Assembly (NCBI RefSeq): GCF_018977255.1
Contig: NW_024704742.1
Location: 119,786,001-119,850,000 of the forward strand
From: Callorhinchus milii
Taxonomy: Eukaryota
Direction: 5' to 3'
DNA length: 64,000 bases
The position numbers and the translations under genes are program-made. Numbering within the stretch: the first letter of the stretch is position 1; the number at the start of each line of letters is the position of its first letter. Shown piece by piece: positions 1-64,000 of the stretch. The notes under the pieces were generated by a model. The model saw only the letters and a list, made by a program, of their open reading frames with translations, made no database searches and had not been told where the DNA came from.

Positions 1-217
1 CTGCAACCATCTTTCTTTTTAAATAGAGTCAAGTCACTAAAGTCAATGGAGAAGCTGTTGCTTTATGTGTTACAGTTGGGTAACAGTTGGCTTCACAATA
101 AAAGAAACCACTTTCTGAGATAAAGGGATTTTTGTTGTTGAGATAAAGCATGATAACGTGAAATCTGTTCAATTGTTCCACTGATTCTAAACTTATGTTC
201 TATTTTGACTGCTACAG

Positions 218-348
218 TAAAGCCTGAACTACCATCTAAAATAACTTACAGAAAGAGTTCAGGAGAGTTACATCTGACTTGGAAAACTTTAAAGAACCTT
301 CGCTATGAGTTACATTACAAACAACGTGGAATGCCAAGCTGGATTTCA
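218..348 (+). CDS. Cytokine receptor exon: first half of CHR D3 domain
   Basis: gctacag|TAAAG...TTTCA|gtaagt. Encodes (V)KPELPSKITYRKSSGELHLTWKTLKNLRYELHYKQRGMPSWIS, the typical VKPxxP..LxW..YxLxY..W pattern. Phase 1 to 0. Confidence 0.9.
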
Positions 349-1951
349 GTAAGTAAACCCTTGGGAGATGAAAAGCATTGATGTATTTATCAGTTGTATC
401 TTGCAGCAAATATATACTGGCCCAAATATGTCTTGTTTACAAGTTCTAAGCATTGAAAAGGAGCATCTCTGAGTTTATTCATACTCTCTTTCTCTAACAC
501 AGTCACTACACTTTACAGTCAATTCTTGCGAAGCGTTTTGAGACATCTCAGCAATGTGATAATCTGCTATATCAAACACAATTATAGGATTTTTATTACT
601 CAGATCAAAATAGGCCAAAATAATAATAATAATAATAATATCAGGGGTAATTTCAAAATACATTTTAACCTATTTCTTAATTAATTAAAGACCAGAAATG
701 TGTTTAGGATAACCACAATTTTAACATAATTATAACTAGATTTACTGTAAAATGCATCATAGGTGCACATTCAAATTAATAATTATGTCATATCGTGAAC
801 GTTCTTTTTATGCCATTGAGAGTGCATATAATTTTCATAACATGACTGGGCTCAAGAATGGAAATATGTCTGGTCAAAATTTTGGTGCAAGTCACTGTTG
901 TCACTGCCACGAGTAACAATTTGATACCTTTTCCTTCTTTAACATCGCTAACACCGATTTGGTATTAAATACACTGATTTTTTTGCACTTTTTCTGCTGT
1001 GGAATTCCTCCTTAACAACTCTTAACAATTCCACAAAAGATTCAAAGGCCCCTTCCCATAATAAGAAATAAAATTGACCTGGGTTTGATTCCAGGCAGGG
1101 CGAAATATTGGGTAAGTTTCCTTACTCCACACTCTACTGTTTACATAGCAGTAAGTAGGAACCCAGTTGTTAGACGATTGGCGGATTGCTTTTCTGGGGG
1201 TAATAGTTCCTTAAAAAAAATAGTATATTGATCACTTCAATCCTCGACTATTTGTGGGACACTGCTGTGTGCAATTGCCTGCTGCGTTTCGCCCACAGAA
1301 TACACAGTTAATTCACTTCACAGTATATTTTGTGAAGTGCTTTGAGTTGTCTCGAAGATGTGATAAGGCGCTATATTAAATGCAAGGATTATTATTATTA
1401 TTATTATAGGCGTTATATCAAATACAAGGCTTATTACCATTATTATTATTTTGTGCTGGATAGGAATTTCAGAGACAGCCCTGAAAAATGTGTTAGGGTA
1501 TTGTGAAAGTCTGATATTAATAACAGTAATCTGCATTTATACCGACTCTTTCATGTAAAAATAAGTGCTTTGAAGCACTTTACAAAATCATTAGATTAGA
1601 AAGAAAGCGAATGTACCTAGGCAAAAGAAGGAGCTGATCTGCACTGGCAAAAGCCCATAAATAACAATCAAATGAGCAGTCGATATCAATGCAGCCTTGT
1701 TAAAATACGTTTCAATAACAGCGCAGATTCATTTATAACATGAATGGTGTGTGGTCCCCAAACATTATGTATGTTAGTGCTCCGAGACGCTATCTGCATG
1801 TAGAGCGCAATATAAATGCATGTTGTTGTTGTTGTATATGCCAGGCCAGCCAGTTTGATTCCTGCATTAAAAATGTCCAGGTCATTAAGTTGCCACTGAC
1901 ATCACCTCCTGCACATTGTAATGCATAACAACAACAACAAGATTCCATTTA

Positions 1952-2640
1952 TAACATAAGAACATAAGAAATGCTAGACAAAAAAAGACCAAGTCCATCT
2001 AGTTTGCCTTCCAGCGTCCTAGCAGTCGCATGCACATATGTTCCAAACTACCTATGTATTATATCCCATAATGTTATTTCCTAAAAAAAAGAAAACTATT
2101 TTCAACACTTCCTGCTTCAACTGTCTCCCTAGGGAGCCTGTTCCACAGGATCACTATTCACTCATTGAAATAGTAGATTCATTCTGAATTTACCGCCCCT
2201 TCAATCACAGGCCATGCCCTGTGGTTTTACTGTCTATACTAATCTATATTGATTGGCTCCTTCAGAATCTTAAAGACAGCAATCATGTCGCCTCTCAATC
2301 TTCTCTTTTCTAGCGTGAATTTACCCAATTTACTAAGTCGCTTCTCATAGTCCAGTCCCTCCATTCCGTCAATCATTTTGGTTGCCCTCCTCTGTATCTT
2401 CTCCACTTCTCCAGTATCTTTTTTATACTGCGGCGACCAGAACCGTACACAGTACTCTAAGTATGGTCTCACCAATGATGTATACAGTGGTAGGATTACC
2501 CCATTATTTTGGCTTGCTATTGATCTTTTGATACATCCCAACATCTGGTTTGCTTTACTCACTGCCACAGAGCATTGTTGGGAGAGCTTCAATTTATTGT
2601 CAATCAGGACCCCCAGGTCCTTTTCATTTTCCGTACATAT
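1952..2640 (-). mobile_element. CR1 LINE, 5'-truncated 3' end
   Basis: EKDLGVLIDNKL...LVRPYLEYCVRFWSP...LEKRRLRGDMI; short tandem tail (cataagaa on +). Confidence 0.9.
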
Positions 2641-2912
2641 TTCATAAATATTCCATCCATACATTCCATACACAACACATAAGACAAGGGTGACCGCTGG
2701 TTCCGTGGACGTCCTCTATTTGATTTAGAATGAAACTGAGACAATTAACACTTCTCATAGGTGGCTATTGGACCCTTTACATTCATCAAAAAACAAGTGG
2801 AATTAAAATTGAGGAAGAAGAAAACAAAAGAAAGAAAAAAATAAGAAAATAAATGAATAAAAATAGGGAAAATAAATACCCAATAAAATTTATATTTTTG
2901 CTAACATGAGAG

Positions 2913-3335
2913 ATCAGCCTGCCTCAGTTACTAGTACTCCTGTCTCTGAGTCAGAGGTTGCAGGTTTCAGCTGCACGTTGGGACTTTGAGCTCATAGCCT
3001 AACATTTCAGTGCATTACTGGTGCTGAATTGATGGAGGTGCCATCCTTCAGATGAGACATTAAACCAAGATCATGTCTGCTTGTTCAGATGGATGTTAAA
3101 AACCCATAGCGCTATTAGAAAAGTGAAGGGAGTTTCTTCCAGTGTCGTGGCCAACAATCCTGCAGTTAAAATAATTGGTGATTCACTTCATGGTTGTTTA
3201 TGGGACATTGTTGGGCACAAATTGGCTGCTGCATTCACCTACAAAACTACAGTCATTACATTTTATAGTAAAATTTTGTGAAACGCTTTGAGATGTTTTG
3301 ATGACATTATAAAGTGTTATCTCAAGTGGAAGATT
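2913..3335 (+). mobile_element. Deu-domain SINE (SacSINE1/AmnSINE-like)
   Basis: tRNA-like head, then ggaggtgccatccttcagatgagacattaaacc...gatgttaaaaacccat...gtgtcgtggccaac (Deu core), then L2-like tail. Confidence 0.78.
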
Positions 3336-3584
3336 TTTTTTAAAACAGGGAAATTTGAAGCTCAAATAATGAGATACATGAATTTTAAGTGAAGGAGGAA
3401 ACCCCAGTATCTAGGAGCATGTCTGATACAACACAAATGTCGTCATTTCGTACATACACACTGTTTCCGTTATCTCTCTACTCTTGTTAAAGTGCAGATG
3501 CATGGAAACCACAGGCTTCCTAAACCACATAAGAACCAAGCAGTGAAAATGCTCTTTAAACATGATTGTAAAAAGCCCCAAATT

Positions 3585-4330
3585 ACATTTGTATAGCCTC
3601 TTTCATATCGGGAGGACATCCCAAGGCGCTGGTCAGTCAAGGTTTTGGACCCGACCTGGGGGTCAGTAACGGGGAGGGTGAAGAGCAGGGAGGCTAGGAG
3701 GGTGGCCGAAGGCTTGGTTGAAGAGGAGAGTTTTGAGACATGGGAAGGAGGCAAGGGAGGGAGCGAGGCAAAGGGAATGTGGGTTGGAAATCCATAGGGT
3801 GGAGGCAGAAAGCTGAAGGCCCATTCGCTGATGGTGGGGTAGGCTGGGTGGGAGATATGGAGCAGGCCAGAGCCTGCTGAGCGGAGGGAGTGGACAGGTT
3901 GATATGGGCTCAGAAGGTCACAGAGGTAGGGAGGGGCAAGGCCATGGAGGGCCTTGAAGGCGAGGACGAGGATTTTGAACTCTATCCTCTGGGGGACAGA
4001 GAGCCAGTGGAGCTGGACGAGGATGGGGGTGGTGGGGTCACGGAGGCTGGTGCAGGAGAGGACATGAGCTGCAGAATTCTGGATGATCTGCAAAACATGG
4101 AGGGAAGAGTTGGGAAAGCTGACAAGCAAGAGGTTGGGTAGTCAAGCCTAGATGTGATGAACGCATGGATGAGGGTTTTGGCAGCCTGAGGCAGTGGCAA
4201 AGCCAGGCAATGTTGCGGAGGTGGGGGAAGGCAGAGCGGGTCATGGCACTGATGTGGGGTAGAAAGAACAGTTGAGGGTCAAACAAGACAGCAAGGTTCC
4301 GGACTGGCGCAGTGAGATGGAGTGTGCATC
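3585..4330 (-). mobile_element. L2 LINE 3' fragment
   Basis: LIHAFITSRLDY; LQIIQNSAA; LHWL..QRIEFKILVL.FKALHGLAPPYL. Confidence 0.9.
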
Positions 4331-4731
4331 CTTAGATGGTGATGACAGTACAGCCAGTCTTGCTCATTGGCAGGACCTGGAAGGGCAGACCAATCATTAA
4401 GAGCCCACTCAGCTCCTGTTAACCCTGCAAGCCAAAGTCCTAATGAGTAGGGTGGTTCTAGCTGGACAACCAGCAAGAAAACTTGACAGGCAGCAATATC
4501 AATGGCAAGCTATGTGGTTTTAGCTGGTTAGCCTCCAGCAGTACCTCAACGCACACTCTGGGGTCCCCAAGCCGTGGCTCTTGCTAACCTGCACCTAATT
4601 CTTTCCAGAATTAGGTAAACAGGATGTGTCCCTCCAAGGAGAGAGTGTATATTCCATTCCAACAATCTATCTCTGGAATTTCCATGTATAGGTGGGATGC
4701 ATGGAAATCTCAGTTTGGTTTGGATACTCTT

Positions 4732-5181
4732 ACAACAACAACAACAATAACAACAAGATTCCATTTATTGAGCGCCTTTCATGTCGGGAGGACGTCCCAA
4801 GGCGCTGTACAGTTGGGTCAGGATCCAAGCAGGGGGGAAATGGTCAGGGTGAGGGGAGGAAAGGGAGGGAGCGAGGAGGGGGTAGAGAGTCGAGAGGGGA
4901 GCTGAAGGCACGGTCAAAGAGAAAGGTCTTGAGACCGGCCTTGAAGGAGGAAAGGGAGGAGGCGGCGAAGGCACTGGGGGATAGAGTTCCAGAGCCTAGG
5001 GGCTGAGAGGCTGAAGGCCCGGCCACCGATGGTAGGGCGGTTGGGGTGGGGTATGTGGAGCAGACCGGAGCCAGAGGAACGGAGGGTACGGGCAGGTAAG
5101 TAGGGGGATAGTAGGTCAGAGAGGTAGGAGGGAGCAAGGCCGTGAATGGCCTTGTAGGTGAGGATGAGGAACTTGAATTTG
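4732..5181 (-). mobile_element. Young L2 LINE 3' fragment with (TTG)n tail
   Basis: Near-identical to the 3' part of 9608-10417; FKFLILTYKAIHGLAPSYLSDLL. Confidence 0.92.
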
Positions 5182-5494
5182 AGCATAGTGATGAGTTTCT
5201 ACATGTGTCAGACCAAAAAAAATCAGTGTGTTGATTATCATCAGGCTGCTTTTTTCACTGCATGTGAATCATGGGATGTGTTAACAAATGCTTAGTTTCC
5301 ATTGGTCAGGTTCTGCAGTGCACACTCTTTCTCCCCAGAGGGACTAGCCCTAATCCCAGAGGGTTTAAGAACTGGTTGAGAAAGAGCCAAGGTTTAGGAA
5401 TCCCAGAGGGTACATTTGGATTGCTGGAGTTTAACCAGCTATCATTGTTTCTATAACAAGTAAACAGAGACTAACTACATTTTTATTCCTAAAG

Positions 5495-5624
5495 CTTATA
5501 CCTGTACTGTCTGGAGAGGCTCATGTATCAGGATTAGAAGAACTCGCTGCCTATGAGTTTCAAATGTGCTGCAGATCTGAATCATCGCCCTGTTTCTGGA
5601 GTAACGTTTACCATGTTCCACCCG
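5495..5624 (+). CDS. Cytokine receptor exon: second half of CHR D3 with degenerate WSxWS (SSPCFWS)
   Basis: ttttattcctaaag|CTT...CCCG|gtaagt. Encodes LIPVLSGEAHVSGLEELAAYEFQMCCRSESSPCFWSNVYHVPP. Phase 0 to 1. Confidence 0.88.
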
Positions 5625-5649
5625 GTAAGTAAGTACGTTAGCCATTGCA

Positions 5650-6500
5650 ATTGGTTTGCATGAAAGCACAATCGAAGAGGAAGGTCTTCAGTCGAGAATT
5701 GAAGTAGGCAAGAGAATGGGTACGGTGGAGGGATTGAGGGATAGAGTTTCAGATTGTGGGGGCAGAGATGTTTAATGCCCAACCGCCAATGGTGGAGCGG
5801 GCAGTGCGGGAGACCTGAAGCAGGCCAGTGTCCGCCGAGTGGAGGGAATGGACAGGCTGATATGGAGTTATGAAGTCAGAGAGGTAGTGGGGAGCAAGAT
5901 GTGGAGGGCCTTGAAGGTAAGAACAAGAGTTTTGTACTCGATTTTCTGAGGAATGGGGAACCAGGCAAGAACAGGGGTGATAGGTTCCCGGAGACTGGTG
6001 TGGGAGAGAACACAAACTGCAGAGTTCTGAATAATCTGCAGCTTGTGGAGGGAAGAGTTGGGAAGCCTGGTGAGCAGGCAGTTGGTGGAGTCAAGCTGGG
6101 ACCTAATGACAGCGTGGATCAGGGTCTCGGCGGCCTGCGGTGAGAGGCAGTGGCGGAGGTGGGCAATGTTGTGGAGGTGTGGAAAGGCGGAACGGGTCAC
6201 GGCACAAATGTGGGGTTTGAAAGATAGCTGAGGGTTGAAAAGGACTTCAAGGTTTGGGATTGACTCGGTGAGGTGAAGAGTGGCGTCATGAAGGGTGATA
6301 GTATCAGCGGCTGAGGTGAGGAGGCGCTGCCGGAAGCCAAGCAGGCGGGCCTCTGTCTTGCCAACATTGAGCCGGAGGAAGTTGGCTCTCATCCAGGACT
6401 TGGTGTCAAACAGACAATTAGCCAGGATATCAACGGTCCTGGAGTCGAGGGTGAAGGCGGCGAGATAGGGTTGGATGTTATCCGCATACATGTGGAAAGT
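5650..6500 (-). mobile_element. L2 LINE RT fragment
   Basis: FHMYADNIQ...NFLRLNVGKTEA...AAETLIHA. Confidence 0.9.
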
Positions 6501-6791
6501 ACAGTGCTTGAGGAGCTCTGCATTGTCAGACATGTTGTCTTTTGGGTGAGACATTAAAGGGAAGTACTGTTCAGGTGGATGTTAAAGATTCCGTGACACT
6601 ATTCAAAAAGAGGAGTTTCTTCCAATGTTTTGGCTAACAAACATCCAGATAAAATCGGCATTCACTTCATAGCTGTTTGTGAGCCATGTGTGTGTAATTA
6701 CCTGTGAAGTGCTTTTAGATTTCAATATTATAGGTGATACATCAGCTCCAAGGATTATTATTACATTTTAGACTTTATGATTTGTACAAGC

Positions 6792-7109
6792 AATAATAAT
6801 AATAATCCTTGCATTTGATATAGCCCTTTTCACGTCGGGAGGACGTCCCAAAGCGCTTCACAGAACACACTGTAAAGCGAATTGACTGTATATTTGTGGG
6901 CAAACGCAGCAGCTAATTGCGCACAGCAATGTCCCACAAACAGTCGTAGATTGAAAATGACCAATTTATTGTTGTTTTTTGTTTTGGAGGGATTATTATT
7001 AGTTGTGTGGAGTAAGGAAACTTGCCCAAGGTTTCGCCCTCTGCCTGGAATTGAACTCAGGTCTCTCACTTGCAAAGCGAGTGCTCTAACCACTGAGCTA
7101 CAGGACTCC
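6792..7109 (-). mobile_element. tRNA(Ala)-derived SINE, full length
   Basis: Reverse complement closely matches 46117-46437. Confidence 0.9.
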
Positions 7110-7557
7110 ACATTGAGGTATTGAGTATTGAGTATTGAGGTCGCTGGACATTCAAAGTCTTTTTGCAAGTAAATTATTACTATTTACTAATAAATAGTAA
7201 ATAAGTGTCATTCCTGCCCACGATCTTTCCCCATTACTTATAAAGCTCGGGTGCAAATCCTCGACTGCCCAGCGCTTTGGGATGTGAAAGACACTATGCA
7301 ATGTAAATTTATTGTGTTGTTATATTGTCACTTGCAGTCGTGTTTGAGCGAGCTTCAACCATACACTGAATACCATAGCATACATGGGCATTGGTGAAGA
7401 TTAGTTGAGTACAGTTACACATTGTAACTTTGTAATTTTTCGTTGATTTTTAGTACTTTAATCTGGCGATCGTGAGCCAATATTCACAGCAATTTGAAAC
7501 AAGGCCGACAATAGAGCAAGATTTCAACTAACAATAATTCTTTCTATTTTATCATAG

Positions 7558-7643
7558 AACTGAGAGAAATGCCTCAAATTCATTTGCCCATCCATACTAT
7601 ACAAAACAAAAATGGAAAGCGTACGATTTCTTTAAGTTGGGAG
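7558..7643 (+). CDS. Cytokine receptor exon: start of first membrane-proximal FN3
   Basis: ttttatcatag|AAC...GGGAG|gtacgt. Encodes (E)LREMPQIHLPIHTIQNKNGKRTISLSWE, the short exon typical of tall receptors. Phase 1 to 0. Confidence 0.88.
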
Positions 7644-7689
7644 GTACGTGTGCTAATTTTCTTTACTTGTATACGGGAAGGTTACAATA

Positions 7690-10600
7690 AGAACAACAAA
7701 TTATATTTATAGAGCGCCTTTCACGTCGGGAGGATGTCCCAAAGTTCTGGACAGTCAGGGGTCAGGATCCAAGCATGGGGGAGGGGTGGGGTACGGGGTG
7801 AGGGAAGGCAGTGAGGTGGGAGGGCGTGTCGGGCGGGAGACATGGAGCAGGCCGGAGCCCGCTGAACGGAGGGAGCGGGCAGGTTGGTAGGGAGTCAGCA
7901 GGTCAGAAAGGTAGGAGGGGCAAGGCCATGGATGGCCTTGAAAGTGAGGACGAGGATCTTGAATTCAATCCTCTGAGGGATGGGGAGCCAGTGGAGTCGG
8001 GCCAGGGTGGGAGTGATGGGGTCACGGAGCCTGGTACGTGAGAGTACAGGAGCTGCAGAGTTTTGGATGATCTGCAGCTTGTGAAGAGAAGAGTTGGGAA
8101 GGCCGATGAGGAGGGAATTTCCATAATCGAGCCTTGATGTGACGAATGCATGGATAAGGGTTTCGGCAGCCTGAGGGGTGAGGCAGTGGCAGAGTCTGGC
8201 AATGTTGTGGAGGTGGTGGTAGGCAGTGCCGGTCATGGCACGGATGTGGGGCAGAAAGAACAGTTCAGGGTCAAACAAGACACCCAGGTTCCTGACTGGC
8301 TTAGTGAGGTTGAGTGTGCAGCCGTGGAGGCTGATGCTGCCAGCGGCCAAGGTGTAGAGGCGCTGGCGCGAGCCAATCAGGAATGCCTCGGTCTTGCTGA
8401 CGTTCAGTTGGAGAAAATTGTCCCTCGTCCGGGACTTCATGTCAGATAGGCAGTCGGTCGGGACGCCAGTTGTCCTGGAGTTGAGGGTGGAGGTAGAAAG
8501 ATAGAGTTGGGTGTCATCCGCATTCCATGTGAAAATTTACCCCATGTCTGCGGATGACGTCACCAAGGAGGAGCATGTAGAGGATGAAGAGGAGGGGACC
8601 GAGGACAGAGCACTGAGGAAAGCCGCACGGGATGGTGTGGGGGCTGGAGGATAAGCCATTTGCTGAGACGAAGTGGAGGCGGTGTAAAAGGTAGGACCTG
8701 AACCAGTCAAGGACAGAACCTTGGAGGTTGAGATGGGAAGAGAAGTGGTGGAGAAGGATTGAATGGTCCACCATGTCAAGAGCAGCGGAGAGGTTGAGGA
8801 GGCAGAGGGAGCCCTGGTCACACATGGTCAGGATGTCATTTGTGACCTTGAGCAGAGTAGACCAGAGAAACTCGATTGGAGGGGCTCATGGACGGAGTGG
8901 GAGGAGAGGAAAGAGCGAAGCTGGGAGGCAACGGCTCTCTCAAGGATCTTGGACAGGACAGGAAGGTTTGAGGTGGGCCAGTAGCTGGATAGCTGTGATG
9001 GGTCAAGGGAAGGTTTTTTCAAGGTGGGGGCGATAGTAGCTGTTTTGAAGGGGATAGGAACAGTGCCAGATAACAGGGAGAGATTAATAATGTCAGCGAG
9101 TAGTGGGGCAAGGAGGTGGAGCTGGGATTTAAGGAGAGGGGTGGGGTTGCCCTTTGCCTCCAGGATTAACCTGGAATAGAAGGATGATTTGGCCGAGGCA
9201 AGAGCAGAGCGGTAGGTTTTGATGTAGTCCAGCCAGATCTGCCAGTGGACCATTCGGGCGTTTTGAGCCAAGTGCATTCAGCAGCCCGCACCTGGCCCTT
9301 GAGTGAGCGGAGGTGGCTGGTGAACCTGAGTGAGGATCGAGAATAAGAGGCAGTTCGGGAGGTGAGGGGAGCAAAGCTGTCGAGTGTGGTGGAAAGGGTG
9401 CTGTGGAGGAGAATAAATGCAGAGGATGGGTTAGTGCGGGAGGTGGGCCAGAGGGGGAGGAGTTCAGAGGACTCCAGGGCAGCAGAGAGGGATTGCGGGG
9501 AAATCTTCTTCCACGGGCAGTAGGAGATGGTGGTAGGTTTGGAGGCAGTGGGGAGAGGGATATAGGAGTTGAGGGAGATGAAATGGTGGTCAGAGATGGC
9601 CTTGTTGACAACATCAGCATCCAAGGCTGCACTCTCCACCTCTCAAAGCCAGTCAGGAACCTCGGGGTTCTGTTCGACCCTGAGCTGTCCTTTCTCCCTC
9701 ATATCCACGCCACAACTGGCACCGCCTTCCATCACCTCCGGAATGTCGCCAGACTACGGCACTACCTCACCCCTCACGCTGCTGAAACTCTGGTCCACGC
9801 CTTTATCACCTCAAGGCTGGACTATGGGAACTCTCTCCTCGCCGGCCTTCCCGGCACCTCCCTCCACAAGCTGCAGGTCATTCAGAACTCTGCAGCTCGT
9901 GTACTGTCCCGCACCAGGCTTCGCGACCACATCACTCCCACCCTCGCTCGCCTCCACTGGCTCCCCATCCCCCAGAGGATCGAATTCAAGATCCTCATCC
10001 TTACCTACAAGGCCATTCACGGCCTTGCTCCCCCCTACCTCTCCGACCTACTATACCCCTACCTACCTGCCCGTACCCTCCGTTCCTCTGGCTCCGGTCT
10101 GCTCCACATCCCCCGCCCCAACCGCCCTACCATCGGCGGCCGGGCCTTCAGCCTCTCAGCCCCTAGGCTCTGGAACTCTATCCCCCAGTGCCTTCGCCTT
10201 GCCTCCTCCCTTTCCTCCTTCAAGGCCGGTCTCAAGACCTTTCTCTTTGACCGTGTCTTCAGCTCCCCTCTCAACTCTCTACCCCCTCCTCGCTCCCTCC
10301 CTTCCCTCCCCCTGACCATTTCCCCTTTGCTCGGGTCCTGACCCAACTGTGCAGCGCCTTGGGACGTCCTCCCGATGTGAAAGGCGCTCAATAAATTGAA
10401 TCTTGTTGTTGTTGTTGGTGGTGATGGTGACATCCGAGACACTGAGGCCCTGGGTGATCACCAGGTTGAGCGGGTGACCGTGAATGTGGGTAGCAGAGTG
10501 GACGTGGAGGGAGAGTTTGAGAGAGGAGAGGAGAGAGAAGTCTGAGGAGGTGGGGCAAGAGGGGGTGAAGTGGAGGTTGAAGTCGCCTAGGATGATGAGG

Positions 10601-10890
10601 TGGTCGGAGCAGAGGCAGAGGGAAGTTAGGAGGGTCAGAAATGAAGATGGGGGAGGATTTTGGGGGGGCGGTAAGGTAGGAGGATTTTCAGAGAGGTGGG
10701 AGGGATGGCAGAGGGTAAGATGCTTGAAGGAGGGAAACGAGCCGGTAGCCCTGGATATGAGAGCACACCACCGCCACGACATTTGGGGCGTCAGGCATGG
10801 TGGTAGGTGTAGCCGGGTGGTGTGGCCTCAGTGAGCGGGAAGGTGTCACCTGGGGTGATCCAGGTTTCTGTGAGGGCCATAATGTCAATG
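7690..10890 (-). mobile_element. Older L2 LINE (APE endonuclease + RT, decayed), interrupted by a younger L2
   Basis: LIILGDFNLH...THIHGHPLNLVI...AISDHH (APE); [29 protein letters not shown] (RT). Confidence 0.92.
9608..10417 (+). mobile_element. Young 5'-truncated L2 LINE nested in the older L2
   Basis: Uninterrupted ORF2 C-terminus to the stop at 10341; 3' UTR ending gaaaggcgctcaataaat...(TTG)n. Confidence 0.95.
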
Positions 10891-11059
10891 TGCATCAGCC
10901 AAGATGCGCACGCTGGGACGAGAGGCGGCGGGCTAGTGGGACATTGGCAGCCTGCAGGAGGAATGCAGTGAGACGTTTTACCGCGGCTTTTAGTTTTTTT
11001 CTGGTTCTGTCTTTTGAGTGTGACATCACGTTGAGGTCACTTGTTGTTTATCTGCAGAT

Positions 11060-12040
11060 GCTCCGCTCTATCATGTCTGTGCCGGCTCTTTGAAAAGAGC
11101 TCTCCAATTCAATCTCACTTCCCTGCTCTCTCCCCATAGCCCTGCAAACTTGTCCTCCTCAAATAATTATCTACTTCTATTAAGTCTCCTCTTAACCTTC
11201 TCTGCTCCAAGGAGAATAATCCTAGCTTCTCTAGTCTCTCCTGATAACTGAAGTCCCTCATTCCTGGTACCATCCTGGTAAATCTCCTTTGCACCATCTC
11301 CAATGCCTTGACATCCTTCCTAAAGTGTGGTGCCCAGAACTGAACGCACTACTCTAGCTGAGGCCTGACCAGTGTTTTATAAAGGTTCATCATAACCTCC
11401 GGACTTTTGTATTCAATGCCCCTATTTATAAAGCCTAATATCCCGTATGCTTTTTTAACAGCTTTATCTACCTGTCCTACCACCTTCAAAGATTTACTGA
11501 TTTGAACCCCCAGGTCTCTCTGTTCCTTCATCCCCTTTAAGATTGTACCATCAGCTTATATTGCCTCTCCTCATTCTTCCTACCAAAATGCATCACTTCA
11601 CATTTCTCCACATTAAACTTCATCTGCCACATATCTGCCCATTTTACCAGTCTGTCTAAGTCCATTTGCAGTTTGCTACTATCCTCCTCACTGTTCACTC
11701 CTTTTCCTAGCTTAGTATCATCTGCAAACTTGGAAATTGTACTCCCTATACCCAAGTCCAGGCCATTTGTATAGATCAAAAGCAGCAGTGGTCCCAATAC
11801 TGATCCCTGAGGGACACCACTGCACACTTCCCACCAGTCAGAAAAACAACCGTTCACCATCACTCTCTGCTTTCTGTCTCCCAGCCAGTTCTGTATCCAT
11901 GCTGCCATTATTTCTTTCATACTGTGGGCTTCTATTCTGCTTACAAGTCTCTTATGTGGCACTTTATCAAACGCCTTTTGAAAATCCATTTAAGCTACAT
12001 CAACTGCACTACCTTCATTCACCCCCTCCGGTACTTCATC
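11060..12040 (-). mobile_element. CR1 LINE RT fragment (frameshifted, internally deleted)
   Basis: [11 protein letters not shown]...[12 protein letters not shown]...[28 protein letters not shown]. Confidence 0.93.
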
Positions 12041-12242
12041 AAGCAATTGTGTTACAGTTATGTTTTGTGACGCCAGGAATCCAAGCTCATACCAAACACT
12101 GCAATTATGGCGATAATTAATGCTAGGACTACTTTAAGGAAGACTTAAGGAATACTTAAATTTTTTATCCCATCATGTATTGTGTTTTGTTTAGTTTGAT
12201 CAGAATTCCCAACAGCTTTTTGCATTAAGGTTTTTCTTTCAG

Positions 12243-12459
12243 AATCCAACTGGGGTTGTCAATGAATCAATAGATGGATACAGTGTCACCATTGAAAGGC
12301 TCCCTTCAAACAAAAGAGGCAATTGGACATTTACAAGAATCAGCAGGGAGTGTACTGTCATCCTTTCAGGAGCCAGTTTCAAAGTTCAGGTTCTGGCTTA
12401 TAACGCAGCCGGAACCTCTCCTACATCAGAAATAACAATCCCACCTTTTACACAGATGA
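12243..12459 (+). CDS. Cytokine receptor exon: FN3
   Basis: tttttctttcag|AAT...ATGA|gtaagt. Encodes NPTGVVNESIDGYSVTIERLP...VILSGASFKVQVLAYNAAGTSPTSEITIPPFTQM. Phase 0 to 1. Confidence 0.92.
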
Positions 12460-12566
12460 GTAAGTGGGATAAAAAATAATTATATGAAAAAATTAACTTA
12501 CCTTACTCAAATGTCACTACCTTCCTTGTTTTCACATCTAAAACCTAACATTTCATCTTTCCACAG

Positions 12567-12755
12567 GTCTGAGAAAACAGCTAAATGCCTCCATACTTGG
12601 GAATAACACTATTTTTGTTAACTGGAAAACAAATAAAAGTAAAAAAACAAAACTACGAAGGTTTATACTTGACTGGTATCAAGTCACTGGGAACAAAACT
12701 CTGATTATTCAATCAGAAAAATTAAAAAAGCCTATGAGTAACTACACCATTAAAG
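12567..12755 (+). CDS. Cytokine receptor exon: FN3
   Basis: tctttccacag|GT...AAAG|gtattt. Encodes (S)LRKQLNASILGNNTIFVNWKTNKSKKTKLRRFILDWYQVTGNKTLIIQSEKLKKPMSNYTIK. Phase 1 to 1. Confidence 0.9.
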
Positions 12756-13979
12756 GTATTTTTTTTTCTTTCCACTTCTTATGATGTTCTTTGTTTTAAT
12801 GCGTTTTCAGATTGTTGAGTTTCTATGTTTCTGTTTGTTTGTCCTTATGGATGTGCTAACAGGAAGTCCTGTAGCTTAGTGATTAGAGCAGTCACCTCCC
12901 TCGCAAGCGAGAGGACCTGGGTTTGATTATTATATTCTATTAAAGACCGTGGTTCCTTATCTTTTCGGGACTTGAAGTCACTTGGTCTAAGCTGAAAGTC
13001 CAATAATAATAATAATAATCCTTGCATTTGATATAGTGCCTTATCACGTCGTTGAAATGTCTCAAAGCACTTCAAGGAATATACTGTAACGTGGATTGAC
13101 TGTATTTTGTGGGAGAAACATGGCAGCCAATTGGGCACAGCAGTGTCCCACAAACAGTTGTGGATTGATTGACCAAATTTATTCATTTACTATCTATTTA
13201 CTCCTGTTCTGCAAATTCTGCTTAACTCAAAGAGGAATATAGTCAAAATTGCCACACCAGATGCACATTACCTTCTGAGCTGACGAGGACAAGTCCTGCA
13301 TCAACTTTTAACTCGGTATAATGTGGAGAAACCCAGTGTAAGATCCTCATAACCATAGATAATAAAATCCTAGTCAAGACCACTCAAGCCAGACCCATCT
13401 CCAGTTACAGACACAAACACTTTGTGTATAAATAAGAGAAATGTGTACAAATAGGTTTGGATTTATTCCCCTCCAAATCAAATAGTAAACGCAAGAGTTT
13501 GAAATCTCTCCAAAGGGTAATATAAGAGATGGAAAAGTCCTTCTATAATTTTTCTCCAAAACAATGCAGTGCTGATGGGGGTGTTGCACGATCAGAGGAA
13601 CCGTCTTTCGGATGAGACATTAAACTGAGCTCCAGTCTGCCTGTTCAGATGGATGTTAAAGAACCCATGGCCTTAATTGGAACAAGAAGGGAGTTTCTCC
13701 CAGTGTCCTGGCCAACAATCCCCCAAATAAAAGTTGGTCATTTGACAGCGCTTTGAGACATCTTTCCGACATGATAAGGCACTTTACCAAATGCAAGGAT
13801 TATTACTGTTTATTATTCCCCCTGCAACTGGCCCGGCACTGATTTTATCCAGGGGATTCTATCTTCTACATCCCCTCTTCCCGGTTCTGCTTATTCTCAT
13901 TATCAATTCTGCGTTGATCTTCCTCTGGGTCTAGATGCATAACAACTTTCCAATTCTTAGTCTCTTAGTCTCTGGACTG

Positions 13980-14425
13980 GAATAATATAATAATACATAA
14001 TTTTATATAGTGCCTTATTATGTCATCAATGCGTCTCAAAAACCTTCACAGGATTTTACTGTAAAATATTGTGACTATGTATTTTGTAGGCAAGTGTGGC
14101 AGCTAATTTGCACACAGTAAGGTTCCACAAAAAGCCATGAACAATTTTATTTGAGGGACTCTTGCCAGGGGACTGAGAAAAACTTCCTTCCGTATTTATG
14201 AATAATGCCATGGGAACTTTAAGTCCACCTGAACAAACACAGTCGGGGCTTCGATTTAACGTCTAATTTGAAGGCCGGCACCTCTAACAGTGCAGCATTC
14301 CCCCAACAATGCATTGGAGTGTCAGCCAAGGTAGACTCTGAGCTCAAAGTCGCGATGAGGTTCTTGAACACCCAACTTGCTGACTCACGGTGATAGTGCT
14401 ACCAACTGAGCCGGGCTGACACCTG
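13980..14425 (-). mobile_element. Deu-domain SINE
   Basis: Same head, core and tail on the minus strand. Other copies near 6525-6760, 13560-13810, 29075-29555 and 57290-57520. Confidence 0.75.
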
Positions 14426-14982
14426 TTCCATAACAATTTAGAAGGTATTTGCTACAAGAAGCGCCCACGTATATCAACTGGGGGGCTGAGTCAGGACATA
14501 ACTATCAAACAGAACCCTAAAGATACAGCAAAGTATGCTGAATCCACGAGGATGGTAATCATTAGAAACTGTCAGTAGAGTTTGAGTCCACCCACATCTG
14601 TTAAGTTGGACTAATTTCTATCACTTTCACCTGTTGTATAAAATTAGAAGCAACAGTACAGCAGGAGTAACTAGAACATAGTCCTATGCTACAGCACAAA
14701 CCAACGTATCAAACGTCTTTTTCCCTTTCAAAATAATTTAGCACTCTCCCACAACACTAGTTTGCGGCAGAGAATTCTACATTCCAACCAACCTCTGTTT
14801 CAACAATTTATTCTTAACCATCCCTTTAATTCTTTTGGGGAATATCTTACATTTGTGCTCATTTCAGCTTTGGAGGTGTACATTGTTGCACTGATCATTC
14901 ACCTCAGGCTCTTAATATAAAACAATTGGAGCTGAAGATTAATGCTTTGGTTTGATTTGATCTGCACCCTGGTGGTATATTT

Positions 14983-16222
14983 CATAGATCATAGAATCAT
15001 AGAATCGTACAGCACAAAAAGAGGCCATTCGGCCCATCGAGTTTGTGCCGGCTCTTTGAATAGAGCAATTAATGTCAACCCCACTCCCCAGCCCTTTCCC
15101 CATAACCCTGCAAATCCATCCTCCTCAAATACCCGTCCACCGCGTTTTTAAAAGTTGTTATCGAATCGGCCCCCACCACCTTTTCAGGCAATGCGTTCCA
15201 GATTCGAATAACTCGCTGCGTGAAAAAATTTCTTCTCACCTCCCCTCTGCCTCTGTTTTAAATCTGTGACCTCGAGTCACCGACACACCCACCAGTGGAA
15301 AAAGTTTTTCCCTTTCTAACTTATCGAATCCCCTCATGATTTTGAAGACCTCTATTAGGTCTCCTCGTAACCTTCTCTGTTCCAATGAGAATAATCCCAG
15401 CCTCTCTAGCCTTTCCTCATAATCAAGGTCCCTCATTCCTGGTACCATCCTCGTAAATCTCCTCTGCACCCTTTCCAATGCCTTAACATCCTTCCTATAG
15501 TGTGGTGCCCAGAACTGGGCGCAGTATTCTAACTGAGGCCTAACCAGTGTTTTATATAGGTTAATCATAACCTCCTGACTCTTGTACTCTATGCCCCTAT
15601 TTATAAAGCCTAGTATCCCATATGCCCTTTTTACAGCTTTATCTACCTGTCCTGCCACCTTCAAGGATTCATTTACCTGCACCCCAAGGTCTCTCTGTTC
15701 TTTTACCCCCTTAAGATTGTATTACCAGCCTATATTGCCTCCCCTCATTCTTTCTACCAAAATGCATTACCTCGCATTTCTCCACATTGAAACTCATCTG
15801 CCATGTGTCTGCCCATTTTACCATTCTGTCTATGTCTTCCTGCAGTTGGCTCCTATCCTTCTCACTGTTTACTACCCTACCTAACTTTGTGTCGTCCGCA
15901 AACTTGGAAATGGTATACCCAAGTCCAGATCATTTATGTATATTAAGAAGAGCAGTGGTCCTAATACCGATCCCTGGGGGACGCCACTGTACACTTCCCT
16001 CCAGTCAGAAAAGCAGCCGTTCACCACAACTCTCTGCTTTCTGTCTCCCAGCCAGTTCTGGATCCATGCTGCCACTGTCCCTTTTATACCATGGGCTTCT
16101 ATCTTTCTTACAAGTCTTTCATGTGGCACTTTGTCAAATGCCTTTTGAAAGTCCATATAAACTACATCAACTGCACTACCTGTATCCACCCTCTCCATTA
16201 TCTCATCGAAAAATTCTATTAG
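14983..16222 (-). mobile_element. CR1 LINE RT fragment with 3' tail
   Basis: [17 protein letters not shown]...[22 protein letters not shown]; (GATTCTAT)n-type tail at ~14983-15006. Confidence 0.93.
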
Positions 16223-17089
16223 ATCTGGTTGAAACACCTCAATGCATGGATTTCCCTTCAAAATGCTTTTATTAGATCGCCCTTTCATTTGACTGAATTT
16301 CCATTTCAGCTGTCTTGCAGAGATATTAAAGCGAAGATAATTGGTAACAGCTTAGCCTTTTTGAAGATTTTGGCATAAATATGTTACATCTGTCTCACTG
16401 TCTTTAATGTGCATCATTAATAATTCAAAAATGAATAAAATATAAGTTAATAAAACTGATGTGCAGTAAAATATAGAGGGCAGCAAACCTCAAAAATTAT
16501 ACTTTGATGTTACTATTTCACCGTCGCTCAAATATTATTTCCTCCCTAAAAACTCGATTTCTCATTAACTATTCAAAACCTGCTCAGGACACTTGCATTC
16601 TAAATGAGAGAGAGAGATTGATTGAGGGAGAGAGAGAAACAAAAAGAGTGAGAGAGTAGAGAGAGGAGAAGTGAGGGCAGTGTTTCTTGGTTCACTGTCA
16701 GGACAGACAATCGGAGCTTCCCTCAGTCACTGTTGGGGGGCCCCGAGGATAGACACAGAGTGATGTGCCGTGCAGTTTCCTCCCAGAAAGCTCCTTCTTT
16801 CCCCAGTGAAAAACTCCACTGTGTCCTTCATTCCCTCCCACTCTACTTCTGCAAGCTCTTGACCTGGCTGTTTCCTTTACAGGCATACATCAGCGTGCTT
16901 CATGTCCCCCCACCCAATCTGCCCCACCATCGTCATTTTCCCCTCACTCTCTGGAGCTTCATTCCTGGAGTCCTTCCGACTCCCTCCATCCCTTCTTTCA
17001 AAGCACTTCAAGAGCTAAATCTTTGACTTTTCCCCTCCCCATTCCACCTCTCTCGGCTCCCACCACCAGCTCAGTTGCCCAGCTGGCAG

Positions 17090-17470
17090 TGTTTAGTGCT
17101 TTAAGATAAGAGGTTTTAAGGACTAACAGAGAAGGGAAGCAGGGCAAGAAAGACAAAGGAGAAAATGGGGTGGAGGACAGAGGATGATGGGTTAAAGAAA
17201 TGTTAATAATGCAAAACAAAAGAGGGCAGCACAGGCAGACAAGAGAGAAAAGGTGCGTCTGGGACCCAGATGATGTGCAAATGGTCACAGAAGAGGAGGA
17301 AGAGGAAGGTAAGCTGTTATGGGAGATGTTCTAATGGTCTGAAGTGGTTGAACTCAATATTGAGGCCAAGGTCCCTAGCAGATAGATGAGGTGCTGTTTC
17401 TCGAGCTTGCGTTGTGCTTCATGGGAACAGGATAGGAGACCATGGATGGAGAGGTCAGAGTGTGAGTGGG
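17090..17470 (-). mobile_element. Penelope-like element remnant (GIY-YIG endonuclease C-terminus and 3' UTR)
   Basis: SHSHSDLSIHGLLSCSHEAQRKLEKQHLIYLLGTL, then after a frameshift LNIEFNHFR; recognised Penelope EN tail pattern. Confidence 0.75.
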
Positions 17471-18746
17471 AGAGTAATTCTTTCCAGTTAACAGGTTTAT
17501 TTTCTGTGGGCATTTATTTCCTTATCCTATTGATAATAATTTGTCTTCTTATTGTGGAGGAAGAAGTACATCACAACAATGTACAACACAGAAACAGGCC
17601 ACTCGGCTTAACCAATCTGTGCTGGTGATTATACTCTAATACAAGTCTTCACTCATACCTTACTCCCTCCATTACTCTTCTATTCCCATCTACCTCAGGT
17701 GAAGGTCTAGCTTCCTCTTGAACAGTCATTAATCTCTTTAGTCTCCTCTCCCGCCGTTTTCCTACCATCCTCTCTCTGGCGTGTCTGGTGCTGGGCAGTG
17801 ACATATATGCAGCTCAGCTGCTTACAGATAGATTGAGATTAGTTATTTTATTTTTAACTCAATCACCACTGTGACTGAGCAAACAGTCCACAGGCCTCTA
17901 TCAGTGATGCTGGAAACGTTTACAAGGCCTTTGGGAAAGAGCGGGCAAGTGGGACTAATTGGATTGCTCTTTTCAAAGAGTAGGCAAAGGCACGATGGGC
18001 CAAATGGCCTCCTTCTGTGCTGTAAGATTCTATGCTCTGCGATCAAAGGTAGGGAATCTACTATGGCTTAGTCCTGTGATGACAGTGTAGGTTTATTATC
18101 AAATTTAGCTTTAGAATTGGTTTGATAACTACCAGGGTGGATTGTAGGTTAACTACATTCATTTGCTCTTGATACTATTGGTTGTCTTTCTTTTATTCAG
18201 TATAGAGTATGCATTTTTATAGGCTTTTTGTAATTGCTTTGCTATCTTGTAGGCATACTTTGCTTGCCATTTAGAGGAACAGGAGTATTCAACAAGAATT
18301 CAACCTTTAGATTAAAATGGTGCCCCAATACCTATATAACATTTCATTAGTTCTGTGTAATAAGTTTGGTTCTATGTGCCTGACTCTGTCTTAGCCACTT
18401 GAAAACCAATTCTCAGCATTGACCCTCTCCTGCTTCGGGGAAGTACTTTGTCTCTACTCAGGATGTTACCTAAATTGGCTTGTCTGAGATTCAGAAATCA
18501 CTATATTCTTGTAGAAGAGCAATGATTTCATTTGAAGAGCAAAGATTTTATCCCTACAAATATATGCCTCTGACATTTCTATAATTTTAGCATTATGCAA
18601 GTACAGTTTGTTCTATCACCTGTCTGCAGATTAATTTTGAAAATATTTTAGTATGAAATTGTAACTGTTTATGGTTGGGTCAAGTGGCCTGTTTCTGGGT
18701 TGTACATTCTTTGTTTACTGTATTAAATTGTTTTCCATTGATTTAG

Positions 18747-18866
18747 GACCATTTAAACCAAATCAACGATATAGAATAATGTTACATCGGAGAGAAAACA
18801 AAAGAAACCAGGTGAATGACAGTGAGACAACAGAAGGGATGGTTGACATTTACGTATTGGAAGGAA
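18747..18866 (+). CDS. Cytokine receptor exon: FN3
   Basis: gatttag|GA...GGAA|gtgagt. Encodes (G)PFKPNQRYRIMLHRRENKRNQVNDSETTEGMVDIYVLEG. Phase 1 to 1. Confidence 0.9.
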
Positions 18867-18970
18867 GTGAGTTTAACTATATTTTTTTGATTTTTTTTCT
18901 ATTTCTATTACTACATTTCATTTTTTAAAAAACATTAACACATGTGCATTTGATTTCCTCCCAACTTCAG

Positions 18971-19132
18971 CACCTAAGAAAAGTCCAGGTAATCTTAGAG
19001 TCACCAATATTACCCAAAACACCGCAATGATAAGATGGAATAAAATACCTGAAGAAGATTGTGAAGGTTTTCTTCAAGGGTACAAGATTATCTATGATTT
19101 TCACATGGCTTCCATCAGTAAACCTTTGAAAT
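18971..19132 (+). CDS. Cytokine receptor exon: FN3
   Basis: ccaacttcag|CA...AAAT|gtaagt. Encodes (T)PKKSPGNLRVTNITQNTAMIRWNKIPEEDCEGFLQGYKIIYDFHMASISKPLK. Phase 1 to 1. Confidence 0.93.
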
Positions 19133-19910
19133 GTAAGTTGAAAATATATAAGTATAAAACTTCTGTAAGTGAAAAATTCTCCTTGATACAGATTAATTTC
19201 CTAGCAGTAATATATATGCTATTTCACAATTAAATGAAATTTGGCCAAATGGGAAACCAAATGGAGGAGGAATAAAGAAACATCCCAATGGTAAAGAACA
19301 ATCCTCCAAATAAAATTGATCATTCACTCAATATTGCTCTGAGCAAATTGGCACCCACAAAATGGACAGTCACACCATATTACAGTACATCCTGCGAAAC
19401 ATTTTGAGACGTCTTGACAACGTGATATGGAGCCATATCAAATGCATGGATTATTTTATGACAAAGTACCAGGTAGCTTCAAGGAAAGCGATTGAGTCTG
19501 CTAACCTCAGTTCATGTATACTCAACGGCAATTCAAGTTGCCGTTGAGTATACTGTCACCAAACAAAGGAATCTTTCATCCAGGATGGCTAGAGTCCAAT
19601 CCAGGCCCCAAGTAAAAGAACAATAAATAATACTTATAATAATCCTTGCTTTTCATCTTGCTACTTATCATGTCATTGATGGCACTTCACAGAATATATT
19701 GTAAAGTGACTGTGTATTTTGTGAGCGAAACACAGGAGCCAATTGCACACAGCAGTGTCCCACAAACAGTCGTGTCAATGTGCTACACCATCCTATCCTT
19801 GTTACCTTGTTTCTAACCTTGCTCTTTATTGGTATTTTTTACTGGTTCAAGCATTGACTGTGTGTGTTGTCCCTCAGGGAAGTAAGTTTGCGTTTCTGTT
19901 ACTTTTGCAG

Positions 19911-20054
19911 CCATTTCAGTAAACTCATCCACGGCCAGTTTGGTGCTCACTGGGCTAACACGCAAAACTGTGTATGCGGTGCACGCTTTGGGCTTCACCA
20001 ACGCTGGAGATGGAGTCAGGAGTCCAGTTGTGTCTTTTGCTACAGAAGAATTTG
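19911..20054 (+). CDS. Cytokine receptor exon: end of last FN3
   Basis: acttttgcag|CC...TTTG|gtaaag. Encodes (S)ISVNSSTASLVLTGLTRKTVYAVHALGFTNAGDGVRSPVVSFATEEF. Phase 1 to 1. Confidence 0.92.
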
Positions 20055-20435
20055 GTAAAGTTTAAAAAAACACTTTCTTTGTTATAACATGACCAATGGA
20101 CCTTGATAAAACAATGGACAAAAAGAAATTCAGGATGGACTCAAGGTTCCCTGGCCTTGGAACATTTATGAGTTTTCTCTAATGATCTATGGCCAATTTC
20201 AATTTGTTTATGCTTCTAGGTTTGTAAGAGATGCTGAGGGATTTCTTTTAATATTCAGATGCCTTCAGGGACTATCCATAAATTATTGATACAAAGTAAA
20301 GGGATAAGATTCAAGTTGAGAAATATTCCTCCTTTTGGTGCATGACAGCATTGATCATATTAAATAGTTCTGAGTTTCACTGTATGTTATTTTCAGGGTG
20401 CGCACAGATCGGGCACTCTTTGAACTACAGAACAT

Positions 20436-20790
20436 GGAGTCCTGTAGCTCAGTGGTTAGAGCACTCACCTTGCAGGTGAGAGACCTGGGTTTGAGTCCCG
20501 GCAAGGCGAAATGTTGGGCAAGTTTCCTTACTCCACATGCCTCTGTTTACCTAACAGTAAGTGGGTGGGAACCTGGTTGTTAGTCGATTTGTGGATCATT
20601 TTTCCAGGAGTAATAATTCCTTTTTTAAAAAATTGGTCGCTTCAATCCTTGACTGTTTGTGGGACACTACTGTGCCACATTTCATCCACAAAATATACAG
20701 TCAATTCACTTTACAGTTTATTCTATGAAGCGCTTTGAGACATCTCAAAGATGTGATAAAGCGCTATATCAAATGCAAGGATTATTATTA
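20436..20790 (+). mobile_element. tRNA-derived SINE (same family, older)
   Basis: ggagtcctgtagctcagtggttagagc head and the same tail. Related partial copies near 1075-1410, 12864-13190, 21145-21381 and 45140-45305. Confidence 0.85.
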
Positions 20791-23195
20791 CAGGAGTATC
20801 TAAGGGAAACTTTTCATATATTTATTCACATCACATCTGATTCAACTTCTGGAGAATTCTGATGCTGGACATATTACTTTCCTAGAACTCTTTTGCACTT
20901 CCTAGATCTTGTTCATTCATTTTTGGCCTGAAATTTTCCTTAGTCTTAGCCTGCAAGACAAATTCATCTTGAAATTTAAAATCAAGCAGAATTATGAAAT
21001 TATCCAATTCAGCCTCAGTTTAGAAACTAGTTTCTTTATAAGAACTGGAGAAAGCCAGATTCTAAATTAAGACAGAATTTGAGAATTTTCCTCAATTCTG
21101 CACAAAGAGAAAATGGTCTAAAGGCTAAGACTGGGTGGGGGCGTAGCAGTGTCCCACAAATAGTTGTAGATTGAGTGTCCAAATTCTTAATTTTGTTAAG
21201 GGATTATTATCCCTGGAAAGCAATCTGCCAATTGACTAACAACTGGGTTCCTAGTTACTACTAGGTAAACAGAGGCGTGTGGAGTAAGGAAATTTGACTG
21301 AGGTTTTGTCCCGCCCGGGAAGCGAACTCAGATCCTCTCGCTTGTGAGGAGAGTGCGCTGACCACTACACAACAGGACTCCTCAAATATACGTTTACGTC
21401 TGTTTGAACGTATGTTCAGGATGTATTAAGGTTACCTCAGCTGCTCTTCCTCCTGCTGCAACCCTTATACTGCATACAAGTTCTTTTAGGAAGGCTGTTA
21501 ACTGTAAAAGTGCAGGGGCTGCACTCCCTGTAACAAGTTGTAAAAATGCTCCTGTTACTGGCACCTAACTGTGGGAAAAAGTGCCTCACGACATAAATTG
21601 TGTCTCCAGCAGGGAATATCTATGAACGTCACACCGACTTGCTAGTCCTTAGCTATGTGGTGACCTTGGGTTGGAGCTGACAACTTGCGAGTTGGTGTGA
21701 CATACATGGGTTTTCCTGCTATACACATTTTACTCCTCAAGTTACTTTTACAAGGCGCCAGCAACAGTAGAATTTTACTGAAGAAGGCTTCTTCAATCAG
21801 AATAACTAACTTTGTGAAAGTGTACATGACTGGTCGTAGCTCTGGAACAGGTTCTACTCTCATAGAAATATATCAAATGGATTATGAGAAGGTAAGAAAC
21901 ATAAGACAATGACTGTCGCATTCGCTCACAAAATATACACCACTTCACAGTATATTCAGTTAAACTCTTTGAAAGGTCTAGAAAACGTGAAAGGCGCTAT
22001 ATCAAATGCAAGGATTATTATTTTGTGTTGTAGATTTCTATGGTTGTGTGGGTCTATGGGTTAATGGCTTCAATTCCTGCAGAAGAGAATTTGTAGAGGC
22101 ATAAATTTTATCTAGCACTAAAAATCTTAAACAGTGAGAATTTGTCATTGCAAACCACCATGCCATACCCTGAAATAAAACACAGTGCAATGCTTAATTT
22201 AGTAAAGAGCAGCATGACATCACCTGTACTAAAACTAGGAGTGAAAGATGTCCATTCTGATTTAGTGTGGAATTGGTGAATTTACTAAAATACACTCAGA
22301 ACAGGACACATTACTTGTGCAATCAGACACAGTGTGGGTGAGTATTTTCTCAATTATGTTGATATACTTATGTCCTGGACAGTCCCAGTTGAATAGAAGA
22401 ACTGTCCCTCAACATTTCTGAGAAACTTTAAGAAGCCAAAGATAGATAGAGAATTATTGAAATTAGGCAAACATCACAGACAACAAGGGCTGGTTAAATG
22501 CACAAGACCAGAGCTGATACTTTGAGTCCACTCCATGAATTGTATTGTTAAAAATCCAATGGTTACTTGCATTTTATCAAGACCTTTTTTAGTCATATTT
22601 AAAATGGTGTCAGAGTGCCTGAGTTGGTAGCACTCCCGCCTTTAGATGAGAAGAATGCAGGATGAGGAATCGAGGTATGATTTGAACTAAGTTGACATTT
22701 CAGTGCAGTACTAATAATAAAATAATTAATAATCCTTGCATTTGATATACTGCCTCATCACGTCTCAAAGTGCTTCACAGAATATACTGTAAAGTGAATT
22801 GAATGTATATTTTGTGGTTAAAATAAGGCGGTGAATTGGCACTTTACATGTTTTGGAGACCTTTCTGTGCACAAATGGTTACCACTTTTGCCTACAGAAA
22901 CAGTGACTTCATTTCACAGTAATTACAGTTATGTGTGTTGGTGTGACATATATAGTAACTTACTGTAACTTAATGTTACTAATTATGTTTTTGATGTGTT
23001 AATGTGCTAAAAGAGGGATTTCTGCTTCATGTTTGCGATGACTGGGTTCCTTCCAGTTTCCAGACATCAATAAAATCATATTTCCAAAACAGTTGGAATA
23101 GACCGCAATAAATTGTGAATTGAGCAGCAGGAAATACAGCATCTGTAAAACCTTCAATGTAGTACCTTATGCCCATCTGTTTACAATTGCAACAG

Positions 23196-23292
23196 GTGAT
23201 GGAGAAATAACAAAAATTGCTGTTGGTGTTTCTTTTGCTGTTATTGGTGGTGTGTTTCTTCTGGTGTGGATATTTTCAGTGATTGTGAAAAG
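23196..23292 (+). CDS. Cytokine receptor transmembrane exon
   Basis: gcaacag|GT...AAAAG|gtaaga. Encodes (G)DGEITKIAVGVSFAVIGGVFLLVWIFSVIVK(R), a hydrophobic helix followed by KR. Phase 1 to 2. Confidence 0.93.
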
Positions 23293-24231
23293 GTAAGAAA
23301 CATAAGACATTGACAAGGAGTTATTGAAGCAAGCTGATATTCATGGGAGGATAGGGAGAAAAGGAAACACTTCTACAATTGCTTTGTTAAGGAACGAAGA
23401 TTTCAAAATTAGGATAACAAATGGATTGAAGATAAGGAAGTTATCATTATAAAATCATTATTCAACCAACGGGGTATTGTTTTGCTCCTCTTCAACTGGA
23501 TTAAACATCCGCACATCCCATTTACCTGAGGCCTACAGTGCTCCACATGTAAACTGTGTGTAAACTATTCATCATCACCACGTGTGTGTGCAGGGAATTA
23601 CAGGCACCCTTAATTGTGTAATTAACAAGCAATGCCAAAAATGTATAATTGTATAATTAATAAACCCTTTTCAATTATAAATTACATACTAAAATGAGGC
23701 ACCTGTACCTCATTATACACGTGTAACACATGCCGCAAAATACACATGCATTTACACATGATGCGTAATACAGCAGTCCTTGATCATATCGTGCAATCAA
23801 CAACAACAAGATTATATTTGAGGACGTCCCAAGGCACTGGACAGAGTACAGCATTTCAGACCCTAATCAACAGTTAAAATGTTTCCAAGGCTTAGCTCTT
23901 GCCAACCTGCACCTAATATTCTTTGGAATTAGGTAAGCAGGATGGGTCCCTGCTGGGAGTGTATGCACCCATTCCAATACACAGGAAATTCCATGTGTAG
24001 GTGGGATGCACAGAACTCTCAATTTGGTTTGGATACTTTTGAACATGGTGATGGGTTTCCGCTGCGTCAAGGATACCTGCCTGACCAAGAAAAGTTTAAA
24101 AAGTGTGATGAAAAGTTAGGGATGAATAATGAGACTGCACTGTAGAGTAAGCTTTATTCGGTCATAATTCCATCCATTGATTTCATTGAATGAATTGTAA
24201 AATCTAATATTGTAAACCCTTTTTATTTCAG

Positions 24232-24313
24232 AGTAAAGGAAGATATTTGGCCGAACATACCAAACCCCAAGAACAGTTATGCGATTGAAATTATGAGGAA
24301 GGGTCCATCAGTG
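24232..24313 (+). CDS. Cytokine receptor Box1 (JAK-binding) exon
   Basis: ttttatttcag|A...GTG|gtatgt. Encodes (R)VKEDIWPNIPNPKNSYAIEIMRKGPSV, the gp130-type WPxIPxP Box1. Phase 2 to 0. Confidence 0.94.
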
Positions 24314-24889
24314 GTATGTAATTTTTTTTTGTATCTCTATGTATTCCATCATAAGTTAGACCGAGCATCCATGTAGATCAATGAGATCAACGCCTGAGAT
24401 GTTTAGACACTGCTAATAGCCAAGCAGGGGAGCCACGATTCTGTTGACATTTAACTTAAGAAAGTTAAGAGCTCATGCAAAATGTAATACCCGACGGGGT
24501 AGTCAGAACAGCATTGGTCCTGGAATCAAAGGTAGAGGCAGAGAAGACGGGACTCCATGCCTACGGACCATGTTACTGGTGACTTTAACCAGGGTCGTCC
24601 CATTGCTGTGGGCAGGGTAGAACAATACATGTTTAAATTAAAGATCAAAAGAAAATCACAAACTAGTGTTTATGTTGAAAATCTGAAGCAAAAAGTAAGG
24701 ATTATTATTATTATTATAATAAAACAACTGGTCAGGCTTCATTTGAAAGAGAGTGATTACTCTGACTTTGCCTGGTCTGGTATAGGATTACACTGATACA
24801 TTAACAGGGAAGGTAACTGAGGACAGGACACCATTTAAGGAATAGCTTGATGCTGTGATAAGAGGACGGTAGGTTGGATAATTCAAACA

Positions 24890-25372
24890 CACTTCTCGCC
24901 GGTCTCCCCAGCTCCACTATTCAAAAAATCCAGCTCATTCAGAACTTTGCCCCCCTCATACTTATCCGGACCAAACTCCATACCCGGATTTCACCATTTC
25001 TGGCCAGGCTCCACTGAAACCCCATCACCGAATGGATCGACTTCAAGATCCTCACACTCGTGTTCAAATCCCTTCATTCTCTGGCACCTCCCTACCTCTC
25101 CGACCTCTTCACTGCCCAATTCACCACCTGGCGCCTCCGCTCAACTGGCACCAGCCTCCTGCTCATCCCTCGCACTCTCCGCCCCATCATTGGAGGTCAC
25201 ACTTTCAGCAACTATGCTCCTAAACTCTGGAACACTGTCCCTCGATCCCTCCGCTTTACCACCTCTCTCCTCTTTTTCAAGTCCTGCCTGAAAACCTTCC
25301 TCTACGACTATCCTGTTAAGCAGTCTAAGATACTAACCTGCATGGAGGGTGCTATATAAGTGCAAGTTGTTG
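24890..25372 (+). mobile_element. L2 LINE 3' fragment
   Basis: FKSLHSLAPPYLSDLF...PKLWNTVP; tail ggtgctatataagtgcaagttgttg. Confidence 0.88.
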
Positions 25373-25537
25373 GGTATTTTGGATGACATCAAATGGGCTG
25401 AAGGGACTTTTGTATCTGAATCAATTTTTGTGTTAAATCTATTTTTGAGCTGTTGATCAAGGTGTTACATTTTCTCAGCATTATTTTTAAATGATGTTGT
25501 GGAAATCTCTAACATTTTCTTTTATTTGGATTGTTAG

Positions 25538-25933
25538 CCAAACCTGAATGATGACTCGCTAAATCTTAGCACCAACGCCCCTGCTGAAGAAGCAGAAGAG
25601 GAGCTTGAAATCATTCATCCCATTGAAGGAGTCCTCAGCTCACCCACTCATCAGGAGTTGCAAAAGAATGAACAAGATAACCTATTAAGAGACCCCGACC
25701 AGGAATCTAGAAATAGCCTCAAGAGCAAACCAACAGCAGTTGTACAAGTTACTGATTACACAACAATGGAGCACTTCCACCAAATGATGCCAAACTTTGC
25801 AAACAATGGACTGGAGGCACATTTGTCCGGCCTGACCAAAGTAAGGCAGAGTGTAACTACCAAAGTCAACAGAGTGACTTTCCAGTCCCAGACTATGTTA
25901 AACAACCAGTCCACCAAGCATTTAAGCAAATGA
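25538..25933 (+). CDS. Cytokine receptor terminal (cytoplasmic) exon as written; true C-terminus may continue in the -1 frame to 26082
   Basis: ttgttag|CCAAAC. Encodes PNLNDDSL...EEELEII...VTDYTTMEHFHQMMP...HLSK*. AATAAA at 26167-26172. Confidence 0.8.
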   Translation, partial: PNLNDDSLNLSTNAPAEEAEEELEIIHPIEGVLSSPTHQELQKNEQDNLLRDPDQESRNSLKSKPTAVVQVTDYTTMEHFHQMMPNFANNGLEAHLSGLTKVRQSVTTKVNRVTFQSQTMLNNQSTKHLSK

Positions 25934-26374
25934 ACACCAAAACAAGTAGAAATCAAACAGAGTGGGTTATACAGCTGAAGGATTCAGAAACCCTGAACTT
26001 GTTAAATAGTCTGAATTTGAAGCAGAAGCCATCAGGTGAACAATGTGAACATCTTTATTCTGAGGATTCAATACATTTGTAGAATTATTTTACTGTGATT
26101 ATTAATATTAGACAACTTCTACAACAATTATTTTTAGACCTTTATGGACAATATTTAGTCAATAATAATAAAATAACCATTTGTTCACACTATTACCACT
26201 GTTACCACTGTGCCAGGCTCTACAAAACAACTTGCACTTATATAGTGCCTTTCAGGATGAATGACTTAAAGCACTTAACAAATATGGTAGGAAGCCATGA
26301 GCAGAAAGTAAAAGGATTTTGACCAGCAGCAGTAGAATATAAAATACAAAAGTTAATCAGAATTAATCTAGAAT

Positions 26375-27345
26375 ATCAGCTTAGCTCAGTTGACTAAACA
26401 CTCTTGCTGCTTAGTCAGAAGGTTGTGGATTGAAGCCCACATTGGGTATTTGAACTCACAGAATCTGGCCTGGAGCTTGTCAGATGTTGAATGAACCACT
26501 AGTGCCTTTTCTCCTTCAGTGGGAGGTCGCTTTGGAGCTGAACTGGCTTCAAGGTGACATGCTTGGGAACGTAATGTTGGAATCGAGGCAGCCTTCTGTG
26601 GCGGTCTCGGTAGTCCGGTTCACGAGACAGGCAGGTCCGCAGTATTCCAGGGCACTGCTAATGACAGCACAGCCATCCTGGCTCAGCAGCAAGACTTGGA
26701 AGGGCAGATCAGTCACTGAGGGCAGGGAGTCATCCCACTCAGCTCTCGTTAATCCCGCAAACCAAAGCCCTAATAGACGGTGTCTTCCTAGCTTGACAGG
26801 CAGCGGGAAAGCTTGCCAGACAGTGATATCAATGGCAAGCTATGCAGTTTTAGCTGGTTAGAATCCAGGAGTACTCGAGTGCACATTCTTGGGTCCCCAA
26901 ACTTGGCTCTTGCCAACCTGCGCCTAATACTTTCCGGATTTGGGTAAGCAGGATGTGTCCCTCCAGGGATAGAAGGCACATTCCATTCCAACAATCTATC
27001 TCTAGAATTTCCATATGTAGGTGGGATCCAGTGCTGGGGTTGCGTTGCATTGTTGGAGGCACCATCCTTTGGATGAGATGTTAACCTGAGGACTTGCCTG
27101 CTTATTCAGGTGAATGTTAAAGATCTTGTGGCACTACTGGAAAAGAGAAGAGAGTTTCTCCCAGTGCACTGGCCAAAAATTCCCCAAATAAAATTGGTCA
27201 TTAATTTCATGGCTGTTTGTGGGGCACAAATTGGCTGTCACATGACCACAAAATACACAGTTACTACTCATTGAAGTAAGTGGTGTGAACTACTTTGAGA
27301 CATCCACTTGATGTGAAAAGTGTTCTATCAAATGGAAAGATTATT
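26375..27345 (+). mobile_element. Deu-domain SINE split by an insertion (~26484-27030) of a hairpin-rich repeat
   Basis: Head at 26375-26480; core and tail resume at ~27030. Confidence 0.7.
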
Positions 27346-30300
27346 CAGGATGTAAGAATTAAAACTACTTACTATTCACATTGAAAAAACCTCTCTTGAA
27401 TAGTAATAATAAAACCATTTGGACTCTTATGGCATTTAAGGAAATATATAGTTTCTGTACTCTACAGAAATCTGTACCCTAGTATCAGTTTTATAATTAT
27501 TGTACTGTGCCACTTTAGATATGTTTTGTATAGTTGGAAGGATGAAAAGGGTAAGCCATCTTACCAAATTATTTTATTGACAGCATTGATATTTTGTAAT
27601 GTTGGGTTTTATTCAGCAAATTGTGTTACTAGGCAAACAATGAAAACCAAAGTTGACATAAGTATACAATATTATTTTGTCAAGCTCTTTGTTCACATGT
27701 GAGCTCCTGACTGGCTGGTGTTCTAATGGATTTAAAATGACTGTTCAAACTAGAGAATAGAGGCGGGAGAGCATGAAGGGATTTATAGGTGATGATGAGA
27801 ACCTTGAAGTCAATCCATTGGGAGACAGTGGAGTCATGCAGGCGAGGGTGTGGGCAGCTGAGATTTGGATTAGCCGGAGTTTATGGATCATGGAACTGAG
27901 GAGATTGGCATCCAGTGCATTTGAAATCTAGTGGGAAGGTAACACAAATGTAAATAAGAGTTCAGCAGAATTTGATGTGAGCTCAGGGGAGGAAGGCAGA
28001 CAAAGTGGTGGATGTGAAACCCAAATATGAGGAATATATTTCACACATTCTAATAATCTTTTGTGAAAACATCTTCCCTTTATGTCTCTCTTTTTCAATT
28101 TTATCCTCTCAGTCTCATTTAGAAATAGAAAAGCTTCAGCTGGATTCCCCTTGTGACGGATTCACCTAACATTGTTAGTTTAGAGTATCAAAGGATATGG
28201 AGTAAAGGTGGGTAAATGGAGTTGAGGTACAGATCAGCCACGATCAATAGAATGGTGGAACCAACTTGAGTGGATGAATGGCCGACTCCTGTTCCTACGT
28301 TCTCTGCTGCAGTAACTAAACTCTAGTTTTATAAAGCATTTTATCGTGGGTGAATTATCTCATTTATTGAATCAAAACCATGCCAGGACTCTAATATCCT
28401 TTCCATTTACAAGGTGTCAAAAATTGAACACAATACTTCAGCTGTGACCTAACTCATGTTTTATATTCATGTTTTATACAGATTTATCATCTCCTTTTGC
28501 ATTCAAACTTTGTGTTTTATATATATATAAAAATTACTTGTATTTATATAGTGCCCTTCACGCAGGCAGCATCTCAGAGCTTAATAGTAGCGGAGCTTGA
28601 TGTCGAGCCGGGGAGAGGAGGTGACCTTATAAAATATAGGATCGTTTTTCCATTTTATGTCTTTTCCTCTTTCTGCTTGGTAACAATATTGGAGGGTACA
28701 TAGTTAGGTGCTAACCTCACTGAATAAATGTCTGACAGGATAAAAATTATTTCCTGCTGCTGGGGCTAAAGGGGTAGGAGAAGGCTTTAGCTAAATAGTA
28801 GAGTTGCGAAATGGATAAATATTCTGGAGTTACCTTGGGAGGAATATCTATATAACCAATCTATATAGAACTGTCTCAACAATGAATTTAGTGGGTTGAT
28901 TGTGGGGGTTGAAATGTGAGATTGGCAAAACAATATATTGCAAAGTAAGGAAAGTCACAAAATGCCCACAAAATTACTTTAACAGCAGCTTTGTGAAATG
29001 AAAGTATCTATAGCCATCCATCAAGTCACATCCTCGCTCAACCTGATGAGTCTTTTTGTTGTTGTGGCTGGAAGGTAATAATAATCTTTGCATTTGATAG
29101 AAATTATTATATTGTTAAGACATCTCAAAGTGCTTCACAGGATTTTATTGTGAAGTATAGTGACTGTATTTGTAGATGAACACAGCAGCCAATTCGTACA
29201 GAGCAATGTTCCACAAATAGCCACAATGTTGGCGAGGATATCAAGAGAAACTCCCTTCCCTTTCCAGTATTGTCATGAGATCTTTAACATAAGCCTGAAC
29301 AGGCAATGGGACCTCAGTTTAACATCTTATCTGTCACCCCCAACAATGCAGCACACCCTCAGCACCATATTGGCACTTGCCCGACTCCACTGGCTTTCCA
29401 TCACACAGAGGATACAGTTTAAGATCCTGGTCCTCACCTTCAAAGCCCTCCATGGCCTTGCTTCCCCCTACCTCTGTGACCTCAACGTGGGGTTTGAACT
29501 TAAAATCTTCTGACTCAAGAGGCGAATGTGTTACCAACTGAGCCAGGCTGACATTGCCTCATATCCAGTAAACATCAATGGAAGTCCCCAGCTGAAATGA
29601 CAATATGACCTTGTTAGGTTACGAAATGTTGGGGGGCACAGCTTTCAAAAGTTTTTCCTCTCAATTGGTATAAAAAATACTTTCTTTTAAAAAATAGGGA
29701 TCAGTGGTAACAATATTGCGTAAACTTAGAATAAATCAAAACCTGCTTTTCACATACTTTAGCTTCACTATGGTTTTCTTTTCTGAAAAAGGACTTATAG
29801 ACTGATAGCATAGCAAAGGAAACTGGTGAATCATGTTACAAAGCAGCCATGTACTTTACTCTAAGGTGGAAAATGTTATCAGATTTGTTCATATTTGGAA
29901 GTTCCCTGATAGCTGTTATCTATACTGCAACTTTTTTTTATCTACCATCAGCCCTTTCAAATAGTTACATAACCATTTCTTGTCTGCAAATGAATAAGAT
30001 AAAATAGTTCTCAGAATAGGAGTAGTGCTACATGGAACTACATGCACAACTTCAATCAAAGTCAATTAGAAGATCTGTTTTTCTTATCAGTTCCATGGTG
30101 GGTGTCGAGACATCCTGTCACTATTATCATTCACTATCTTTGCAGAAGTTAATATATGCAGCATCCTACAATCACATTGATAAAGAATTGAAGATTGAAG
30201 ATATTCAGAGTTTGCAAAAAGATCACTGAAGAAGTTAGCATGGTGCAGGCATGATGAGCCAATCCAGTCCTTTGCTAAAATTTCTATGATTCTATAGATT

Positions 30301-30496
30301 TGTATCTCAACAACTGAGCAAGTTTTTTTTTAAACTTACTATCCCACTATACAAGTAAAAAAAACTATCTGAACTGCTCACTGTTTTTAGTTAGCGGTGT
30401 AACCATGAAATCCAGTTTCGTAATGTTTGAGAACTTTTAAAGTTGGAATTAGTTACCTAATACCAAACCTTGCTTTTAATGTAGTTCGTTTCTTTG

Positions 30497-32156
30497 TCTC
30501 TGCCACTGTCTGACACCGCAGGCAGCCAAAACCCTCATGCACGCTTTCATTACATCGAGGCTTGACTACGCAAACTCCTTGCTTGTCGGCCTCCCCAACT
30601 CCTCTTTCAATAGGCTGCAGATCATCCAGAACTCTGCAGCCCCATGTCCTCTCCCGCACAAGGCTCCGTGACCCTATCTCCCCCATCCTCACCCGACTCC
30701 ATTGGCTTCCCATCACACAGAGGGTACAGTTCAAGATCCTGGTCCTCACCTTCAATGCCCTCCATGGTCTTGCTCCTCCCACTTAGGGGAAGAGAGGGGC
30801 CTTCTGCCACCCTGCCCCCATCCTCTGGAACTCCATTCCACAGTCCCTCCGCCTCACCCCCTCCCTTACCTCCTTCAAGACCCATCTCAAGATCCTCCTC
30901 TTCGACCGTGCTTTTGATCACCTTGCTTCTCCCCCTCCCCGATCCCGACCCCCAGTTCGGGTCCACACCTCTGCTTATCCAGCGCCTTGGGACATCATCA
31001 CGATACCCTTCCTCCGTCATCCACCTCAGTGGGACCGCACTCGCCTGGTTCGAGTCCTACCTCACAAACCGCCAGCAGTACATCTGCACAAACGGCTTCT
31101 CCTCCCGCTCTCACCCGGCCACCTGCGGGGTATCCCGAGGATCCATCCTAGGCCCCCTCCTCTTTCTGATCTACAAGCTCCCTCTTGGGGATGTCATCCG
31201 CAGACATGGGGTACATTTCCACATGTACACAGACAACACGCAACTCTATTTTTCCACCTCTCTTTGCGACCCCCAGTCCCCTGATGTTCTGTCAGTCTGC
31301 CTGTCAGATCTCAGGGGCTGGATGAGCGCAAATTTCCTTCAGCTGAATGTTGACAAGACGGAAGCCATACTCTTTGGGTCTCGTCAACGTCTAAAATCTC
31401 ACGGTTCTCACCTCCTTCACCTACCCAACCTCCCACTAAAACTCTCCAAACCCGTACACAACCTAGGCATCAGGTTCAACCCCCAATTATCCTTCCTCCC
31501 CCACATCCGGTCCCTCACCAGCCTTCTTCCACCTCCAACGTATCACCCATCTCCGCCAATACCTCTCTCCGAAAGCTGCTGAAACCCAAGTCCATGCCTT
31601 TGTCACCTCTCAGCTGGACTATTCAAATGCCTTCCTCCCATCCACTACCATTCATAAAATCCAGATCATTCAAAACTCGTCACCCACATTCTCACCCGCA
31701 CCAAACTCCACTCCCCGATCACCCCAGTCCTTGCCAGACTGCACTGGCTCCCTTTCCCAGAGAATCGACTACAAGATCCTCACCCTTGTATTCAAATCCC
31801 TCCACTCCTCTGCACCCCCCTAACTCTCTGACCTCCTCTCTCCTCAAAACAGTACCCGTTGCCTTCGTTCCTCTGGGTCTGGCCTCCTCCTCGTCCCGAG
31901 TCCTCCGCTCCACCCTCGGCAGCCGTGCCTTCAGCCACCATGCCCCGAGGCTCTGGAATTCCCTGTCTCACTCCCTTCACCTCGCCCCCTCTCTTCCCAT
32001 TTTCAGGTCTCTGCTGAAGACCTTTCTTTTCGACCGCACCTTTGGTCACCTTCCTCCCCTTTCATCCTGGCTCAGCCCCGGGATCCGTTACTGTAAAGCG
32101 CTCTGAGATGCAATCCAGCTTGGAGGGCGCTATATAAATCCAAGTTGTTGTTGTTG
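30497..32156 (+). mobile_element. Two abutting L2 fragments (30497-31000 and 31005-32156)
   Basis: RLHWLPITQRVQFKIL; ALAWFESYL...GSILGPLLF...FHMYTDNTQLY...NFLQLNVDKTEAI; (TTG)n tail near 32150. Confidence 0.9.
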
Positions 32157-34780
32157 AAAGTCACTATACAAAATGTAAATTTGTTGTTTTTTGTCTATTT
32201 GTTCATTTCGATTTATCAGCGAATCTTTGACGTAATCAGAGGAACATTCTTGGGAGGAAATACTGAGTCTGATATTAAGTGGGAGATAATTTAACATTGA
32301 TAAGTACTAGACACCAACACATTAGGTTTTAATCAATTTAGCATTTTAACTGTTTCAGTGGCTTGGGACATCCTCCCTACGTGAAAGGCGCTATACAAGT
32401 GTAATTTTGTTGTTGTTTCAGCTGTATTAATACAGCTATTTTGTAGCTTGCATGCCTAAAATCAAAGCTTTACTTTCATTTCCCTGCAATTTGTCATCTT
32501 TCTGTTTTGGTCATTTCTTAGAAGACAAAAGAGTGAGATTAGAGAATAGAAATTTACAAACAAAATGAACAGGATGGTGATATACAGAAAATTCATTATC
32601 CCTCAGAAAATAACACTCAAGTTAAATTGTCCAGTGCAGAAAGTGTTGCCTTTATATTGATGGTCAGCAGTGAAATGTGTTCTGCAAAAATATATCCTTG
32701 GAACTAGAGTTATGTCATAAATGTGGCTTTTTTAGAAAACAACATTTGGTTCAATGCTGGGTGAGGGAACTATAGCGAGGCATGCTACGAAGCTGCCATT
32801 TACTTTACATTGAGATGGAAGATATTATTAGGGTTATTCAAATGTGGAATTTCCCTGTTTGGTATTCAGATGTACAGCTTCAAATTAAACTTTTATATGT
32901 GAAGCATCTATTTATCTATCTTTTCAAAGCAAATTGGATAACTATTTCTAGACCATAAATGGATGAGAAGCTGTTGAATGAATATCAACTCTACATGAGT
33001 AAACGTGCAACACTTCAATCTATGGCAAATAGTATTTAATGTTAGAATACTGCACTGCAATAGAAAAGCGTTTAATTTTATCAACTCTGAACTGGGTGTT
33101 GGAAATTGCAATATATTTTGCAATGTACTTTTAGACAGCTGACAACATATCCATGCAACCGATTGCCTTGTTGATGTGCTTTTATGCAAAGTGACTACAC
33201 AGGAAAATCCATCAGGTATATTATTATTGACACATTTTCCCCCAACTTGTATTAGAAAGTTAGTTACCTTAAAGAAAGACTTTATGATAAAGTGAAGTCA
33301 GACATGGTTATCTTCTAGTGAAGACATTTGCACATTTGGTCTTTTTTCTTCGCTTCCTTAACATTACCCGCTTCCGCCTCTCCCTCTCTCACCAAATTGT
33401 GCCGAAACCCCTATTCATGCCTTTGTTATCTCTCGCCTACACTTTTCAAATGAACTCCTGAATCAAGTGCAGCAGTTCGGAAGTGTGGCAACATCTCCAT
33501 CAGTGCTTCAAGATGATGGCCAGCACACAGGAAACCAAAGCCCAAATCATCCAGGTTGCTGCTGTCATCCACTGTGCATGCAGGAAATATCAGCAACAAC
33601 TTCATGACCCATAAATTGGCCATTTTTACTTCTCCTGTACAGGTTACTGTTTTGAAAGGCTGATGAAGCCAGCCATCTTTCTAGCATAAATTGCACACTT
33701 GCAGATACAAAGAATATTGTTACTGTAGCTACTTTTATGTCAGGATTGGCAACACGAATCACAATTCTTGAAACTGGATTGCTGGGACTGATCAACGTTG
33801 ACGATGACTGGAGTAAGTCAAGCAAGCAAGTAACATGGGGCCCCAACAAACTAATCATAAGTTAATGCAGTTGCAAATCAAAAATGTGACAAAAGTTTGA
33901 AGTTTTACAAATCCAACCTTTTACTGAACCTTTGCATCACCAAGATTCTATATTTCTATAAAGGCACAAATCATTTCTAAAAAAAACAACATAGATAATA
34001 TAAACTTTTATATCATGTATCCCAACAGGACAATGAACTGTTCCCAATGATAAGTGAAAGAAACTAACAAACATGCTATCAGACAACAATTCCTCCATAG
34101 ATACGGCAACAGGGAAAAGACCACATGACCTATATGGCTTCTGTAACACCAAGGAGAAAAACAATTATGCAAAAATGATGGCTGATTATTTGAAAGCATT
34201 AGGAGCAAATTCCCTTAACCGTATTTAAATCTAAAACACAATTTCATATTGTTCTTCGCACTCCATAGTTCCTGATAGTCATTTTGATGTGGGGAGAGAG
34301 TCATTGCTGAGCTGTTGTTGCATTAGTCTCTAGTGTTCCTGACGTAGCCTTCGGAGCAGGTTGCCTGCCCCAGAGGCAAGTAGCAGAATGAGACCTTTTG
34401 TTGGCATGCTTTCTGTCTTGTCTTCTCATTGAAAGGTACTTTCTTACCTGATACCATTATCAGAAAAAGAGTTTAAGCAGCCCTTAGAAGACCAAATTTA
34501 CATTGCATAATTATCAACCTACGCAAATGTTACAACTGAAAAACAATAGCTGTTCGAACAGAAGCTCTCTTTTTATTATAGTTTCAACAACTATATTCAG
34601 TTATCATTTTTTTGATTAAACCAAATTTACAGCTGTATCCCCCGCTCCAGTAATCACATCAGAAATCCGAGGACATTGTAAAATATCACAAAGCTCTAAT
34701 GTCCTAAGTATGTTTCCAGTTGTATTTTCTGAATTATATTGTAAATACCAATCAATTCAGGAGTTTTTAATACTATAAAT

Positions 34781-34965
34781 CAGTGGTGGCCAACCTTTAT
34801 TGTCAGCCAACAAAACAAATTTTCTTGATTGAATATTTCTTGATTGATGCCATAAATCAAGAAAAAAATGGAAACACACTATTGATTGAACACAGACTTA
34901 TCTAGACTAATGAAAATGTCGTGGGGCCACTTTTGGCCCACGGGCCATGGGTTGGCCACCCACTG
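34781..34965. mobile_element. hAT (Charlie-type) MITE
   Basis: TIRs cagtggtggccaacc / ggttggccacccactg; subterminal ggcccacgggcc; 8-bp TSD ctataaat / ctgtaaat. Confidence 0.85.
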
Positions 34966-37269
34966 CTGTAAATGGATTGTTTTGTTTTATAAATGTTATA
35001 GCAAATTGCACTTCACAGTTTAGCACATTGTACAAATGGCATCTTTCCAGGCTTTCCAGCCTTACAAGCATTAAATATCACAAGATTGCAGTAAACAGTC
35101 CACGTATGTCACTCCCCTAACATACAAAGCATCTTTCAAAAGGTAAACTGTACAGAACTGGATAACTATTTAGCTTATATAACAACTAACATGAAATTCT
35201 ATCAAGACAACATACCTTCAGTGCTATCAGAACTGTGAACCAATAAATAACATGTGCTGTGTGATTCTGTAAGAACATGGACATTTTTATTCCAACTATT
35301 AACCGTAGTGTGCTAAGTTTAACAGACTAACTTCTGTGCCGATACGTACAGTATTTGCATTCAGTTACAGCTCTGGTATAATTCACAAATCTCCATTTTC
35401 ACTGGTTAGGAAACAATTACATACTGAAATAGATTTTAATAGTTTCTTATTAACTGAAATACAACTAATAACCTAGTGTAACTGATTATTTGTGAGAAAC
35501 AAGTTATGGCCTCTGAATGCAGGTATCACATCTCTAAGAAATGTGCAATGAACTAGTTGTTATATATATTATATATATATATTATACATTGTATTGGGTC
35601 ACAAAACTGATAGAATTATAGTATAGCCTCCCTCTAAAACAGACCAAATCAGTTGATTCTCATTGAAAATAGAAATTCATAACAAAAAAGGTTAGAAAAG
35701 TGGATTTCTAGCCATGGTACTATTTATAAATATTCCAACTGTTGCAGGAAATACCTCACTTCTAGCCTCCAACATTTCTTTCTCCATCCCATCTTTCCTA
35801 TATTTTTTCTATCTTGATGCTATTATGGCCAATGCTCCCAAGAGTTTTCCCCTCTTGCTCCTCAGTAGCTCCAAATACGACATCTTAAATGCTCTTCGTC
35901 TCTTCTCTGTGCTGACATCAATACTCTCTCGACTTCAACTCATTCTTTTACAGGACCTAAAGACTGTAGAGCTACGTATCTTGCTTCAGTTTCCCTTTCC
36001 TCTACAAACTGCAATCTTATAAAATCAAAGCTTGGTTACACCTCATCATTTCTTCTTGATTTCTCATTTTCTTGGCTTTTCTTTTCAAGCTGGAAGTTCT
36101 GATTAAGCCCATCACCTGAGTTCTCAATAATAACGTTCTGGCAGCTAAAAGCCTCAATTATTATATTTGTTATACATTAAAATCTGAAATGTGACATGTT
36201 AAAATGCAGAACAGTTGTAAACTACTGTCTGCTAACTTAACGGTAAGTGGCACCAGAGCAGTACAACAAAAATCATACCACCCTCAGATGTCCAGTTCTG
36301 GTACCTTTGCTGACAACCTCATTTGTTTACCTCTTACTAGTAATGTACCAAATGCTGGCAATATGCAGATAGAACAGCAAACAATTACTCCACTTATGCT
36401 TGGATTTCAAAAGGGAATTATAATGTGGAGCAACATCCTCAGCTGCTATCTTTCAACAGCAATATACTAATACAGCAATTTCGGATAAACTGAAGTCTCG
36501 GTAAAAATATTGATGTTATTGCGACATTACTATTCTCAGAATGTTCATTGTGTATTATAAAGGCCTCTGTCTCAAACAATACATACACATTTTGATTTAT
36601 TTTCTAAAGTCATACCATATAAGAAAAATGCACAGGTAGTATAATTCTGCATTTTAATTTACTCAAAAATAACTGTACTTAACTTATTATCAAGTAAGTA
36701 GCACTTGCAACCAACATGTTTTTGCCCTACAGTAACGGAATAAAATCAGGATTATTCTGCTTCAATGTGCATTTTTCTACATGTAATCTATTGGGGCCAT
36801 TTGAGCACAAATGCTATCAATGACATTTTACCTGCAAAAAGCCATGTCCACAACTAAAATAAGTGAAACATTTCCAGTTGATGAAATGATTAGTAAAATA
36901 ACAGGAAGGTATGACAGTTTACCCCTTGTTATAAATAATAGTTGTAAAATGATGTTATCTTACAGTTTAATAAAAAAAACTTACAGTTTAATAAAACTCC
37001 ATGAAGGCAAATGTCTGCTTTCTGTAAGAGTTTTTTAAAAAATAATGCATGTATTTACATATCCTTCATGACAAATACACTATTCATTTTCAATCTTGAG
37101 CGACATAATCCATACGACGTTTGTTGGCTGACGAACCAACACAGCAAAGGTTTTACTAGACATACCCCACTCCCAATTTTCAGAGATTGAAGCAACACCC
37201 ATTCATTCATAGGCTCCAACGGAAAAATGCCACATAGACATGTAATTGTTTTAAAGAGATGTTGAATGG

Positions 37270-37533
37270 CTAATAACAGTCTTCAGATAAAGAATCAAGT
37301 TGTTTATGCATAGAATTTAAGTCTTCAGTCACTGTATCAGATTTCTCTTCACCTCCCTCTTCAACCCTCACTGAAATAATATTCTCAGACTTGGGCGCTT
37401 GTTCTATGGTGTTGTCAATTAATTTATGGTTGCCATTTTCTTTAATTTTGACCAAACCTTCGCTGTTGGTGTCTGTACTTTCTTTGTCCTTTTCACTACT
37501 ATGCCCTTCGTCATTACTGCACTCTCTTTTCAC
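37270..37533 (-). CDS. SREK1: SREK1 terminal coding exon
   Basis: tattttacag|GTG...TAG. Encodes VKRECSNDEGHSSEKDKE...KIKENGNHKL...SEDCY*. Phase 0 matches exon 11. Confidence 0.85.
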   Translation of the reverse strand: MKRECSNDEGHSSEKDKESTDTNSEGLVKIKENGNHKLIDNTIEQAPKSENIISVRVEEGGEEKSDTVTEDLNSMHKQLDSLSEDCY

Positions 37534-37734
37534 CTGTAAAATAAAATATATTAAAATCATAGACAGCAATAGTATAATAATTTAAATATACCCTGTACCT
37601 TTAATCATCTTAGTTTAAACATTTTGGGTGGAGCGTGTAAGCCAAGACAGTTTTTGTTGTTACAGAAAACATTACAAAATGTAACTTGTATGACTCAAAG
37701 TAAGATATCATGAGGAAAACTGATGATTTTGTAC

Positions 37735-38195
37735 TTCAGCTGACAGCCAATGTTTCAGACTTGAGCTGGGGGGCGGGATTGGGGAGGGTGGAGGGCAGGG
37801 GGGAGAAGCAAGATGATTGAGTTGAAGAGGAGGGTCTTGAGATGAGTCCTGAAGGAGGCAAGGGAGGGGGTGAGGAGGAGGGACTGCGGGATGAAGTTCC
37901 AGAGGGTGGGGGCAGAGTGGCAGAAGACCTGTCCGCCAAGGGTGGGGCGTCGAAGGAGCGAAGCAGGCCGGAGCCCGCTGAGCGGAGGGAGCTGGAAGGA
38001 TGTTAGGAGGTCGCAGAGGTAGGGAGGAGCAAGACCATGGAGGACCTGGATCTTGAACTTTATCATCTGAGTGATGGGAAGCCAGTGGAGTCGGGCGAGG
38101 ATTGGGGTGATAGGGTCAGGGAGCCTGGTGCGGGAGAGGACATGGGTGCAGAGTTTGGATGATCTGCAGCCTATGGAGGGAGGAGTTGGGGAGAC
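37735..38195 (-). mobile_element. L2 LINE 3' fragment
   Basis: LHGLAPPYLCDLL...SAPTLWNFIPQSL. Confidence 0.85.
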
Positions 38196-38831
38196 ATCTT
38201 TGTTACAGGTAAGGTTTCTATATTTATTCCTCCTACAGCTTATTTAATTTATGCTAGTAACATAAATAACTACCATGGACAGGGGAATAGAGGGGGAAAG
38301 GAGAAGGGAATAAGAAGGATGCGGCTCGTATAGAGTATAAACGGTCTCATTCCGTGTCATATTACTTTATGTAACTATTACTGAAGGCTAAATAGACTGA
38401 AAAAAATGAAAGATCTGATACTGATAGATGTATAAACAAAGAGACATATAGAGAGGCATGAATAATTTGCTGAGGTAAAAATCAACAGACATTATTGTCC
38501 AGAGCATAAGTCAAAAAACTAGTATTTTGTAATTACTGAAAAATTATTGTACAACCGTTCTGGAATAGACTGGGTAGTCCACTATTCCTCCACTGTTTAT
38601 TCATTACATAAGTCTAATCTTCAGCGAGCTTAACTACACATCAGAGAAGAATCTTCATTTCCCATTTACTTATTCTTGGTGCTTTACTCAAAGTCAGTTA
38701 TTCAGACTCAAATGAGAAATAGAAATGAGTCTTGGTATAACAGGAGAATTTTTACTGTCTATACTTGAATAGAAATAAAATATAAATATGCTTGTGGTAT
38801 TCACCTTTGTAACCAAATCATCAGATCCCAC

Positions 38832-39009
38832 CTTGGTGTCTGTTTTGTCCAACTTTGATTTCCGTTCCTTCTCTTTGTCTTTCTTTTTCTTTGAGGTAGA
38901 ATGCTCCCTTCTGCTCCTGTCTCGGCTCTGAGCTCTTGAATTTCCTGTGATCTTGTCTCTGTCTCTGCTGTGCTCTTTGTCTTTATCCTTCCTTTTTTCT
39001 TTCTTACTT
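38832..39009 (-). CDS. SREK1: SREK1 exon 11
   Basis: tttgccag|A...AAG|gtggga. Encodes SKKEKRKDKDKEHSRDRDK...STSKKKKDKEKERKSKLDKTDTK. Confidence 0.9.
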
Positions 39010-39374
39010 CTGGCAAATAAACAAAATTGTGGTATAAAACTGGCATTATAAAAACTAATCATACATGGTCAGTGTTTCGGTTTATTCTTTAATATATTAT
39101 GTTATACAGCTACAAAAAAACTGTAGATGTAATCAGTGGCATTTCTTCAATCACCTTCAACACAGTACAAAATCAGAAAGCTAAGTTAATTTCAGGTGAG
39201 ACCCCCCCCCCCCCCCCCCCCAACACCTTGGGACATCATCCTGACATGAAAGGCACTAATATGAATGCAATATTGTTGTTGTTCATTAGGAACAATCCAA
39301 ATTAGATTCAACACAAGTTTCTGAAAGTGAGATTTCAATTAAGTCAGCTTTTTTTTCCAACTATACCACTTTGG

Positions 39375-39610
39375 TAGTGGTTGTTCACGTCTCACCACCA
39401 CCGGTGGAACTGTCTCCTACAAAAGGCTGTGGACAATGGATCCATTCACATCTTCAAGACTGAGTTGGACAGATATTTTTTAGGTCAGGGTCTCAAGGGA
39501 TGTGGGGCAAGGGCGGGTAATTGGAATTGAGGTACACATCAGACATGATCTTATAGAATAGTGGAATAGGCTCGAGAGGCTGAATGGCCTACTCCTGTTT
39601 CTATGCACCC
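39375..39610 (+). mobile_element. CR1 3'-end fragment
   Basis: ggaactgtctcctacaaaaggctgtgga...aggctgaatggcctactcctg. Similar pieces near 17905-18045, 28170-28300 and 60700-60865. Confidence 0.7.
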
Positions 39611-39682
39611 GTCATATTTTTGAATTATATTGCACTGTATTGTAATAAATTATCCAGTTCGACAATTTCTGTAAAGGCCCAC

Positions 39683-39772
39683 CTTCTCGGAGAAGCTGAT
39701 CTTGAAAACTTTCTTTTTGGTGTTCTTGACTTCCTTTTAGATGGACTCCTGCTTTTCTTTCTGAACCTCTCT
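39683..39772 (-). CDS. SREK1: SREK1 exon 10 (RS)
   Basis: ttatatag|A...AG|gtgggc. Encodes ERFRKKSRSPSKRKSRTPKRKFSRSASPR(R). Confidence 0.88.
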
Positions 39773-40610
39773 CTATATAAACAGAATTACACACAATATT
39801 CAAATCAACAGGTAAGATGTAACAATGAAATAGACAATAAGAGAGTATGTGCCTGTGGAGAGTAGCAAAACAGAAATAGGAGAAGGTCCATCAAGCCTGT
39901 TCCATTGGATCTAGACAGATCTTTTCATCTCAATGCCCTCCATTTTTACTTTGACAACCCAAGTCTCTCCCCCCCACCCTTGCTTGACATGTAAATCATG
40001 AAAGGCGTTATATAAATGCAAGTTGTCATCTCTGATACCACTCATAAATTTCAGTTAAAAAGCGCTAGGATGTTTTTCCTCTGTTGGATGGACCAACCTG
40101 GAAGGACAACTCGATCATCATCAGCCTCTCTGCCCCCACCCTTTGGAATTCCATCCCACATTCACTTGGCTTCTTCAAGGCACGTCTCAAGACCCTCCTC
40201 TTCGGCCACCCTCCTACCCTCCCTGATCACACTCACTCCCCACATCTGGCCCGGGTCCAAATCCTGGACTGTCCAGTGCCTTAGGATGTCCAATCAATGT
40301 GAAAGGCGCTCCACAAATGTAATTTTGCATTGTATTATATCAACTCAAGTAACAAACAGCAACAGCTTGTTATATAGGCCCTCCACACAGGGCAGTGTCT
40401 CAGAGCGCTTAACAATGGTGGAGCCGGCGCCACCCGTGAAACCAAAGCCAGATCCATTCGATCATATGCCAGCTTAAGTGAAGGCAGGTACTTCAGTGCT
40501 TAAACCCTACTGCTAACTCAACACTACGTTGTTTTCCAAATTAGACATTTCTCTAGTTTTACGAATTAACATAACTATAAACAGTTCAGGTTTATCACAA
40601 GGTATCTCAC

Positions 40611-40751
40611 CTGCTTGGGCTCCGAGAGCGTCTGGATAAGCTATAGTTTCTTTGCGGGGTCCTGGATTTCTTTTCTTTCTTTTTCCCATATTCTCTGTCT
40701 ACATCTTTATATCGCTCCTTTACTTTACTTTCCCTTTCTTTCTTCCTTTCC
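40611..40751 (-). CDS. SREK1: SREK1 exon 9 (short EK-rich segment)
   Basis: gctaacag|G...AG|gtgaga. Encodes ERKKERESKVKERYKDVDREYGKKKEKKSRTPQRNYSLSRRSRSPS(R). Confidence 0.9.
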
Positions 40752-42959
40752 CTGTTAGCATGCACAGATAAAAAGGATAAGGATTAGAAGATGAGCTTCA
40801 AAACAGGAAGGAGTTAAATCACTTGTGGTTTGGTATAATTTTGTAGCAGTTTTCAACTAATTCAGAATTAAATAGTTTAAACTTCTTTGCCCCTCAGGAC
40901 AAGTATTTTGATAATTATTGTAATTTATTCAACTTTATCATTCAAGATAGTACAAAATGCATACCCTCATAAGGCTCAGTTGAGAAAATACCACAAAGTG
41001 GTGCAACAGTAATCTAACTGAATACTTTGATAACATTCCTCCAGAGAAAAATAATTAATGCCAAATTTAACCTCAACTGTTATTGGAAGCACATGGCTCA
41101 ACATAATGAGTTAAATTCAGTTGAGAGCTGAAAATAAAACATTCAACAAAAAAAAGACAACATTTTTCTCAAGTGTTTAGTGACCATTTAGTCATCTATA
41201 AGAAAGGTCAACTTTACAGAGACTCAAGATATAAATAACAAACGAGAAGATGAAGTGATGACATGTTGACCATAGAGACTTATACACTTTGATCACCTTG
41301 GATTTCATGCATGAATCAAAAACATCTGAATAAAACAATTATTTTACGCACTAAATTTCACCCACAAAATGCACAGTCAATCCACTTCACAGTATTTCCT
41401 GTGAAACGCTTTAAGACGTCTCAACAACTTGATAAGGCGCTAGAACAAATATAAGGGTTATTACTATTATTTTAGAATTAGGCATTTCTTACTCAGTTTT
41501 TCCAAGAAAAATTTATTTAGATACAATTATACAAAATCTCATATCACCAATATCTTTTAACTAAATTGTGGGGGGGGAAATCCTAAAATAAATTAACAAT
41601 ATAAACGTTCACATCTATTACACTGATTGACCCAGTGAACACTGATGGGAAAAACTTTTAGACATTATGTGGAAAGAATCTTATAAACATTGAGCTCCAT
41701 CTGGTGGATATCAAAAGAAATTCATTCTATACCAGGCTATTCTCTAGATATACAGTGTTTCAGTAGAGGACACATCCACTTTCAGATTTTTCCCTCTTCT
41801 ATTAACAAGAGTTGATTGAACAATGATATGTAACATAGCCTATTTCGTAAGGAATTAACACCCATGAGATACATTTCAAGCGAAATCTCAAAAGAATTGT
41901 CAATCTCCTCCTGTCCCAAGCTTTGGCTGAATCCCAACTTCGGCAACTGTTACAGATTTCCACTATAACTACTGAGAACACATAAACTCACATAATCCAC
42001 TTACTGAACAACAATGTCCAATCCACAGCTTTTAAACCATCATAATGCTTGAAAAAAAACAACCACTCCAAATTTCCACTCTTGAAACTTTTTTTTTTAC
42101 ATTCAGAATCTTAAGATTGAACAATCAATTTAAACATACTTAAAACAGAAAAAAACTTAATGATCTGAATACTGTATTCAATTTGATAAACGCAGGAACT
42201 AACTATTCTGCTCAACCTGGAAGCTCAACAAAAACTATCGACCTTCCACTTCCTGCACAGAGCCTGATCAACACGCAGGAAGCGGAGGGTGCACTATGTA
42301 TGTCTGACGTGTAGTTGTTACAAAGTTCTGAACCACTTGACAAGGGAACCTGAGACAAAATGGCTGCTGCAACATCACTTCCCGTGAAATGCGCAAGAAG
42401 TGACAATGTGACTAGGCTGTAATAAGGTACAGTCAAGATGGCACTTCCTGCACACGTGCACTGCGCAAGAACAATAACTTGCATTTACACAGTGCCTTTC
42501 ACACACAATAGTGTCTCGGAGTGCTGCAAGAAGCAATGTCAAGGATAGTTACTTTTATAATGAGCGTAAGTTAGAGAGAGTACACATGATATGAGAGGCA
42601 AAAGAGAGATAGAGTGATTTAGTGAGAAGGAAGGGGGGAAGACATGGGTAAAGAAGTAGGAATGAGTGAGGGAGTGTGACCCCCATCAGCCTTGATTGGT
42701 ACCCAGCACCATCTCTATAAAGTGTTTCAATACATTATTTTACATAAAGGACCATCTCTATATCCAAACTGTTCAGATGGTAAAGAACGAGTTTGGACAG
42801 TGAATAAGACAGAAAGACTCTTAGAGAAAGAACGACAAGGCGAACAGACATACAGAGGGAACAATCGCACAACAAAATTAAATAGTGAAGGGTGGGGGGG
42901 GTGTAGATGGACAGATACAAGAAGGCACAGAATAACAGGCAAACAAAAGACAGAGACTC

Positions 42960-44150
42960 AACAAAAACTTGCACTTACATAGTGCTCTCCACGCAGGGTA
43001 GCGCCTCAGAGCACTTAACAGTGGCGAAGCCTGACTCCGAGCTGGGGGTGGGAAGGTGACCATAAGCACGGTCAGAAAGAAAGGTTTTCAGGCAGGACTT
43101 GGAAAAGATGAGAGGGATCCGCAAGGCGGAGGGATTGAGGGAGAGTCTTCCAGAGTTTCAGAGCATAGTGGCTGAATGTGCAACCTCCAATGGTGGAGCG
43201 AGGGGACGAGAGATGAGCAGGAGGCCGGTGCCAGTCGAGCGGAGGTGCCAGGTGGTGGATTGGGGAGTGAGGAGGTCGGAGAGGCAGGGAAGTGCCACGT
43301 AGTAAAGGGATTTGAACACGAGTGTGAGGATCTTGAAGTCGATCCATTCGGTGATGGGGAGCCAGTAGTGCCTGGTGAGATGGGGGTACAGAGTTTGGCC
43401 GGGTAAGTAAGCAGGCAGCAGAATTCTGAATGAGCAGGATTTTTTAAATAGTGGAGAAGTGGTGACTGGCGAGGCGAGTAATCCATGCGAGGCGAGTAAT
43501 CCATGCGAGGCGAGTAATCCATGCGAGTGGTGACAAACACATGCACAAGGGTTTAGGCTGCATTTGGGGTAATGTATGGTCGGAGGTGGGCAATCTGGCA
43601 GATTGGAGGAAGGTAGTACTGGTCAGGGACCGGATGTGGGGAAGGAAGGACAAATGGGGGTCAAACCGGATGCTTAGATTGCGCACTGTTTCAGTGAGTC
43701 TGAGGGAGAGCGCAGTGAGGTTGAGGAGTTCAGATCCGCAGGAGTGAATACGTTGACGGGAACCAAGGAATATGGCTTCCGTCTTGTCCACGTTCAGCTG
43801 CAGGAAGTTTACACTCATCCAGGCCCTGATGTCTGCCAGACAAGATAACAGAGCATCGGCGGACCTGGAGTCGATACTGGAAGAGGCAAAGTAGATTTGT
43901 TTGTCATCCGTATACAAGTTCACCCCATGTCTGCAGCATATAAATGAGAATAAAAAGAGCCAAGGATAGAGCCCTGGAGTACCCAGCAGGGGCAGGAAGA
44001 GAAACCATTTGCCGAGATGAAGTGGAGGCGGTTGGTTAAGTAGGACTCGAACCATGCGAGTGCGGTCCCACTAAGGTGGATGAGGGAGGAGGCCGTGGAG
44101 GAGGATGGTGTGATCAACTGTGCCGAACGCAGTAGCGAGATCCAGGAGGA
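42960..44150 (-). mobile_element. L2 LINE RT fragment
   Basis: GTALAWFESYL; AWMSVNFLQLNVDKTEAI; L2-type 3' tail near 42960. Confidence 0.9.
43469..43527. repeat. 18-bp tandem triplication (gcgaggcgagtaatccat x3) inside an L2 copy
   Basis: Gives RMDYSP x3 in the minus-strand L2 frame. Confidence 0.9.
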
Positions 44151-44428
44151 CTTTTCACAAAGTTATACTCACTACCAATAGCTTCGTCCTACTTACACAT
44201 TCCCGGATAAGTTCCCCTTCCTATTGCCCATCCTGGGATGTGCCACTTTACTATTTTATTGTCATTCTTACCAGGAATTTTTGGCTTTTAAGTCAGAACC
44301 TGTCAGATGGCAACACCAGTGGGAATTTGTGTTTGTGTTTTTTTGTACTGCTGAGAAAATATTGTTAAAACACTGTAACTAGAAAGACAAGATATTAGGT
44401 TTGATGACAAATTTCAACTGATGTTTAC

Positions 44429-44557
44429 CTTGATCTGGAACGACTTTTAAACCGTCGTCTATCTTTGGATCGGGAACGCTTTTTGCGAGGACTCTTGGAT
44501 TTCGGTGTTTCTTTGTGTCTCGAGTGGGATCTGCATGGTGACTTGCTCCTGGAACGT
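44429..44557 (-). CDS. SREK1: SREK1 exon 8 (RS domain)
   Basis: ttttttcttgag|A...AG|gtaaac. Encodes RSRSKSPCRSHSRHKETPKSKSPRKKRSRSKDRRRFKSRSRS(R). Confidence 0.88.
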
Positions 44558-45653
44558 CTCAAGAAAAAAAATACAGAATGCTTTGTGATGATAAAATTAC
44601 AAAGAGTTACAATACAGTAAATATGCACTAAAGTGCTGTTAGAAACCAAACTATGAACAAATAAGCAAGATAAGATTTTTCCTTTTTTTAAATTACCATA
44701 GTAAATAAAAATTTCAACTTCTTTTAAAAAAATCTTTATTTGCAAAAAAATCAGATTCAATGTTTTTAATCATACTTTTTTGGTCAGCAAGATGCCCGAC
44801 GCATGTAGAAACCAAACACCGTGCTTTCAGAGTATCCAAACCAAGCTGAGATTTCCATGCATCCCACCTACACATGGAAATCCCAGAGATAAGATTGTTG
44901 GAATGGTATGCGCACTCTCTCCCTGGAGGGACGCATTCTGCTTATCTAATTCTGGAAAGTATTAGGCGCAGTTTGGCAAGAGTCAAGGCCTGGGGAACCT
45001 CATAGAATGCGATGGGGTACTGTTAAGAGTCTAACCAACTAAAAACGATCAGCTTGCCATGTTGCTGTCCGGCAAGCTTTCCAGCTGCTTGTCCAGCGTG
45101 GACCCCTGTTTTTAATCCTACAAGTAGTCAATGAACTATCAATGTTTGTGGGACATTGCTGTGCGCAATTGGCTGCCGCGTTCGCCCACAAATATACAGT
45201 CAATTCACTTTACAGTCTATTCTGTGAAGCGCTTTGGGACGTCCTCCCGACGTGAAAAGCGCTATATCAAATGCAAGGATTATTATTATTATTATTATTA
45301 TTATAATGTTCCCCAGATCAGCATTAAAGATACCATTACAGTATTCAAAAAGGAGAAGAAAATTGTTCTCAGTGTTCTGGTGAACAATCCTCATGTTAAT
45401 TGTTGAGCAACAGCTGCTCTCAACCTCCACGATTTCCTATTAGTGGAGTTCAATGAGTTGGAATTAGCTGTGGGCAGGAAGATGGTGCAATGTAAATAGG
45501 TAAATAGGATGTGTCTCTCAGGAAGAGATTGCACACTCTACTGTAGCCACAGCAACTTTCCAAGCACAGGTGGAGCTATCAGTCTGGGTTATATACTCTT
45601 AACTACAGTAATGAGTTTCTGCATATGTCAGACAAAACTACTAAGGTACTCAC

Positions 45654-45738
45654 CTCTGTTTTGACCTTGAACGAGATCTTTTTGCTTGAGATTGAGATTG
45701 GGATCCTCTGTTTTTAACATCACTCTCTATTCCTATCT
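45654..45738 (-). CDS. SREK1: SREK1 exon 7 (start of RS domain)
   Basis: ttttgtctcaag|AG...AG|gtgagt. Encodes (E)IGIESDVKNRGSQSQSQAKRSRSRSKQ(R). An in-phase acceptor 6 nt further in is also possible. Confidence 0.85.
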
Positions 45739-46116
45739 CTTGAGACAAAAAAATGAATATGTAAATACTCAGTAAGCGTAATGTAGACAAATGACAAACT
45801 ATATGCAGAAAATCTAGTGCTATGATATTCAGTTTTATGTGTCGTTTCTTTTAGATGGCAAACTAATAGCAAAGATATAAAATCGGAACTTCATTGCTCC
45901 AACAGTGATGGTATAAATACATTTATAAAACATTTTTAACTATAAATAATTAAAATTCACAATTTGTCTTGCATCAGATATTGGAATTGTTTTATTTATT
46001 AGTTGTCAAACTTCTAAGGAATGGATTTACCCTGGAGTATTCAACATCAAAAATATCTGTTACTAATTAAAAATATAAGTTATTTAGAAAATGGACTCCT
46101 GATTGGGCCAACATCA

Positions 46117-46437
46117 GGAGTCCTGTAGCTCAGTGGTTAGAGCACTCGCTTTGCAAGCGAGAGACCTGAGTTCAATTCCAGGCAGGGCCAAACCTTGGGC
46201 AAGTTTCCTTACTCCACACAGAGCCTAATAATAATCCCTCCAAAACCAAAAACAATAATAAATTGGTCATTTTCAATCTACGATTGTTTGTGGGACATTG
46301 CTGTGCGCAATTGGCTGCCGCGTTCGCCCACAAATATACAGTCAATTCACTTTACAGTATATTCTGTGAAGCGCTTTGGGACGTCCACCCGATGTGAAAA
46401 GCGCTATATCAAATGCAAGGATTATTATTATTATTAT
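46117..46437 (+). mobile_element. tRNA(Ala)-derived SINE, full length, with L2-like tail and (ATT)n
   Basis: A box TAGCTCAGTGG, TGC anticodon arm, B box GAGTTCAATTCC; tail gtgaaaagcgctatatcaaatgcaagga(tta)n. Confidence 0.9.
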
Positions 46438-47536
46438 AACATGGTTTTGTTGTTGAGTCTTGGCTCCCAGAAGCCTTACTGCAGAACTTTAACCTGCGTT
46501 ATTCCTTTAAGCAGCAAAGTGCTATCAATCACTTTATTGCGTGGAGGCACACAACGAGACTGTCACTCAGATCACTGTCAGTTCTGATGCTCCTGGACAT
46601 CAAAACGTCCACTGGGGGAAAAAAAAGCCTATATTTTTCTACTTCACTATTCACAAGATTATCCTTCCCCCAGCTAAAATAAAAACAACTTTTATTTAAA
46701 AACAAAATCTCCAATGGACACATGTATACGTGCACAATTTTTGCATAAGTGTATACGTGCACAATTTTTTATGTCACCATGGAAGGAATAAGTAAATGGT
46801 TATAAAGAAAACAATATTGACAGAGACAGGTAATCAGTATAAGTATCAGATTATACTTAAGATTCCTTCATTAGCCCTGAATTGATGTGGATTTCAGTAT
46901 CCCTGGTACTATTTCAGAATTAATTAGTTTGTAGTGATAAACAAGGGCTGGATTTCCAAGTATATACAGTATATATCTATATTAAACTTGCAGGGCATGT
47001 CTCCCCTGATGAGCATTAAGCCAAACAGACCAAAATGTTGCTGCTCAATTTCTGATGAACTATGTACATATGGACATATGGCTTATGTACAGCTGGGTCA
47101 AAAATTGAGGCGTTAAGACTCATTAACTCAACTACAGTCTGTTGCTAGAAACAGTAAATGAGAGGAAGTCAGATAATAAGACGAGACTCAATGTCATTCT
47201 CTCCACCATCACCTAGCATTCCCCATGTAGATTCACATATGAAAAATGGTAATTTGGAAAGAGGCACCTGAAGATTGCCAGCACCATGGAACCATACTCC
47301 TGCAAAAGTCAGCTTCTTCACAAAAGGCGTTTAAATTGCCAAAATAAAATGAGCTATGGTTGCACTAGTTTAACACTTGGCTTTTCCAGGGAAGGACTTC
47401 AGTAGTTCTAATTCAAATTTACAAGAATTAGGTTCTTGACTAAACCTTCAGTGCAAAGAAAATGATTAAATTCATATCTTCATAAGATCTGGGATTTTAA
47501 TGAAAATATCAGGCTTGCTTGTTTACTTCAACTTAC

Positions 47537-47679
47537 CAATTCCTGGAATTGGTTCAATAGCTGCTGATATAAAGGACTGTGCTTCTCTTACTCTCTTCAT
47601 TACTTCTTCAAGTTCTTTGGCAGCAGCCTGTGGTGTCATCTCAGGGGGCTTCACAATCGCATTATTAGAATGATTGATT
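47537..47679 (-). CDS. SREK1: SREK1 exon 6
   Basis: aacctag|A...ATTG|gtaagt. Encodes INHSNNAIVKPPEMTPQAAAKELEEVMKRVREAQSFISAAIEPIPGI. Confidence 0.96.
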
Positions 47680-47859
47680 CTAGGTTAAAAAAAACTTATT
47701 TTAAGCACATTGCAATAACTGGTTTGGCATATTTGGAGATATGGATCCAATCAATGGAATTAGCAGCATAACAGCCATCTAGGTAATTTGCAATATGGAA
47801 TGTATGCAAGTTGTATAATTCTTTGCTGGACTGTTCTCAAAACCATCTGCCTGTGTGAC

Positions 47860-48187
47860 TGGATGATTTAATGATGTGAAGAGATTTACACACAGCAGTG
47901 AAGTGAAAGACCAATTTTATTTGAAGCATTGTTGGCCAAGACAATGGGAGAAATTTCCTTATCTTTCTAAATAGAGCCATGAGATCCTTAAAGTCCACCT
48001 GAACAGGCAGATGAGACCTCAGTTTAACGACTCACTCAAAGGACAGCACCTCCAACAATATAGCATGCTCCCAGCATTGTATTTGAGTGTCAGCCTCGAT
48101 TCTGAGTTCAAAGTTCTGCCGTGGGGCTTGAACCCCAATCCTTCTGACTCAGAAGCGGGAGTGCTACTAACTGAGCCAGGCTGACAC
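47860..48187 (-). mobile_element. Deu-domain SINE
   Basis: gtgtcagcctggctcagttagtagcactccc head; ggaggtgctgtcctttgag...cgttaaactgaggtc core. Confidence 0.78.
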
Positions 48188-48605
48188 TCAATTCATATAA
48201 AAAAATAACATTTTTTAAAAAAAAAGCCACAATTCTAATAAACCGTTTTTAAAAACCACTTAGCAAATGTAATAACTTAGTGGCAACTGCTTAAGCTCAA
48301 CAAACAACTGAAAGAGTTTGGACAGTTATCTCAATTTTCCAACTTTAAGATTTATTGGGTAAAACTTTGATTAACTATTAGATTTGTATTTCATGATTGT
48401 GTAAAAGGTCATTTTGTGTTTATTTTTCTCAGCTGCATTTGCCTGATTGTACTGTGGATTGCTTATTTGAAGTACATTTTCATGTATTACAATATATTGG
48501 AATAACAACACCAATTGCAGTCATTATACCATCTGCTGATTTGGCATTTAATAAACAATGCCAATAAACAACACAATATGTAACGTGAAACCAAATAAAA
48601 CATAC

Positions 48606-48784
48606 TTTAAAGGTCGATCCCCAAACATGGCTCCGTTAAAGGCCAAAGCTCGTAGTACTGAACCCTGGTCAGCAAATTCCACAAAAGCAAACCGAGTTGG
48701 TTGAGTCTCATCTCCCGCCATACGAACAAACTTCACCTCACCGACTTGGCTGAAAAATTCAAGCAGCTGGTCTGCTGTTGTCGT
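48606..48784 (-). CDS. SREK1: SREK1 exon 5 (RRM2)
   Basis: tttctaaag|ACG...AA|gtatgt. Encodes TTTADQLLEFFSQVGEVKFVRMAGDETQPTRFAFVEFADQGSVLRALAFNGAMFGDRPL(K). Confidence 0.96.
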
Positions 48785-49257
48785 CTTTAGAAAAAGATAA
48801 AGGTAAAACAGGCTTTCATATCATTGTTACAGCTAACAATGCATCTAATGTGAAATAGTAATGCAATTTTCAAATCGATTTATTAAATTGTGATACCCAA
48901 ACAGGCAGTAAAGGTGTGGTATAAAAAAACATTCGCTCAAAAAATATAGTCAATTCACTTTAGAGTATATTCTGTGAAGCGCTCTGAGATGTCTCAAAGA
49001 CGTGATAAGGCACTATATCAAAGATTATTATTATAGGAACCAGACCTACATTCTAGCCCACTTTATATACTGACCAAATAATCAAGCCTTCTCATTGGTA
49101 AGAATTCATAGCAAAACTCAAGAGTCAATTTTGAAAAAGTTCAATCAATTGTTATTTATAATCCATTGCATAGAATTTATTTTTAAGGACAGAATTTTTT
49201 CTTTTTTTAGGGTGAAAAAAGTTATTGGCAGGTTTATTGGACAAGTTTTTAAATTAC

Positions 49258-49461
49258 CTGCGAATTCAAGTTTCCAACATAAACTGTTCTTCTGATTTCT
49301 TCAATCTTGGAAGGATCCACATTTCCTATTGTGGGGTGTTGAGCGTTTATTCCCAGGGCGGCAAAATTGGGATCAAGTCCTTGCAGTGCTCCCAGTGCAC
49401 CAAAGGGAATAGAACCAACAACAGCACCCATTGCACTACCAACTGCATCAACGGCACTAAT
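49258..49461 (-). CDS. SREK1: SREK1 exon 4 (linker and start of RRM2)
   Basis: tttgacag|ATT...CAG|gtaatt. Encodes ISAVDAVGSAMGAVV...GNVDPSKIEEIRRTVYVGNLNSQ. Confidence 0.92.
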
Positions 49462-49600
49462 CTGTCAAAAGAAAATCTTGGTTTGAGAAGCATGTAGATT
49501 TCATATTACAATTTATATAATGCCATAAGCAATGCACAGTTAAATTATTTTACTACAAAGGAATGCTTATCAAACACTCAGGGTTTAAAATGTCACTTAC

Positions 49601-49716
49601 TGAAGCAAGGGGGCTGCAAGTGGGGACTGGGAGCAATCCTGCACCAGGCATCAAGCCTGCAATAGAAGTGACAGGTGCCAAAAGGGCCAAGGCTTTGCTT
49701 TCATCTGGGATTTTTC
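49601..49716 (-). CDS. SREK1: SREK1 exon 3
   Basis: ccgcag|GA...TCA|gtaagt. Encodes (G)KIPDESKALALLAPVTSIAGLMPGAGLLPVPTCSPLAS. Confidence 0.95.
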
Positions 49717-51960
49717 CTGCGGAAGAAATAGAACAATTACTTAGGATAATGGAGCAAAATAAAATTGTTTATCCCATCTCAATAGCACCGATTGACTACT
49801 CTGAGAACTCACTTCTAGAGCCTTTCAAAAACATACAAACAAAGATGTCTTTTAACCTACTCTGCAATAAAATTAAAATAAAGATGTAAAACTGTCAAAA
49901 CTGTAAGCAACCATATATTACAGGAAAACTTTTTTAATAATTAAAAATGTAGACAATAATTTAGCACTTTGAGCTATGGTCACCTGTACTTGAAACTTAT
50001 TGGTCATGTACCATACGATATCAAGCATGGACGTTTTCCCCAGGCGATCACTCTCAGTGTTCGAAAGTTGTGTTACACACGACAACCGTTCATGTTGGCT
50101 GCATCGCTACTAGCACACAGAACATCAGATACAGAAAAGAAGAACATTTTTTAAAAATTTTTTTAGTCCCCAACAAATGACAAAGCCAAAATTCGAGAAT
50201 TCCAATTTGTTTAATTTAAAACCAGCTAAACAAACGCAGTAGGAAATCAAAGTTGTTTACATATGAACTTACAAAGTTTCTTTTTTAATTTGATTTGTCC
50301 TGAACATCTTTAGTATAAATTATAGCCCTAAAATTTCATAACCATTTACCTGGTAAGTTTGTTGCAAACAAACAGAACATTATGTGCATCAGTATAATCT
50401 TACACTGTCAAGCGACCGCCAACTACAATGCAATGTCAATATGACTTTGCACTGAATTTAATGAATTCAACTTAATGCATTCAGATAGTTTTATAAAAAT
50501 CAACACCCTGACCCTACTGCTCACAATGTACCACCACTATTATGCTGCTGCTCCCCAGTCTTCAAATACCAAAGATAATAGCTGAAAGCTTGTTTGCTGC
50601 GATTCAGAAATGTTTGTTTCTGACAGCACAGTATTAAGAGTGAAATTGTCAAAATAGGTTTTAATGTTTCACTTTATTATAAAAATCACAGCAAATTATT
50701 CTTATTGTCCCTGACACTGGAGTACCTGTTAAGAAAAATATCTTGTATTCAAAATTCTGCAAACAAATATTCATGGTGGCATGCAAGTGAAACCCTGAAT
50801 AAATAATACCGAGAGGCTATGCTAAAAAAATAATGTAATAGGCAATTATTTCTGGTGATAATGATCAATTCATCTTAAAAATGGGTCATATCAAATTTAA
50901 ATTGCTATCATCTGGATGATGATTTCAACATTAACTCAAACACTTCATTAAAACAAGTGAAACAAATTGTAATGTTTATAGTGTTGTGATTTTCCAACAA
51001 AACTTAACAGGTAAAAGCAGTTCAAATTTAATGTTTTTAGGAATTTAGAAGGAATGCTGTAATCTTTAAAATAATTGTGCTGTATTTTATAACTACTTAA
51101 ATTATCTTACCATTTTATGAAAAAGTTTAACACTACAACTATGATAACTTTAGATGTTAAGCATAAGAATTGATATACGTTTGAGGATGCACAATTAGCA
51201 CTTTAAATTACTGGCAGCAGTAAGATGCTGAGCTTACCCTACAAATGATTCTTTTTAAAAAAAAGGTTGTGGTCAAAGCTCGCCCATTCTATTATATGAT
51301 CAAAGCACTGCATTTCACGTCTACCACTCCATGTTCTGTTTTGTACCACACAATGCTTTTTATATACATATTCGCCTTTTCTTAAGACAGTTGAATGTAG
51401 AGATAGATGGATTGATAAATAATTTGTGTAACACTATATGAACACCTGCAGGAAATTGGAGCAGTATTATTTTGAATGGGTATACAAACTTCAGTAAAAG
51501 TCTGACTATTAAAAACACCATAGCTACTTAATTATAGCATACAACAAAGCATAACACACAAAACATTGTATTAGAGGCTATATATGTGGTATAAAATGGA
51601 CATAAATTGTGTTTACTTGTTTAGCCACTTTCATTACAGTTTACAAGTTAGTAACAGTGTTCTTATAGCTTTTAGGTAATATACATATGTACAAGCACAC
51701 AGAAACCGTTTACTAAAAAAGACTTCTCACTGTGCAACTGAAAACAAACGCAAGTCTTAAGGATACTATTACATCAAATTAAAGATTCCGATGGCATAAG
51801 TATGCCTTCAGATAATGTTGCTGAAAATCAACGCTTAACATTACAGTTGAGTATAATGCAAAATCTTAAGAAGCAAGGACATACACTTATCTTTTGAAAT
51901 ATTAAGAGAAAAAAGTACAATTAGGAAACAAATCCCACAAACAAATCCACACACCCCCAA

Positions 51961-51963
<3 letters not shown>

Positions 51964-51993
<30 letters not shown>
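51964..51993. repeat. (CA)n microsatellite in SREK1 intron 2
   Basis: acacacac... run of about 30 bp. Confidence 0.95.
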
Positions 51994-51996
<3 letters not shown>

Positions 51997-54900
51997 CTCG
52001 CAAAAGTACCAAATCAATCAACAGTATTTTGGTTAGAGAACATTTATGAAACAATACATTGCAAGGTAAGCAAGGCTAGTTTACAAACCGAAAATGATTA
52101 AAATGTTTAAAGAGAAGAGATGCATACAGGGGACAAATAAAAAGTAAAAAGACAGGGTGTCCATCTTGGAAGATGTCGACGGGCAGTCTCCAGCCATTAT
52201 CCCCCCGTGAAGATTTTGCTTGGTGGCAGCATTAGTGGCATGGCAAACAATGCCTACAGTAGGCAAGTGTACAGGTCTGCCTTCGCCAGTCTAGTCATCC
52301 ACTAATGCACACACATCACAGAGAAAACATACAAAACCAAATTAATATTGGTACTGGGATTCCATCTACCATTAAGTATGGTTAATAAAGAAAATCCTTA
52401 AGTTAATCAGGATACATTTCAAACTACCAATAGGTTTCTACTTGAAAACATGGTATACCTGCAGGAAAAGAACCAGCCTCTGGTTTAGATTATATAAAAG
52501 TTACTTAATGCAGCTGCTATACCATTTATACTTAATCCCATACAACTGAACCACCATTTGGAGCACATTAACGTAAATAAATTAAAATATTCAAAAAGAC
52601 ACTCAGTGATGATTAAAACTGCAGATATTAGAACCGGAACAGTAGGTTTTATGTATCTGTGAAAAAAATTACATCAAAACCTACCGAAGTATACAAGATG
52701 TTGAATTGTATAGTTGTTATGGAACATGGCATGAGAAGGCATTTTATTAAAGAATCTTAATTTTGAACTACAAAGGATACACACTCTCCAAGTAAAACAT
52801 GAACAAATCAAGAACTGGCCATTTAAAAAAGATTTTTTGCCAAGTGTGAAAATGTCAATTGTTTTAAAATAAAGCCTTCACCTGCCACATTTCTCAGTCG
52901 GCAAATAACCTCAGAAGAATGTCACTTCAACATAATTAGGTGGATGTCACCATATTATTAGAATGCTGTAGTTAGTTGACTACAGTAACTCTGGATATGA
53001 TGAAATAAAACTATGTATTATACCACAGAATACACTGTCAAAGCCATTCCCTAAAACATGTTCACTACATAACTGAATCCTTAACTTCTTTCAAGATGTT
53101 AAAGATCGTGTCTAATTGATCATCTAATCAGTTGACATTGGGTCAAATTCATGTTATGTCTTAACAAGATTCCTTAATAAGCAATCCGAGTCTCACAATG
53201 GGGACTTCTTCAGGTAAACGCCCCCATCCATAGGAACATTGCTCCAACACAATCTACTTCCAGAGTGCAATTCCCTTGAGTCAACAAAACCTTGAACTGG
53301 ATTCCTTATTAAGAAATCGCGTCAAGAAATAATGAAAGCTAGAACCCAATGATGATACTGCCTACGTCAACACTTTTGGAAAGCTTGTCATAAAGTTCAA
53401 CATGAAAGAATCCTAATTAAACTAAAAGCACATAAGTATTCTAGCTAGAACATGGACATAAGTAGTTGGTGAAAAATATGAAGTACAGTATAATAGTCCT
53501 CTAATGTCAGAATACAGGCAATGCTAAGTGGAGCCCCATGAAGAGTCCATATTTATGACCTATATGGAAATTGATATTGATTGTAAACTTGCAAGATTTA
53601 ATGATGACATTAAAATAGAGACATCAATGGAGACAAAGGATGCAACAAAAAAAATTACGAAAGATTTTGTAATGTGCACTTGGACAGAAAAATGGAAGAT
53701 GAAATAAAGCTCAAATGAACATTGGAAACGTAATTGGCAAGCAAATGTGCATCATCAGTGTACATGAATGAGACTGACCTAGTACAGGGAGGCCTGGAAA
53801 CAAATCTCGGATGAATGGCAGATTTAACACCATCAATGGGAGGTGAATATGGAATAGCAACTAAAAACCTCAGCAAAAAGAATCCTGGGATATATTAATC
53901 TCCAGTTTTACTGTAATTCTGGTAGAATACATTTCTATAATTATTTCTTGTCACAAGGCCAGAAAAATGTAAACAAGCTTTGAAGACAGTGCAAAAAAAA
54001 GCAACATGATTGTTAATAAGAATCACTGCATTTGATATAGCAAATTAAAATGTTTAATTTTAATAAGAAGAATCCTTGCATGCAACATAAAACCTTTACA
54101 TTAAATCCCATGAAGCACTTTGAGACATTGTCCTTTCATGACAGGATGTCATCTCAAAATGCTTCACAGGATTTACTGCAAAGAGTAGTGACAGTCCAAT
54201 TTGTAGACAAAAATGGTATAAGAAGCTTGAACTACAAGGAAAGATGAGAAAAACTTCAGTCAAAATAGGCAAGGTAAATGGAAAAGATGAGGTATCATTT
54301 ATCAACCAATTTTATGTTTAAAAAATCTTAGGCAGAAGCTAACCAAATATTAAAATGTTATCATGAAGAATCATACTTGATACTTTAACCTACTTTTCTT
54401 TGTCAGAGATTGATTAGTCTGATGTAAATTTTCACTATTTTCATTTCAATGTTACTATGGGATTTTCTTTACAAAAGTTTCTAGTGAATCTAATAGCTTA
54501 TAACTCGAATAGCTCTAGCTTTTAGAGAATGGCATTAAATATTAGTACTAAATAAATCAGATTGAAATAGCTCCACTGAATTTTTCCCTGCAAGACATTA
54601 GAATTCCTAATATTCCAACCTTAAATCTACATGGAAAATGCAAAAACTGCCAACCTACTATTGTTCTTGCTGAATTTGTTTACAAACACTGTTAAAAGTA
54701 TAGTTTTAAGATACCAATATTGGCAAAATATTTTCACTACTCCAACTATACCTTTCAGTCTTGTTAAAACAACTTTTTTTTTAAAACTTTTGTCACTCAA
54801 GTTACTTTGCAAACAGATCACACAAACAACTATAAGATTTCTATCTTGCACTAGTAGCTTGACTGCAATAAAACACATCAGAACAGTATCTTGGTAGACT

Positions 54901-55704
54901 TGCTTTAAAATTTTGGGCTGTCCATCAATTCGTCATAAATCAAATAACATGATTATTTCTAACAAAGCATACTATGCATGTTAAGTCAGAAACAAACTTA
55001 TTTTCCTGCTTGAAAAATAAAAGACAAAACTGTGCATGTACTGATGAATAAACTCAATACCATATTGATACATACAATAAAAGCAAGTTCATGGAATCCA
55101 TACCCAACATTATGCATGTATTTTTTTGCTAGTATGACTTTGGTGTTTAGCATACTATAGAGTTGTAAAATGTTTGGTCTAAATTCAATCTCAGTCATTG
55201 TTCAGAGGTTATATATCTTGTGCCAATTGTTCAAATTTTATTTACTTCACTTTTGGTCGTACTACTATCAGTTACATACATTAGATACAGCCAACAAAAA
55301 ACTTCAATCTTATGTATGCTTACTGCTACATTTGTCATGCTTTGACATAGTTAAATGAGTTACCACACTAACCACAGACTGCATACGTTTTGTTTTTTAT
55401 TGTGCATGGTAAACCGTTTAATTTCTTCCCTATTCTAAAGCAAATGTTCAGTTTTGCCTTCACAAATTCTTTAGTTGTGTCTTTTGCAACTTATTCGAAC
55501 TTCCAGAAATCAGATCCTTCATGCAAAATATTGCTCAACACTTAGCAATGCATATATTACAACACACAATTGAAGAATCTGTGTAAGATTCAATAAGAGG
55601 ATCATGCACTTTCAATAACACTTGAAAGTTATTTCGCTCAGTTACAACGTACAATTCAAATAAGTCATAGAGCTATTGAGTTTACACAAAGCCTTAGTAC
55701 CTAC

Positions 55705-55838
55705 CTTCACCGTAGGGTACAACTATCAGGCCTCTGTCTATAAAAACCACGTTTGTTAGATGCTGGGCCACACCAACACTCACAGGATCGTGATATTTAA
55801 TGTAACATACCCTTGATGAAACCGGGATAGGCGAATTG
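55705..55838 (-). CDS. SREK1: SREK1 exon 2 (RRM1, C-terminal part)
   Basis: ttttgcag|C...GAAG|gtaggt. Encodes NSPIPVSSRVCYIKYHDPVSVGVAQHLTNVVFIDRGLIVVPYGE. Phase 2 to 1. Confidence 0.95.
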
Positions 55839-56330
55839 CTGCAAAATACAAGAGAACCCAGAATGAGCTGATTAAAATTATATTTATCCAATAGAGCTCC
55901 AATGTATTTTTATAAAACCATATTTTAAAAAAATCACTTTTATGTTTTGTAACACAACTTGTTGCACAAAGTCCATGTACTTTAAAACACACGTCGGTTT
56001 AGCACAGCCCACTTATCTGCTGGGTACCAGCTGTATCACAGGCGTGGCACACCCCTGGCACCGAATGGATGGTTTTCTGTACATGGGCACTATGAGAAGG
56101 AAGAAGCACCGCTGATATCACGTCACACAGGAAGCGACATCAGTGGTGCTTCCTTGGCATAGTGACAACAATAAAAAGAATAACAACAAAAAAATTACAT
56201 TTATGAAGCGTCTAGGGATTGGGGGGGGTCGGGAATTAACTTCTGGGGGTTGGGGGTGCTCTGGATGTTTGGGGGGGGGTTGGGGAATGAACATCTGGGG
56301 TTTGAGGTGGTTCGGGAATGAAGGTCTGGG

Positions 56331-56360
56331 NNNNNNNNNNNNNNNNNNNNNNNNNNNNNN
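56331..56360. other. Assembly gap (30 N)
   Basis: Run of n flanked by G-rich sequence on the left and a minisatellite on the right. Confidence 1.
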
Positions 56361-56432
56361 GCAGATCAACACCACTTTTCCTGTACCTTACCGCGGTCAG
56401 GCCACGGAGATCGAATGTTCCTTCTTACTCGC

Positions 56433-56632
56433 CAGCCCCATATTACACACCCCATACTACACCAGCCCCATATTACACACCCCATACTGCACCAGCCCCA
56501 TATTACACACCCCATACTGCACCAGCCCCATATTACACACCCCATACTACACCAGCCCCATATTACACACCCCATATTACACCAGCCCCAAATTACACAC
56601 CCCATACTACACCAGCCCCATATTACACCAGC
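56433..56632. repeat. Minisatellite, 30-bp unit (caccagccccatattacacaccccatacta), ~6.5 copies
   Basis: Direct tandem repeat; source of the periodic HTPYYTSPIL pseudo-ORFs. Confidence 0.95.
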
Positions 56633-58689
56633 CCTAGATTACATAACACCATATTACACACTCGATATACACCAGACCATATTGCACACCTCAACAAGGA
56701 TTATCATAATTATATATACCGTCCCCATAATGCACCTCTCCATATTTGCCAAAAATAATTCAAAACTTATCTGATCCACCAGTTTCAATCTTACATAATA
56801 TCAAGTGCAAGGATTTTTTTTCATGTTAATATTGGAATATTTCATTGTTTCTCAAAGCACGACATGATGTTGGGAAGAATATATTTCCTTGAATTCATCC
56901 TCGTCTCTCCAGAATGCAGTGAGTCATGCAGAGATCCAGTCCCTCACTCAAGAGAAACTTGATACATGAACTTAAGCCGCAAAGTATTGACAGGTCATTT
57001 GATTCGGAGAGAAGCCACTTTTCACTCCCACTCTTGACCACGTCACCTATTCATACATTGCACTTACAGTAGTGGTCACTGGAGACTATTTTAAGACTGG
57101 AAATCCTGATTGATATTTGCTCTAACTGTGAGACTTTGAAGCCATTTAAATGCCTCTCACCAACACCTTCAATTAAGGTCAGCAAATTCAGAATAGAGCA
57201 TGAATCAAACCTAACATCTTTCTGCAAGTCTCAATACACACCAGCTGGTGCATTTACGCAATGAACTAATTGTTACGATAACTATCTTTAAGTCGTCTGA
57301 AAGCCCTTCACAGAATTTACTGAAGTGCAGTGACTGTATTTATAGGCAAACACAGGAGTCAATTTGTGCACAGTAATGTACCACGAATAGCCATGTAATG
57401 AATGCCCAGGACAGAGAAAAATTCCCTTCTCTTTTCAAATGGTTTCATAGGGTTGTTAAGGTTCACGAGAACACATAGATGTACCTCAGTTTAACACCTC
57501 ATCCAAACCTGGCACACAATATTGGACTTGGGACTTCTGAAACATCAGTCACATTTTGTAAGTTTTCCTAATTAGGTCCTTCCACCACACTGAAGGCAGG
57601 TGTCCGTCCGACAGCTGGTGAAGAAAACTCTGGGGCTTAGGAAAATAAACACTGAAAGACTTTACCTTGACTGGATTTATGAACGCACAATCATATATCC
57701 AAGATTTGGTATCTGCCTTGTTATGTGGAGATTCTAGCAGCCAAAACTCGCTGAAGAACGGCGCAATCAATAGTGGCTGTGGGTAGGAGAGCAATGCTCT
57801 GATGTGTTTTATGCTGGGTTGTGCTGCTCATCTTGCAGGTTGTGAAGAGTTTAAAATATCTGCTATCCATCTAGTGGGGGCTCAAACCTCCACTTAACAG
57901 CTGCCCAATGATCAGAGTGACTGTCCTCCTTTGAGGGCGGGGGGGAGGGGAGGGAGGGAAGAGGGTAGGTAAGGATATACTACTGTATATGAATGCAAGT
58001 TGTGCCCAGAATAACGTTTATCTAAAGAACATGAAGGCTTCAAGGGTAAGTTGGCATAGTTCACACCTCACAAACCTTTCTGAAATTCTTATGAGTAAAT
58101 TAAATATTTGGGAAAGCCAATACAATTTGTACGATTGCACCAATTCTATATTATGCACCAAGTAAACATGAAAAGCAGCTTATTCTTAGGATGTTTTGGC
58201 CTAAGGTGGAAACATTCCTTATGAGGATCGTATTCTCTCATATGCTCTCAGGCAGAACTTCACATTGTTATATCGCAGAAATTGTTTGTTGCCAGTCTTC
58301 CTAGTATTACAGCCTGCCCCCTCTGCACTTCTGTCACTATGCCCCTACCCTTGACCTTCCTGCCTCTATCCCTCTGCTTCACCCATTGTTAAATCCGACC
58401 TTAAACCTACTTCTTCGACCATACCTATGGTCACCTCCCACTCCTCCTTCGACCAGTTTATTGTTCAACACCGTCACTGTGAAGCTCTGATGGTATCCAG
58501 AGTAATCGGCATATATGAATACAAATTGTTGTTGTGGTACATTCCTCTGTGGTATTGACAGATTCAGATTAGTTCTTTCTGGCACGAACAAAAAGATTGC
58601 ATTCATTAGGAACTCTTTAAGGCTTTAAAAACCAGAATTATGATACAGGAGCCCCCTAAAATTAATAGATTTTAAAATCCATCTGGAAC

Positions 58690-59900
58690 AACTTGCATTT
58701 ATTCACACCCTGAAGTAGTGTCTCAGAGCACTCAATAGCGGTGCGGCCTGACATCGAGCTGGGGGAGGGGAAGATGCCCGAAGGCACGGTCGAAGAGGAA
58801 AGTCTTCAGGTGGGATTTGAAGATGGGCAGAAGGGGTAAGTGGATGGATTGAGACAAGGAGTTCCAGAGATTCGTGGCTTAGTTACTGAAAACACGGCTG
58901 CCAATTTGGAGCGGAGGGGATGAGGGATGTGCAGCAGCCCCATGTCAGGATTGAGGTGTGACAGATCAGAGATAGGGATGTGGCAGGGCATGAAAAGGTT
59001 TGAAAGTGAGGATCTTGAAATTATCCATTCTGTAACAAGATTGGCAAGAACTGGGTGATGGTATTAAGGAGGCTGGTATGGCTAAGGACATGGTCAACAG
59101 AGTTAATAGTGGCACTGGGGAGACTGGCGAAATGTGCATTGAAAAAAATCGAGGTAGGAGGTGATGAAACCATTAATGGGAATTTCAGCAGCATTTGAAG
59201 ATAGGGGCAAAGGCAGGCCATGTGATAGAGGTGAAGGAAAGGCAATTCTGGTTATCCTGGATGCAGGGTAGGATAACTGGGGATTGAACCAGACATCAAT
59301 GTATCTACAAGTTCAGTGAGTCTGAGAGCTAGGCAGACAAGGTTAAGGAGTGAGAAGACGTTGATGGGAGCAAAGGAGGTTGGCTGCTTGTCCATGTTTA
59401 CCTGCAGAAGGTTTGAACTCATCCAGGCCTTGATGCCAGACAAGCACATCAATAGGACTGGGGTCGTAACTAGAGGAGGAAAGATAGATTTGGGTATCAC
59501 CCGCATACATGTGGACGTTAACCCCATGTCTGTGGATGATATCATCAAGAGGGAAGATGCAAATGAGAAAAAGGAGGCCAAGAGCCTTGCAGTGCACCAT
59601 GGGTGACCTTGTGGGAGCGGGAGGAGAAAACATTAGAGGAGATGAAATGGTGGTGTTGGGTCAAGCAGGGTTTGAACCAGGAGGGCAGCCCCAATGAGGT
59701 GGATGAGGGAGTAGCGGTTGAGGATGATGGTATGGTCCACTGTGTCAAAAGCAGTGGCGAGGTCCAGGAGGACAAGGAGGCAGAGAGAGTCCTGGTCAGA
59801 GGACGTCACTTGTAACCTTCACAAGTGCTGTCTCAGGCCTGTGAGCAGGGCGGAAACCTGGAGAGGTTGAAGAAGTGAGTGGGATGAAAGGTGTGACAAC
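58690..59900 (-). mobile_element. Decayed L2 LINE RT fragment
   Basis: RHGVNVHMYAGDTQIYLS; KAWMSSNLLQVNMDK. Confidence 0.85.
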
Positions 59901-61299
59901 AGCACAGATAGAAATCTTTAGATGGAGGACTTTAAAAGTAGACACTTTTAGATGGAGGACTGCTTGTATTTCATTTACAGTACTATTCTGAAGAACACTT
60001 TATAAGGTTCACAAGGTGATGGGTATTACAGGAACATTGCAGTGTTTTGTTTTAGAAGCACAAACTTTTAAAAATTGATTAAATAAAACAGATGATTTGA
60101 ATTGTTTTTAATAAACCATGATAGTAACAGATAGAAGCTGTTTGCATTGTTGTAAAATGTGAGTGAATTTATAAATCAGTTTCAGTTGCCAGCGGGATAC
60201 ACAGCGATTTTGATTGAAAATAAGCATTGAAAATTTCACATTTCAGAAATGACATACTGTTTTAGTTCAAAACTAAAATTATACAAAGAAAAATAATCAA
60301 ATTGAGAAGAGTAATTAGTTCATTACCCTATACACCATAGATTACCCCAGAAACCATCAAGTTATATACAAAATGTGGAATGTTGAATAAATGCAGCTCT
60401 TTTCAACCATTGTTACAGACTTGCTCAAAGTAAAGGCAATTGTTCAAAATACATCAGGAACACAGCATGATCATAAGGGACAGAGTTAAGTACAGTGGTT
60501 ACTGCTGGTTTGTTTCAAATTTGTTGCAATCAAAGGGACATGTTCCAAGTACAGTATATACACTTTTTTTGAAGAAAAATCCAGTCCACAAGAAACCGTC
60601 TAAATAAATAACATAATAAATATGGGGAATTGTTTTTAAGACTTTCAGTTTGCTTTCACAAACAGTTGAATTGCAACTTACTCATAAGTTACAGAATTAA
60701 TTGAGGGGTTGAAAAGGCAGTTATAAATGGGTAGATACTCAGGAATCATATAAAGGGATATGGAAAAAAGGCAGGATAATGGAATTAAATGATCCGTTGT
60801 GATTTAACAAACCGTTGGAACAGGTTCAATAGGCTGAATGGCTCCCTTCTGTTCCTACATTCTTAAATGATCCAGCAGGAGTTAAAGCACAACTGCCTTC
60901 TGTCGAGGAAATAATTATTCTTCCTCAGCTTTTGATAGAAAACAAAATGCAAAAACATTTCAGAGTAAATATGCGTCTGTCAAATGTAGGAATAATCTAT
61001 ATTTGCACCATATTAACTGGATCAACAGAATAGTGCAAATATTACTCCGGAGGGATTTTTAAAAAAAAGTAGTTATGTTATGCAACCATCTAGTTGATCT
61101 CATTATTGTCCTCATTTTACAGTTCCTGTTCACCTGAAGTATTAACACAGATTTAAATTTGGCTTCCTTTTTCCCAGATTATATATATATTTTTTAAAAA
61201 TCACACTCAGTGATAATGTATCAGGTTATCATTGAATCTGACCACGTGAGACACACTGACTGCATGTGATGGTTTAAAATGACCTGAATTACGTTGTTC

Positions 61300-63409
61300 A
61301 ATTCCCACTGATATTCTTCTTTATTGATCAACAATTCAATGAACAGTGTGCACACAACATGAAAAGGTTCAAAATGGGCACTTCTGTGATAATCAGCCAG
61401 GTTTTGAAATTCAATTTAGCTCAAAAGAATCTGCCATGCTCACCGATACAGGCTATTCACTGAAAAAATAATTTACTCTTATTGAACATATTTGGTCTAT
61501 TACAATGTTAGCAGACAACTGAACAACATGATTCCCTACAAGTTTAAACAAAACACTAAAATGATTTTAAAACAGTTTTCACACTTAGAAAAATCAGGAC
61601 TTAAATTAGAAATTAAAAACAAACAATAAAACCGGCATTGCAAGGTCACTATATTTGCAATCTATGGATATTGCAATTTAACAAGATTAGGTTTGCCATA
61701 CATACAAAATGTAGGGAACAGTGTTAACCATCCTTTGTGATTAACATGAATGCATTATGAGCGGTTGCAACATTAATTTACTTCTATTGAATATATTGTC
61801 TGTTACATTATTTGCAGACGTGAACAAAACTATTCCCTTTAAGGTCAAACAAAAGACACTATTTAAAAAAAATGCTACTGAATTTTGAAAAGCAGATTCA
61901 TAGATTAAATGAAATGTTAAAAATTTATTATAGAATTTGTGCTAAAACTGTACTACCTTAAAGGGAATACCACAACACAATGCTTTCAGTGATTGACTTG
62001 AAGCTGTTGTTATGAACTGCTGCAACATACAGAGAACAAATAGCAAGACAGTAATAAGTATCTTTTTTTTGCTACATAAAGAGATTTTTATTAAACCCTT
62101 AAAATTCTTTATAGATTCTGTTCCAACAAGAGGGAAATGGGAAAATAGCCTTCATGGTCAGTGTGGAGTATTTAAAGGGGTTCCTTTAAATAGTATTTAA
62201 ATTGAATATTTTAGGGGTAGTCAACTGATTAACATTATGCTGGTACAGGTGCTTTATTGGGACTGAAATTTTAATTGGAAAGCGCAACACCAAATTCACA
62301 AAACCAGATTTCTCCATACAAAGTCTAAATATATGTATTGCTCCTCTGCACAGTTGAAATCACTGAATCAACATTAAAAATTTAGTTTCTGGTCTACTAT
62401 GGCACTTTTAGCATGATACACATTGATCATTATGTATCACTATTGTTAATTCTATTATTACAGTAAAGATAGAAACATTTTAAGTGTTGGCCAAATGCAC
62501 TAAGTAACAGCAAGTGTAATAAAATAACATTTCATACAGTAGGACAGGAAAGGCAGCAGAACCACAATTGTCTATCTTTGTAAAAGCACTAAGAAACCCT
62601 TTAATTAGACTTCTTTAAGAATCCAATTCACATTTTATGTATTCAGAACACCCTTATAGTAATATACCATCTCAAACAAACGGGTCTAAAATACCCTTCC
62701 CTTCCCAATCCAACTCATAATAAAAATATTCTCCATCATTAAACCAGTTTCACACATTACTTTGGTAACCTAGCTCTGTATTCAATTCTACCACATGCTC
62801 CAGCAAGGTCACTTAGTTGTAAAACTCAAACCATTCACTTACACATTCGTCTAAACAACGCTCACATATCCATTTCCCCATTTCACAGCTCCTGTACATC
62901 TACCCCAGTGGTTTCAGCATTTGTCAATTATACAAAGGTGATTAAAAATAAAGGCATACATCTATGGAACAGATAGCCCTGCCACCTGTCCATGAGCTAA
63001 AAATCAGTACTATGGCCTTGTACAATTCATTTAGTAATGTATAAGATTATCCAAAAATAAAACCTAGAATCTGTACAGAAAAGCACACAGGTTTTTTGTT
63101 CATATTAGAGTGATTTTGATGTTTACTATATTAACTTTCAACCCCGCAATGTTTGCTTCTAAAACCTATCCCAATTCTCGCATCCACACCCTTACTATTA
63201 CACAGAGTGGTTGTGCCCTTTATACCAAAGCTCTACAATGCATTACTATACAGGCTAAATACATCTGGCAATTTTACCAGTCCATTGTTCCCTCCCCCTC
63301 CGTCCAATAGAAAGTGATATTAGTTGCATTTTTTTGCTATGGAATTGCTTTTTTTTTAAAAAACTGATTAAACTTGTCGATGTCTTCTATTTATCCAAGA
63401 TTTCCAATT
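61300..63409 (-). other. ERBIN: Probable ERBIN 3' UTR (end uncertain)
   Basis: AT-rich, repeat-free stretch after the stop. Candidate minus-strand AATAAA signals near 62253, 61478 and 61320. Confidence 0.5.
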
Positions 63410-63517
63410 TTAGGATGCAATTTCTCGCAGGATAATTAAGTCCACTGTATTCTGGAAGGTTTTTAGTAGTGAAACTGCTTTCCCGTGTTCAATATTAATG
63501 AAATTGTACCCATTAGC
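63410..63517 (-). CDS. ERBIN: Erbb2-interacting protein, last coding exon (end of PDZ domain)
   Basis: cttcttttacag|GCT...TAA. Encodes [35 protein letters not shown], close to the ERBIN C-terminus as I recall it ([35 protein letters not shown]). Too short for the ORF track. Confidence 0.94.
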
Positions 63518-64000
63518 CTGTAAAAGAAGTAGATCCATTAATAGCCAAATGTACATTTAAAACAAGTGCATGTACAGATTCAAGTTACTCAACTCACTTA
63601 ATGCAAAACAATTAACGTGCACGGAAATCCTAATCTATCTCGATTTAGTTTGCAGTCAGTCCTCTAAAGGCAAATCATGCTAAGTTTGTTTGTTGGTTCC
63701 CTTCTAAAAAAAGTAGCTAAGAATACTGTAGCTAACAGTTCAGTTATTTGTTGTGCTGAATTTTTTTTTAATGTGAAAGTGCTTATGACAGCAATGGAAA
63801 CTGATATGAAACGACCCTGAGACAGACTATAAGGAAAATCTGTATAAACAGAGAAAATGTGACAAGTTGAGAATATTTTAGTTCTAACTATGTGTGTAAA
63901 TTCATTTCCCTCATAAAAGGTTGCCTTGGTAATTCTTGCAAGTCAAACCAGTTGCAATATTTAAATCAATTTTTTAAATTACTTTTATTTTATAAAAATG

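Follow-up and report, generated by a model that had tools for sequence, protein, structure and literature searches.

The window, the whole 64,000-nucleotide stretch of elephant shark (Callorhinchus) DNA analysed here, holds part of a class I cytokine receptor gene on the plus strand; the gene has at least 13 coding exons, and 11 of them fall within 218–26082. Two or three further exons are located upstream of window base 1, up to 11.7 kb away, and the gene spans about 29 to 38 kb. The features are as follows, negative positions lying upstream of the window.

-11662 to -11617, plus strand: candidate signal-peptide exon of the receptor, a candidate only (L010:8338–8383)
-3167 to -3056: upstream receptor exon (L009:6833–6944)
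-1358 to -1204: upstream receptor exon (L009:8642–8796)
218 to 348, plus strand: receptor exon, D2 first half of the CHR (VKPELPSKITYRK...SWIS); tblastn against residues 138–184 of the zebra shark ortholog P0002; AG/GT, phase 1 in
5495 to 5624, plus strand: receptor exon, D2 second half with the degenerate WSxWS box (PCFWSNVYHVPP), aligned with WSSWSKVYLVPP of P0002
7558 to 7643, plus strand: receptor exon, first part of FN3 domain D3, holding PQIHLPIHTIQNKNGKRTISL; AG/GT, phase
12243 to 12459, plus strand: receptor exon, second part of D3 with LSGASF; 3′ end 12459 confirmed by a spliced contig of run X5
12567 to 12755, plus strand: receptor exon, first half of D4; 5′ end 12567 confirmed by the same X5 contig
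18747 to 18866, plus strand: receptor exon, second half of D4; included in the NCBI model P0001
18971 to 19132, plus strand: receptor exon, first half of D5 (IPEEDCEGFLQGY); tblastn against P0002 residues 428–478, 51% identity; skipped in P0001
19911 to 20054, plus strand: receptor exon, second half of D5; AG/GT, phase
23196 to 23292, plus strand: receptor transmembrane exon, in agreement with P0001
24232 to 24313, plus strand: receptor box1 exon (WPNIPNP, JAK-docking motif); AG/GT, phase
25538 to 26082, plus strand: last receptor exon, cytoplasmic tail with DYTTME and DYVKQ (YxxQ); stop at 26080–26082; X5 and X6 contigs align on it
37270 to 48820, minus strand: neighbouring RRM and RS-rich gene, tail-to-tail with the receptor (open-frame bounds, not exon ends); SREK1 by position only

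All 12 internal exon junctions of the receptor are AG/GT and in phase, and no stop is present within any exon. These features bear out the spliceable tall class I receptor that an earlier note had described on this strand, and the exons it had presumed to lie upstream of base 1 were located as listed. The motifs that it quoted were also recovered (WSNVYHVPP with its split E at 5597–5624/7558, PQIHLPIHTIQNKNGKRTISL in 7558–7643, LSGASF at 12363 and DCEGFLQGY at 19057). Apart from its signal peptide, the predicted product is about 723 residues long. A D1–D2 cytokine-binding module, with no Ig domain N-terminal to it, leads into three FN3 domains, and a single transmembrane helix connects these to a tail of roughly 190 residues. 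The elasmobranch orthologs show about 18 extra residues, which may correspond to a missing mini-exon. The NCBI model P0001 (XP_007890419.1, 'uncharacterized LOC103177862', Callorhinchus) shows 100% identity to the tail exon and is partial. The D5 exon that it skips has a motif conserved throughout alignment A1, in each of its 17 orthologs.

In the assembly, a C is missing behind 25810, which splits the last exon between two reading frames. A C is inserted at this point in all three covering runs (X1, X2 and X5; X6 has no coverage there). The break in frame is an assembly error of 1 bp. One X5 contig joins 12459 to 12567, exactly the predicted splice sites, the RNA nature of the runs being a guess of the tool. 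The gene is intact, spliced and, with the runs presumed to be RNA, transcribed. A decaying or silent copy is highly improbable. Such a copy might be suspected from the frameshift in the assembly, the degenerate WSxWS box (CFWS), the partial NCBI model with its skipped exon, and the listed runs, none of which is recorded as RNA. However, the frameshift is absent from the covering runs and from the older NCBI model, the internal junctions are canonical and the exons stop-free, the spliced contig unites two exons at the predicted sites, and the bony-vertebrate orthologs normally have 'C.WS' where the first WS would stand.

The receptor family is of the tall gp130 type. It is collinear with gp130 D2–D6, the transmembrane segment and box1, gives fn3 matches, and carries WPNIPNP. 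The profile of 17 orthologs is collinear with gp130 residues 126–764, from D2 onward. The Pfam domain Lep_receptor_Ig was detected in gp130 (P0132) and IL12RB2 (P0102), and was absent from the three clade members searched (P0002, P0003 and P0005) and from the IL12RB1-type protein P0044. Among 18 orthologs, box1 is found in 17, a DYTTME-like motif in 15, and YxxQ inside the last 120 residues in 14. The corresponding numbers for 94 teleost members of at least 650 aa are 91, 55 and 78. At the WSxWS position, the elephant shark has the degenerate PCFWS, the zebra shark has WSSWS, and the bony vertebrates mostly have C.W[SGT].

A search detected 138 relatives at E<=0.001. The main tree (45 rows, 682 columns, LG+C20 PMSF) is unrooted and contains no mammalian IL12RB1 and neither IL27RA nor IL23R. 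The receptor is placed in a 17-row clade with 100/100 support, composed of sharks, ray-finned fishes, coelacanth, amphibians, reptiles and a bird. No mammal is found among the members whose names were seen, most rows being unnamed. The clade joins seven IL12RB1-group rows, and the split between this joint group and the other 21 rows (gp130, IL31RA, CSF3R, IL12RB2 and LIFR/OSMR) is supported at 100/99. With either partition by itself, the CHR (191 columns) or D3–D5 (290 columns), the same split has an SH-aLRT of 99. Constraining the clade to group with gp130/IL31RA was rejected (dlnL 106.9, p-AU 3e-5); the constrained group was fixed after a tree had been seen, though this placement had been named beforehand as one contrary to the claim. 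The IL12RB1 group itself is supported at only 97/92, is not one clade in the D3–D5 tree, and has long branches (0.5–0.9). Judged by similarity scores alone, the family resembles gp130 more than IL12RB1. The ortholog profile gives 181–189 bits on gp130 ectodomains vs 124 and 106 on IL12RB1, and, on CHR-only chains, 83 bits on gp130 vs 47.7 on IL12RB1, with 58–59 on the IL31RA CHR. Thus, the sister relation to IL12RB1 rests on the unrooted trees.

A MAST gene was found upstream of the receptor. Its DUF1908 exons are at C1:119509411–119517550 (minus), and 265 kb separate them from the first mapped receptor exon; of this interval, the 100 kb nearest to the receptor were retrieved. The receptor and the MAST gene are therefore divergent, as the earlier note had expected for MAST4, and PIK3R iSH2 exons follow beyond at C1:119200107–119201145. 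A second, IL12RB1-type gene, collinear and open, is located at C21:9409965–9417603 (minus). It lies head-to-head with MAST exons at C21:9442417–9446206 (plus), followed by PIK3R exons at 9475923–9477475 (plus), and so agrees with the separate IL12RB1 that had been predicted beside the other MAST/PIK3R pair. The MAST3/PIK3R2-type slot is held by this C21 gene, and the window gene, which is located beside the other pair on C1, does not occupy the position orthologous to IL12RB1. Four protein queries detected no receptor near the other two MAST loci (C5 and C29), and thus two of four expected receptor copies are seen. A gp130-like tandem cluster is located at C1:123.32–123.44 Mb, 3.6 Mb from the receptor, and the IL12RB2 ortholog at C5:3.38–3.40 Mb.

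On the other side, the minus-strand gene shows an RRM_1 match (4.7e-12) at 48548–48820 and RS-rich frames at 44425–44769, 40610–40783 and 38694–39068. Its tail-to-tail arrangement is confirmed, while its PDB matches are generic RRM ones and the proposed name SREK1 follows from position. ERBIN, which had been placed upstream of SREK1, is represented by a minus-strand PDZ exon at L019:1891–2136 (Erbin 55.7 bits vs LRRC7 40.1), 1.9 kb past the window end.

A family named IL31RAL, 'not found in human', was described in PMC12284397 (Mol Biol Evol 2025, msaf157) as the sister of IL12RB1, derived from the second genome duplication (2R), with a clade support of 95%; the 2R reading was drawn there from chromosome-scale paralogons. 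Tables S2/S3 of that paper give XP_015192434.1, XP_051785437.1 and XP_006012047.2 as IL31RA-like. The same three accessions, gar P0005, reedfish P0164 and coelacanth P0007, respectively, fall in our 100/100 clade, which is likewise the sister of IL12RB1 and apart from IL6ST/IL31RA and IL12RB2 (IL27RA and IL23R are outside the data). As in that paper, the gene lies a few Mb from the IL6ST/IL31RA cluster (gar LG2, 42.46 vs 44.08 Mb; elephant shark, 119.79 vs 123.4 Mb). The window receptor is most probably the elephant shark ortholog of IL31RAL, a class I receptor of the gp130 family that occurs in jawed vertebrates other than mammals and arose as the sister of IL12RB1 by duplication. The novelty implied earlier does not hold, the family and its relation to IL12RB1 having been in print since July 2025 (PMC12284397). 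The suggested link to teleost il12rb2l was not confirmed, the zebrafish clade member being named 'uncharacterized protein'. In the gene list of PMC12284397, the elephant shark entries are IL6ST/IL31RA and IL27RA only, and the receptor of this locus is absent. Since the main text and supplement text of that paper contain none of the words MAST3, MAST4, PIK3R, SREK1 and ERBIN, the MAST/PIK3R micro-synteny is an addition to that work, which assigns no function to the family.

IL12RB1 and the window receptor have the same five-domain Ig-less build and the same head-to-head slot by MAST, then PIK3R, and the IL12RB1-type proteins of shark and amphibian also have a YxxQ-type tail motif. They differ in being separate genes and clades, in the WSxWS box (canonical WSEWS/WSNWS in IL12RB1 vs mostly C.WS), and in the tail (FEYRRQM vs DYTTME and DYVKQ). 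The highest sequence similarity is to gp130, at 181–237 bits with the family profile, and the membrane-proximal FN3, transmembrane and box1 stretch is similar. gp130 carries a YxxQ STAT3-type motif, and the receptor family also has YxxQ. The family differs from gp130 in having no Ig domain, in its separate clade and in its location.

It is very improbable that a move of a few megabases along the chromosome brought the true IL31RA, or some other gene of the IL6ST/IL31RA tandem cluster, to this locus. The automatic NCBI names of many orthologs say IL31RA, the best PDB similarity is gp130, the gp130 cluster is on the same contig, and IL31RA also has no Ig domain. The names are, however, inconsistent among 119 matches (LIFR, OSMR, IL12RB2, sidekick and contactin are also present), the profile gives a low score on the IL31RA CHR, and the joint placement was rejected. 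The IL31RA proteins of rhea and mole group on the gp130 side of the tree. Among birds, one protein (P0032) belongs to the receptor clade, while a different bird carries a true IL31RA (P0064). The window receptor neither groups with mammalian and avian IL31RA nor lies in tandem with IL6ST. That it is the sole IL12RB1 ortholog of the lineage, translocated from the MAST3/PIK3R2 neighbourhood, is exceedingly improbable, although it groups with IL12RB1 in the trees and the P0002 CHR scores 52.4 bits on one IL12RB1 chain vs 35.9–40.3 on gp130 CHR chains. Because C21 holds a distinct IL12RB1-type gene, the window gene is not a translocated sole IL12RB1, unless the C21 gene is not IL12RB1; the manta ortholog of the C21 gene, P0044, aligns end to end with an IL12RB1 ectodomain chain (61.4 bits). 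In the axolotl, a protein named IL12RB1 (P0117) occurs together with a member of the receptor clade (P0041/P0161).

It is also unlikely that the clade and IL12RB1 are not 2R ohnologs, with the root falling between them as two separate ancient lineages, or with fast evolution or the Ig-less build producing an artefact, and with the MAST/PIK3R likeness coming from an older or segmental duplication. The unrooted trees, the long IL12RB1 branches, the paraphyletic IL12RB1 group in the D3–D5 tree and the two copies seen out of four would fit such a history. No lamprey member is known according to PMC12284397, and the duplication timing therefore has no lower bracket. Against this, the split is retained under a site-heterogeneous model and in each of two partitions that do not overlap, the Ig-less IL31RA stays outside the group, the two receptors have the same orientation beside paralogous MAST–PIK3R pairs, and the 2R reading of PMC12284397 was reached from chromosome-scale paralogons. 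Since both genes occur in cartilaginous fishes and amphibians, the duplication is older than the split of these groups. The trees and the mirrored loci thus support the claim of the earlier note that this is a second IL12RB1-type chain from vertebrate genome duplication.

For IL31RAL as the sister of IL12RB1, we presume that a single gene gave rise to both receptors, within a block in which the receptor lay head-to-head with MAST, followed by PIK3R. The block would have been duplicated before the split of cartilaginous and bony vertebrates, most likely in the second vertebrate genome duplication. Judging from its motifs, the IL31RAL protein may act in a heteromeric cytokine receptor as one of the signalling chains, and its D1–D2 module would be the docking site of a four-helix or p40-type cytokine. 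Binding of p40, a subunit of IL-12 and IL-23, is what defines IL12RB1 functionally; a Pfam IL12p40_C search of the elephant shark genome gave no match and is uninformative on p40. A JAK would be seated on the conserved box1 (WPxIPNP), and the conserved C-terminal YxxQ tyrosine (DYVKQ), once phosphorylated, would recruit STAT3. Extra IL-12/IL-23-family receptor pairings in this lineage are a speculation. What is new here is the elephant shark member of IL31RAL, together with the MAST/PIK3R micro-synteny mirrored at the two loci and the conservation of the JAK box1 and the C-terminal YxxQ in the family.

The class I cytokine receptor gene of the window, which lies at C1:119786001-119850000 in the 991.5-Mb assembly, is the elephant shark ortholog of IL31RAL (published name, PMC12284397). 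Its exons were placed by tblastn with the full-length orthologs of zebra shark (P0002) and numbfish (P0003), and the exon ends were set by hand at AG/GT. The gene has 13 coding exons in consecutive phase, two upstream of the window and 11 within. All 12 internal junctions are canonical, and none of the 13 exons contains a stop. The motif strings that the earlier note had read from the sequence are all present in these exons.

Coding exons of the receptor gene (window positions, negative values upstream of base 1; exons within the window by tblastn and AG/GT)
-3167..-3056 (L009:6833-6944 of the fetched flanking piece), +, coding exon upstream of the window
-1358..-1204 (L009:8642-8796), +, coding exon upstream of the window
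218-348, +, coding exon
5495-5624, +, coding exon, second D2 exon
7558-7643, +, coding exon
12243-12459, +, coding exon
12567-12755, +, coding exon
18747-18866, +, coding exon
18971-19132, +, coding exon, first D5 exon
19911-20054, +, coding exon
23196-23292, +, coding exon
24232-24313, +, coding exon
25538-26082, +, last coding exon

A candidate signal-peptide exon at window -11662..-11617 consists of MTNFIFLLLLGYIGT and one extra base, and its donor is CAG/GTAAGA. It is compatible in phase and shows weak likeness to the ray N-terminus, and the elasmobranch orthologs have about 18 extra residues where it joins. No candidate came out of the strict scan, which required a first exon with a Cys and a G as its last base; the relaxed scan gave two, one of them plausible. 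The match 'CEKDILLGSK' at -22378 was rejected as the first exon, being without start codon, signal peptide or donor. The segment 7338-7397 (+), 'SCLSELQPYTEY', was tried as the second D2 exon and rejected in favor of 5495-5624. The same segment ('SCLSELQPYTEYHSIHGHW') resembles the F strand of an FN3 domain and has a good acceptor in front. It does not match its neighbors in phase and runs into a stop, and is therefore either due to chance or a relic exon. The introns contain dense retroelement debris on the minus strand (window 2239-16351), with reverse-transcriptase-like open frames at 2239-2715, 5868-6581, 7895-8536, 8514-8885, 11537-11989 and 15881-16351, and from 4 to 12 kb the GC content climbs to 0.5-0.56.

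The tail-exon query matched XP_007890419.1 (P0001), 'uncharacterized protein LOC103177862' of Callorhinchus (482 aa, 100% identical); the receptor already had a partial, unnamed database model. This model omits the first D5 exon (18971-19132) and every exon 5' of 12243 (D1, D2 and the first part of D3), and its start is intron-derived sequence. As assembled, the receptor tail appears frameshifted, the frame changing near 25810 in the last exon. Contigs of four public sequencing runs (X1, X2, X5 and X6) were placed on window 6301-26300. A C is inserted behind 25810 in all three covering runs (depth 6.48/6.48 in X1, 13.5/13.5 in X2 and 4.2/4.2 in X5), the position being without cover in X6. The inserted C regains the frame of the older NCBI model, which reads through. 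Thus, the frame break at 25810 is an assembly error, in which one C is missing. A 263-base contig of X5 joins 12318-12459 to 12567-12687 at exactly the predicted donor and acceptor, and the absence of the 107-base GT..AG intron is best explained by spliced RNA. More contigs from X5 and X6 fall in the last exon; both runs are presumed to be RNA by guess only, none of the listed runs being recorded as RNA.

Loci related to the receptor in position or family
C1:119509411-119517550, -, MAST DUF1908 exons, upstream of the receptor
C1:119200107-119201145, -, PIK3R iSH2 exons, upstream of the receptor
C21:9442417-9446206, +, MAST exons, followed by PIK3R
C21:9475923-9477475, +, PIK3R exons, beyond MAST
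C1:123322717-123440373, cluster of three gp130-like genes, 3.6 Mb from the window
C1:123.323-123.334 Mb, +, gp130-like gene
C1:123.396-123.403 Mb, +, gp130-like gene
C1:123.416-123.440 Mb, -, gp130-like gene

As the MAST and PIK3R exons lie upstream and an RRM/RS gene lies downstream, all on the minus strand, the gene order is PIK3R(-), MAST(-), receptor(+), RRM/RS gene(-), ERBIN(-). The receptor is therefore head-to-head with MAST, as the earlier note had predicted, and tail-to-tail with the RRM gene. The downstream RRM exon (RRM_1, 4.7e-12) is accompanied by several RS-rich frames. It matched only generic RRM proteins in the PDB, and the gene is therefore called putative SREK1 by position only. 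The Erbin-type PDZ exon, 1.9 kb past the window end on the minus strand, scores 55.7 bits for Erbin versus 40.1 for LRRC7, and a 614-codon open frame lies further beyond. Of the two neighbors proposed before, ERBIN is thus identified by bit score, and SREK1 fits by its place. In human, 5q12-13 has the order ERBIN-SREK1-MAST4-PIK3R1. A run of 30 N (window 56331-56360) precedes a short-period tandem repeat (56322-56774, open frames reading 'HITHPILHQP' or 'YYTPHTAPAP') close to where the RRM/RS gene presumably has its 5' end.

The receptor might be the sole IL12RB1 of this species, displaced from its usual place. Four MAST and three PIK3R loci were located in the genome, and the MAST-then-PIK3R order on C21 is the MAST3-PIK3R2 pattern of human 19p13. 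The IL12RB1-type protein of manta (P0044) matches C21:9409965-9417603 (-) in nine collinear pieces from N- to C-terminus, which include a canonical WSNWS box, a transmembrane segment and box1. P0044 falls in a small shark and ray clade and aligns end-to-end with the IL12RB1 ectodomain chain in the PDB (61.4 bits). The tail motif of the C21 gene, 'AFEYRQQMG', corresponds to 'AFEYRRQMG' in manta, and similar motifs are found in axolotl and newt IL12RB1 ('SYKRQM', 'SYQRQM'). The separate IL12RB1 beside MAST3/PIK3R2 for which the earlier note had proposed a search is therefore present. The IL12RB1 slot, head-to-head with MAST3-type exons, is filled by its own gene on C21, and thus the receptor in the window is not a displaced IL12RB1. 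With axolotl IL12RB1 (P0117) as the query, no match was obtained in the elephant shark genome. Four single-protein queries found no receptor beside the other two MAST loci. The gp130-like cluster on C1 is probably IL6ST with IL31RA-type neighbors. IL12RB2, with a neighbor, is at C5:3.38-3.42 Mb; the third MAST/PIK3R pair is on the same contig. At C21:3288436-3301096 (+), an FN3-rich gene with unusually long open frames (190-280 codons) weakly matched three different receptor queries.

A HMMER search of 1.84 billion representatives gave 138 relatives of the receptor at E<=0.001. In a FastTree of the 107 relatives 450-1100 aa long, the receptor falls in a 50-row clade. Names were looked up for 30 representatives. 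The clade comprises fishes (zebra shark, numbfish, coelacanth, bichir, reedfish, gar, bowfin, arowana, pike, carp and a dragonet) and tetrapods (frogs, axolotl, a caecilian, a skink, a garter snake, crocodilians and a sparrow), with no mammal among the named members. Their automatic names conflict: IL31RA(-like), IL6ST(-like), LIFR and OSMR. A search with the carp member gave 119 proteins, mostly teleost, with the further names IL12RB2, sidekick-1/2 and contactin-1. The zebrafish member among them is named 'uncharacterized protein', and the suggested orthology of teleost il12rb2l was not confirmed. Outside the clade are axolotl and newt IL12RB1, CSF3R, gp130, IL31RA of Rhea and mole, IL12RB2 (P0102, 328 bits on its PDB chain), an OSMR/LIFR-type protein (P0119) and an Ig-bearing gp130/IL12RB2-like protein (P0094).

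Judged by similarity alone, the family profile comes nearest to gp130. For the careful tree (IQ-TREE, 45 rows, 682 columns, LG+C20+F+G4 by PMSF), the receptor row was made from the joined exons. Seven rows were left out: the unnamed P0118 and P0127, P0105 of the IL31RA clade, a long dragonet row, one CSF3R of odd composition, a near-duplicate crocodile and one gp130. The receptor clade (17 rows) has support of 100/100, and the IL12RB1 group (three shark or ray and four amphibian rows) 97/92. Together these 24 rows are split from the other 21 at 100/99. The same split was obtained with LG+G4 and 52 rows (SH-aLRT 100), with the cytokine-binding module (CHR) alone (191 columns, two short rows lost; SH-aLRT 99) and with D3-D5 alone (290 columns; SH-aLRT 99), where the IL12RB1 rows do not form one clade. 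Constraining the receptor clade to group with gp130, IL31RA and P0109 costs 106.9 lnL (p-AU 3.08e-5). All trees are unrooted and contain no mammalian IL12RB1, IL27RA or IL23R; mammalian IL12RB1 is missing because the protein index yielded a single relative, from newt, for P0117. On these unrooted trees, the sister relation to IL12RB1 held, and the nearness of the profile to gp130 is read as slow evolution of gp130, not kinship. The D2b exon alone matched no IL12RB1 in the PDB at E<=10 (best CSF3R, 0.15), and thus the likeness to human IL12RB1 that the earlier note saw in motifs does not show up with this exon by itself.

The family profile is collinear with gp130 from its D2 to past box1. The Ig domain, present in gp130 and IL12RB2, was detected in none of the three IL31RAL members searched. 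Therefore, IL31RAL is built like IL12RB1: a cytokine-binding module, three FN3 domains, a transmembrane segment and a tail. In the tail, box1 WPxIPNP is present in 17/18 orthologs and in 91 of the 94 long teleost members, and an acidic SLxVIE stretch is conserved in orthologs. SDYTTMExFQ is found in 15/18 and 55/94, and the C-terminal YxxQ (DYVKQ in elephant shark) in 14/18 and 78/94. In gp130-type receptors, box1 holds a JAK and phosphorylated YxxQ docks STAT3. From these roles, IL31RAL would be a signaling chain of a heteromeric receptor, and the conserved box1 and YxxQ give a concrete, testable signaling prediction. IL31RAL might further be a signaling-competent counterpart of IL12RB1; its ligand would be a p40-type or IL-6/IL-12-family cytokine, and its partner IL12RB2, IL23R or a gp130-like chain. 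Such an extra IL-12/IL-23-like complex of non-mammalian jawed vertebrates, STAT3-coupled through its own YxxQ and lost in mammals, is tenable because the orphan family is conserved from chimaeras to birds with box1 and tyrosine motifs kept, and we regard it as rather unlikely. The extra IL-12/IL-23 pairings implied by the earlier note are possible but unsupported. Pfam IL12p40_C gave no match in the elephant shark genome, nor in the control genomes, so this negative carries no weight.

According to the available parts of PMC12284397 (Mol Biol Evol 2025), IL31RAL groups with IL12RB1 in a clade of their own, which has 95% on the CRH tree and includes no lamprey member; IL12RB1 is derived from the second gnathostome duplication, and IL31RAL was lost in humans and some sharks. 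The IL31RA-like accessions in its tables, gar XP_015192434.1, reedfish XP_051785437.1 and coelacanth XP_006012047.2, are our clade members P0005, P0164 and P0007. No elephant shark IL31RAL is among the table entries, and the words MAST3, MAST4, PIK3R, SREK1 and ERBIN occur in neither the main nor the supplement text. The literature text search found the term IL31RAL in no other paper; the parts of PMC12162339 available do not treat the gene. Among the matches listed, il12rb2l occurs as a gene label only. Liongue and Ward (2007), as far as available, list il-12rbeta2.a and.b and report zebrafish IL-12Rbeta1, IL-27Ralpha and GLMR as not found. The observation is confirmed and its interpretation supported, and the central idea, correct but implied to be novel, has been in print since 2025; the picture of cytokine receptor evolution is therefore unchanged. 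What the present analysis adds is the elephant shark member and its corrected gene model, the assembly error, the motif survey and, within one genome, the mirrored micro-synteny of receptor, MAST and PIK3R.

The mirrored receptor/MAST/PIK3R layout provides a simple positional rule that separates IL31RAL from IL12RB1. Fish and bird expression studies on 'il31ra' or 'il6st-like' may concern IL31RAL instead, as may fish studies that use its other automatic names. Sharks, fishes, amphibians, reptiles and birds have kept the orphan receptor IL31RAL, which is absent in humans, for over 400 million years.

What the first reader, a model, noticed from the sequence alone, without database searches (positions are those of the whole stretch)
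25756..26082. Two YxxQ (STAT3-type) motifs stranded in the -1 frame of the receptor's last exon
Seen: the spliced frame passes DYTTM and stops at 25933 with no further Tyr. The -1 frame is open from 25756 to TAG at 26080-26082 and reads ...KQWTGGTFVRPDQSKAECNYQSQQSDFPVPDYVKQPVHQ...HLYSEDSIHL*, with YQSQ (Tyr at 25858) and YVKQ (Tyr at 25894). AATAAA follows at 26167. Established: YxxQ is the STAT3 docking motif of gp130-family tails, and human IL-12Rbeta1 is regarded as a non-STAT-recruiting chain. Inference: one indel between ~25790 and ~25855 separates the conserved tail from its STAT sites. Either it is an assembly error and the real receptor signals through STAT3, or the species has lost those sites through a frameshift.
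Basis: partly seen in the sequence, partly recalled or inferred. Interest (0 to 1): 0.7.

Follow-up and report, generated by a model that had tools for sequence, protein, structure and literature searches.

The report
Assembly error in IL-12Rβ1 sister receptor
The apparent frameshift is one base missing from this elephant-shark genome assembly; the intact gene encodes an unnamed cytokine receptor that is a sister copy of IL-12Rβ1, is kept from sharks to crocodiles, and likely signals through one conserved STAT3 site.

Summary
Contigs from all 4 runs that cover the site (three of this species from two studies, one a spliced transcript; one of a related species) carry one more C behind 25810, and an existing RefSeq model of this species already reads the joined frame, identical over all 181 residues of the exon. 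Eleven of 11 shark and ray orthologs keep DYTTM and Y-x-K-Q in one frame. Only the second motif (YVKQ) is conserved (23 of 28 orthologs); YQSQ occurs in 1 of 28. The gene is not IL-12Rβ1. A separate gene on contig C21 lies beside MAST and p85-beta and matches the named IL-12Rβ1 group. The window gene lies in the same layout beside MAST and p85-alpha and forms its own clade (sharks, ray-finned fish, amphibians, snakes, crocodilians), most likely an ohnolog of IL12RB1 absent from the human receptor set. Databases mislabel it as gp130, IL-31RA or LIFR; fish il12rb2l may be the same gene. Side result: 10 of 10 IL-12Rβ1-group proteins examined have a YxxQ that human and mouse lack. No earlier scan note covered this.

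The parts
25538..26082 (+). Last coding exon of the receptor (cytoplasmic tail after Box1); 181 codons in the read-supported frame
   Evidence: Acceptor AG 25536-37, phase 0; with the base seen in the runs the translation equals residues 302-482 of P0001; spliced to the Box1 exon in run X5
25810..25811 (+). Assembly error: one C missing from a CC pair
   Evidence: Extra C behind 25810 in X1, X2, X5 and X7, each at the full depth of the covering contig
25754..25768 (+). DYTTM; most conserved tail tyrosine, probable SH2 docking site (YxxM p85-type, or SHP2/SOCS-type; inferred)
   Evidence: Tyr in 28 of 28 aligned orthologs, YTTM in 20; position
25858..25869 (+). YQSQ: a YxxQ found only in this species' protein
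   Evidence: 1 of 28 at this column
25894..25905 (+). YVKQ: conserved YxxQ, predicted STAT3 docking site
   Evidence: Tyr 26 of 28, YxxQ 23 of 28; 12 of 12 in cartilaginous fish
25931..25933 (+). False stop created by the missing base
   Evidence: orthologs align to the -1 frame after the break (scores 48-88) and not to the as-written frame (17-31), 11 of 11
26080..26082 (+). True stop codon (TAG)
   Evidence: P0001 ends ...HLYSEDSIHL
26167..26172 (+). AATAAA, likely poly(A) signal 85 nt after the true stop
   Evidence: X5 contig ends at 26146; cleavage site not mapped
24232..24313 (+). Box1 exon (WPNIPNP, JAK-binding motif)
   Evidence: X5 loose end matches 24299-24312
23196..23292 (+). Transmembrane exon
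12243..20054 (+). Five exons of the membrane-proximal FN3 domains (12243-12459, 12567-12755, 18747-18866, 18971-19117, 19911-20054)
   Evidence: tblastn with orthologs, borders, Pfam fn3
218..7643 (+). Exons of the cytokine-binding module D2 and linker (218-348, about 5517-5624 with the WSxWS-type motif, 7558-7643); two more exons lie 1.2-3.2 kb before the window

Best explanation
The assembly lacks one C behind position 25810, and the real gene encodes an intact class I (gp130-group) cytokine receptor without an N-terminal Ig domain that is a distinct sister paralog of IL-12Rβ1 and likely recruits STAT3 through its conserved YVKQ site. Shown: the missing base, the joined frame, the conserved DYTTM and Y-x-K/R-Q, the separate IL12RB1-type gene on C21, and the matching MAST-PIK3R layout at both loci. 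Inferred: origin in an early vertebrate genome duplication; loss in the lineage to human and mouse; signalling by ligand-driven pairing with another group-2 chain, JAK binding at Box1 (WPNIPNP), phosphorylation of DYTTM (p85-type YxxM or SHP2/SOCS-type docking) and of YVKQ (STAT3). Most likely ligand class: a p40-type (IL-12/IL-23 family) cytokine, by descent from the common ancestor with IL-12Rβ1 (about 0.4; untested).
For: Extra C in 4 of 4 covering runs, from 3 studies and 2 organisms (X6, X11, X13 do not cover the site). P0001 (XP_007890419.1) equals the joined translation, 181 of 181 residues. All other coding indels in X7 and X11 keep the -1 frame (6, 18, and 2+1 bases); the A>G at 25908 is silent in the -1 frame and missense as written. 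Orthologs. Identity: profile prefers gp130 (162 bits) over IL-12Rβ1 (77); the C21 gene lies head-to-head with a MAST gene followed by p85-beta (89 vs 75 bits), the window gene head-to-head with a MAST gene followed by p85-alpha (104 vs 75); proteins named IL-12Rβ1 share the C21 signature CP..PDP / FEYRRQ; shark members of that group map to C21 (303 and 206 bits) not C1 (37, 42); a tree built without the tails gives both groups as clades (97, 95), joined at 100 against gp130, IL-31RA and other group-2 chains; Heptranchias, Geotrypetes and Alligator each have both.
Against: Raw reads of the assembled animal were not available, so a private one-base allele is not strictly excluded; Logan contigs drop rare variants. 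The X5 contig that carries the C and the X5 contig that shows the splice are different contigs. The tree's outgroup was chosen by hand and holds no identified IL-27RA, IL-12Rβ2, IL-23R, LIFR or OSMR, so 'sister' is shown only against the rows included; P0001 fills 48% of its columns. The MAST PDZ half-exons did not tell MAST4 from MAST2/3. The STAT3 site is not universal: 5 of 28 rows lack any YxxQ (two have YxxE), and further rows left out of the count also lack it (e.g. P0036, P0043, P0045, P0046, P0050, P0056). No functional data.
Confidence: 0.85

Rival explanations
1. The sequenced animal carries a real, private one-base deletion that truncates the tail; the species allele is intact.
For: The assembled animal's own reads were not seen; the window also differs from X1, X2, X5 and X7 at 25908, so it has at least one other private difference or error. 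Earlier scan notes judged other breaks in this genome real (not checked here).
Against: 0 of 4 covering runs show the single-C form; the older protein model has the joined frame; loss of one base from a doublet is the typical assembly slip (general knowledge).
Confidence: 0.04
2. The species has lost its STAT sites through a fixed frameshift.
For: Only the assembly itself.
Against: Three runs of the species and its RefSeq protein have the intact frame; a related species has it too.
Confidence: 0.01
3. The error is real but the gene is the true IL-12Rβ1 ortholog, or IL-31RA or IL-27RA, rather than a separate paralog.
For: Same Ig-less architecture as all three (PMC1963337, passages); NCBI names many orthologs 'IL-31 receptor alpha(-like)'; IL-27RA was not in the tree.
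Against: A different gene on C21 matches named IL-12Rβ1 and three species hold both; an IL-31RA-named frog protein and its two relatives (YLKN tail) fall in the outgroup and map to C1:123.3-123.4 Mb; no IL-27RA chain among the best 60 PDB matches of the profile.
Confidence: 0.1

Closest known systems
RefSeq XP_007890419.1 / LOC103177862, 'uncharacterized', Callorhinchus milii (P0001)
   Same: Same gene; last exon identical in the joined frame
   Different: The model is partial: it lacks the cytokine-binding exons and the exon at 18971-19117; it carries no family name
IL-12Rβ1 (IL12RB1)
   Same: No Ig domain, cytokine-binding module plus three FN3, Box1 exon and last exon in the same phases as the C21 gene, head-to-head with a MAST gene followed by a PIK3R gene; sister clade
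   Different: Box1 WP.IPNP rather than CP..PDP; tail DYTT plus Y-x-K/R-Q rather than FEYRRQ; beside p85-alpha rather than p85-beta; coexists with IL-12Rβ1 in the same genomes
Teleost il12rb2l (IL-12Rβ2.b of PMC1963337)
   Same: Atlas rank 2 cluster, score 0.98, 8 of 30 hits with that family set; PMC1963337 lists il-12rβ2.b with 17% similarity to IL-12Rβ2 and no synteny
   Different: Named as a teleost IL-12Rβ2 duplicate; identity with this clade was not tested by alignment or synteny
gp130 (IL6ST) and IL-31RA
   Same: Best PDB match is gp130; tail order of a Y-x-x-hydrophobic site followed by YxxQ resembles gp130 (PMC1963337 section 6; PMC12849345 passages)
   Different: gp130 has an Ig domain and several YxxQ; gp130- and IL-31RA-type proteins map to C1:123.3-123.4 Mb and other loci and form the outgroup

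Membership tests
Class I cytokine receptor, group 2 (gp130-like) | Cytokine-binding module with conserved Cys and WSxWS-type motif | tested here: met
   Cys and W-S-x-W-S/T in sharks and rays; degenerate (CFWS) in this species; profile matches gp130 CBM
Class I cytokine receptor, group 2 (gp130-like) | Membrane-proximal FN3 domains, one transmembrane helix, Box1 | tested here: met
   Pfam fn3 in 12 of 12; TM and WPNIPNP exons
gp130 (IL6ST) ortholog | N-terminal Ig domain | tested here: not met
   Orthologs go from signal peptide straight into the CBM; no PF06328 match at this locus
IL-12Rβ1 ortholog | Groups with named IL-12Rβ1 proteins | tested here: not met
   Separate clade; the C21 gene takes that place
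IL-12Rβ1 ortholog | Lies in the IL12RB1-MAST3-PIK3R2 block | tested here: not met
   Neighbouring PIK3R is p85-alpha; C21's is p85-beta. Human co-location of the three genes: PMC6823490 table passage; their order and strands are recalled
IL-12Rβ1 ortholog | Ig-less CBM + 3 FN3 architecture | tested here: met
IL-12Rβ1 ortholog | Binds p40 and Tyk2 | not testable with these tools
   No experiment possible; no complex prediction run
IL-31RA ortholog | Groups with IL-31RA and lies beside gp130 | tested here: not met
   P0146 (named IL-31RA), P0141, P0159 sit in the outgroup and map 3.5 Mb away
IL-27RA ortholog | Groups with IL-27RA | tested here: inconclusive
   No identified IL-27RA row in the tree; not among best 60 PDB matches; an IL27RA-domain cluster ranked 12th in the Atlas
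Ohnolog pair from vertebrate genome duplication | Paralogs in matching gene blocks on different chromosomes, both present across jawed vertebrates | tested here: met
   Receptor-MAST-PIK3R in the same order and orientation on C1 and C21; both clades span sharks to tetrapods. No jawless outgroup tested
STAT3-recruiting receptor | Phosphorylated YxxQ that recruits STAT3 | not testable with these tools
   Motif present and conserved in 23 of 28; function untested

The most novel reading that the evidence does not exclude
Jawed vertebrates have an eleventh, so far unrecognised group-2 cytokine receptor, the twin of IL-12Rβ1 from genome duplication, kept from chimaeras to crocodiles and lost on the way to human and mouse; both twins ancestrally carried a YxxQ site, so the signalling-silent mammalian IL-12Rβ1 is a late, derived state and IL-12/IL-23-type cytokines in fish, amphibians and reptiles can signal to STAT3 through two alternative beta1-type chains.
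Probability: 0.45. Interest if true: 0.6.

Novelty: new member of a known kind. Interest (0 to 1): 0.33.

Why it matters
The frameshift itself matters only as a correction to the assembly. The gene does matter modestly: it appears to be a vertebrate-wide IL-12Rβ1 paralog hidden under wrong database names (gp130, IL-31RA, LIFR, sidekick-like), which bears on how IL-12/IL-23 receptors evolved and on which chain the several fish p40 cytokines use. It gives a direct test: do non-mammalian beta1-type chains activate STAT3 on their own, where human IL-12Rβ1 has no tail tyrosine (PMC4945146)?

Tried and rejected
Programmed or splice-based frame rescue: not needed once runs showed the extra base; no joints inside the exon. 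No RNA holder was listed as on record; X5 is treated as RNA only because one contig joins the Box1 exon to the last exon. Whether organism B keeps YQSQ could not be read, because 35 substitution rows were cut. The search for homologous proteins found only cartilaginous fish; the distant orthologs came. PDB searches with single C21 exons were uninformative or weak (none; IL-12Rβ1 at E 0.98 and 1.5, the only cytokine receptor among 12; the matching window exon gave none among 18); the Atlas on a C21 exon gave no family; profile comparison of the C21 tail with A1 found nothing. MAST PDZ half-exons did not resolve MAST identity. No third paralog in 100 kb before the C29 MAST or 200 kb before the C5 MAST; these stretches may not reach the genes' 5' ends. 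The downstream RRM/RS gene could not be named from the PDB. The first tree did not finish; the second used fewer columns and a simpler model. Ten paper searches found no description of this paralog or accession; subscription papers are not covered, and the supplements and figures of PMC6238376, which may include this protein in its tree, could not be seen.

Full report
Observation. The last exon opens at 25538 after an AG, reads through DYTTM (25754-25768) and stops at 25931-25933; the -1 frame is open from 25756 to 26082 with YQSQ, YVKQ and YSED, and AATAAA lies at 26167. The open frame is unlikely by chance (12 of 20000 base shuffles), while two YxxQ in so Gln-rich a stretch arise in 3% of residue shuffles. 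The stretch is single-copy in G000.

The frameshift is an assembly error. Of 24 runs listed, seven different runs were laid. Four cover the site, and all four carry one more C behind 25810 at the full depth of the covering contig: X1 and X2 (study P1), X5 (study P2), all organism A, and X7 (organism B, about 90% alike). X6, X11 and X13 do not cover it. One X5 contig runs from the last exon into letters that match the end of the Box1 exon at 24299-24312, so that run holds the spliced message; the X5 contig with the extra C is a second contig. Independently, the RefSeq model XP_007890419.1, labelled Callorhinchus milii, already has the joined frame: the exon with the extra base translates to its last 181 residues without a difference. 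The other coding indels in X7 and X11 are of 6, 18 and 2+1 bases and keep the -1 frame, and the variant at 25908 is silent in that frame but missense as written. The assembled animal's own reads were not available, so a private allele keeps a few percent.

Which motifs are conserved. Eleven shark and ray orthologs all have DYTTM and Y-x-K-Q in one frame; after the break they align to the -1 frame (scores 48-88) and not to the as-written frame (17-31), 11 of 11. A profile search of 1.84 billion representatives added orthologs named from gar, bowfin, arowana, Aldrovandia, pike, wrasse, clingfish, caecilian, spadefoot toad, garter snake, gharial, crocodile and alligator (20 of the 150 listed hits were looked up). 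In 28 hand-picked, mostly full-length rows the DYTT tyrosine is present in 28, the YVKQ-column YxxQ in 23, and YQSQ in 1. The rows were picked partly by their tails, so the first count is inflated; several rows left out lack the YxxQ. Five of 11 sharks and rays have another YxxQ further upstream that this species lacks. So the receptor has one conserved candidate STAT3 site and lineage-specific extras.

Which gene it is. The protein has a cytokine-binding module, three FN3 domains, a transmembrane helix and Box1, and no Ig domain. That architecture is shared by IL-12Rβ1, IL-27RA and IL-31RA (PMC1963337, passages and section 6 read). The genome has four MAST loci and three p85-type loci. On C1 the receptor (+) faces away from a MAST gene (-) that is followed by a PIK3R gene matching p85-alpha (104 vs 75 bits). 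On C21 a second Ig-less receptor (-) faces away from a MAST gene (+) followed by a PIK3R gene matching p85-beta (89 vs 75). Human IL12RB1, MAST3 and PIK3R2 are listed at one locus in PMC6823490 (table passage); their order, and the names MAST4 and SREK1 for the C1 neighbours, are recalled. The C21 gene has Box1 CPVIPD and FEYRQQ, the signature of proteins named IL-12Rβ1 in alligator, echidna, platypus, caecilian, tailed frog and axolotl, and the two shark/ray members of that group map to C21 (303, 206 bits) rather than C1 (37, 42). A tree of 48 hand-picked rows, cut before Box1 so that tail motifs could not drive it, gives the window's group (22 rows, SH-aLRT 97) and the IL-12Rβ1 group (10 rows, 95) as clades, each with cartilaginous fish branching first, and separates both from 16 gp130-, IL-31RA- and other group-2 rows at 100. 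Heptranchias, Geotrypetes and Alligator each have a member of both groups. Limits: quick search without bootstrap, most outgroup rows unnamed, no identified IL-27RA, IL-12Rβ2 or IL-23R among them.

How it most likely works. Shown: intact tail with Box1, DYTTM and YVKQ. Inferred from gp130-group biology: ligand pairs this chain with a second group-2 chain, a JAK bound at Box1 phosphorylates the tail, YVKQ docks STAT3 (YxxQ, PMC1963337), and DYTTM docks either the PI3K p85 subunit (YxxM, recalled) or SHP2/SOCS3 as gp130's VQYSTVV does (PMC12849345, passages; the fit to that consensus is partial). The ligand is unknown; a p40-type cytokine is the best guess from descent.

Side result. All 10 IL-12Rβ1-group rows examined, monotremes included, have a YxxQ at one column, and so does the C21 gene. 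Human IL-12Rβ1 has no tail tyrosine and mouse has one outside a STAT motif (PMC4945146, passages).

Novelty. The frameshift is not a real feature. The gene is in the databases under shifting names (gp130, IL-31RA-like, LIFR-like, sidekick-like, uncharacterized). Fish il12rb2l is probably the same gene (Atlas rank 2, 0.98; not tested by alignment). PMC1963337 held the Ig-less chains to be tetrapod-specific, and the passages of PMC6238376 on shark group-2 receptors do not mention it, though its figure and supplements could not be seen. Passages of PMC11372145, PMC5680241 and PMC4929537 added nothing. Ten searches found no description of an IL12RB1 ohnolog; other papers were seen only as listings. 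Absence from mammals rests on the ten-member mammalian list in PMC1963337 and on recall, not on a genome search. The scan's earlier notes hold nothing near this place or on these words.

Verdict. The finding as posed is an artefact, confirmed with about 95% confidence. What lies under it is a probably unrecognised member of a well-known family; interest 0.33.

Noticed in passing
G000:C21:9409434-9420500 (-), loci L038-L039: Second Ig-less group-2 receptor, the likely true IL12RB1 of this species, with Box1 CPVIPD and a YxxQ (FEYRQQ) in a long acidic last exon.
   Followed up: partly
P0047, P0065, P0070, P0076, P0098, P0105, P0110, P0120, P0128, P0187: 10 of 10 IL-12Rβ1-group proteins, including platypus and echidna, carry a conserved YxxQ that human and mouse IL-12Rβ1 lack.
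   Followed up: partly
window 5517-5624: The WSxWS motif of the cytokine-binding module is shortened and degenerate in this species (CFWS) against WSLWS/WSSWS in sharks and rays.
   Followed up: no
window 37273-49768 (-): Exons of an RRM/RS-domain splicing regulator, tail-to-tail with the receptor; SREK1 by recalled synteny, not named by a tool.
   Followed up: partly
about 69.3-69.7 kb before the window (L008), minus strand: GC-rich open frame that resembles a MAST first exon (recalled likeness), placing the MAST promoter about 66 kb from the receptor's first found exon.
   Followed up: no
G000:C1:123.32 Mb (+) and 123.44 Mb (-); C21:9.72 Mb and 8.76 Mb: Four Ig-bearing gp130-like loci; the convergent C1 pair sits where IL31RA and IL6ST would (recalled), and both members carry an Ig domain.
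   Followed up: partly
P0026, P0040, P0045: A frog-type subgroup of this receptor (P0040 named from a spadefoot toad) has YxxE/YxxD in place of the conserved YxxQ and Box1 FPK.PNP, suggesting loss of the STAT3 site there.
   Followed up: no
window 18971-19117 and 218-7643: Intact exons missing from the RefSeq model P0001, which is a partial model.
   Followed up: yes
window 56331-56360: A 30-N gap beside a short tandem repeat.
   Followed up: no
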